Assembly: GCA_000934665.2 (NCBI GenBank) | Contig: KZ538486.1 | Span: forward strand, 1 to 64,000 | Direction of reading: 5' to 3' | Length of the DNA stretch: 64,000 nt | DNA from: Catajapyx aquilonaris | Taxonomy: Eukaryota | Shown here: positions 1 through 64,000 of the stretch, piece after piece | Position numbering within the stretch: position 1 is the first letter of the stretch | Layout of the letters: every line of letters starts with the position of its first letter | Made by a program: the position numbers and the translations under genes | Notes under the pieces: model-generated | What the model saw: the letters and a program-made list of their open reading frames with translations, nothing else | The model's database searches: none | Told to the model about the DNA's origin: nothing

Positions 1-739
1 GTCCCCACTGTAATGGTACACTTCGCGTGTGTGAGACTGTGGGGACCGACAAATGTCCCCACAATTGGAACTGGTCCCCGCAGCTACAGTAAAACCACAG
101 ACTTCCGTCCCCAGACCTTAGTCAAGACCTGATCACTACAATATGTCCAGTGTCACATGCAGTCACATGACTGCAGGTGTCAAAAAATGCGAGTCTGCCG
201 ATGATGCAAGTCCCAAATTTTCTCCTGGTGGACCAGCAACTAAAGGTGACTCCAGAGTTAAAAATCAAGTGGTGTGAGGTCTGGGGAACCTGGCGGAAAT
301 GCCCTGTGCCTGACTTCGGAAGTTAGCCACATTGAGTACATTTTATGACATTTCTATTTTGAACTGATATTCTCAATGTATGGAGACTTTTGGGACACCC
401 TGTAGAACAATGCACGAAAAATGCTGCTTTTTTAAAATTCAAGGGATACAAGTAGACTCTATCTCCTGCCACTGTTGCCAAGTGCCTGTATTAATTGCCT
501 TGTGGATGCTGCACTAGTTGGTCCTCAATATGAAAGGGAGAAGGAAATGAGAACCGAGTGGAAGCCTTAGAGCCAGCAGGGAAGGTGGGAGTAGTGCGGT
601 GTATGTGCATCATAATTTGGCTGCATCCCAAGTGAAGTTGTGCCCTAGAGGGCTTTGTGACTTGCATACTGATTCCACATCCTCCTTTTGCTGCCATGCA
701 TTCAGGCATTGAATCTGATGTGCTTCCTTTTCACCACAG

Positions 740-9792
<9,053 letters not shown>

Positions 9793-11149
9793 AAGTGCAA
9801 CCAGGACTCACCTCCTCATTGCTAAATTTTTTTTGTTGGAGAGAGATGTTTTTGTTTTCACACCACAGTTGGTGCGGGAGGGGGAGGTGGGGTAGGGGGA
9901 GATGATTGGGGGGCACTGAACCTTACTCTCGCCTCTCATTCTTGCCTTCTGTCATGGGACTGACAGAGAAAGGGGAGGGCCCCTCTGCCTTCGGGGCCCA
10001 CGCGTTGCTTGCGGGATCCCTCTGCTGCCCTAGTGTAGATAAAACGGCTCGATTGGTGAATTTTGTTTGTCTGGTGGGTGGGCGTGTGGGAAGTTCAGGC
10101 GGGGTGGATTGAATGTGGCCAGTCCCAGAGTGGAAATTAGTGATAATCAACAGATTAAATCCTCATTGCAACATATAGCTCGTGAAGACAAGGCTGCTTT
10201 ATATTGAAACCCCACCTCCCTCCCTATCCCCTCGCCAGTTCTCCAACCCCCTACGATTGAAATTGTAAAATAGGCTATTTATGGTTGAGAGGTTTTGGCG
10301 TACAGTTTATAATTGTTATTTGCTTAGTAGTTAAATGGTGGTCATCCCCCCTCCCCCTCCAGGTGGTTAGGAAACAGGTGTCGTGCTCCCGCAGGACAGG
10401 AAAGCTGTGACTCGTTTGCTCGAGGTTTTATTCCCGATATAAGAGCAAGGAGGCTGAAAACTGGCATTTTGATAAAGCTTGTGGTGTACATGCATAGTCC
10501 GTTGGGGCGCCAGTTGATGAACCCTCTGCTCTTAGGTCCAAATTTACCCCAATATTTGTCCAAAGCGATTGGCTGCCATGGCTACTTCCCAAATCCATTC
10601 CAAGTAATCACCGTTGGTAAAATAATAATCCGCTGTAACGTTAATCGCCATGTGCAGTTCGGTGACTTGTTAGTACGAATGACATGACAATAGAGGGATC
10701 CTACCCTAATGATTAACCGCCCCACCACCCACTCTTCTTTTTTTTTGGAAACCTATACATGCACTCAGTATATGTGCCCAGTGACTGCAGCAGTGATTTC
10801 GATCCACTACTCGTGACCCACCCACCACCACCACCACTTCCCTCTCCCTGAAGTACATTCACTTGCATGTGTATCTTGGAGCACAAGTTGCATATTTATT
10901 GCAGCGCAGTTGGTGACCACTGTACTCTCCATTCCCCACCCCTGTTCCCAAAAGTTCCATGTCCGCTAGCCCCGTCCTACCCACGCACATTTCAAAGTGG
11001 TATATGGTTCGAATGATTGCTTATTGTTTGTTTGTTTTTTGGGGGAGGGAGTGTGGAGGGGGGTTAGATTGTGGGGTTGCGCTGCAAAGTGGGATAAATA
11101 ATTATTACTATAGTGTAATTAGGATAATTCATTTTTGGCTGGTTAAAAA

Positions 11150-11155
11150 AATAAA
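11150..11155 (+). terminator. Probable Chc polyadenylation signal
   Basis: AATAAA about 1.36 kb after the Chc stop, followed about 15 nt later by a GT/T-rich element (tgttggtttttttctg). Confidence 0.55.
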
Positions 11156-11232
11156 CGTTAGAAGCATCCATGTTGGTTTTTTTCTGCTTCAGACAACACT
11201 TCCACAGGGATATAGTACGAAACCTTTCCAAT

Positions 11233-11555
11233 GAAATGGCTTCTCTCTGGAGAAACCCATTAACTGAAATGGCTTCCCTCCGGAGAGAAACCTATCCATC
11301 GAAATGGCTCCTCCCCGGAGCGATACCCATCAACCGAAACGGCTCCTCTCCGGAGCGATCCATCGGAATGGCCTCCCTCCGGAGAGAAACCCATTAACTG
11401 AAAGGGCTTCCCTCCGAAGAGACGCCCATTAACTGAAATGGCTTCCCTCCGGAGAGACCCCGTTCAATTAAAATGGCTCCTCTCCGGAGAGAAGCCAATT
11501 AGCTGAAATGGTTCCTCTCCGGTGAGGCGTCATTTACTGAAATGGATTCCCTCCG
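11233..11555. repeat. Minisatellite, ~35-bp unit, about 9-10 degenerate copies
   Basis: Consensus approximately GAAATGGCTTCCCTCCGGAGAGAAACCCATTAACT, repeated head to tail; most units carry the palindrome CTCCGGAG. Confidence 0.92.
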
Positions 11556-11662
11556 CTTGTTTACGAGGCAATTACTCCCCATTATTTATGCTGTGATCTT
11601 CCTCTCCAGTGTTTGCCACACAATGTGTGTAATGAAAACAAGGTCTTTCAGCACAATATTTT

Positions 11663-11668
11663 TTTATT
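11663..11668 (-). terminator. Probable Flo2 polyadenylation signal
   Basis: TTTATT on + (AATAAA on -) at the distal end of a ~2.7-kb UTR-like region downstream of the Flo2 stop. Confidence 0.45.
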
Positions 11669-14387
11669 GTTTATGAGTCATCCCTTCAAAGTGCACTTGG
11701 TTAAAAAATGGGAGAGAAAAGACCCTATGGAACTGAAACTCGACGCTGCATCATGACTCCACTGTCGTCTTCCGTTTCTCCAGCGCAAAAGTACACTGCA
11801 CACACACGGCGGAAAGTACACAAAAAGTGTCCTTGAAGCACACAAGAGGCCACCAGGTATACAATATAATGTAGCAAAGGGAGGCTTTACAGATCATTTA
11901 TAGTAATCTCCATCATTACTGTTCTTTTCTTTTAACTAACAAAACCTCTGTTCTACACCTACAAATACGATATTAATTTGTATGTACAAATAGTACCAAG
12001 GAGTCAAATAGTGACAGGAAAAATAGCAGTTGTATGCGGAAAAGTACGTAGGAGACACAGACACCCATCTGCACTGTAACGGTAACTTGAAAAGCAGGTG
12101 CTAGAGAGATCCTTCTGGGCTGAACTCGTCTGGTACGGCAATTACTGTGCTGGGCAGAAAGCGTCTTCAAGATTACACTGTATATTATATTTAATATATA
12201 GATTCTCTTTCTCTCTCCATTCTCCAAGTAGCTAAATAAATGTTTGGAAAAGAAGAAGAAAAAAAAAGATTGGCAAAGGGGCACGTAACTACAGTCATCC
12301 ACATGAGGCAAAACATTCAACCCACTGTCACACGTAAGGCAGATGCATGAGGTTTTCATTTTTTTTTTCTTTCTTTCCCATGTCTCTATAGGTTTTTAAT
12401 CGCTTCTATCCTGTTCTAGATATAATGGCAGTGATTTGTGTACTGAGTGAGGGCTTCAAACTGCATGTATCTCTGTCCCTGTGAATGACTGCAGCTCTTG
12501 TCAGATGGGCAAATGATCCCTCCTCACGTACCCCCCTCACTCTTACTTTTCCTGACAGATCTCGAAAAAAAATGAGAAACAAAAATACATCATATAATGT
12601 GGTCGAAAGGCAGCTACCCACAACCAAACAATAAAAACATCTGAAAATAAACGAAACGAAGGAGCCAACAGTGCTCTTCCTCTATTTCTCTTTTTTGTAA
12701 AATCTCTCAAAGCTACGTCTAAGCCGCCTTGGGCAAGGGACTAGCCACGTTTGAACTTAGTATGACTCTTCCTTCACCTTATAAGGATTTCAGGAGAGGA
12801 CAACTTTGACGGGAGAGTAGGACTGGGATGATCTGATGGGTAGGGAAAAGTGGAAAAGTACACAAGTGGAGGGCAAACCAGTATGAATTGCCTCAAGTGG
12901 TCCCATATCATCATCAAATTATTATTTTTTGCACATAGATGGCAATTGGGCCCAAAAACAGTTATTCCAAGCTAGACTACAACTGACGAAGCAAACATTT
13001 TGTTTGCAACATCAACATAAAGCTACAGATCCATTATACCTGAGGCACAAAATCCACAGGCCATTTTGAAGGTGGCAGACCACAAACTCTAAATATTTTT
13101 GCAGATCTATAGTAACAGTACTTGAAAATAAAAGAAAAACTGAAACAGATCAAAACTGCCCACAAATACCTGGAAGAGGCAGATTGGTGAAGGTGTAGTG
13201 TGCAATTGAAGGGGTTAGTCCCTCACCTGCAGCATGTCATTTCATCCCTAACTGAAAAATGAACTTAAGAAATTCCTTACACACTACGTGCACCCCAAAC
13301 GCTTCTGTTGCTTGGCAATTAGCATATGTCAAAAAAATAGGGTCATCATTGTCTTTTAAAATGGCCTTAAATGGTCAGTGATCTGGATCCATCCAACTTA
13401 AGAGCCCCGAGTACGATATCCAACAATTTGGCTAAATGGAACGATCGCTGCTGCAGCGAGTCTTCAGTAAGTAAGCAAAAGACTGAAACACAGTAGTACA
13501 TATGAAGCCCTGTTTTTCCTTCTTTCACGCACAAGCCGCGATGTGAGTATTATGCAACTCTTTTTTTTAAATGCTTCCTGGCAACGTAATGTAGCATACA
13601 ATTTTCTGCCTCACTACGTTTAATCCATTTCCATACCCTATGCAATGGTGTCAGCACCACTTTATGCTAAAGTAAATCAAGAATCGATGTTACAAGTCAT
13701 CAGGAAGCAACATTATTTACAGAGTAGTCAAACTACCATACATCCTGGCTTGTACAAACGCAAAATAAAATTGACATCGTCTTGGCATGTATCACTCTTG
13801 CCATCCTATCAAGCAGTCCATCCCACTTCTCCTAATTTCTCATGACCCTCCTTCCATCCAAACAACTCCATCCCGGATACCGAACGTTATGCCTACCTGC
13901 CTACCAGCTTACAAAAATAGCCTGTTATGCTTGCATGTTCACCATAATTTCATTCCTCAAGTCTCTTCCAAAACTTTTAATCCTCTAAATAGGCTTTAAA
14001 ATTCCCCCTGGCTCCCCCTTTTTTTTGCACCACATAAAAGGTACAGAAGTGAAAAAAAAAGGACACGCGCACACACACACACACATACACTCGGGGCTGG
14101 CTCCTGCGAGGTCTGTCTTTTTGCCACTGACCTAACTCATCTTTGACTCTTGATTGATCTTGCAGTTAAAGTTCCAAACTTTTTTACAATGGCAACTAGA
14201 CCGCTAGCGAGCCCTGAGTTGAAACCAGTACGGTACGACCTTTCTTAAATTTCCAGTGGCAGTGTGCAATCTCCTCCAATCCAACACCTTCCCCCCACCC
14301 CATCCCATCCCCAAAAAATGGCTTCAAAGCTGGTAACACTGTTTACAAGGCATGCTGGTGGGCTGGGATTCTTGCAGTGGCCTGATT

Positions 14388-17300
14388 CTATTTGGCAGCA
14401 ACTCCCTGCACTTTAGAAGTCATCATCTGGAATGAAGACACAAACGCAATTATTGAATGCCAAGAGACGCTCCTTACATGGCACAAACGAACTTGAATAT
14501 TTCAGCATGGTTTCACTGCCACGCAAATTCATATTAGGTCACTCCTGTGGAGAAAGCATTCCATTTCCATTCTCTTAACTCTTAAGGCCATTTCACAAAA
14601 AAAAAATCTCGCGGCAAACGGCACTGCGGCATATTTGTCGCATCGCCTTGGTTTGCCGCGTGTGCAAACACAAAAAGAGCTGCGACACGACTGACGACTA
14701 GCGACAAGTCTGGGAAACAAAAGACGCGGCTCGCCCGAATTCCGGAAAGCCGAGGTCAATAGCCTTGGAATAGCCGGGTCAAGATGGCATGGAGATGGCA
14801 GAGAGAAGCAGGATGGAGTAGCGCATCTGCGCATGATCATAGCAGTCACGTGACCGACAACCACGACTCCCTATTGGCTGCGTCATATTCAACGCGCGAC
14901 AAATTCTGGCTGGCCTGTCCTTGCAGTGTGGGATATTTGTCGCGCGACAAACTCCGACGCGCGACAAAAATTTTATGTGAACTGCACTTCGACGTGTTAG
15001 CCGACGCGTTTGCCGCTTGACGCTGCTGCAAAATCTTTTTGTGAAATGGCCTTTAGTGAATTATTTAATGCTAAAGAATATGCTTTGGGACACTTGACCT
15101 TGGTAGGGAAGATAAAGATATTGCACAAGTACTCACACTTGCGCTCTGGGTTCACATTCAGCGGTTGATGGGTACAGACAGGATTAGGAGCCGGTGCTGA
15201 AAACTTTGGAGAGGGCTGAGGAATGGAGAAGACATGGACGCAGTGGAAAATCGGAAAATTGGATATGCTGCTGGTTCCTTAAATATTAATTGTTCTATCT
15301 GATCCCTGACCACACTAATCTAAAACTCTGACTATGAATGAGAAAATCAAGTTCTGGGGAAATGCCCTACACGTTGGAAACTTGATTAAAATGTATCAAT
15401 CCCTTTGTTTTATAGTTAGGGTTCTGCCAGGAGTAGAGGTGCTGCACAGAGATGGCCAAACCTTGTTAGTTCAAATCTCAGGGAAGCAAAAAATGTCACT
15501 GAATTAGATGACGTCAAATTATCCACACATATCCCTGTCCCTACTGACTTGCTCATCTCATCTGACCTTATATTCATAACCTCCCTGACCCACATTATGT
15601 GGACCTATTACGAAAACCAAAAAGTTAACTTACATGCATTAAGGTGTGTTCACATGTTCACAAGAATCCATGTTTTCAGCAAATTCAAGACATTTTAATG
15701 TGGACAAATAGGGTGTGAGAAGAATTGGCTTCTCACTACAACCTATTCTTACAAGCTTGTGAACACACCTTCAGCCATAACATCTGAAAATGCCTTGATA
15801 GGAGCTCACATAGGATAAGGAGACACTGGTAATTTCACTCATCTCTCTTGCGACTGCAGCCTGGTGCACCGCAGTGTAGGGCCTGAAAAATGTGCCCCAG
15901 AATTTCACTGTAATAGCCTTTTTGCCACTTTTCATCTCTATCACTGAGTATAAATTCTGAATGCTTATTCACTAAGAGAAAGTATTTGCTCCATAAAATA
16001 ATTGCAGCAATGAAGGATTCATGGAGGAGGGAAAACTGTGCACCTGTGAATAATGCCTTCTCCTTTGTCACATTATAATGACCGCAATGTGAGACTCACC
16101 TTGGACAGGTCGACTCCAGTGAGAGCATGGATGGCAGGTGGCAGTTGCCCCACAAGGCGGCTGATCTCTGAGGTGAGCCTGTCTTCCCCTCCAAGCATGA
16201 CAATTTCCTCGGTCTTAGCCAAGGGAGCGGCAATCTCTGCAGATATCTTGGGCAGGGCTTCCAGCACCAGGGACATGATAGCTGCATCTCCGTACTGCTT
16301 GTAGGCCGCTGCCTTCATGCGCATGCGCTCTGCTTCTGCCTTCCCCACAGCTTCCATAGAGTAGGCTTCCGCTGAGCCCAGTTTGCGAATACGCTCTGCT
16401 TCTGCCCTGGCAACTTCCACTGTCTGGGTTCTGAAGAGTACGACAGCAGCCATTACAAGTAAGCAAACCCACCAGGTCATTAAAGCAAGAGATCACCAGG
16501 ATTACAAGGTTATAAAAATGTCTTTAGTAGTTCCTTCTATTTGAAGCTTAACGTCCCATCTCTATCTCATCTAAAAAAATATGCACACACTTGCAAGCAA
16601 ATTCATTTCAACATGTTAGACAGTATACGTGCTATTTCACAATGCTTAAATGCCTTCATTGTATTGTTTTGAATTTCATGAGAAATTACAACTACATTGA
16701 CAGTTTCACACGATTGCCCGTAACTAATGAAGCCTTCTCCCTTTGTCTGCACTCTGGGACAATATTTTCTTCTCCATTCATTAACAGAGATCTTCATCAG
16801 CAACCTCACAGCCTGTGACAATACATGCCTTTTTCCCTCAGCAATAGTCTGCAGTTTGTAGGACTCGGCTTCAGCTGGCAGGCGGACAGTAGCTCCCAGC
16901 TCCTTCTCCTTCCTGGCCACTTCCTGCTCCTCCACTTCAATCAGCTTGCGTCGCTCCACTACTTCAATCTGGAGCTCTTCGTTTCGGATGCGTTGGCGGA
17001 CTCGTGCCGCCTCGAGTTCGTATGCTAGTTGAGCCTCAGCTTTCTGCAAGGATGAGTCATCAGTAGGATTGAATAATACATTGACAGCTGTTACAAGTCA
17101 CTCACGGCAGTGTTGATTTCCTTGTCAAAGTTGGCTTTTTGCAGCTTGTACATTCGCGCATTGTCCTCTATCTTGGTGTCAGTGCTGTACTTGACATCCA
17201 TGGCTGACTTTTCACACTCTGCTTCCTGCGGAATAAAAAAGGGATTATTATCAGTTCAGAAGTGTGCCTCTTGAAGGAAACAGTTACCAGCAATCAACTG

Positions 17301-20300
17301 GACCAACCAGGCCATACACAAAGTATAAACACAGTTCAAAAAAAAAACTGGTGGGCATGTCACTCATTATGTAACCATATGCACCTTCCAGGCATAAAAT
17401 AATATCTTCCCATGACCTGCTCAATTTGCAATTTGTTGCGGCCCATCACGCATCATGGCATGGAACAAGTTGTGTTCAAGGTCGCGAACAGATTTGCGTG
17501 CCAGCACCCAGCAGGGTAATGAGAGTGGAATTAACATTGCTCAATTCGTGGAAATATACACCACCCTGATTTTACAGCAAATAGTGAAATTAATCAATGG
17601 CATGGGGAGACATCACAAAAGTCATCCTGAGTCACCAGAGGATTGACCATTCCAGAGTAATCATGTAGCTACTGTACATAATAAAATAACAATGAATCTG
17701 CTTTCATACAGTAGCAATTGACATAATTATACACTAATTGGCAACATGATTTCACAAATGCTTATCCCACATGATAAAAATGTAACTATGCCAATGCAAA
17801 TTCAGCCTCATCAGAACAACTGAGGCAAGTGAGAGACTCGCATAATTGCATCTATGAATGCCAAGCATGTTGAGTAAAACCAGGTGGGGCTCTCTATGGA
17901 GCCAATGACAGTTTGCCATTGTACAACCTACACTTACATCTTCATGCATATGCAACTCAAATGGCCAAAACATCGCAATCACTCCGAATAGCTATGCATT
18001 ATCCCTATAATAGAGGGATGTTATTTACACCCTGACACTGGTAACCCACATTGTGGCACTCTACAGCCTAACATACCCGGATTCCTGCATCCCGGTTCGC
18101 CTGGGCCACTCCAATATCTGCATCCCGCTTGACTGCTGCCGTCTGTGCCTTGCCCAAAGATGCCAGGTACTCAACATTGTCGTACACATCCTTGATGGTG
18201 AACGACAGGATCTCAATGCCCATCCGGCCTACATCCGGAGCGGCTACTTCCCTTACCAGGGCAGCGAACTGGTCTCGGTCTTTGTACACCTCCTCCACTG
18301 TAAGTGTTCCTGCAAAGATAAGAACATGCCGTCAGCTAAATCCTACAAGAAGATACAACACTGCCACAACCTGATGACCGCCGCACAGGTGAATGTGAAC
18401 ATCAACCCCAATTCAATCAGGGGCATCCACATCCTTACATCAGCCTAACTCTCTGGCTGACACCCAAATGCCCCCCACCCCACAACGCTTTGTGATAACA
18501 CGTCCTCTTTGCTGCACTGCACATGTAGATTCATAAACTGCGGTTGATGGACTGCTTCAGTGATACACATGCTTCAAGGCCAAACTTCCAATTATAGCAG
18601 CCCTTGGAATTCCACTAAAATTCCCCAGCTCAATTCAGTTTGTGGATTTTTTTTTACTGATGTGACTAGTACATACCCCAACGATTTTATTACCCCTACA
18701 ACACACTAGCACAACTATGAAAACAAATTAGTCGACCCTTTCCTGTCACGCTATACAATTACACAATTGCCCCCCATGTTTTGCGCAGAAACCGCTAATA
18801 AACAACGTGATACAATGAGAGGGCAGTGTCAATCACACACTGACGTTACCAAAGCAGGGAAAGGGACAGTGGCTGTAAAAGCCAGCCTTCCGAATATTCC
18901 GTCAGCTGGACAGAAAGTGGATGTAAACAATAGTAATAAACAACTTCACTTTCTTCGTTACAACAAAGTGGAGGATTTCCGCAAGGATTACCTCCATATC
19001 CTCAAGAGGTCGCGACCCCCTTTGGAATTTCCACACATTTCAAACATTCCGGACCAAAAACAGTGTACATATCCGCCAGGTACTGTGTCACACTTCGGAT
19101 CGAAGTGCACGTCCACTTTCATCTGAAAACCAGTCCTTTGGCAACCGCGCAGGAAGTAGGTGACACGTGACGTAACCCCGAACTTTTGACTGGTTTTGAG
19201 GGAGAATCCAGAAAGAGAGGTGCTTTCTCGCAAGGGTGACCGAGAGCGCAATAGTTCCCCGCGACCTGACTCCGTTAACTAGAAAGTATTAAAATAAGTA
19301 AGAGTGGCCGCGCAAGAAGTGGTGCACGCCGTCAGAAACAACCGGGGCATCAGAGGTGGAGGGATGATCTGGCGGGCGGCCATCGCCTGCTGGTGCCGTC
19401 CTCCAGAGACCATCATTGTGTTGGCCGCGATGGTGATGGTGCATGGTCGCATACCGGGTATCGGTGAGGTGACAAACGTGCCGAATAGGGTGGTGCTGGA
19501 ACCGGAGTATGACTTCGTGGTGGTCGGAGGCGGGTCGGCTGGAGCTACCCTGGCCAGCCGGCTCTCGGAGGTACCTCGCTGGAAGGTGCTTCTCCTGGAG
19601 GCTGGAGACGAACCGCATATGCTGGCGCAGATACCCATATATGCCAGCCGACTCCAGCTGGGTTCGTTGGATTGGGCGTACAAGACGGAGCCGCAACCCA
19701 CGGCGTGCCTGGGGTTAAAGGACGGCCGGTGCAACTGGCCTCGAGGGAAGGTGCTGGGCGGATCCAGTGTGCTCAACTACATGCTGTACGTCCGGGGCAA
19801 CCGGAACGACTACGACCTGTGGGAAGCCATGGGCAACCCAGGTTGGGGTTACCGGGATGTGCTGCCGTACTTCAAGAAATCCGAGGACAACTCCAACACC
19901 GGGTATGCATCGACACCGTTCCATAGCAAGAGGGGCGAACTGGGTGTGCAGGAGGCTCCGTGGCACACCCATCTGGCGGATCTCTTCCTCTTCGCCGGAC
20001 GGGAGATGGGCTACCAGGTCAGGGATGCCAATGGGGCGTACCAGGCCGGTTTCATGAGGCCGCAAGGGACCATCCGACGTGGAGCCAGATGCTCTACCAA
20101 CACGGCGTTCCTGTCTCCGTCGCACGTGCGATTCAGGCCCAATTTGCACGTGGCCAAGAAGGCACACGTTGTCCAGGTTGACTTCCAGGTAGGTGGACGG
20201 TATACAATCGGGGCACTAGGCCCAACATTGTTTTTGTCGGACCCCGTTCCGGCACACTTCGCTGCCGCTTGAAATTTTATGGAGTTAGCAGCTTGCTGAA

Positions 20301-22344
20301 CAGAAACCGCAGTGCTGATCGGGCGTTGCACTCTGTAAATCACGCATTGCTATTGCGTTTGTAGGTCAATACTACCATGCTGACCTTGCTCAACTATGGA
20401 ACTGCTATAGTGCTATCAGTGCATAATTTTGGGAGCGCCCAACGTGACACAATTTTCCTACGCCCAAGTGAAGCATACTGGCCAATCCGGTTAAGCCAGA
20501 AGTTACATTAGTCGGAAATGTTGCCGCGCATCCAGAAATGCAGCAATAGTTCTCTGAATTTGCGAAACCTTCCAATGAATGTGTGTCATGCACAAGTCCA
20601 TCCAGCAAATTAGCCAACTTGAAACCACTCTTAAAATTGCGACAGGTGATCATTTACAGCAATAATTTTCTTCGCTAGGACTTAACAAGTCGTGGAAGTC
20701 AATTACATAGTTATGAAACCAACAGCCTGTAACGGATGTGACTCTTGCAGGATGATGGCGGTGTACCAAAAGCAGTGGGCGTGACCATCCAAAGGTACGG
20801 TCGCAAGGAGCAAGTGCGAGCCAAGAGAGAGGTCATCCTTTCCGCCGGCACCATCGGTTCTGCCCAGCTCCTGATGCTCTCGGGTCTGGGTCCTCGCAAC
20901 CACCTGCACAGGATGGGCATCCCAATAGTGGCCCACTCCCCAGGGGTAGGCCGAAACCTGCAGGACCACATCGGTACGGGAGGAATTGTCTTCCTGGTCA
21001 ACCGTCCCATGTCCATCAAAACTCGTCGTCACCTCAGCATCCTCTCCTTCAGCGAGTGGATGAGTGAGGGCCAAGGTCCCTTCACATGCCTAGGAGGTGT
21101 CGAGGGCCTGGCGTGGCTCAACAGCCAGTACTCCAACAGATCACAAGACTGGCCGGATGTCCAGTTTCACTTCATCGGCGGGTCGCTCCTGACCGACGAC
21201 GGTGTCATGCGGCAGATCAGCGGGTTGACCGACCAGAACTGGGAGGCTATGTACCGAGACATGGACGGCCGGGAGTCATGGATGGTTCTGCCTACTCTCC
21301 TTCGACCTAAAAGCCGTGGGAGATTGCGTCTTCGCAGCAGCAACCCTGAGGACCACCCGCTGATATACCCGAATTACCTGCGACACCCGGAGGACGTGCG
21401 GGTCTTGGTAGAAGCCACCAAGATGGCCGTCTCCATGGGTGCAACCACCGCCTTCAAGACGGTCAACTCGACGCTTCTGGCTCGGTTCTTCCCTGCCTGT
21501 TCGCATCTTCCGCTCTTCTCGGACGCTCTTTGGGAGTGCCAGGCTCGGCACTACACGTTTACCAATTACCACCCGGTGGGAACATGCAAGATGGGTCCGC
21601 CGGAAGACCCCATGGCGGTGGTGGATCATCGTCTCAGGGTTTATGGGGTGGAGGGGCTGCGGGTGGTCGATGCCTCCATTATGCCCAATATTGTTAGCGG
21701 GAACACTAATTCGCCGACGATCATGATAGCCGAGAAGGCGTCAGATATTATTAAGGAAGACTGGCTTTAGTCAAGATTTTTATGGATTGTGTGATACTGA
21801 CTCAATAGTGCAAGAGAACCTTTCTTGAAATTCTTCTGTCATGTTAAAAATGCATCTTCGTGCGTGAAATAACAGTAAAAGTGGCAGTCTCTACTCTCTT
21901 ATTTAAATTTAGGGCGTTATGACATTCGCGAGTGAATTTCAAATTATAGTGGTGCCTGATAAGCCGGACGCTCTCTCTGGTCATTAAATATATACCAATA
22001 AACAGTTAACCCCACCACTTTACACTCTTCAAAAAACATACAGTTGTGTTGTAAATTGTTATAAAATACAGTACGCTTTTGCACGGTGTGCACTAGCACA
22101 GTGTTTTACTGCCCTAAGAATAGCGTAGTGCCTTGAAACGTCCTGACTTCAGTGACTGTACAACCGTTTACATGTGATGTGCCATGTGATAACTTTGTCC
22201 TACCTTTTTGTTATATCGAAATATATGCCTGACCATTACTCCTCTACGTTCTATTATTCCCAAAATAGTTGTAATTCGCCGCCAAATCTCCGGCAATGTT
22301 CAGGAGAAACCATCATTAGTGTCTCTCCACAGCCCATTCATTCC

Positions 22345-22427
<83 letters not shown>

Positions 22428-25400
22428 NATCATGCCCTCTTCATTTATACTTTTTTTTTTTTTTTGTTCGCTAATTCAACCTAGGTCTTCCCTAGACCTC
22501 TAGTTAGTCACGACGGATCTTATAAAATACCCAGCATTTCCCTCCCTGAGTAAAAAAATGGAAAGTTTCTGGATTTCTCTATATGCGTTCATGTTTGTGA
22601 TTCAGATATTTTTTTCTAATTCTCTCTACATAAAAAAAAACACATGCTGTACCGTCCCGAGATTCATACCTTACAAGCACGAGCTCCCTTGCGTGCAGTT
22701 CTTGGGATTTCCCTTGGCCATCCACCTATGCCTCTTCCTCACATATATATTTTTTTCTTTACTAGAAATAAAACGGTTTCTCGGGTCATGTGCTCAAGAA
22801 GGTGAAGAAAATGGGACTCGCGACTATGGATTATGATCATAAAAATCTGTCAACTATAAAACTTTCGCTTCATGTCAGTAGATACATCAAACGGTTCAGA
22901 AGATTCGTTTAAAAAAATGTGTAAAAACTTTCTATCCGGGAAGCCAGAATAATATAACCACGACGAGATGATATGCCACGTGATTTAATTAAATCTTTCT
23001 AGGCTGGCGTGACGGAAAACAAAGGCTGACCATTTAAAAACACGACTCGTCTATAGCATCAATTGCATTGTCTTTCACTTTACGAGTCTGAATGAATACC
23101 ATAGAAGACCTTCAAGTCGCAAGGTTAAGGGAACTAGACCGAATTCATTTGCCTTAAAGTGTCGGTCCAAAAAAGAAAGTGAAGCATCTCTGGGATAAAT
23201 GTGGCGTAAAATTCTTTAAGAAACTTATCTACTCATTGCGTGTAACATGTGGTGCTACGAAATTCACGCACTGAAAATAATCGAACTTATTGGTGCATTA
23301 TGGCTGTGTGTTTTCTTTACTTCTTTAATTTCATTTTGACAGTTTCCGTTACGTCGCGTCGCGTCGTCACCTTACTTTTTTGTGACATTTTACCTGAATC
23401 ATGTGCGTATTATAACTAGCTCTAGGTAGCTCTATAGGCAGTCCTGGAAAAGACCGGTATAGCTCTGCGGCTCTGCTGAAGGACAAGTACATAAAAAGCA
23501 CATGAAAAATAAAGATCCTAATCAAAATAACGACTAGGTGAAAAGGTCATTTTTTTTGTCCTCTCACCAGAAATTTCACAGTGTCGCAACAAGTGCTGCG
23601 CTTTTTAACGATTATTTATAATAATTCCACTTCTTGTTACAATGTTTAAAGCGCCATTATTTCTTATACACCACTACGCGTAGTGGATAGGTAATTGTAT
23701 ATTGTCATGCAATTACCAAGGGTGAATCGGTCGATCGTACAGTGTACTTCAGTGGCTAATTTGTAGCCTATTACATGCTTACGTAATGAAATCGTGCTGA
23801 AGCATGCTTTTCAAGCTAAACAATAAGAATCCAAACGAGGTATATAAAAAAAGCAACGACTTTACGTCACTACATGAAATTCACATATTCACCAATACTG
23901 CACCGGTTCTACAATAATTGAAAATTTGCTTCATGGTAGTGACCTCTAGAAAGACTGAAAAATATTGTCCTGAGGACCTCGGACGTGTGCGAAATTCACT
24001 CCAGGGGAACACACGCGTGTCCTCTTTTCCCTCTTTCATCAAGTCCTATTATGAAAGGACTCCAGGGACGATACTTTAATCCCCCCTCTTGCCATCTTTC
24101 CGCACGACTTATAGTATACAACATTACTGCACGTCATGGAGGCAGATATTGAATTACAGCAGCTGTTTCTCCGCACCCCTATATATAGTTGTCGAGTGCC
24201 AAGCAACACATGTTATATACCCAAAGTATTATTATGTCTTTATACTGTGGCACTGACGGATATGAAGGCTCACTCGCACGATATATACACGCAACTACGT
24301 GTAATACATCGTGGCTGCATCATTAAGAAGTAGGCTCCCAGGAACCATAAATACTCATAACACAACAACTTCCTCATAATTCCGGCTGTTAGATATGAGT
24401 AGCTAATATGTCACTCGTACCTGGCTCATATTTTACACCGCAGGCTTATATGACTTATTTATGGAGCGTTAAGTGTAAGTAATCAGCTTGAATAATAACA
24501 ACAACGTGCAATTGAGAAATATGCACGTTTTTATCAAGCGATTGCATGCATCTTCATAATCCATTTTACTGGAACGTTTTTCAGCGTGTTATTCACCAAA
24601 TAGTTTGCAACCCCCCATATTGAACTTGCATCACTCAAAAACCGAATATTTCCTCACATCCCGAGAAGCGTAATCTGTTATTGTATCACCGATAATAATA
24701 AAATATTTCCCCGCAAGTGGTAAACAGGAAAACATTGCGGAAGACGGATATGCACAGAATTCACATTTGCATACAATTTGCGCCAATGTAATATCCAACC
24801 TTTTGAAGTTATAAGATGCAGTATATATGACATTAAGAACTGCCCAACTGCTAAGTAAAATTTTCCGATGATGCCACATAACTTAAAAACCGCCCTATAA
24901 TACAACGTCTTCATGACAAATAGAACATTGCACTGATTTTCCGCTTCTCACACTTGAATCAGAATGTAAAATGACCGTCATTCTGACAGAAAAAGGCATA
25001 TCACGGTCATTTTACCTCTTTCGTCTGTTATGCCAACATCTGCATGTGGGAGCCTGCAGCATAATGCCTCGCGTGACCACTTTTATATTTTATCAAGCGA
25101 ATACATGAAATTCAAGGAACGACGTCAATACATATTCATCTAGGAAAATCCCTGTTTTTCTCCCCTAGACTAGCAATTTTCCTCCTTTTGCCCAAAAATA
25201 GACCCCGCCAACTGACTGGAATCCAGTCATCCTTGTAAAAAACCACCGATATTAGCGATAGCCATAGGTATTCCCCTATATGCCCCGTCAGAACGAGTAT
25301 GAGCATCCGAGATTACGAAATATTAGAGTGGGAATCCACCTTGCTGCTCTTTTGCGGTCAAGGGCGAATAGTCACTCCAGTATCATGGCCTTGGATCCGC

Positions 25401-28400
25401 GGCGATTACAACTAAAGGTCTACCGGCCTAACACTCAGTCGTACGCGATAGGTGGTCAGCAGGATGCCGCTCCTCACCTCATACTACACCCTAATGGCGG
25501 TGGGTATGGCCACCTACCTGGCCGTGAGTCGCGTGACAGACAGGCACGAGCGGTACGTACCAAACCGGAGGGTATTGGACCGGGAGTATGATTTCGTGGT
25601 GATTGGCGGAGGTTCGGCGGGTGCTGTGATGGCCAGCAGGCTATCAGAAATTCCTCAGTGGTCCGTCCTCCTGCTGGAAGCTGGTAAGGAGCAGCCGGAG
25701 CTTACGCTGATTCCGGCCACTGCCATTACCCTTCAGAACACGGACCTGGACTGGAAATACCGGACAGAGCCACAGTCCACCGCGTGTTTGGGTATGGAAG
25801 GGGGTCGGTGCAACTGGCCCAGGGGCAAGGTGCTGGGCGGGTCCAGCGTGCTCAACTACATGATGTATGTGCGTGGCAACAAGAGGGACTACGACCAGTG
25901 GGAATCGCTGGGCAACTTCGGGTGGTCGTACCAGGACGTTCTGCCGTACTTCCTGAAGGCGGAGGACAACCAGAACAAAGCCTACACCAGTACGAGGTAC
26001 CATCGCAGCGGTGGTCCTCTAGGCGTGTGTGAAAGCCCGTATACGACCGAACTCCTGCAGCCATTTCTGGACGCCGGACGCGAGCTGGGGTACGCCGTAC
26101 ACGACTGCAACGGTGCTAACCAGACCGGGTTTATGCAGTGCCAAGGAACGATCAGAAGAGGTGCTAGGTGCTCCACCAACTCAGCCTACCTAAGGACCAA
26201 CCACGTGCGGGACAGGCGGAATCTCCACGTGGCTCTGGAATCTCACGTGCACCGCATCCTCACGAACGACGATCCGAATGCACCCAGGGCAACCGGTGTA
26301 GTGTTCAAGCGTCGTAATCAAATGCACGTGATCCGTGCCAAACGAGAGGTCATCCTGTCCGCCGGAAGCATCAACTCCCCACAGATCATGATGCTATCTG
26401 GCATGGGTCCCCAAGACCATCTCCAGGAAATGGGCATACCGGTACGGAAGGACCTGCCAGGGATCGGACAGAATCTTCAAGACCACATATCTCCTGCTGG
26501 CCTAGTCTTCCTCATAGACAAGCCAGTGTCCATCATACCAGCAAGGTAAGCCAATTATATTTCGAAATGTGGTATATTCCTAGTGTTCACTAGGGAAATG
26601 CACTTCTTTTCTGTCACTATAATCCTCAAATAGAGATTCAAACCTTGCGTAACTTTTTTTGTTACACTTTCAAAATAGCACCAAGGCTGACACCTACTTG
26701 TTATTCATATATGATATTTGTACTGTAAGTAGGCAAGGTCCCATTCCAGCACAATGGAGGGATATGGACAGAAAAGCCCGATTTCGAGATTTTCTGGGGA
26801 AAAAAAATTGGACAGGAACACTTACAAATCTACCATCCTTTTTCTTCCATCTCCTTTGTTACCATTATAATATGATGTAGTTCCATGGTCCATTTCGGGT
26901 CAGGGTCCAGACCGCAGTATTAAAAACCAGGTCTGACCTTCCAGAGTCCTAAACCCGTTGACCTTCGTGAGATGGTTCCAGAGGCGTGACGGTCCTGTAA
27001 CTACCATCGGCGGACTGGAGGGCCTCGCCTGGGTCAACACAAAGTACGCCAACGCTTCAGAGGATTGGCCTGACATTGAGTTTCACTTCTCCGCCGGATC
27101 CGTGGCTTCCAGTGAGTGGTTCCGCACCAGCAGTGGTTTGTCACAGGCCAACTGGGACGCCACTTACAAAGAAATCTTGGGTCGGGACAGCTGGATGGTC
27201 CTCCCCATGCTGCTCAGGCCACACTCCAGAGGCTATATCCGGCTGAACAGTCGAAACCCCGAAGTATATCCGCTGATATATCCCAATTACCTGTCAGACC
27301 CTAGGGACGTGGCTACCATGGTCGACTCCGCCAAACTGGCCATCAAGCTGGGTGAGACCAAGGCATTCAGGGACATTAACTCTACCCTTTGGCGGAGGAC
27401 ATTTCCAAATTGCAGCCGTTACGAGTTCCTGAGTGACGAAATGCTGGAATGCCATTCGCGTCATTACACCTTCACTATCTACCATCCGGTGGGTACGTGC
27501 AAGATGGGGCCGTCCAACGACCCGGAAGCTGTGGTGGACAACAGGCTGAGAGTGCATGGGGTCAAGGGTCTCCGGATAGTGGATGCCTCCATTATGCCTC
27601 GAATAGTGAATGGCAATACCAACGCGCCCACGATCATGATCGCCGAGAAGGCGTCCGATATGATCAAGCAAGATTGGTGGTTTTCTGGTCAAGGCAAATG
27701 AATGCTCGGACTCAACTAATTGGTTTCACCCCTCAAGAATTTTCGGTGCCATACGCCAAGGAGGACTGGTGCGTGGGCAGGATACTACACGTATACTTTT
27801 CAAGACTAATGTTGCCTGGTAATACTCGTGCTCTGAGGCCCTTCGAAGCAGTGCAATCTAACTTGGAATGGGGTGTACGTGTCCTTAGACAAGGCACGCA
27901 CGTGATAATGAACTTGGGGTTGAACGCAAGAGTGCCTTCTAAGGACCGATTGCATGATCAATGGAAAATCCAAAATAATATATTTTTCACACACCATTAC
28001 TCATTGGATTTACTATCGATCACTATGCAACCGAAATTAAGTAAGAAGATGCCAGTGTATGAGGATCTCATGTTTGTGACTGACACTATACAACCAAAGG
28101 TCTAATCATTATTCACCTCCTATCCCATTGCCCTTCACAGAACCTGATTCTGAGTTTTTGGAAAACCCATCGCATTTATATGATAATGTACTGTATATTA
28201 TCCACATAAAAAATGTCCTTAACTTATGCAATAAAAGCGGGTCATTACCATACACGGAAGGTATACGATTAATTTGATTAATAGTCAGTTAGGGAAGGCC
28301 ATCCAGTTGCATTAGCATATGTGAGGATGACTCGAGTGACATTTCCATGACAAATCCTTCCCCAATGGCGATCTACGTAGCAAATTGTTTAGCCCAGTAA

Positions 28401-31400
28401 ATCCTTAAAATTGCACAACCTTAAAAAAAAATCAGGCACCAATCTTTGCTGTGATTGAGTAAGCGTCAACTTGCTTTATGATAACTAATTTTAATACAAG
28501 GTATCAAGGTTGTGGCAATATTTGCAATACGGTAATTTAAGGGAAATAATATTTGCGCAGGATGCACCTGTAACAATTCCACGTGAGAAGAACAACGCAA
28601 CGACAGATATTATGCAAAAAAATGTTGAGAAAATTCCCATAAAATATAGGGATCAGGTGGCTCACCCGTGTTCTATATACAATATATTCCTCTCAATATT
28701 TTTAAACTTAACAAGGCTGTCTTCATATTACAATATTTACTTATCATGCAAGCGCCTTCAAATGGCATGCATGTTATTACAAGGATACCCCCACTGAAAA
28801 AAATGTAATGACCTACAACGTCATAATGGTCTCTTTAGAAATGATACAGGGTTTTTCTCAAGGTTAGTGATGAGAAGCATAAAATTGACACCAAGTTCAT
28901 TGAGCTCACTTCAGGCTTTGTTTCATTGTACGGTCGCGGTCGGTCCCATTTATCCACAGGGTCGTTATCCGCGGTTTGTACCAAATTCTTCTTTCCTAAT
29001 GAAACACACAAGTATGGTTGCTAAACGGTTCATGCAAACGCCTAGAGGTAGACTATTATAGGCAAGTCAGTTAAACCAATAACCACAATGCTCATTGAAA
29101 TGTAACACCCGACCCCTTAGCAATTAATCAGACTGGTACTCCCAACTTAATGAAGTCCTTTGCCGCTACAAGCCGCCAGTGTCTGGAGGCCATTTCGCCC
29201 ACTTTTCTTATCCCTCCTGCCACCTGTTGCCATCCACTCGAAACCCACATTTCATTGCAGACTCTGCATTTGCCGCAACCAGTGGGTGGGAGACATTCCA
29301 CCTCGTAATTACTCCAGAAATAACATTCGATGGGAATGTCCCTGGACCACGAGCCAGGCTGCGATGCAATCCGTTCGGAATTTCTGAGGCCAACCGCAAC
29401 AGGAGGGCATTGTCCGGTTGTCACACCCAGTCATCCATTATTACAATACCGATGACAAAGAGTGTCGCAGCTAAGCACGTACAAGAAGCTATCGGCTAAT
29501 TTGATGATATGTCATATGAAAATATTTTTTAAAAAATTGACCATCATTCATTTCACCTGTTACTATAAAGTCAATGTCATAAATTGGTTACATATAGAGC
29601 CAATGGTCAATTTACTAGAAGACAATATTACTTTCACAATACATTTTCTCTTCATTACTGCGTGTCTGCTTCTCATGGCAGGATGCGTCATATCATATAA
29701 CTTCAGATAAGGAAATCAGGTTATGCACTCAGTTGTAACTGGCGACATAAAAGTCACTTCCTTAGGTGTGTTCCGGTAGTCGTGGACTAAAAAAGCTGGA
29801 CTCGAACTTTAGAAGGAAAAAAAAAACAAGTCAGATTTCAGGATGCAGGCCCTTTCACACGACAATTTTACTGCATCCCACGCAAGCCACCTTGATCAAT
29901 CATTTAAGGGACATTAAAATTCTCGTGGTAACCCGTATGCTGTAATTTGCTTTCGATTGCTTATGACGTCAGGTATCCAAGGTGAGTTCCGCTGCGGGGA
30001 AATACACCTGAACACATGATTTCCATAAATTACCCACCTATGCTTTTCCCACCCAAAAGCCAAAACCCTGGTTCTAATGGCAAATGACATATCCGGGTCA
30101 TGCATATGACTGATGCTTTTCAGAATTGTGCTATAAAACACTTCGATGCATTACAGCTCGTTTTTCCAGGACAGGTTACTGTTAATTGGTGGCACTCAAG
30201 AAATCACCTTCCCTATAAACGAGAAAAGGGCACTGCCCTGACGTACCCTTGCAAAAGTCAACTTGTAATGCGACTGGTTTCTAGGTCGATTCAATGCTAT
30301 TTCGAAATCTAGTACTAATGTAAATAATCATCTCCTCATTGAAAAAAAATATATGGTAAACGACGATTTCGCAGGAAAAGTTATGTCATGAAATTGCACA
30401 AGCTAACAGGCACGGCATTTGGCTACTTATCCCTCAAATTTCCAAATCAGGCGCGGCCACTATATGATACTGCCAATAAATTTTCAGAAATAATTATTCA
30501 ATCCTCCTCATCCGATTATACCGAACTCTGTCGTCACCACTATACCCCTGAGGGGTGTGGTGCAGTTAGCTGAAAGTCAGCTCACTTGGGACTTTCCGCC
30601 ACCACACTGATCGCATCATTTTCCTGAACAAGTCTTAGCACCAACCTTGGCGACCTCCACCTTTATCCGCCACGGTAAGCATAGCGGGCGCTCTATCTAA
30701 CACCACACAGAGAGAGAAAAAAAAAAAAACATCATCTGGTTGTGGTGAAGGGAAATTGCAACCCGTAGGCAGAGTGCTGGCACTCCCTGAGCTCAAGCGG
30801 TTTTGTCGTGATTGTGCTGGTCGTGAAGTCAGATCGTAGGGATTCGCCAGTCTTACATACAGGTATGTATCGTCTCAGTCGCACATTTCATAGCCTAACA
30901 AGTTAGGCAAACACTATCAAAACTAATTAAAAATAATTTGAACTTAACAGTTAACTTCTACTCATAGGACGGTCCTGATGATAATATGGCCATAGAAGGT
31001 AATATGGCCATAGAAGGTAATATGGCCAATGGACTGTATCATGTACCGGTACCGTATACATCTTAAGAACAATTTACTAGTCATGTACTAGAGAAGCGAC
31101 AATCAATTCGATGGAATCGTACACGTCCAACCAAATTGAGGTCTACCTACATTTTAACTTCACGATCGTTCTAGTAAATCACTAACCGTTCCCCCTACCA
31201 ATTTGCCCATAAAAATGCCAAAATGGTGAACGGCTTTCACGTTTCGGCCCCCCCTCAACACGCACACTTCCACGCCCTGCTTCTTGTATCCATCTCCATT
31301 AAGCAATTCGATCCAGATTATTTGTTCTCAGTGTCACGTAGGAACATGTGGATGCTTACCACTCTGGCGGAACAATTAGTGACAATGGGATTTTTGAGGT

Positions 31401-34400
31401 TGCAATTGGCGTGCGAAGTTACCATAACTCAATGGGGGGGGGGGGGGGGGGAANGGGGGGAATCCGGTCACTTGCGGTTGCGTTCAAGTTGTCGATACTG
31501 ATCTGTTACATGAAACGAAAGTCGAACTTGAAGATACCAGAATGCAATGGTTTAAAGTGGACGGACGGGTCTTGCAACCGTGGGACTTCGGCTTGACTCG
31601 CGCAGAATTCAAGGCCTCGGGCCAAAACTGGCATTGTTAGTTCTTAGATAATAAAAATTCTTGAAAGTTGACTTGGTCCCTCAAATAATATCTGTATCTC
31701 TGAAACAGTAACCTGAATAACTATCTTCGAGCCGTAAAAAAATTCCACACAATTCGAGCATATTTCGAGTTAAATTTGGCAAAATTCCCACACATTTTGC
31801 AATAAAAGGACAGCGGGATGCTTTTCAATAGGTTATCAATATCATCTAGCTAACCACTAACGAAGGACAATTCATCGTATTATTCGGTATAAGTTTACCT
31901 TGGACAAAATCGTGTCTTGCAACTACTAATCTGTTGCTAAATCCGTTGCAGCGATTACCTGGATAAAAAAACCGGCCCATTTGTAACACCCATCAAATGC
32001 TTACAGTGACGCACGAGCCACAATATTATAAAGAAGCAGATTGAGCACTATTGCCTGCGGGTTGCATTTTAAGTGTCCAAACATAATTTTTCAAAAGAAT
32101 TTATGGCAAATGTTGCGTGCTGGATGCGCAAATTTGTATTTTTAGTGGGAACTTAAACAGTGAGCACCCTGTACATTTGCCACTTATACAGTCCAAAGAC
32201 TGTCTAAATGATAGTGTTTGTGTTTATGGAGACGTGTAGTGTCGAAGAAAACAAGCCAGATGGTCATGCGGCGATACCTCATTTTTCTAATGGCCGTTAG
32301 GCAATTCATGGCTTCCTATTTGTACATGTTAATCTGTTGATAAGCATGCGTCACTAATAATCCTGAACTCAAAAACATCTTTCAGTAAAGTAATTATTAA
32401 AGTATGACTATTAAAATTTTACTTGACAACAGCCTTTGTATGGTAATTACGCGCCACTAGAATATACGGGCATTCAAATAACTTATACGAATTTAGCCGA
32501 ACCGGGAAGTCACAGCCCGATCCTTACCTTCACAAAGCAAGGAACATCTCACGGTATACTGTTAAAGCAGTTAACCTACACCATTCTCTTCCTTCTGCAG
32601 ACACGCCAACGTCATGTGGAAGTGGAAACCACTTTTCCTTTTCTGTCTGGTCACGTCACTGATGATGTGGCGGACCTCCAGCGTCGAGACAGAAGAACTG
32701 ATACCCGACACCCAGTACATCGATGTCGAGTACGACTTCATCATCGTGGGTGCCGGCTCCGGAGGCTCTGTCGTGGCCAACCGCTTGTCGGAAAACCCTG
32801 AGTGGAAGATCCTCCTTTTGGAAGCAGGCAGGGAGCCCAGCCGGGTCAGCGACGTGCCCTCGTACGTGACCCGTCTATTCGAAGAGGATGACCTCATCTG
32901 GTCATACTCCCCGGAAAAAAGCGACCAATTCTGCTTGGGTCTTGACGGCGGGTCTTGCTATTTGGCTCGGGGTCGAGGTCTGGGTGGTTCTTCCTCCATC
33001 AACTACATGGTGTACACACGAGGGGCCAGGATGGACTACGACCACTGGGCGGCCATGGGCAACCAGGGCTGGTCCTACGAGGACGTGCTGCCCTACTTCA
33101 TCAAGTCTGAGGACAACCGCAACCCCGCCCATGTTAACAACAGCTACCATGGAACCGGGGGGTATCTGTCAGTTGAAGAAGTGGGGTACCGCACCAAGTT
33201 GGGTAACGCTTTCTTGGAGGCCGGTCAGGAGCTGGGGTATCAACTGGTGGACAACAATGGGCCGCAGCTGACTGGGTTCACGCCTTCGCAGCTGACCACT
33301 CGCAATGGTGTTCGTGACTCGACGCTCAGGGCCTTCTTGACCACTGCTAGATGTCGGCCCAACCTGCACGTGGCCAAGGGTGCTTTTGTTAGGAAGATTT
33401 TGATCGATTCTGGCGCCAAGAGGGCTTATGGAGTCGAGTTTCAACGTAATGACCGGATTCAAAGATCGATCGCCAGAAAAGAAGTCATATTGTCAGCAGG
33501 AACACTGCACTCACCCCAAATCTTGATGCTGTCCGGCATCGGTCCTCAGGAGCAGCTTCAAAAGCATGGTATCCCAGTGGTGGAGCATCTTCCTGGAGTC
33601 GGTGACAACCTTCAAGATCATCTGTCCGTGGGAGGCATCATCTTCTTGGTAGATCAGCCACTGTCTGTGCGTGACCACACTGTCAATACTGGAGAAAACT
33701 TCGTGCAATGGCTCCGACATGGTAAGGGTCCCCTGACCGTGCCAGGAGGTCACGAGGTGATGGGCTGGATCAACACCAAGTACGCCAATCCGAACGAAGA
33801 CTGGCCAGACATCCAACTCTTCTTCACACCAAACTCCATCGTGACCGAGGACACTGGAGAGCCAGGTTTCGGTCTCTCTCGGGAGAACTGGGATGCCACG
33901 TACAGGGACATCGTCGGTCACGAAACTTGGATGATCCTTCCATCACTGATGCGACCAAAAAGCCGAGGCCATGTGTGCCTCAAGAGCGGTAATCCTGACG
34001 ACCCTCCACGAATCATCCCCAACTACCTCAGTGACGAGGACAACCTGGATCTCAAGACAATCATTGAAGGCGTCAAAGCAGCCCTCCAAGTGGCAGGTAC
34101 CCACAGCATGCAGCGGTTCAACTCCACACTGTGGGGACGACCACTGCCTGCCTGCAGCCATCTGCAATTCCTCACCGACGAATACTGGGAATGTCAGATC
34201 CGACACTTCACCTTCACCTTCTTCCATGGCACCGGAACCTGCAAGATGGGTCCCAACAACGACCCTTACGCGGTAGTTGACAACAAGCTTCGAGTGTACG
34301 GAATTTCAGGTCTACGTGTGGTGGATGCATCCGTGATGCCAACTGTTCCAACCGGTAACACAAACGCTCCGACCATCATGGTTGCGGAGAAGGCCTCGGA

Positions 34401-36604
34401 CATGATCAAGAGTGACTGGACAGATCACAGGAGAAGTTACTACTACTAAGTTTCCCGTCGTGAACCATCATAATCTCGAGGGCTACTCTGCTTCATCTAT
34501 ACCTTCAGAAATGCATGCACGTAATATCTCCTAATAAAGTCGTAACATGTGGCATGTTTCTTCTTTGCGTGAGCTTGGTTACCTTACGTTCCACGGCGTC
34601 ATTAGACCTACATTCTCCTTGAAATTGAGAGGTGGGAAAGTGCTTTATTATGACCGTTTCATCGCTCTCTCAATTGCCGCTGTATAAAACGAAAGGGCAC
34701 GTGCATATTATACACCATACGTACATTGCACTCCCAATACTGCATTACAGAGCGGCTTATTTACACAGCTGGTGTATACCGCAGAAAGGCCATTTTATCA
34801 GGAAATTCCATAGGGGCAAGGGCAAGTTGATTAATACAGCCATAGGAATATACCCCCCACATTTTCTTGTTACACTATACAGGCCATTTATCTGCCTTTA
34901 TGTTTACCAGATGCTGACAAATAAGAGCCTCTTTGAGATGAAAATACTTGCACCACTCGCAGATACAACCACAAATTTCACTTTCCTTCCATTGAAAAAC
35001 TTGTACCTAGCAGCACTTGCCAGAAAATAAAAGCAACTCCCTCTCTTCCCTGCCCCTCCCTTCCCTTTACATCATTGCGGAAACGACCAGAGGCAGAATC
35101 CGAAGAAACGATAACTCGGAGGCATTACAACTTTTATATCGCACGTGTTCTTGCAGTCATTGCGGAGAAATGCATTTCGCATCCTCGCCAGAACACGGAT
35201 GTAAAGTGTAAGTAAATGCAGTAAAATCCACAAAATGTGACAATTACGAGCCGACAAGAGAAAACCCAAGTCATTTGCACACGGCCTTAACCACAGTACA
35301 TGGTCAACCTACGCTAAATCTGTTTGCGATAGCTTCAAGTACCTTTTAATTTATCTTTTACCGATGCGATAAAACAGGTCAATGACCACAACGCTAATGA
35401 CTCCAATGCTAGAGCACTTCCCACTGGAAATGCATTTGGAATTTTTTTTCCATACTAACGCTACATCATTCTGTCGTCAACTGACATGAACGAGAAAGAA
35501 TGGCATGTATTCAATCCGTAAATAAAGGACTGCGGAACCGTCCGTTTAATCAAAGCGCCACATTTAAAAAAATATTCGCCGCAGCTATTTTACAATTTCT
35601 CTCTCATCCCTCATTCGCACATTCTGCGAACTTGATCATCGGTCGAATTCCGCAGATTCTACTCCGAAATTCCAATACCGATTAATCCTGGCCAGGCATC
35701 CCGGTTTGCACATTAATAGACTTTTCAGGCACACCCCGTACTGTAGGTGACTAACCTGGAAACCTTGGCCACGAAAACTAGTCGGGCCACATTTTCCTTC
35801 CTTGTATCCCACAAAAAATAAACGGCGGCAAAAAGGCCTTGAACTTACCAAGGATGGCACGAAGGTGTCCTTCCAGTGTCTGCAGGACGGTGATCTTGAT
35901 TTCGTTGACAGTCTTGCCCAAGAACTGCTCAGAGGCCGTCTGCAGGAGCTCGTCTGCTTTCATGATCTTGCATTGGGACACTCCCGTCACCGTCAACGGG
36001 ACACCCTGTGCTGTTTCCACGTTCTCGCAAACTGGGTTGAGAGTCATCACCTGAAGGCAAACACGTGGATCAACATCAGGTCGCAACTTGCAGCCCCTCT
36101 ACTTACTACGTACATAGGATGGTTAAATACACAATATTCATGAAGTTCAATTATGTATGAGGCATTTAAAATTTATTATATTCAAGGGGTTACCTGGGAA
36201 AATGCAAACTTTGATGCTCAGCTATCCATTACTAACTTTCGCAGTAACTGCCCATTATGCAACTATACGACCAGGGCGAGGCTCCCACGTGAATTGTAAC
36301 TGAGTTACTGGGCGAAACAGAAAGTGGCCATCATATTACCCAGTACTTCAGTAACCTCTTTACACTCATGAAATTTTTTGTACAAACCTCCATGTGGGGC
36401 CAATTTTCGGAAGAAAATGAGTGCAAAATGTCTTACGCAAAATACACATCGAATGATCCGCCTACTCCTACAGGACGTCAAAGTCACCACCAACTGTTAC
36501 ATCGCTTACCTCCAAAGACAGCCTCTGCACATCTGTGACAAGCCACCATGCCCAGGCCCATCCTCCGACAATCGTGGACTTGTTTGTCGATCCGCAGCAT
36601 CCTC
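14388..36604 (-). CDS. Flo2: Flotillin-2 (reggie-1), 5'-partial; host gene of the nested GMC cluster
   Basis: Exons in transcript order: 36604-36510 ([32 protein letters not shown]), 36050-35849 ([18 protein letters not shown]...GHLRAILG), 18309-18077 ([43 protein letters not shown]), 17225-17106, 17043-16829, 16430-16100 (...ALTGVDLSK), and probable last exon 14426-14388 ([12 protein letters not shown]). Phases are consistent and the protein closely resembles Drosophila Flo2 as recalled. The last exon is less certain than the rest. Confidence 0.96.
14585..15052. mobile_element. MITE, PIF/Harbinger (Tourist)-like, 468 bp
   Basis: Terminal inverted repeats AGGCCATTTCACAAAAA / TTTTTGTGAAATGGCCT, flanked on both sides by TTA (14582-14584 and 15053-15055). 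Internal inverted sub-repeats (atttgtcgc/gcgacaaat). No recognisable transposase. Confidence 0.8.
15137..15215 (-). CDS. Candidate alternative 79-nt Flo2 cassette exon
   Basis: Pyrimidine-rich acceptor ttctccattcctcag and consensus donor gtgagt; open in phase 0 ([26 protein letters not shown]). No homology support. Confidence 0.4.
15641..15771. mobile_element. Small MITE-like element (~130 bp)
   Basis: 14-bp perfect terminal inverted repeat AAGGTGTGTTCACA / TGTGAACACACCTT; ends resemble the Harbinger-like element at 14585; target-site duplication imperfect (TTA/TCA). Confidence 0.55.
19364..21770 (+). CDS. GMC oxidoreductase 1 (glucose dehydrogenase [FAD, quinone]-like), nested in a Flo2 intron
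   Basis: Exons 19364-20188 and 20751-21770 (614 aa; start ATG inferred). FAD motif [33 protein letters not shown], catalytic His/Asn in [10 protein letters not shown] and GNTNSP. Hydrophobic N-terminus. AATAAA at 21997. Confidence 0.95.
22347..22430. repeat. (AT)n microsatellite, ~42 units
   Basis: Uninterrupted atatat run containing one N. Confidence 0.97.
25464..27701 (+). CDS. GMC oxidoreductase 2, nested in a Flo2 intron
   Basis: Exons 25464-26545 and 26945-27701 joined by a phase-2 intron ([12 protein letters not shown]), 612 aa; start ATG inferred. Motifs [42 protein letters not shown]. Confidence 0.95.
30982..31028. repeat. Short tandem repeat, 18-bp unit x ~2.6
   Basis: taatatggccatagaagg twice plus a partial third copy. 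Confidence 0.85.
32614..34449 (+). CDS. GMC oxidoreductase 3 (single coding exon, 611 aa), nested in a Flo2 intron
   Basis: Uninterrupted ORF with a signal-peptide-like N-terminus ([18 protein letters not shown]). Motifs [43 protein letters not shown] splice acceptor ends at 32600, implying a non-coding upstream exon. AATAAA at 34533. Confidence 0.96.
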   Translation: MWKWKPLFLFCLVTSLMMWRTSSVETEELIPDTQYIDVEYDFIIVGAGSGGSVVANRLSENPEWKILLLEAGREPSRVSDVPSYVTRLFEEDDLIWSYSPEKSDQFCLGLDGGSCYLARGRGLGGSSSINYMVYTRGARMDYDHWAAMGNQGWSYEDVLPYFIKSEDNRNPAHVNNSYHGTGGYLSVEEVGYRTKLGNAFLEAGQELGYQLVDNNGPQLTGFTPSQLTTRNGVRDSTLRAFLTTARCRPNLHVAKGAFVRKILIDSGAKRAYGVEFQRNDRIQRSIARKEVILSAGTLHSPQILMLSGIGPQEQLQKHGIPVVEHLPGVGDNLQDHLSVGGIIFLVDQPLSVRDHTVNTGENFVQWLRHGKGPLTVPGGHEVMGWINTKYANPNEDWPDIQLFFTPNSIVTEDTGEPGFGLSRENWDATYRDIVGHETWMILPSLMRPKSRGHVCLKSGNPDDPPRIIPNYLSDEDNLDLKTIIEGVKAALQVAGTHSMQRFNSTLWGRPLPACSHLQFLTDEYWECQIRHFTFTFFHGTGTCKMGPNNDPYAVVDNKLRVYGISGLRVVDASVMPTVPTGNTNAPTIMVAEKASDMIKSDWTDHRRSYYY

Positions 36605-39600
36605 CTGCAATGCATAAGCGTTGTTGGTATCGTTATTCCGTCATGAACTGCCCTTCAAGTACAAGTTGCATGGTAGCTCAAGTGGCAACGAGGAACCACA
36701 TTCTTGGCCTCCGTGACCCAGAAAGAGCGCCGGCAGTGGATCAGCATATGGCGCTGTTGCCATCCTGAACTATAGGAGGCTTCTTGATATTTGTCACTTG
36801 CAATGTTCATAAAACAACACAGCCTGGCATATGTTGCATGCTCAGTTATATTATTCATAAAAGGCACGGAACGGTTAGCACTAATAGTAAAAGTACATTA
36901 CACACTCTGGGGATTGCACGACATTACGATTCATTTAAATATTGTGGGTAGGGCTGAATGTCATCGCATTGTCAGCGAGCAGAGGTATTGTTAGTTTAAC
37001 CTGCCTGGGGCATCCCCATACTTTATGAAGTGATATGTGTTGTCACTCAGCGAGTACGACAAATCCTGCTATTCAAAACAGGTGCAGCATAACGATGAAG
37101 GGTAGTCGACCATGTCAGATTTAATTAGAGTGCACAAATATCAACAATACTGCAATATCCTGCTGCCAAAAATAACTCCAACAGGTAACATCCTGCACAC
37201 TGCACCACAACCACCATTTTTATCTCCCTTTGTTTATCCAACGGATGATCACACTGTAATAACCACCGTTAAGATGAAAAGCAAACCATCATCCATTACA
37301 ACCCCCCATGAAAAGAGCCCTCTCCCGCCACCTTTAGGTGTCTACCTCGTGAAAGTGGCAACACCGGTCCTTCTATTAGCCATAGGGCCGCAAGTGGTAC
37401 AAGTCGACAGAGCCAAGGGAGGAAGACCAGATATGAGATCTTCCTCTTCTTCAGGGGACCATCTCCTTCAGTGAGAGGATGGAGGGCGACTGGCAGACAT
37501 CCGGATCAGGACATCCTCCTATCGGTCATGACCAGACAGTCTTCCTCTCTCTTTTTGCCCATCACATCTTGGGAATCCCCAGCCTGCCAGTACTCTGACC
37601 CTACTAGGCGTGACAGCTAATCATCGAGGTCTTCCCCCCTACCATCAGGCACATATAATGGAGCTCGGGTAAGTTGATCCTCATCTCCGGAGTCAATATT
37701 GCTTTCATCGACCCCGGGCTAAACCGGCTACACTATGAATCTGGCACGGTTAGGTGCGGACTATAGGGTAAAAAAATTAGTACCCGGAGAGACTAGAATT
37801 TAATTATTATCAGATACTCACACTAATTCCGTTACGGATTATTACATTAGAGATCAAATTGTGAGTGACTTACGTTCTGATTTCGCCGTTACTAGCTGTC
37901 TTGGGTCAAGCAATTAGTGTCCTAAAATACTGTACAGGCATTTTCAACAAGTCGATGCATTTTCCATCAGAGCATAATAAGTTTGAACATCCGGCTTGAT
38001 GAATAGGAAAATAATAATTAAACATACGGACCAGTACACTGGCACAATGCTGCGGTACAATGCCTGAATTGGAGCGTGTATCAGGCTGATAGATTATTCA
38101 CGTTTCTTTTTAATTGTTGCGTGTTCATCCTGCCCTCCAATCAGGAGTGCCTAAGGCTGTTGCAGGACACAAACTCACCCTAATCTACCTGTCGTGAGGA
38201 ATCCGTCAAGGGTGCTAATTAAAACCATGTCGGCGTCTCTTTGTGGGCACTCTATATTATTAGCCTCGTCCCATTTCCGAGATATAACCTGCTATTAACA
38301 TCGCCATTGTCACACTACCTGTTCTATTAGCCTATCCCGTTATATTCCAAGTCCAATATTTTAACATTTCGGGGTCCTCCCTTTGTGAAAATCCCGGTCA
38401 ATGCACGTAATGGCTGAATATTGATGATAAAAAATGCAGTGTGGCATAACTACTGTATATATTTACTATACCATAAGGAAGTTCACTAGGATGGCACCTA
38501 AAATTTGAAACGTCATTACGCGACCAAGTTCAGTAACTTGTATGAGAAACTTCCGGGTCAATTACACAAATCCATAAACTTCCTCACTTCCTAGGAAGGG
38601 TAACACTTCGCGGATGTCGTAATAATAGACGCGATTTACTTTCCCTTCCACGGTTGAATCGATAACAATACTTCTAACCTCATGTTCAATTCAGTGAAAC
38701 AGGCAGGCTAGACACTGACAGTGTTCTAAAAATGGGGTCATATATTCCAAAATAAAATTGATCATGCGAAGTTATTTGTCCCACACACTAGTAAATTATT
38801 ACTGTTTTTCATGATGCCAAACCATGACATCAAACAAATCGTTTCTATAACCAGCTAATTCCAGCTCAACCGGTCAGCTCCAATGCCAAGTGCAAGAGCA
38901 TGCACGGTCTAGGTCACGCAGGGGTTTCATGAAGCGTATACCCTTTTGCATCGCAAGGTGAAAGTAATATGATACCCAAGGTAACATCATAAAGGGGGAC
39001 ATGCAATCCATCAGTTCAAGTCCATTCATATTGGCAAAGAAAGTGACCAAGAGTATTTGCCTTTAAAATATTCCTGTCATCTGCAGTCAACCCTTGTTCA
39101 CTTTCCACGAGACAAAGCGTAAAATAGCATAGTTCTCAGAAGTCAACACATGCCAAACACCACGGGGGTCTCCACGATCGGTATGCAAGAAGCGAAGCAA
39201 TCGCATCCATTCCGCAATTCTGCATCTGAATGCCAAATTCGGGCTCTTCTTTAGAAGGGAAAGCGAGCTCCGTGGGTTTGGTCACGTCCGCATCTCAAAA
39301 TGGCACACATCTGACTCTCCTTTTAGCACTGGAGATTGGCCACTTCTCAGAAAAAAACGTGTGTATAGTAGGAAGTCCTGAAGCTCTCAAAAATCGCGCC
39401 ATTTTCCCCGAATCGTCCGCCAAGTGGGTCACTGGAATAGAACCAAACACCGTTGCCATTCATAAAAACTTCAGTAATTATGTTTTCATACACAAACAGT
39501 CCTTCACATACTGTATATTCAAACCAAAATGAAACTAATTTGTCATCACTCATCAACAGTATTACTCGCAAATAACTCGCCCTAACCAAATAATAGGGCT

Positions 39601-41913
39601 AATAAATGACTTTCTCTATTTTAAATGCGTTAGAAATTTGGCAACAAAGTATAAGACGATCCCAAAACTAAATGAGAAAGTGACGGTGGATATGGCCCAT
39701 GGCAAATATATAACTGTCTTCTCATCGCTCATGGGCAGTTGACAATTGGCCGTCCACATCAAAGTACATTTTCCACTTGGGTCTAATTATGTCCACGGTT
39801 CCGCTACCAGTACCGGTAAGAACTTTTTCTTAAAAAAAACATACACACTCACGTCTTACGTAAAAGTGCGACCAAGTGCCGTAACATTATTACGACTTAT
39901 TTACCACTCTCGGGCGTGACAAGGCTAATACTGAATACAAACAGCTGCGATTCCAACACCTGAGTTTTAATTAGTAGCCCCTAGCTTCCTAGCATGTAAA
40001 TTTGCACAAGCTCTATATTTAAAATCTACTTAACTTCATTAACGTTTGACTGATTGGTGTCGAATTCATACAGTGAAACGTGAGACTTGTCGAACCCTAG
40101 CTGTGATTATGACTGTGTAACACAAGCTTTGTTCAAGTATTTTAATGGTAGCTGGCTACTTCAAAAACGAGCCGGCATATGGCAGGTTACTTTCGCTACA
40201 GCCTACAGGGTAGATCTTGTCTGCATTCCACTGTCAAGGGCCACGTCCGTGTAAATAATGGCTGACATACATAATTCCGGAAAAAAAAATTATGCCACTC
40301 ATGACCCTGTCAAATGTTGCTATGAAGACATCATATTCACGCACATTATTATAGAGTAAATTCAAAATAATGTTGCTAAATACGAGCCTCGCCAGGTGCA
40401 CCCTATTAATCAAAACTGACGTCGAAAGCTAGCTACGAATAACCAACGTGCCAAAAAATCTGGGTTACGCCATTACTCATTACGTTATCCTGTGCTCACA
40501 GGTTCACACCACACTGCATGCCATGCTTTTCCTTTCACAGAAATGGTTGTTTCCCCCCTCCGAACAATTATAGACCTGAAACATTCGGCCGGTAGGGGCC
40601 TGCTTGTCATTTCAGTCACACTTTATGGAAGTGAAAGAAATTCTAAATTCACTCCACAGACTAACCCTTATGACTGGGCCTGAAATGTGCTGTCCCCGCC
40701 AGCCATAAACCCTCGAGAGTGGAAAAGCTCAGTCTTAATTCGGATACCATGCAGAGCATGTAGTCGCTCAAATGGGGAAATTCCGCACCCGGATTTTGCT
40801 TAATCTTCTCGACAGTTCAACAGATAAGGATGGAATTATCCGAAAGGGCCTGACGAGCAGGAGAAAGTGCCACTCATTCAGGTAAGGGGTCAAGACATTT
40901 TCCTTTGGAAGATGTAAGGCGCGTCGTTCAGGAGACTTCAACTCCCGGCTGACTAAGTATCCATTCAATATTCTATTACGAGCTATATGTGGACATGCCG
41001 TTTACAGAAAGTGATTTCCAACAAGTATACGGTGGGACCTGTGACACGTGCACCGGAAAACGACTTTTGCCCTGAAGTCGCTAAATCTGATGAGAATCTA
41101 ACTTGACGCTTTCTACACAAGGTCGGATTAGACGTGATGAATGATAGGCTAACTACTTCAAGAACAGGGTCAGATCTACGGAAGAACTGGGCCGGTATTG
41201 CCCCCAGAAAAAAAAATGTCGAATGTCAGGGCTTTCTTCACAAAACTGTTAAAATAGTTATGTATTGTTTTGCTAGTTTGCTTTTTAAAGCAGCACACCG
41301 CTATTTCTCATTCAGAATGCATGCTGGCGTCGAGCCCAAAGTAGATTTCGCCGGTCTAGTTCCAGGTTGTTGTATACAGGAACTTCCTTTCGGTTTAATT
41401 GTGTTTAAGAACCACTTTCATATTGTGCTCTATGCGGGTAGCGGTGAAACACAGACATTCAACAATGGGAAACATTGTACGGATGAAATTCTATAAACCT
41501 GTCATATTATCCAAATCAGCCGTTTCCAGTTGGATGCAGCCACAAATTCCTGCCCGGGATGATATGACTCAAGGGATCACAATGAATGGAATTTGGAACT
41601 GCGAACTAATTTGTAGTCCTCCACTGCTGCAGTGGAATGCCTACCATAGGGTATTAAAATGCCTGCAATCTATGGGGATGAAATAGATAAATTGGTACTA
41701 TATTTCAGTTTCAAGTGTAGTGTAAGATAATTTCATATATTAATGCAACTTCCATATTTCCAGTTTCGCCACGACAATGTCGTCTCGCAAGGAAGAGGAC
41801 ACGAGTGATACAGCACTTGAGCGAAGCCATTTCCGATTGCACCTGTGCTAGCAGTACTTCCCAGTGAAATGAGAAAAAGACGTAAGGAAAGCTAAGGACG
41901 AAAATCGCCAACC

Positions 41914-43776
41914 ATGTACCTCCTATTTCCCACTTCTAACCCTGTGATGGGTGCCATCTCAATGCTGGCATCCAGCGTCTGGATAGTGCCAATCCTTCTG
42001 GCGGCCGTCGGATACCTCCGTTACGACCGCTGGGACCCAGAGGGCCATCCGGTCAGCCAACGAGTCCTGGACCCGGAATACGACTTCATCGTCGTCGGCG
42101 GCGGATCAGCCGGTGCCGTCATTGCCAATCGCCTTTCAGAAGTCCCACACTGGAAGGTGTTACTTCTAGAAGCAGGTGGTTTGGAAAATGACTTCTCTGA
42201 TGTGCCAGCCCTGGCCGCCTACCTCCAGCTCAGCAAAATGGATTGGTCCTACAAAACCGAGCCTCAACCCTCTGCCTGCCTCGGCCTCAAGGGCGGCCGC
42301 TGCAACTGGCCCAGGGGCAAAGTACTAGGAGGTTCCAGTGTTCTCAACTACATGCTATACGTGAGGGGCAACAGGAAGGACTACGACCAATGGGCTGCCA
42401 TGGGAAACACCGGATGGGGTTATGACGACGTACTACCATACTTTATGAAGGCCGAAGACAACCGGAACCCTTACTTATCCAGATCATCATATCACGGCAG
42501 TGGTGGCTATCAAACGGTGCAAGAAGCCCCCTGGAGAACACCACTGGCAACGGCCTTCCTCAAAGCCGGAGTGGAAATGGGATACGAGAACAGGGATGGA
42601 AATGGAGAGCATCAGACCGGGTTTATGATGGCTCAGGGAACGACCCGAAAAGGAAAGCGGTGTAGTACGGCTAAAGCGTATCTTAGGCCCATCAAGTGGA
42701 GACGAAACCTGCACATAGCGCTAGAATCTCACGTTCACCGCGTGCTTATCGACCCTGAGACTAAGCGCGCGTATGGGGTCAGGTTCAAACGTGACAATCG
42801 TATTCAACTAGTGAAAGCCAGAAAAGAGGTGATTGTAAGTGCAGGGTCGGTCAATTCACCCCAGCTGCTGATGCTGTCCGGAATAGGTCCTAGATACCAC
42901 CTGGAGGAGATGGGCATACCCCCGATTCATGACCTGCCAGTGGGCAACAACCTGCAGGATCACATTGGCATGGGCGGCTTGGTCTTCGTCATCGACCAGC
43001 CAGTGTCGATGGTGATGCCGCGCTATGAAAATCTGGCCTCGGTGTTTCAGTGGGCCATGTATGGTCAAGGACCCTTAACTATTTTTGGCGGTGTGGAAGG
43101 ACTTGCCTGGATCAGTACCAAATACGCCAACGCCTCTGAAGACTGGCCTGACGTGGAGTTTCACTTCATCGCAGGTTCAACCGCCTCGGATGGAGGCACC
43201 CAGATCAGACGAGCCCACAATGTGGGTGACGAACTATACAATGCCGTCCTGAAACCCCTGAACCTGAAGGACACCTGGAGCGTCTTGCCAATGATTCTAC
43301 GACCAAAGAGCAAAGGCTACATCCGACTTCGTAGCAACAACCCTGAAGAATACCCGCTCATTTACCCCAACTATTTGACCCATCCGGACGACGCCCCTGT
43401 GCTGGTAGAAGCCATCAAGGTGGCAGTGGCCATGAGCCAGACGGAAGCTTTCCAAAAATTCCATTCTCGCGTCAACGGTCACTTATTTCCCGGATGCCTT
43501 CACGTACCACCGTTTAGTGATGCCTACTGGGAATGCACCGCGAGGCAATACACCTCGACCATATACCACCCTACGGGGACATGCAAGATGGGTCCTCCCC
43601 ATGACCCGGAAGCGGTGGTGGACCCCAGACTCAGTGTGTACGGCGTCAGTGGTTTAAGGGTGGTCGATGCTTCGATCATGCCTGTGATTGTCAGCGGAAA
43701 TACAAACGCTCCAACCATCATGATTGGCGAAAAAGCATCCGACATGATCAAAGAAGACTGGTTTACAATGCCATGA
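41914..43776 (+). CDS. GMC oxidoreductase 4 (single coding exon, 620 aa), nested in the upstream Flo2 intron
   Basis: Uninterrupted ORF. The N-terminal hydrophobic segment plus YDRWDPEGH resembles conserved insect cluster GMCs. Motifs [41 protein letters not shown]. Confidence 0.97.
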
Positions 43777-46700
43777 AGCACGAACTCGTTATTACGACGT
43801 GCGTGTGGATGTTTATCGAGTGAAACATTCTGTGAATCTACTACCTGCCAACTACATGCCATATGAGTGTTCAAGTCATGTCCTATTACAGATTGTCTTC
43901 ATATCACAGTTTTCATTGCAAATTATTACAAAACGACGAAAAAGCAGTTTCTTAATCCATATTTCGATACGGACATGTATAAAACGTGCAGTAGTCAATT
44001 TTGTGTGTTCCGACAAGTCATTACTTCAAGCGTGCCTCCCCCATACATGTAGCATGGTATACATGGTGTTATACATAACAGTTGTAATATTAAACTTGTC
44101 AAGAAATACCCGCATTACATTGGTTACATAATGTGTCAATTCGCTATTGATTATAATGATTACAGCGTCATGATTAATTTACCAAATGTTGTACACTAAT
44201 GTACAACAGTAGTCCTGCATACAAAAACATGCGACATATACAGTAGAAATTGATTATAATTTGTTACTCTATCAGAGTGTCTTCCAGTTGGTTTGTTTTC
44301 GGCAGGGCTATATAGATATCTTTCCACTAAGATTATTCTTGTTAATGAGTTGCTTTCAAACAGTTGTTTTAATGAGTTTTAACAAATATTAGCTTCTAAA
44401 CAAAGATTTGAACCGGTCCTTTTCAAACTTTAAATCACATCAGGTGGGTCAATCCGGCTTGATTTCGGAGCTAGTGGGTTCCATGTGGGTAGACTATATT
44501 TTCCCGAGTAATTCACTGAGTCTGGATGGATGTTTCCAGTCAATCTAATATTACCAACTAATGTTTTGCAAATTCTCGAAGGTATAACGGTTCTAAAGTA
44601 CGAATTCAGAATAACATACAGCTATGGTATGCGAAAGGAATATTTCACTTGAAATACTCCGCTTATAGGCCTATATACTGATGCATGTATCAATACATTT
44701 ACGCCCTACACACGCTGAGAAAGCAGTCCAGCAGAAAATAATATGCAGCCCTAGTCATAAATGCTTCTAGACATTGGCCATGAACCCCTCATAATGAGTC
44801 CTGTTTGCATTAATATAAGTAGACTGTAGTTATATCATTTTGACAGTTTACTTAAAATGCAACAAAAAAACTTCCCGTCAATAGCTTACCTTTCTGCTTA
44901 CTACTTGTGTACAATATTATGCATTCAGCCAGAAAATAGCATTTAATGTTACCATTCTTCGTTAGTTCCGTTTATGGCATTGTTTTAAGTCGTTGCGCTA
45001 TTCTCTGATTGAAGCAGTAACAACAACTTTCGGACTTCCCGTAGTCAAAGCAAGCTAATCGTACCATGTTTCTGACAACAACATTACATTCCCGATTACC
45101 AATTTTCAGTGAAACCTGCCTGTTGCGTACCCTGAAAATCACAGAAACTTCATCTATTACGAAAAATCCTCGCAGAATAGACCGATTACGTTATTTACTG
45201 GTTACATTATTAATTATTTCAGTCTTCCTTTATACCCACACCAACATAAAGACCTGTGTGCCAATAATGCCAGTCAGCAGACACCAACCTGTATTAATTC
45301 ACACATGTTAATTTCATCCCGATAAACCCTTAAGAAGTTTACCTCGCTGTTACTTTAGTATGTATATAATGAACATAACCTAATAAAGTTTACTGTTTAC
45401 CAATGTTAGTGTAGTAGTCCAAAATAAGTTCAATAGCGCACAAATTAACAGAAAATACACCAAATAAAATTAAAACGTCCAAAACAAAACTCAATTTTTA
45501 AAGGTAAGTCTATGAAGAACGCAATCCAAGTAATGAGGGCCATACATTAAAATCACGACGGCTCAAACCCATGCATTTCTTCTTACGAAGTGGTTCTCGT
45601 ACAGCAGGCGACACCCGTCGCCTTCTTTAGTAATTAATCACAAGTGAAAGGTAAGCGACATCTATGAGAAGTACATGGACTATAGAACGAAAAAGTGACT
45701 TTTGGTTCCGCCAGTAGATTCGCAGAGAGCGCCTTGTTACACCCATTTCAAATCAATCATTGATCACCGAAGACGATCAGGGAATTATTTTATAATATAC
45801 AAAAACTGCAGCTCAAGTTGAGAAGGTGGCAAACGGCACAATGGTAAGTATTACATCAACAGCATTTTGCAGGACTTGACTTTCCCTCAGTTTTACATCC
45901 CCCCGCCCTTATTTTATATGCACACTTCCTTAAAGGCGTTATGTTCATATGAGACATCTCACATTGAATAAAAATGAACAAATGATGTAATATTGAACTA
46001 CCACTGAATATCAACACGAAGCTCATGCAGGCACAACAATAGCGTGCAAATGCAACAGCTTCAGTTTCCGTAATCCATTGATGTACTCGCATCCTTTTAT
46101 TAATAATGCGCATGGAAACCAGGGAGAAAAAAAATTCGGACAGTGACATAAGAAGACAAGCTACATTCATCCTTCCGACTATACCCAACGCACGACAGGA
46201 GAGGTTCACATGTTGCCTGAAACCCAGGATAACATCAAGTGTGACCTTCAAACCGGTCAGAATACAGTGAAAGTGGGCCAGGAAATGAGATGTTTTGTGA
46301 GTGCGAGAATTTCGCACCCCGCTTCTGTTGCAATGCCATTTAGCAAAGGCTCATAGTGTGGTAATGACGCCTCGTCCAGCGCTATCTGCACGTGCTAATC
46401 ATACCGTGTTACACCGCAACATATAATCATCGCCCCATTGTTTATACCATCTGGCGCCTGCAGCCATGTTAATGTAATTTAATCATGTGCCTCCCACGCC
46501 TCTCGACGTACAGCAATATTAATATATTCCTGTGGTTAAATTATTTGATTCAAATTATGAGGGGCTCGCAAGTATCGCACGTACTGCAGTCCGACCCTGC
46601 AAATAAATTGCGTAACATGTTTCACACTGAAATTGCATTTGATGGACCGTAGCTCACTGCGCACAAAACCCGCAGCGTAACGCAAGGGAAGTGTGGCTTG

Positions 46701-49196
46701 GACAATGCACGCAATATGTAAATGGCAACGAAGAACATGCATTTGAAAGATATCTAACAAACGTAGGCCCTATGCATGACAACCATGACCTCAAATGCCA
46801 CATTGCTGTACTTTGTTGGAAACAATGCGACACCTATTCTGTTCGTGGCAAAAATTGCAAAAAAAACCCAAAGAACAACAAACAGACAATACACGCACGT
46901 GCAGTACTGCAGCTTCTCGACCGGATTTAGTTTCAACATAGTAAGTCTCGCAATGCAGCACACGACCTACCCTAACTACAAAGAGTTCTACGATGCTATA
47001 TAGTCCTCATTTCTTAACATTCGTGGTTCTAATAGGCACCCATCAATTTGAAGAAAACTGCATACTTCAATAGAATATGGGCTGAAGCCCAAGGTAATAA
47101 ATCTGGAACTCAAAAGCCATCTTGTTCATGGAATCGGCATCATAAATATGGAATAGCGCAGTAAATTCACCCCTTATTGTTGGAATGCCTCGTTCAGGTT
47201 TATATCGAGCGTGGAATGTCAATAACTAATTTAGTTTTCCCTAAATATCATTTTAATACTCTGCTTTGTTTTACTAGCCCATTCAATTATAGCATTTTGC
47301 AATACATACAAGAGTGGCACAAATTCAAATCCGCCCGCTCATCCTTTCTACCTGTCTTCGAAGGCGCCATGAATTATTCACGGTCAGCCATTGTGAGTCC
47401 CACTTCAATGGCAAACAACCGACACAAAGGGTTCTAGAAATATAAACGGAAGTCATCCTTTAATGATCTTGAACGCTGTCAAGGCTCGAAGCGTCGAAGG
47501 CCTCTACCAACTCTGAATCCAGGTCATACTGAGTGAAGGGAACCCCATTACTAGGAATGTTTTCTCCCAATTTTTTTCCAACCCACTTGCCGCTGCAGGC
47601 TCCGAAACGCACCTTCTCCACAAGTTACGTCACTATCACTCCTCCTAAAACTCTTCCCTAACGTGACATTCCTCACGTAGGATATCCCGCCCAGAACATC
47701 CCAACACGCAGGACTCAAGACTGACCCAGTCTGATAGTGACTCATGTTATCTCCGTGTAATTTCACGGAGGTGAATTCACGATCATACCGTAGCCTAAGG
47801 TGCCTGTCGCTGTCAGGAGACGTCCATTCCCTCAAATACTTTCACCAGACCACGTGTTGAGCTTAATTTCACTATTTTTACGAGTTACAGATTCCGCTTA
47901 TATCAAATTAATCACTCGAGGTAGGATTTACATATAATAGTAACATATAAAGATGCACTGTGCAAATTTCACATTGCCTTTAATTAAAGTGTGAGATGGG
48001 GTGAAATTACTTTCGCCACTTAGCTATTCCAGGTTGGTGTAATGCAGAAGTTGTCCTCAAAAAAAGTATAATGAAATGAAAATAGGTCTGCACTTACACG
48101 CAAAGTGGCATGGAGGGTATATACAACCGCTATACTGCTTATTTAGTAAAACCAACCTCAAACAATACTCCCGAGGCGTGTAAAAATTCAGACTGGAGTA
48201 ATAACATTTGCAACACACTTTTGCTTCATCCCATCCATTCATACTCAATCGACCATAAACCTGGGGCATCTCCGCAACATTTTATTGGGTGTAAAAATTA
48301 CTCAATTTATGACGCTTGTAATCACAAGTAAAATTCATTTCATAATAAATTGCAGCATGTATTGCCACAGAAGTGTGCTGCTTTCTTCGAGGTTGCAATT
48401 ATTTGTATCGTCACCGTCAATCTTGACTTACATTTCACTCGTCCTCTATAGTAGAAAATGGTCATGGTATTGCGATATCTACTCACGACCAGGTACTTCC
48501 CAACTCTGGCTGGGAATAAACTGCACAAAGGAATCCATTACCGAGTTGTCAACATGCTCGTGCTCGAGCTCTTTAAATTAAGTGGATCTTCCACAGTGTA
48601 CCAACATCAGGGTTTGCTGCGTCAGCAACTAGAGCATGTATTGAAGGTGAAAATTGCTTAACTCCATGCCGCGCTAAAACGGAACCTCATATATGAAACC
48701 CCACCCTAAGTAAATGCGCGCAGGTTTCCATTCAATTTGCATAAAAAACTCCGGATTATTCCAGTCTGGATTTTCACATAACACGACACATTACGCCGCG
48801 AAACATGTTTTTTCTTGTGACGGAAATCCGTAACCAACCGGTTCTCCCACCACGTAACAGTGGTCCATCGTGACCTATTTTTCCGAGCAATTGACCAATA
48901 CCGGCGAAAGTGGAAAATGTCCGCCCCTACTACGTATTCCTCCAGCAAATCTTGTCTTGTCCCCCCTAACCGACTTCCTAGAGCAATGCAGCATATGAAA
49001 AGCCTTTCTCAAAGTCCTCAGTCAAGGCCGTGCTCAGCCGGTGAAACTACCGCTGGACCACCTCTGCCGTAGGGTTTCCCTTTCCACAACCGCGCCTGTG
49101 CTCAACCAGTGTGGAAGCAGGAGCCTACCGGTGAAGAACCAGCGTGGAAGTGGAGGTTCCTCAGGAGCTATTAGTGGAGGAGGAGACGAAGCCGCT

Positions 49197-51419
49197 ATGG
49201 ACAACGTCAACGGCAACGCGTTGCGGTTAGTCCCACTGCTGCTACCATTCTTCGGGCTATTCCACTACGATATGAACGATCCGGAGGGTCATGTGGTCAA
49301 TCGGATGGTGCTGGACAGGGAGTATGACTTCATAGTGGTGGGTGGTGGCTCGGCAGGTGCGGTAGTAGCCAACAGACTATCCGAAGTGCCGCATTGGAAG
49401 GTGTTGCTACTAGAGGCCGGTCCGGACGAGAACATATTCACGGACATACCCTCTCTGGCCGTGTACCTCCAGCTGACTGACATCGACTGGAAATACCAGA
49501 CTGAACCACAACCGACAGCCTGCTTAGGATTCAAAGACGGCCGGTGCAATTGGCCTAGAGGAAAAGTTCTTGGTGGATCAAGTGTGCTCAACTACATGGT
49601 GTATGCTCGGGGTAATCGAAGAGACTACGACGGATGGGTTGCGGACGGTAACCCGGGGTGGTCGTACCGCGAGGTGTTGCATTATTTCAAGAAGTCGGAG
49701 GATAACCGTAACCCCTATTTAGCCCGGAGTGACTATCATGGTAGTGGAGGCTATCAGACGGTACAGGAATCTCCTTTTCACACACCCTTGGCCCTAGCTT
49801 TTCTTCAGGCTGGAATCGAAATGGGATACGAGAGCCGCGATATCAACGCCGCTATTCAGACCGGATTCATGCTGCCGCAGGGGACGCTTAGAAGAGGTTC
49901 AAGGTGCAGCACAGCCAAAGCGTTCTTGCGTCCAATAAGGTTCCGGCCTAACCTTCATATTGCCCTCAACGCCCAGGTTAGTCCTATTATGAAAATTTTA
50001 AATGCTATTTTGTTCATCAACTATATGTGTGAGTGTGTAATTATTACATATGCTCCTCACACCACTTACTCAAAGTTCCCCAGGGTCACCCGTATGTTTC
50101 TCAACAGCTGCATACATTACTTGCAACTTCAATTACATACATGCAGCACACAAAAGCGTTATCAATCCCATGATAAAACCTGCCTGTCAAGTCACACGCA
50201 ACAATTACTGTAATTTCCCTGATGCACACTAAAAGCACTAACATAATGACTACTGTTTTTGGCAAATGCTATACGTTATTTATACCCGCATGCAGGTACA
50301 TCGTCTTCTGACGAAGCGACGCACCAAGCAAGTCGTAGGTGTCGAATACAAGCGGAACAGCCAGATTCTGGAAGTCCGTGCTAAACGAGAGGTCATCCTG
50401 TCAGCCGGTGCCATCAATTCTCCCCAAATCATGATGCTGTCCGGCATAGGTCCTAAGGATCACCTCAAAAAAGTCGGCATACGAGCGATGCATGATCTTC
50501 CGGGAGTAGGCCAAAACATGCAAGACCACATCGGACTGGGCGGACTCGTGTTTGTAGTCAACCAGCCTGTCTCTCTGGTTATGCCCCGGTTTGAAAACCT
50601 GGCTTCGGTGTACCAGTGGAGTGTACACGGAAAAGGACCTATGACAATTCTGGGTGGGGTGGAAGCACTTGGGTGGGTCAACACCAAGTATGCAAATGCA
50701 TCAGACGACTACCCGGACATCGAGTTCAATCTCATTGGCGGAAGTGCTGGATCGGACGGTGGTTCCCGAATCAGATTAGCCCACAATGTGGCCGACGATC
50801 TCTACCAAGCCTATTTCAAACCGGTCGAACTCAAAGACATGTACACCATTTTTCCGCTCTTACTCAGGCCAAAGAGCAGAGGTTACCTTCAGCTGAGGTC
50901 AACGAATCCGGAAGATGCCCCTCTCATTTACGCCAATTACATCACACACCCGGATGATGCCAAAGTAAGTTGACTCGAGGAGGAGTATACGTAGTACCCT
51001 GTATAAACCAATTCATGTTACAGGTGCTAGTCGAAGGAGTCAAGATGGCAGTAGCCCTCTCCGAAACTAAAGCTATGCAACGCTTCGGGGCTCGCCTCAA
51101 CGACAAGCTGTATCCTGGTTGTCGCAACCATACGCCCTGGACTGACCCATACTGGCTGTGCATGGTCCGCCATTACACAACCACCATCTACCACCCTGCC
51201 TCAACCTGCAAGATGGCACCAAAGTCCGACCCAGACGCAGTGGTTGACGCACACCTCCGAGTCCACGGTGTCAAAGGCCTCAGAGTCATCGATGCCTCCA
51301 TCATGCCCACCATAGTCAGCGGTAACACGAACGCTCCAGTCATCATGATCGGCGAAAGAGGTTCCGAATTCATCAAGGACGACTGGGGCGAACCAGTAGA
51401 TAAGATCGACGACACCTGA
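49197..51419 (+). CDS. GMC oxidoreductase 5, nested in the upstream Flo2 intron
   Basis: Exons 49197-49976, 50296-50964, 51024-51419 with phase-0 GT-AG introns (614 aa; start ATG uncertain because the frame stays open upstream). Motifs [41 protein letters not shown]. Confidence 0.95.
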
Positions 51420-53599
51420 CCTGCATGAAGTGGTTCGACAGACAATTGCGTAAGAACAGTGATATCACCGCACGCAACGCGCATTTTATACCTCTACTTG
51501 TGCCACAGTGAAAGAAACAGGAGAAAAAAGACCCGTCTCTGGTGAAAGTGAAGTGTTGTGTGACTTGCAATGCAATCTAGCATCACTCGGTGTACCACTG
51601 ACCCCAATGCGCTGGTTGCTGAGGTCATGAGGGCTCTATGGGGGCTTCTTCCGGCAATTCGCGTGTGACACGCTGTTATGGCTTCGAAATATGTGTCTGT
51701 ACAAAAAAAGAAGAAGAAAAAAGTCGCGAAATGAATGAGTGTTGAATAATCAGCGAGGCCTCCTTTTACCGCCTTAACGAGCCGCCTGGACAGCGGTATA
51801 ATAGATGGGTTCGTGGGATTATTCCATCATAGAGTGAGATGCATCACGTGATTCTACAGGCGGCCATCATTAGCAGCATTTTGCCAGTACCAAAAGAAAG
51901 CGAAAGCGGGTCAACTCATTCAGGATTCTTTGCAAACAAGTACAACTTTGTTTCCTCTTATTTTTCTTGCGTCATCCAACTGATCCGGTGCTCAAGACTG
52001 TTAATTACAAACCATTTATATATACTGATTTTATTAAATACATATGTTGTATTTTCTCTTGTGATGTTACCAACTACTGATCGCAATGTAAAAACATCCA
52101 TCACTGGAGACCATGAAATGTTCAACGTGCAATATTTAACTTTACAAACCAGAATTTCGTATAAGCCCGTAGAGGGTACTAAGTTGATACTTCACCAGCT
52201 CTCTAGCCATTATTAAATTCTGGAAACGAGGCGTTAAGCTTACATAATTTATTCGCGTCGTGCAAAGAACACTTTAGCTATTAATATAGTTAAACCCATA
52301 AGGGGATTAAAAGAGTGGCACAGATTCAATTCTTTTTAATGCGATTTTCCTGTCAAATTTTTGCACGCTAAATCTCTAAAGACCACCTGTTAATACAGCA
52401 GCGATTAAATCTAACACTGCCCACATCTCTCAATTTTCTAATAAGTCAACATACTGTCATACAGGCCAGTCATCATTAACTTGTATATTTATCCCAAAGA
52501 CTTCATATACAACTTGCACGTGCCATACAATAGTTTCAGTTTCTACGTGCAGCATGACACTTGTTTACGGGCGGTATAGAGAATCAGCACAGAATTTGAT
52601 GCACCTACTGAACTTCATGGCACCAGTCTCTCTCTTGTAAAATGAATAATTGTCTCCAAATTGGTGGGAAATAAATTCGAGAACTGCACAAATCATAATT
52701 TAATTTTATGCAAAAAGCAGAATGTAGATCATAGCTCAAATAAATCGTGAGAAGCACTTTCATGATAAGTGATAAATAAAAACATCCATCGAAAATCGCA
52801 ACTTTCGGCCGAAACTAAAAGTTCGAATGCGATGCACCTATAACCTAAACATGAAAATGGCTTAAACAAAAAGGATATGGAGATTCCAAGACATATGTGT
52901 CATTACATCAATATTATAGCACTATAAAGAAGGCGCCCTCATAAATTTCCCGATATCGGAAATTACATACGTGACACTTCCACGCGAACAAAAATTCCGA
53001 TAGCACAATAATGCCTTACTTCTTGACAACATTTCCCTCTTACGTTAATGAAAACAGCATGACTTTTAAATTGCGCATCAACAGTTGCATTGTTTTGCTC
53101 TCTATAAAACGTAATTGTACTCCCGTAACAGTTCATGTTTTCCAAAGGCTGGAAAGTAACAATCTTGATACACTGCAGTTACACATAATTTAATACCAGA
53201 TTAATTTAATGCCATGCTAAATCTGCAAGTACCGCAAAACTATCGCACAGATAAACGGAAGTGAAACCATTATCGTCCCCGATAACTAGTGCCCTGGTAG
53301 TAACGTTAGCCTATATTCCTTTTGCCATGCATTTTCCCTCCTTTTCGACTTTTACCTCGAACCTGTGGAGATGGTTCAGGAAGCGGAACGACAGGTTCAG
53401 TGTCCAATTTTCCGGCCAATTTGGTAGCGTCCCCATCAAAGGAGCTCAATTAAGACGCGGAGGCTTTTCGACTTTCAATTTATCTCCATGGGCGGATCCC
53501 ACTATTTTCAATAGAAAATGCCATACGTATAACCAAGGATTCGTTGCAAAATAAGTTACGCCACTCATTTTTTCATAATATATTTCCGTGTCCTTTGTA

Positions 53600-53879
53600 C
53601 AGTGTTGGGCATAAATCGCGTCATACTGCTTCCGACGTTTTCTAATGCGGCAGAAATGCAAATCGAAGTGACAGAGTGTGAGCCGTGCGAGTAAGAAGAG
53701 GTAGGCTTTGATTGACGTCACCGGCTGGAGGGGAATGGAGAAAAGGCTTGTCCCCAGCCAGTGACGTCACCCAAGGGCTACCATTTCTTACTCGCACGGC
53801 TCGCACTCTATCACTTCGATTTGCACGTCTGCCGCGGCAGATGTCGCTAACAGTATGACAAAATTAATGTCCAGTACTG
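53600..53879. mobile_element. Foldback MITE, Tc1/mariner-like, 280 bp
   Basis: TA-CAGT...ACTG-TA ends with imperfect inverted arms of about 130 bp (e.g. tgcaaatcgaagtgacagagtgtgagccgtgcgagtaagaa vs ttcttactcgcacggctcgcactctatcacttcgatttgca). A second copy starts at 63831. Confidence 0.85.
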
Positions 53880-54577
53880 TACGTGTTCAACAGGACTTCA
53901 ACTACTATCGCTCAAGGCCTTTGACACGAAACACTGGGTGTGTCACCCATGATCAGTACCACCAAACCGATCTGGCCCCAGCCATCTCCCTGAAATCAAT
54001 CTACTGACAGTGTATTCAGTTCGCCCCAATCGTCCGCGGTCAAACCAAATCGAACCGTGTATGTCCGCAACATCTGTCGTCGAGGGGGAATCCATGTTGC
54101 ACCATACAGAGGGGACCCAGGGTATACATCCATCTACCTGTATAAACCGTGATTTTATCGGCTTTTCTGGTCGAGCCGCAGGAAGCGTCTCTAGTACTGA
54201 AAAGGCCTACGACGACCTCTTCGCGGTTCCAGCAGAAACCCATTTCCCTTCACGTTTCCTCTCGTGCTAGAAGAGAATCATAGCACGCTAGTTTATTTTT
54301 GAGCTACACAAGCGTGGTGAAATAATTACCACGCGAAAAGAGTCACGCAGGTCTCATAATTACGTGACAAGGTCGCCCGCATCCAGAAGACCCTGCTTAT
54401 TTTGGACTATAAAATATGGAAGTAACAAAATTATGAATGTTTTATCAGCCTTGCAGCAGTAAACTCCAGTATACACTCTAGTGCTTGTAGACCTATGCTT
54501 GTTGAGAGGAACAGGGTTTTATTAACTCCTACATGGGGGACGCATGCCAGGGGGAACTACTAACAGGTAAAGAACAA

Positions 54578-54632
54578 TAACCTCATTCATATATGAATAC
54601 TAAATGGCCTATTCATATGTGAATGGGGTTAA
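54578..54632. mobile_element. Ultra-short inverted-repeat element ending GGGG-TTAA (piggyBac-MITE-like)
   Basis: taacctcattcatatatgaata ... tattcatatgtgaatggggtta; the arms match at 20/22. Confidence 0.45.
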
Positions 54633-57600
54633 GTGTTAGAAAGGATTTCCTTATTGACGGTGTTGGATCAACATAAACGCTACTGCACGATGCAATACGC
54701 CTATATGCTGGATACTCCGTTATTGAGTTAGCATATGATTGACTCAGTAAACTCAGAATCAATGCTTCTTTGAAATTCCTTGTCGTATTATTATCAGGGC
54801 ATTCATTTGCTTACAATACCGCCTTTCACCGTATAGAACCCATTCATAGTTTTTGTTTACAAGTCCTCTAAAATTACACACTTATTTCTTATATTACGTG
54901 CTCAAAAAATGCATATAGAGATGAATCGACCAGCCCTTGAAGCTGTATATAGCCATAACTCTAAAGCCTCGCAAGGTCTGTGAAAGCCCCTCTATAATGA
55001 CAATTATATTAACCTTCAGTGATCCCATCCGCTAAGACCGGAAACAAGTCCCTATAAAGCTTTGATGGCCTCATGTTCGTCAGAAAATTGGCTCGGAAGC
55101 AACAAATTCCGGATCTGCAAAGGATAGAAATTCAAAGCAGGCACAAGGGTCCTTCACCTCGACAAAGGCTTCACTTTGTTTTGAAGCACTTCTTGGAGTT
55201 TTTCCTCCCATACATCTCAGGACTGCCTAAATCCACACAAACACGGATTGGCTCTCAACAGGACGTAAAATGCTGAGAAAATTGTGGACGACGTTTGAGT
55301 TCCTACACAATACGAAACGAGTATGGCCGAACTACTTAATACGTAAAGGGGCAATAACTCAGAAGGTCATAACACACCCCATGCCCATTTAGTTCAATAA
55401 TAAATTATTACTTCGAATCTGCATCAGACTATATAACAACCACCTTACAAACACTGTGCATTTGCCCCCAACATTTTCCCCGATACAATACCACAAACCT
55501 TCAACTGGGCCCGCACTGTTTACAGCCCATCATTCAATAGTTGCGAATCCACGCCATAAAAATTTATTTATTGACCAGCGGCTTTAGTCTGGCCCAAAAG
55601 CCCCGGTGTGACCGGAAAGCCGCGCAACTTAGTGGGAATATAGAGCACCTGAACGATTATTTCCATTCCACCCATAGCGAACAGTACGTCCCTAAAAAAA
55701 AAACCTTCGTGTTCACCGATTGAACCGAGGTGTTCCCTATCGATTGTGAAGAGCGGTGCCAGTCGAGAAAGTAGGGCAGTTCTTATAGGTGTAAATCTCC
55801 CCAAAGTCAGTCACGGCCAGGTATAAGTGAAAACACCATTTTTTGCACACCCTGTATGCGCCATGAAAATTTAAGGTAGAAAAATATTGCACTTGAATCT
55901 ATGTGCCACTAGTTTGTAAAATAAATTAAACATAACATTTTTGCCTACTACCATTGGTATGGGTATTTCCTGAGAAAATCCCATACAAAACTGTCTCTTC
56001 TTGTGAAGATTTCCGCCACACACCACATGTAAAGCACCGTATTGATCAAATCCCACCTTCTACCTCCTTTCCCCCCCTTTTCTGCCATCATGAATATTGC
56101 AGCCAGCTCTATATAGTCAATGGGAAAAAGGGAAGCTCACTACACACCTATGTGTTATTCCTGGGCAAATGAAAACCCTTTGTACAGGAAGGTCAAACTG
56201 TACATTTTGAGAGACTTTTTTGCCAGACCTGTTTACATAGGTCTGACTACAGAACTAATATTAAAACAGACTTGTTCGAAACCCGTCCTTGGGGGCAACA
56301 GGTTACCATGCAACGATGATGCTCGACCAAGTAATCTGATGCCATGGAGACGCTTTTTTGGGCCAATTTCGCCACCCCCTAGGTACGCCTTTATGCTCTA
56401 ATTCAGCGTAGTACGTGTAGACTTACTCGGCGCATAATTATCCGCTATTTAATCAAATGGAAAAAATGCAAGCATTTCAGCGTATGCTAATTATATCCAG
56501 TTGCATCGCATTAACAGGTGCATTCTTCCAGCCGTATGCAAAACTGCTCGTCATTTCCATTCATCTCAGTTAGGCCGTGCCATAAACTGTCCATTTGTGA
56601 GTCAAATGTTGTTAATTGTAGTCGGGCAGAATACTGCTGCACAGAGTGAAGATATGAAGTGATTATGCAAATATATCCAGACGACGACTTAATGTGAAAT
56701 TATTGACTCGATGTTATCACAAAAGCACAAAAGAGTTATACAAACAAGAGCCTTTGTAAATTATGCCCAGAAATAGCGTTAACGTCAAAAGAGCAGCGTA
56801 TTTCAACACTCCCTAAGCATGTCGAATCACATGGAATTTATGAGCTATCACTCTGTAACACTAACAAAAGAAAGCAAGACAACGGCATATAAATTCCTGT
56901 CAAAGGAAGCGAGGTGTTCATTTTCCTGCGATTTTTGGTGTGAAACGCAGATTTTGCTACATCTTCATTTTTCAACTGTGCAACATTCATCATTTATAGT
57001 ACCTTCGTAGTCACCAGACAGCAGGGCGCCCATTCCTGGCAAGAGACACCTGAAAGTTAGTTAGCATTACATTACCATCCCAGTGCAAGGAACCGAGGGG
57101 ATAAAGAATGGCGAGCAAAATAATTATAAAAAACAAAGTAATGGACTGTCTGGACAACTTGACAGCGCATTACACAACGCTGGCATACTGCCCATATGTG
57201 ACACTAATTTCTACCGCACTGCAGAATGAAAAAGATACAAAAACAACGACCCAACAAATTCTTTTCCGTATTCCCCTCAACATAAAGAAAGTTACACAAG
57301 TTTCAATGCTGGTTTTTGTGTTGTTATTACATTTCCGCAATATTGTGTCAAATAATCAGTATCAGACACAATTTCATATTTGATTGCATGTCATTGAAAT
57401 TATTACGCAGCGCTAGGTCTTCATATTACTCGATTACTGGTATAGAAAGCATTTTATCATCTGTTTACAATGTTACAATGTCACTGAACCTGAACTGGTT
57501 AGTTTCACACATCACATTGTATACAGCATGATAACTGATTTTTATATTGGGTAATAACACGGTCCTTATAGGTGAGTTTCAAAAAAAACTCTTAATAACC

Positions 57601-60600
57601 CTCCCGTTAGCTTTCACCTGAAACACGCCGTTGGACACCGTTATAAATTAAACCGCAGCCCCAACTATTCAGGTGAGTCCTGCACTACAAACAAGAACAA
57701 GCGCAGTTTCCTATCAAAATGTAGCCTACCTCCTTCATGCCTATATTTAACAACTCAACTTCCCATATCAGTTTTTGGTCAGCCACCTTCTGAATACCTT
57801 CCCACAACTTGATTCGGCGACCACTTCTCCTTTACACATGCTGGCCAAAAACAAACCTCAATTTCCGCGCAGTGGTTGAAGTGCCATGAGATGATGGTAG
57901 AAACTTTATCGAAAAGCTCTCGGGACAAGTGCATGCTGAGCTGAACTATTACTAGACGGACTCCCCAGAGCCACGTCCCAATTTGTAAGGGGCTCTTCCG
58001 GAAGTTTCAGAAAGGAGAACTACTATAGAACCCTTTGAGATTGGTCACCGCCAGAGTCCAACAGAAACAAAATCACACGTAAAGCAATACCAATCGAGAG
58101 TAGGCAACATATGCAAAACACAGAGTGGTAATCTTCCCAATAAAACTACAACAATATTTATTTTCATACATACGCATTTGATACGTGCAGTCACCATGTG
58201 GTTTAATTAAGGTAATTCCACATGTGAAGCACATCAATCATGCTAATCTCGGTGGAGCAATTGATGGCAAAACTTTGGCATTCATGACGCATATAAATGG
58301 ACTGGCCATTGATTTTATTTCAGGTTTCAGCCTCACTCATCGAAGGCCTTCCCCTGCAGATACCGGGTAAAATATCTGCCTATCATCCGGTTCTTCCATT
58401 ACACGGGAGAAACTCAAGCCTCTCATGTGAGACACTTTGTGTTCCGGTGGAAAAAGACGATTAATGGTTGCCTTTCGCCTGGTATTGGCCACGAGGGTAC
58501 ACTGCAAACTTAGCAGCCGAGCATCTTCAAAGCTCCCAGAGAACTGGGGCAGAAGAAAGAAAGAGACAGAAAACTTTCTATGTTAACAAAGTGGAGCGTT
58601 TCTGCGATTACATGCGACACCTCGAATCCCTTTTGTCGAGTAATCCTTTCACCACTAATAACCTACTTGGGAATTTCCAGTCTTTTCACAAAGTACAAAA
58701 AAGACGCTTTACGCCGTATATTCTCGCAAGCAGTTATTAGATAAACAATGCATGTTTCTGCGAAGCCTTTGACTTATTAGGTGGTTCGCAAGAAGAAAAT
58801 TCCGTTAGGATCTATCAAATTATCACCGACACAAAATAATACCATACGGCTATGAGGTAGTGCCACACTCTATTGACCCCGTGTCACCTCTTCTGATTAT
58901 GGAAAAAAATTACTCATAATACTGACGGTCCTTGTTCATGACAACCCGACCTGATAGCTACACCACACTGTCCAAACCTATCGTAGCTCATTCTCCGATA
59001 GATCGAAATCAGCCATCACAATTGAGAAGTCGATGACTTCCCATCGAGTTGATAACAACACGATAAGTTCTCTTCAGATAACAACCCCCATAATGACATC
59101 AGCCGCAACGCCTCCTACACAAGCCGGGAACCTCATTTCGGCTGATCACATTTCCCCATCATTTCACAAAAATCCTATTTCCAGGAGATGAACCCCTCGT
59201 CTCTCCCCATTATGAATAATAACCTTCCTCATTGTTTGAAACGGAGGCAAACACACGCCGTGACTTGTGACCTCTCCTTACATGCTCACGTAATAAAGGA
59301 AAAAAAAAGTAGGACGTTATAGGACCTCCTTGTCATCCGCAATCGCTGCTCATCTTTCCTCTGAGATGCTTCAGCAGCCCAAAGTGGCAGGTAACGAGGT
59401 GACGAGCCTTCATGGTGCGTCATTTGACACTACCATTCCGCCATCCTCGCTCGATCTCAATCATTCTAAGGGGAACAGGAAAGGCAGGTGCTTTTTCTTC
59501 TCTAAGCAAAAGGAAGAAGAAGACGAAAAATTGATTCTTAGGATTGGGTTGGAAGCTGCAGCCAAATCCACCTGCTTGCAATATTAGTGTCAGGCTTTCA
59601 TATACTGTCCACAAGAATGTAATAGCAATAGCAACCTTATCCTCCAAAAATATATATATTGTAAGTTACACTCCATCCAATTAACTGTAAGCTAATTGAG
59701 AAAATTAATGAAGTTATTATCCTGCAGGTAAGTTGATGAAATGTAATAATATGCAATTACCGCTGCATGCTGCTCAGTATAGTTTTGTAACTAAAACTTT
59801 TCACATCGTAATACTTCTTTTTGTCCTAAGTTTGCTTCAGTTTGTTCAATCACGGAATCTCATCATAACACCCAATCAGTTCCTGCAAAGAGCACTCGAG
59901 TGGCTCTCACGGGATCTGTTTTTCAAGCGATCTCATTCCATTACACTGTAAAATGAAAATAAAAATCTCTTTACGGCTAAAAAAAGAGAAAACTTTCCCT
60001 CTTTATCCTCCGGAAGGTACCGCGATCAATTTTTTGGGGGTGTCGAGACAAGAGTAATAAACGTGCTTCACGTTACACTAGTTACAGCAAATAAATTCTG
60101 GGAATTTGCGTAGTTAACTGGGATTGTAAACCCTAAATTCGTACTTACTGGCTGGTAATTATGTAACTCTGAAGATTTATTATTTAATATTTCTGATACC
60201 TGATGCACACTTGCAAACATTTGCTATATTTCACAAACTGCTTCAAATTTCACCCCCAAACTAAATTACATGAGGGCCAGTTCATCACGCTATGGAGAAT
60301 TCGTCAAAGTGACCCCCGGAACCCAATGTGCACGCTAGATGTCGCACAAAGGCTGGATTTCTGGGAAAGCATTTGAGCCCCCTGATGCCCCGCAGTGGTT
60401 TCCCAAACTGCATAGGAATTATACCGTTGATGAGACCAGTTAGAATGCTAGAAAAGCATTGGAGGATGGTGGTACCGATATCCATATTTAAATCCTCGAC
60501 CTACAATGAACCGCAACGCTAGGCTGTTTCAAATGTTTTACAATAATTGCAGTTGATAGCCATGTGGGAAATGACACAACATAAACGGTCATATTAGATT

Positions 60601-63600
60601 CAATTTCGTTCGCACACAATTTGGCTGGGAGAAAAAAAAATCGTGAAACTGCTTTCGTATCGACTTTCAAATAAACAAGCGGCAATCAACATGCAGCCTC
60701 ATGCCATCACCTGCAATTAGGTAAGTCAACAAAATTCCGCTTCCATCTCCTGATTGGAACAAGGGCTGCCTACTGATTCAATCAAAAGGTCAATCATGCC
60801 CAAGCTGACTTCCCATAGCCAAAAATTACACCGGAAAACCTGCAGTAAATTCTCTACAGATGCCAATTTGTTTCCAAAATATTATTTGCGCACGAGCTCC
60901 TCTTTTCATTTCCAGACGAAATATTCCCACAACCATAAATCACATTTCCCCTCCACATCCGCCTTCTTAGGTGATCCCGGAGGGCTGCTGAATGCGTTCT
61001 GAAAAATTCATTGACGATCACTTCCTTTCCTGTCGCCCTCAAGCCCGCATGCAATTCTTGAGAACCTAATACAATTTGCATATTTATGCTTCAAAACAAT
61101 ACCGATCCAAGCTTTGTCGCACAATGACACAATTTCCACTAAAATTCTGACCTCATTTGACCCATCGCAACTGAAACCATTGTACCTTTGAACTATAGGC
61201 ATAACTAATGCTCATTCTCGGAATGCCATTCGTGTTCCTGGAAAGCACGAACGCTGTAAAATGTGTGGGCGGTACAAGAAGTGGCCATCAGGCGCAAACC
61301 TCTCTCATTGATTTTCATGGCGCTGGCCAACAGTTCAACCTGTGTTATGTAACACCAACCTGCAAAAAAATACGACAAGCAAAAACTGGTGGTATGCATA
61401 GTAGCTGGCTCCATTTGGACCCATTCCCAGTAACTGAGACGCTAGACTGTTTTTCTGAAACCGTACAACTGTCGGTCCATTCCCTTTTGTATACATTCCA
61501 TCCGACGCATATCTCTTCAGAAGCCAGTGGTTCTGGCTGGTAGCACGCATCTTGGGTTGGATCGTTGCAATATATTTTTTGCCCATCTGAGGCCATCCAC
61601 AGGGTGTTTCATTCTGCCACTACGACACACCCTGCACAGTTTTTGTCCATACTACGTCAATCGGTCAATGAGAAGAATGTTGTCTGAGCTAAAATTAATC
61701 CTCTTCTGATCAACATTTACCGTCGCGAAACTGAACAGATGGGAGAACCAAATGGGCCCATATGCCCCAGTTAATTTTAGCCCCCTCTCCCGTTTAGAAA
61801 AACCACGATCAAAATAGAGCCTCAATATTTTTTTTACACATCCAAAAACATTACACATTTTAGTAAATCCAGGCCATCCAACCCTTGACGTCAGCAAATA
61901 CACACCAGAAACGCAGCTTCCATTTCACCTAATGCTATCAACGACCCCAAAACAAATCAGCCCAAGTCATCAGCAGTCAGTCAGACATCATTTGCATACT
62001 CCCAGGCAGTTCCATCTCTGCAATGCTACCGGAACCACCATTATCTCCCCCCAGTTGCTTTTACCAGCAATTAAATCAGCCTCGGAATGAAAATCCTTTC
62101 GTGTGTGCATTGCCTTTGGCACAGTCCTGCCGTAAAGCCATGGTAACGCCCGTCCTCCCTGGTCACACATCCCCAGCCAACGACAATAAGGTGTGCAAGA
62201 CTGATCATTTCCATCAGCAGAATTGGACCCGGTTTATACCCCTCAGGATCCGACGCTTATAGTGATGCGAAGGACGCCGTAGACGCACTGCGACTAACCT
62301 TGGCGCCACCCAGGCGCCACCTCCCCCATGCTTTTTTATCAGCACCAATCCATGGCATCTACTCCACTTTGCCAGAGGTTTAACCATGCAGCAGCCCTTC
62401 CTGAATGACGAGGGATTGGGAAGTACAAGCTGACCCAAAACGTCCCAGCATATAGCCCTAGCGCACGCAAATATTTGCAACGTGCTTTGACTACCTGCCG
62501 AACATCAATCGGACTTTTTATTGGGTTACGCGGTACAGACGGGGTTAAATTTACACCCGGAAGCGGAAAGAGCGCGTAAATATGGCCAGATTTTTAAAAA
62601 TAAACATTCGGCCTAAAATTTGCAATATCTGATCTTCCCTATGCAGAAAACATCTCACCTGTTGCCCCACCTTTTTTTAAAAAAAAACACGAATTGGTTG
62701 AACCCTCGGGGTCACTATCAACCTTACTTTATTCCTCCCCACGCTAGTCATCACCAGTTGTTCCAAATCGATTCCTACCCAATATGGCCTCAAGTGTTGC
62801 TCGATTCTTTCTCGCCACCTCTTATTCTTGTGCAATGACGTCACTGTTTCTCTTCGCCTCATGCGTATACAGGATCGATCTATGCTCGTGTATACGTCAC
62901 CCTCACTGAACAAGACTAATTTGGCTTTTTGGTTAACCCCATGGGCCCGGACATCCCCTGCCCCTACATAACACTGCCATTACCCTGCCTTTTTTCTCCC
63001 CTGAGGCTATATATTTGGTTGAAGCCAACAATGGTAGACCAGGCCAAAAACCAATGCAAGACACACAATTTCCTGATTTTTTATATTTTTAAAACATTTT
63101 GATTTGGATACCCTATCATTGAGTGGCGATGGACGGTTACACATTTACATAATTCCTTGATTTTTTAAAAGTGGGAATTTATGTACCGACTTGGAGACGG
63201 TACCGTCTACGAAAAATCAGTGTTTCACCTGCCTCCACTTCAAATTCTACTCCAATTCCGCCCCTAAAAAGTTAAGAACCGCCCTCCTTTGCATTTTTCA
63301 CTAGTTTCCTCTTAAATAGTACAAAGCTCCACTATACAAAGCTGAGCCTCCCTTGTTTACCCGACGGTTGGGTGTGGTTCCCACAAAATTCTTGCAAGTC
63401 AATTTGCAGTCGTCACGCGCTTCATTACATTACCCTAATGTCAGCGACTCTACCAGCTAATGAGGAAGTAGGTGGTGCACTCGAGGAACTTTGGAAGGAA
63501 GCGGAACCCCCCATTTTGGTTCTTCATCACCCTCATGCTCTCAAAATACACGTCAATGAGTTTACGTTTCCAGGTAGTGTGTCCCTGTCAGTCGGATTGC

Positions 63601-63830
63601 CTGCACTATTTATGCATATTGATCGCTCAATCCATAGATATGCAGTGGCTCAGACGCGATACAACCTGAAACTTTGCTCGATATTAGACATCAAATCCAA
63701 GTCCCATTAGACGCTTCTATCGGCGAAGTTGGGAGGATCAGAGAAACACCATGGGTCCTTGTTGCCCTGGCAACTGTATACAATTGACGTCAGCGGTTCC
63801 TTTCCCATGTCGTATCCTTATTTTTTTGTA

Positions 63831-64000
63831 CAGTGTTGGACATTAGCCGCGTCATACTGCTTGCGACATTTATGACGTGCAGAAGTGCAAATCGAAGTGA
63901 TAGAGTGTGAGACGTGCGACTAAGTGCGAGTGACGTCCCCAGCCAGTGACGTCACCCATGGGCTACCATTTCTTACTCGCACGGCTCGCACTCTACCACT
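63831..64000. mobile_element. Second copy of the 53600 foldback MITE (central deletion; runs off the window edge)
   Basis: Starts TA-CAGTGTTGGACAT and aligns by eye with 53600-53695 and 53750-53815 (gtccccagccagtgacgtcaccca..ggctaccatttcttactcgcacggctcgcactcta). Confidence 0.85.

Follow-up and report, generated by a model that had tools for sequence, protein, structure and literature searches.

Clusters of genes that encode glucose-methanol-choline (GMC) oxidoreductases and lie nested in the flotillin-2 gene (Flo2) have been described in four holometabolous insects, always within one intron and with 10-12 genes, and it has been speculated that they may serve in ecdysteroid metabolism or be regulated jointly (Iida et al., 2007, PMC1891103). 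Several other systems are comparable in part. First, the TipE cluster (PMC3240667) also consists of paralogues long kept within the introns of an unrelated host, and the GMC cluster is cited there as a parallel case; it differs in that its genes and host are unrelated to those considered here. Second, the spider GMC clusters (PMC10354039) are clustered arthropod GMC genes outside insects, but they form spider-specific subfamilies, and the main text of that paper does not mention flotillin. Third, the 12-gene GMC cluster of Cnaphalocrocis medinalis (PMC12734113) is homologous to the insect cluster but is reported as not being inside Flotillin-2; hence, even among insects some clusters may not be nested. 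No non-insect or second-intron case was found in the literature, where subscription papers were poorly covered and an unremarked earlier case is possible; the Campodea genome paper contains neither of the words GMC and flotillin.

The Flo2 gene and its nested GMC genes

The window (the whole 64,000-nucleotide stretch analysed) contains most of a Flo2 gene on the minus strand. By its COX2, which is 92% identical to that of Japyx, 85% to Occasjapyx, 79% to Parajapyx and at most 76% to other named sequences among the matches listed, the host is a japygid dipluran, that is, a non-insect hexapod. Flo2 coding exon 1 is absent from the 64-kb window; extending the search past position 64000, as proposed in the first-pass annotation, placed it at contig positions 67292-67340 (49 nt, 16 codons and one base), and this is the same exon as in supplement S4 of Iida et al. 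The first coding intron (36605-67291, 30,687 bp, phase 1, after codon 16) is thus the one named by those authors. It is followed by coding exon 2 (36510..36604, 95 nt, encoding GGCCGS) and exon 3 (35849..36050, 202 nt, ending in GHLRAIL and one base). The third coding intron (18310..35848, 17,539 bp, GT..AG, phase 1) falls between EGHLRAIL and G, and exons 4-7 are located at 18077-18309 (carrying the Pfam domain Band_7), 17106-17225, 16829-17043 and 16100-16430; the donor of intron 6 is GC, and a search for a final short exon found none. Exons 2 and 3 form a 756-bp block of 297 coding nucleotides with a phase-1 intron on either side. Judging from splice sites and reading frame, both GMC-bearing introns would be spliced out of a Flo2 transcript exceeding 51 kb; splicing over either of them was seen in no run, and run X5 had no Flo2 coverage, which is uninformative on whether Flo2 is expressed. 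An Rfam scan of the window gave no matches.

Five GMC genes, all on the plus strand and hence antisense to Flo2, were identified, and the coordinates given for them in the first-pass annotation as intact and co-oriented all hold. Three of them are found in the third coding intron: GMC1 (19364..21770, from the ATG at 19364 to the stop at 21770, exons 19364-20188 and 20751-21770, 614 aa), GMC2 (25464..27701, exons 25464-26545 and 26945-27701, 612 aa) and GMC3 (32614..34449, one coding exon, 611 aa). GMC3 is covered by run X5, which revealed a 5' untranslated exon at 30674..30862 (the left limit being merely a contig end) from a joint 30859->32598; the intron in between is 30863-32600, GT..AG. 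The other two, GMC4 (41914..43776, one coding exon, 620 aa) and GMC5 (49197..51419, exons 49197-49976, 50296-50964 and 51024-51419, 614 aa), are located in the first coding intron, upstream of the GGCCGS exon, so that the gene models bear out the proposed division by two Flo2 coding exons. The models contain no internal stops and every intron is GT..AG. No further GMC gene was found by the GMC profile on the 151,174-bp contig.

In GMC1, GMC3 and GMC4 both GMC_oxred_N (PF00732) and GMC_oxred_C (PF05199) scored above the Pfam cut-off; for GMC2 and GMC5 only the first exons were scanned, with GMC_oxred_N in both, and their C-terminal exons match the GMC profile built in this analysis. An N-terminal GxGxxG and C-terminal HxxxTC and GNTN are present in all five proteins. 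The first is the FAD-binding motif, the other two are the His and Asn motifs found in active sites of GMC enzymes; because of these motifs, the five are predicted to be FAD-dependent oxidases or dehydrogenases.

The homology to the insect cluster assumed in the first-pass annotation is supported by several features: tandem GMC genes lie antisense to Flo2, the intron occupied by GMC4 and GMC5 is homologous, following the 49-nt exon that codes for the first 16 residues, and these two genes fall with genes of the alpha, delta and zeta types, matched by eye to supplement S8 of Iida et al. and not computed as labels. The differences are also considerable. The host is a dipluran and not a holometabolous insect, and there are five genes instead of 10-12, with no one-to-one delta, epsilon, zeta and theta core in fixed order. 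Three of the five genes are found two exons downstream, in a second intron, and GMC4 and GMC5 pair with each other instead of representing one insect subfamily each. No ecdysone oxidase (beta) type is evident in the array, none of the five resembling the CG9504 entry by eye; the trees themselves include no labelled beta sequence. Finally, at least 32 dipluran GMC genes, recovered from 11 other contigs, lie outside Flo2, the reverse of the insect ratio. Since the host is a dipluran, the nesting known from four holometabolous insects is older than Insecta and dates to at least the common ancestor of Diplura and Insecta, as had been anticipated for a non-insect source.

Assembly and transcript evidence

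The two-intron arrangement could arise artificially if exons 2 and 3 had been misplaced within a one-intron GMC array, which we consider very improbable. In run X1, one contig of 22,262 bp starting from 31441 carries the regions of GMC3, exons 3 and 2, GMC4 and GMC5 (by record positions), and a second one spans Flo2 exon 5, exon 4 and GMC1. Single contigs with even depth in three runs join GMC3, exon 3, exon 2 and GMC4 (from 31441 or 31438), as well as exon 4 and GMC1 (16800-22338). These contigs were assembled separately, possibly from the same sample as the assembly, and they reach across the flanks on either side of exons 2-3; the misassembly named at the outset as a possible refutation is therefore unlikely. 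It is true that in runs X1, X2 and X4 the contigs end at two places, a TA microsatellite (22339-22476) and a repeat (about 31000-31450), each containing N in the window, that the assembly may itself derive from these runs, and that no long reads are listed; however, both breaks fall within the third coding intron. Moreover, Flo2 is single-copy with its exons in order (a search with exon 4 gave two matches, the Flo2 described here and one 45% identical over 42 aa), and the same junction is present in another organism (locus L054, see below). The position of GMC2 between GMC1 and GMC3 is given solely by the assembly. Both GMC2 and GMC3 are spliced in run X5, which comes from another sample and another study; for GMC2, an X5 contig follows the DNA as far as 26545 and then passes to the opening bases of its exon 2.

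Occupancy of the second intron and relationships of the genes

The intron after GHLRAILG was found in 20 of the 51 Flo2 loci examined, distant animals among them, and the intron itself is old. Whether other arthropods routinely have GMC genes there, which the first-pass annotation named as a refutation, is only touched by this survey: one of the 20 loci carries a GMC gene and eight span the intron fully without one. Such genes might have been an ancestral hexapod or pancrustacean feature, common but unreported and lost in the four insects of Iida et al. This we regard as improbable. The age of the intron, its length in thrips-like and cockroach- or termite-like loci, the restriction of the sampling in Iida et al. 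to holometabolans, and the presence of GMC4-like genes in branchiopods and decapods are consistent with it, but the GMC profile was positive in just one of 80 metagenome loci, and the spanning loci without GMC include a hymenopteran-like one (L014, intron of about 0.5 kb) and a likely crustacean (L040, both introns spanned, 1.9 and 4.7 kb). The covered parts of the longer introns are likewise free of GMC genes, namely the first 10 kb in a thrips-like locus (L013, intron of more than 10 kb) and the first 1.5-4.9 kb in five cockroach- or termite-like loci (L015-L019, long intron partly covered). The plankton-type Flo2 group to which L040 belongs (with L029, L031, L035, L037 and L039) is presumably crustacean, probably copepod. 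Clathrin beside Flo2 had no match in the 80 metagenome loci; the matches listed for Flo2 exon 3 in prokaryote genomes (at least 80 loci) were all bacterial flotillins, and there was no match in viral contigs.

The single positive locus, the springtail-like L054 (profile E 2.6e-25), is one 1,230-bp contig without exon 4. Its exons of 95 and 202 nt and phase-1 donor are all as in the dipluran Flo2, and the last 57 codons of an antisense GMC gene, with the stop about 100 bp past the donor, lie inside the intron after GHLRAILG. In exon 3 it shares 88% identity with the springtail Orchesella cincta, no other among the matches listed exceeding 79%, and three of its Flo2 motifs are common to Orchesella alone among 154 Flo2 sequences. 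With 100 GMC genes in 287 Mb, such a GMC neighbour would have a chance of roughly 5e-5 per locus. For Orchesella, the recorded Flo2 is itself a fragment with exons 2-3 only, which fits long introns on either side; fragments of this kind also occur in Bactrocera, Polyplax, Timema and Frankliniella, so the feature alone is uninformative on nested genes. A GMC gene beside Flo2 in Orchesella was not found: flotillin is absent from the rows of supplement file 2 of PMC4987106, and a guessed locus-tag range was empty. No springtail name was present in the 20 GMC clusters looked up.

Our trees were quick searches with SH-aLRT supports and no bootstrap; they contain long branches, and none of their GMC genes is identified as springtail, campodeid, proturan or remipede. 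In these trees GMC4 and GMC5 are sisters (99) within a clade of 21 rows (98) comprising insect, crustacean and two spider genes, with GMC1-3 outside. GMC1 and GMC2 form a sister pair, and GMC3, the most divergent of the five, has no firm position. The grouping of GMC1-3 with the dispersed dipluran genes received 91 in FastTree, whereas the mixture model gave 83 for GMC1 and GMC2 and did not place GMC3. A single clade of GMC1-5 was rejected (p-AU 0.0025). The first-pass annotation had the cluster spreading into a second intron: the occupancy of that intron stands, but an extension of the intron-1 array peculiar to this lineage is not supported, given this rejection and the GMC gene of L054, by which the second-intron state is not unique to this dipluran.

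Origin and significance of the two-intron array

Since L054 has a GMC gene in the same intron, we give some preference to the reading that second-intron occupancy in this antisense array is old, coming from an ancestor common to Diplura and springtails, and is not a recent spill-over. Separate colonisation of the intron by springtails and by the lineage of this dipluran, whether through local hopping out of intron 1 or through re-insertion of a dispersed copy, would amount to the spread of the first-pass annotation occurring twice. It seems to us a good deal less probable, as it requires two events in the same intron, both antisense. The L054 fragment matches GMC4 at 40/48 positions and one of the dispersed dipluran genes at 41/49, compared with 37/48 for GMC1, 35/50 for GMC2 and 34/48 for GMC3; because of the closer matches to GMC4 and the dispersed gene it leans away from GMC1-3, and its being no nearer to these than to GMC4 or insect genes favours two colonisations. 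The weak association of GMC1 and GMC2 with the dispersed genes points the same way, as do the argument of Iida et al. (PMC1891103) for local hopping as the usual exit from the cluster and the mere 756 bp between the target intron and the canonical one. However, GMC1-3 are 48-61% identical to GMC4 and GMC5, whereas between GMC4 and genes of insects and decapods identity is higher (65-66%), which fits an old split unless evolution was fast.

Under the preferred reading of an old, shared occupancy, a progenitor of the insect alpha, delta, epsilon and zeta genes would already have resided in Flo2 intron 1 before the Diplura-Insecta split and given rise to GMC4 and GMC5. A local DNA-level duplication would then have put a copy beyond the exon 2-3 block. 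One route may have been a tandem duplication including this frame-neutral block, with the spare exons lost later, whereby orientation would be kept and Flo2 never broken; as neither a protein profile nor blastn found leftovers of duplicated exons 2-3 in either intron, the route is purely conjectural. The copy would have diverged and duplicated into GMC1 and GMC2 and GMC3, and may be kin to the many dispersed dipluran GMC genes.

Neither a new mechanism nor a new enzyme activity emerges from the locus. Nested genes kept over long times are commonly exemplified by the Flo2-GMC cluster, and the smaller two-intron form described here argues that the constraint is residence inside Flo2 and not one intron or gene order. 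Shared occupancy would also make the second-intron GMC a candidate marker for a hexapod node debated for more than 100 years, as a character whose presence or absence can be read from springtail, campodeid, proturan, silverfish and remipede genomes already available. Quite tentatively, it might be a rare genomic change that unites Diplura with Collembola and excludes insects, the dipluran locus keeping a two-gene proto-cluster of the insect alpha/delta/epsilon/zeta array. If this were true, the Collembola+Diplura clade of Du et al. (2024, PMC11441524) would gain a structural character independent of other evidence.

Flo2 and the genes nested in it

The single-copy flotillin-2 gene (Flo2) of Catajapyx aquilonaris lies on the minus strand. 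Seven of its coding exons were modelled; their acceptors are canonical and together they encode 415 residues in an open frame, and a final short exon was not found. Of eight named insect Flo2 proteins compared, seven are 84-88% identical to it and one, from a wasp, 78%. The first coding exon, not found within the 64-kb window, is present on the rest of the 151,174-bp contig G000:C865 (67292-67340, minus strand, 49 nt), as the first-pass annotation had anticipated, and the first coding intron therefore spans 36605-67291 (minus strand, 30,687 bp). Exons 2 and 3 (297 nt in total) form a 756-bp block between two phase-1 introns. The third coding intron (18310-35848, minus strand, 17,539 bp, phase 1), hereafter the second intron, follows EGHLRAIL/G.

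Five GMC oxidoreductase genes lie antisense to Flo2, on the plus strand. The third coding intron contains GMC1 (19364-21770), GMC2 (25464-27701) and GMC3 (32614-34449), and the first contains GMC4 (41914-43776) and GMC5 (49197-51419). The positions of genes and introns in the first-pass annotation all proved correct; its suggestion that further GMC genes be sought past 64000 led to none, as a profile built from GMC homologues found no sixth gene on the contig. The translations have 611-620 residues and no internal stops. Each contains the FAD-binding motif together with the His and Asn active-site motifs, and the N-termini are hydrophobic as read by eye; the products are predicted FAD oxidoreductases. 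GMC3 and GMC4 lack coding introns; the four found in GMC1, GMC2 and GMC5 each occupy a separate alignment column, which suggests independent gains.

Five sequencing runs, none of them listed as long-read, matched the stretch: four DNA runs of one sample, possibly the source of the assembly, and X5, a run of another sample and another study. Contigs of four of the five were compared with 16800-36750. In X1, X2 and X4, single contigs extend over 16800-22338 (exon 5, exon 4 and GMC1), over 22477-31003 (GMC2), and from about 31440 through exons 3 and 2 and beyond; in X1 the last is 22,262 bp long, with cross-matches at its positions 10,799 and 18,054 corresponding to GMC4 and GMC5. Since the contigs are unbroken over exon 4-GMC1 and over GMC3-exon 3-exon 2, both ends of the second intron carry a GMC gene on an intact contig. 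The two contig breaks, one at a TA microsatellite and one at a repeat, are both inside this intron; we regard misassembly as highly improbable. X5 has the character of an RNA run: position 30859 is connected to 32598 across a GT..AG intron, revealing an untranslated 5' exon in GMC3, and at the GMC2 donor the sequence departs from the DNA to continue with the first bases of GMC2 exon 2. Its contigs do not cover Flo2, which is neutral as evidence either way. Flo2 would be transcribed through both GMC arrays, splicing them out.

Several other features of the contig were recorded. Intron 6 of Flo2 (16431-16828, minus strand) has a GC donor at 16828 in the gene model. Two copies of a ~270-bp element in intron 1 (53594-53882 and 63825-64049), matching in both orientations at 68-74%, resemble a small non-autonomous transposon. 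The clathrin heavy chain gene (719-9700, plus strand) is the tail-to-tail neighbour of Flo2, and both genes are related to endocytosis; no clathrin match was found in 80 metagenome Flo2 loci, mostly short. Upstream neighbours (71797-149566) were read by eye as, presumably, sirtuin-4, a B9-domain protein, Vps53, DHX37, a DEAD-box helicase, GCN1 and Prp19. At 104529-106961 (minus strand), a WAP-like Cys-rich frame adjoins, by eye, a Pro/Gln/Glu-rich frame with tandem five-residue repeats.

Host lineage and the insect cluster

Among 120 listed matches to the mitochondrial COX2 of the same assembly, Japyx solifugus shows 92% identity, Occasjapyx 85% and Parajapyx 79%, and no other named match exceeds 76%. 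By this gene the host is a japygid dipluran, so that the nesting predates Insecta, the greater age that the first-pass annotation had foreseen for a non-insect host. GMC4 has about the same identity (65-66%) to proteins of cockroach, cricket, lobster and crab, as would be predicted if the host is a hexapod outside Insecta. Of two mitochondrial-type contigs, G000:C8523 carries open frames for the COX1 end, COX2 and ATP6; on G000:C5905, which has ND2 as well, COX1 is frameshifted, and this contig is likely to be an assembly error or a nuclear copy.

Iida et al. 2007 (PMC1891103) described 10-12 GMC genes that share a single intron after the first 16 codons in fly, mosquito, bee and beetle, and left undecided whether the cluster is insect- or arthropod-specific. 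Passages of later papers restate this arrangement (PMC3240667, PMC3578937, PMC12734113), the last with a moth GMC cluster not found inside Flo2. Flotillin is not mentioned in the portions consulted of a spider GMC survey (PMC10354039) and a Folsomia genome paper (PMC10087712), or under a term search of the Campodea genome paper (PMC6938034). Our search, mostly outside subscription papers, found no report of non-insect Flo2-GMC nesting or of a second host intron. The Catajapyx locus is homologous to the insect cluster and would work in a similar way, but its GMC genes occupy two introns rather than one and number five, in place of 10-12 in a fixed subfamily order.

The second intron in other animals

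Of 221 metagenome loci confirmed with Flo2 exon 3 as query, the best 80 were taken, and one (L054, 1,230 bp) gave a GMC profile match (E 2.6e-25). Its Flo2 exons measure 95 and 202 nt and its phase-1 donor (at 955) is the same, both as in the window; the opposite strand carries the 3' end of a GMC gene, comprising the final 57 codons with the stop at 1059-1061. Its source is likely a springtail, because it shares 88% identity with Orchesella cincta in exon 3, against 79% or less with the other 119 matches listed, and three of its motifs recur only in Orchesella when 154 Flo2 sequences are compared. Chance proximity of a GMC gene was roughly estimated at 5e-5 per locus, assuming 100 GMC genes in 287 Mb, and at ~1e-3 over the 16 loci entered in the script, the loci really carrying the intron numbering 20. 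These 20 come from 51 of the 80 loci checked for the intron; two were unreadable by the script, and the rest were transcripts or lacked this intron.

No GMC gene was present in eight loci spanning the whole second intron. Hymenopteran-like L014 spans it without a GMC gene, and L040, a plankton-type locus and likely a crustacean, spans both introns (1.9 and 4.7 kb), again without one. None was found in 10 kb of a thrips-like locus (98/99 to Frankliniella) or in 1.5-4.9 kb of five cockroach/termite-like loci, exon 4 not being reached in either case. The first-pass annotation had asked whether GMC genes after GHLRAILG are routine in other arthropods: L054 has one, whereas the eight spanning loci do not, so occupancy appears neither unique to Catajapyx nor routine. 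That it is an ancestral state, widespread but unreported, is accordingly unlikely in our judgement.

Relationships and origin of the two arrays

Besides these five, 11 other Catajapyx contigs contain no fewer than 32 near-complete GMC genes, and a few more contigs gave GMC matches. Trees of 108 rows, 160 rows (FastTree) and 45 rows (mixture model) were quick searches without bootstrap, with long branches, no identified springtail sequence, and insect and crustacean sequences chosen largely among the best matches to GMC4. All three recovered GMC4+GMC5 and GMC1+GMC2 as sister pairs. The GMC4+GMC5 clade (98 in the 45-row tree) also holds crustacean genes, two spider genes and insect genes, which by eye fit the alpha, zeta and delta entries of Iida et al. 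GMC1-GMC3 fall outside it, near dispersed dipluran genes (support 91, FastTree); the mixture model gave this grouping 83 for GMC1+GMC2 and left GMC3 unresolved. A tree constrained to unite GMC1-GMC5 in a single clade is worse by 63 log units (p-AU 0.0025).

Elsewhere in the assembly, a second array, larger than the one in Flo2, lies at G000:C1696:156320-215281. Its 13 near-complete GMC genes, on both strands, form one dipluran clade (support 99-100) with those of C1098 (four genes), C144 and C1039; further arrays occur on C115 (five), C268 (two) and C209 (two).

A progenitor of the alpha, delta, epsilon and zeta subfamilies was likely in intron 1 before the Diplura-Insecta split, the insect subfamilies diversifying later. 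In an early step, one GMC copy probably passed over the 756-bp exon 2-3 block, possibly by a tandem duplication including these exons followed by loss of the spare ones, leaving GMC genes in both introns. Such a duplication would preserve the Flo2 frame and GMC orientation, since 297 nt lie between two phase-1 introns; no remnant of a duplicated block was found, and the route is therefore offered as a proposal. The L054 fragment matches GMC4 at 40/48, a dispersed dipluran gene at 41/49, the best insect and crustacean genes at 41-43/48 and GMC1-GMC3 at 34-37 positions; if anything it leans away from GMC1-GMC3, which would count against strict orthology. Independent colonisation of the second intron in diplurans and springtails is considered less likely.

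The locus dates the nesting of GMC genes in Flo2 to before Insecta and supplies a scorable character, GMC genes in the second Flo2 intron. Collembola and Diplura were recovered as a clade by Du et al. 2024 (PMC11441524), and the character might, quite tentatively, agree with this grouping, provided that it is absent from insects, proturans and crustaceans.
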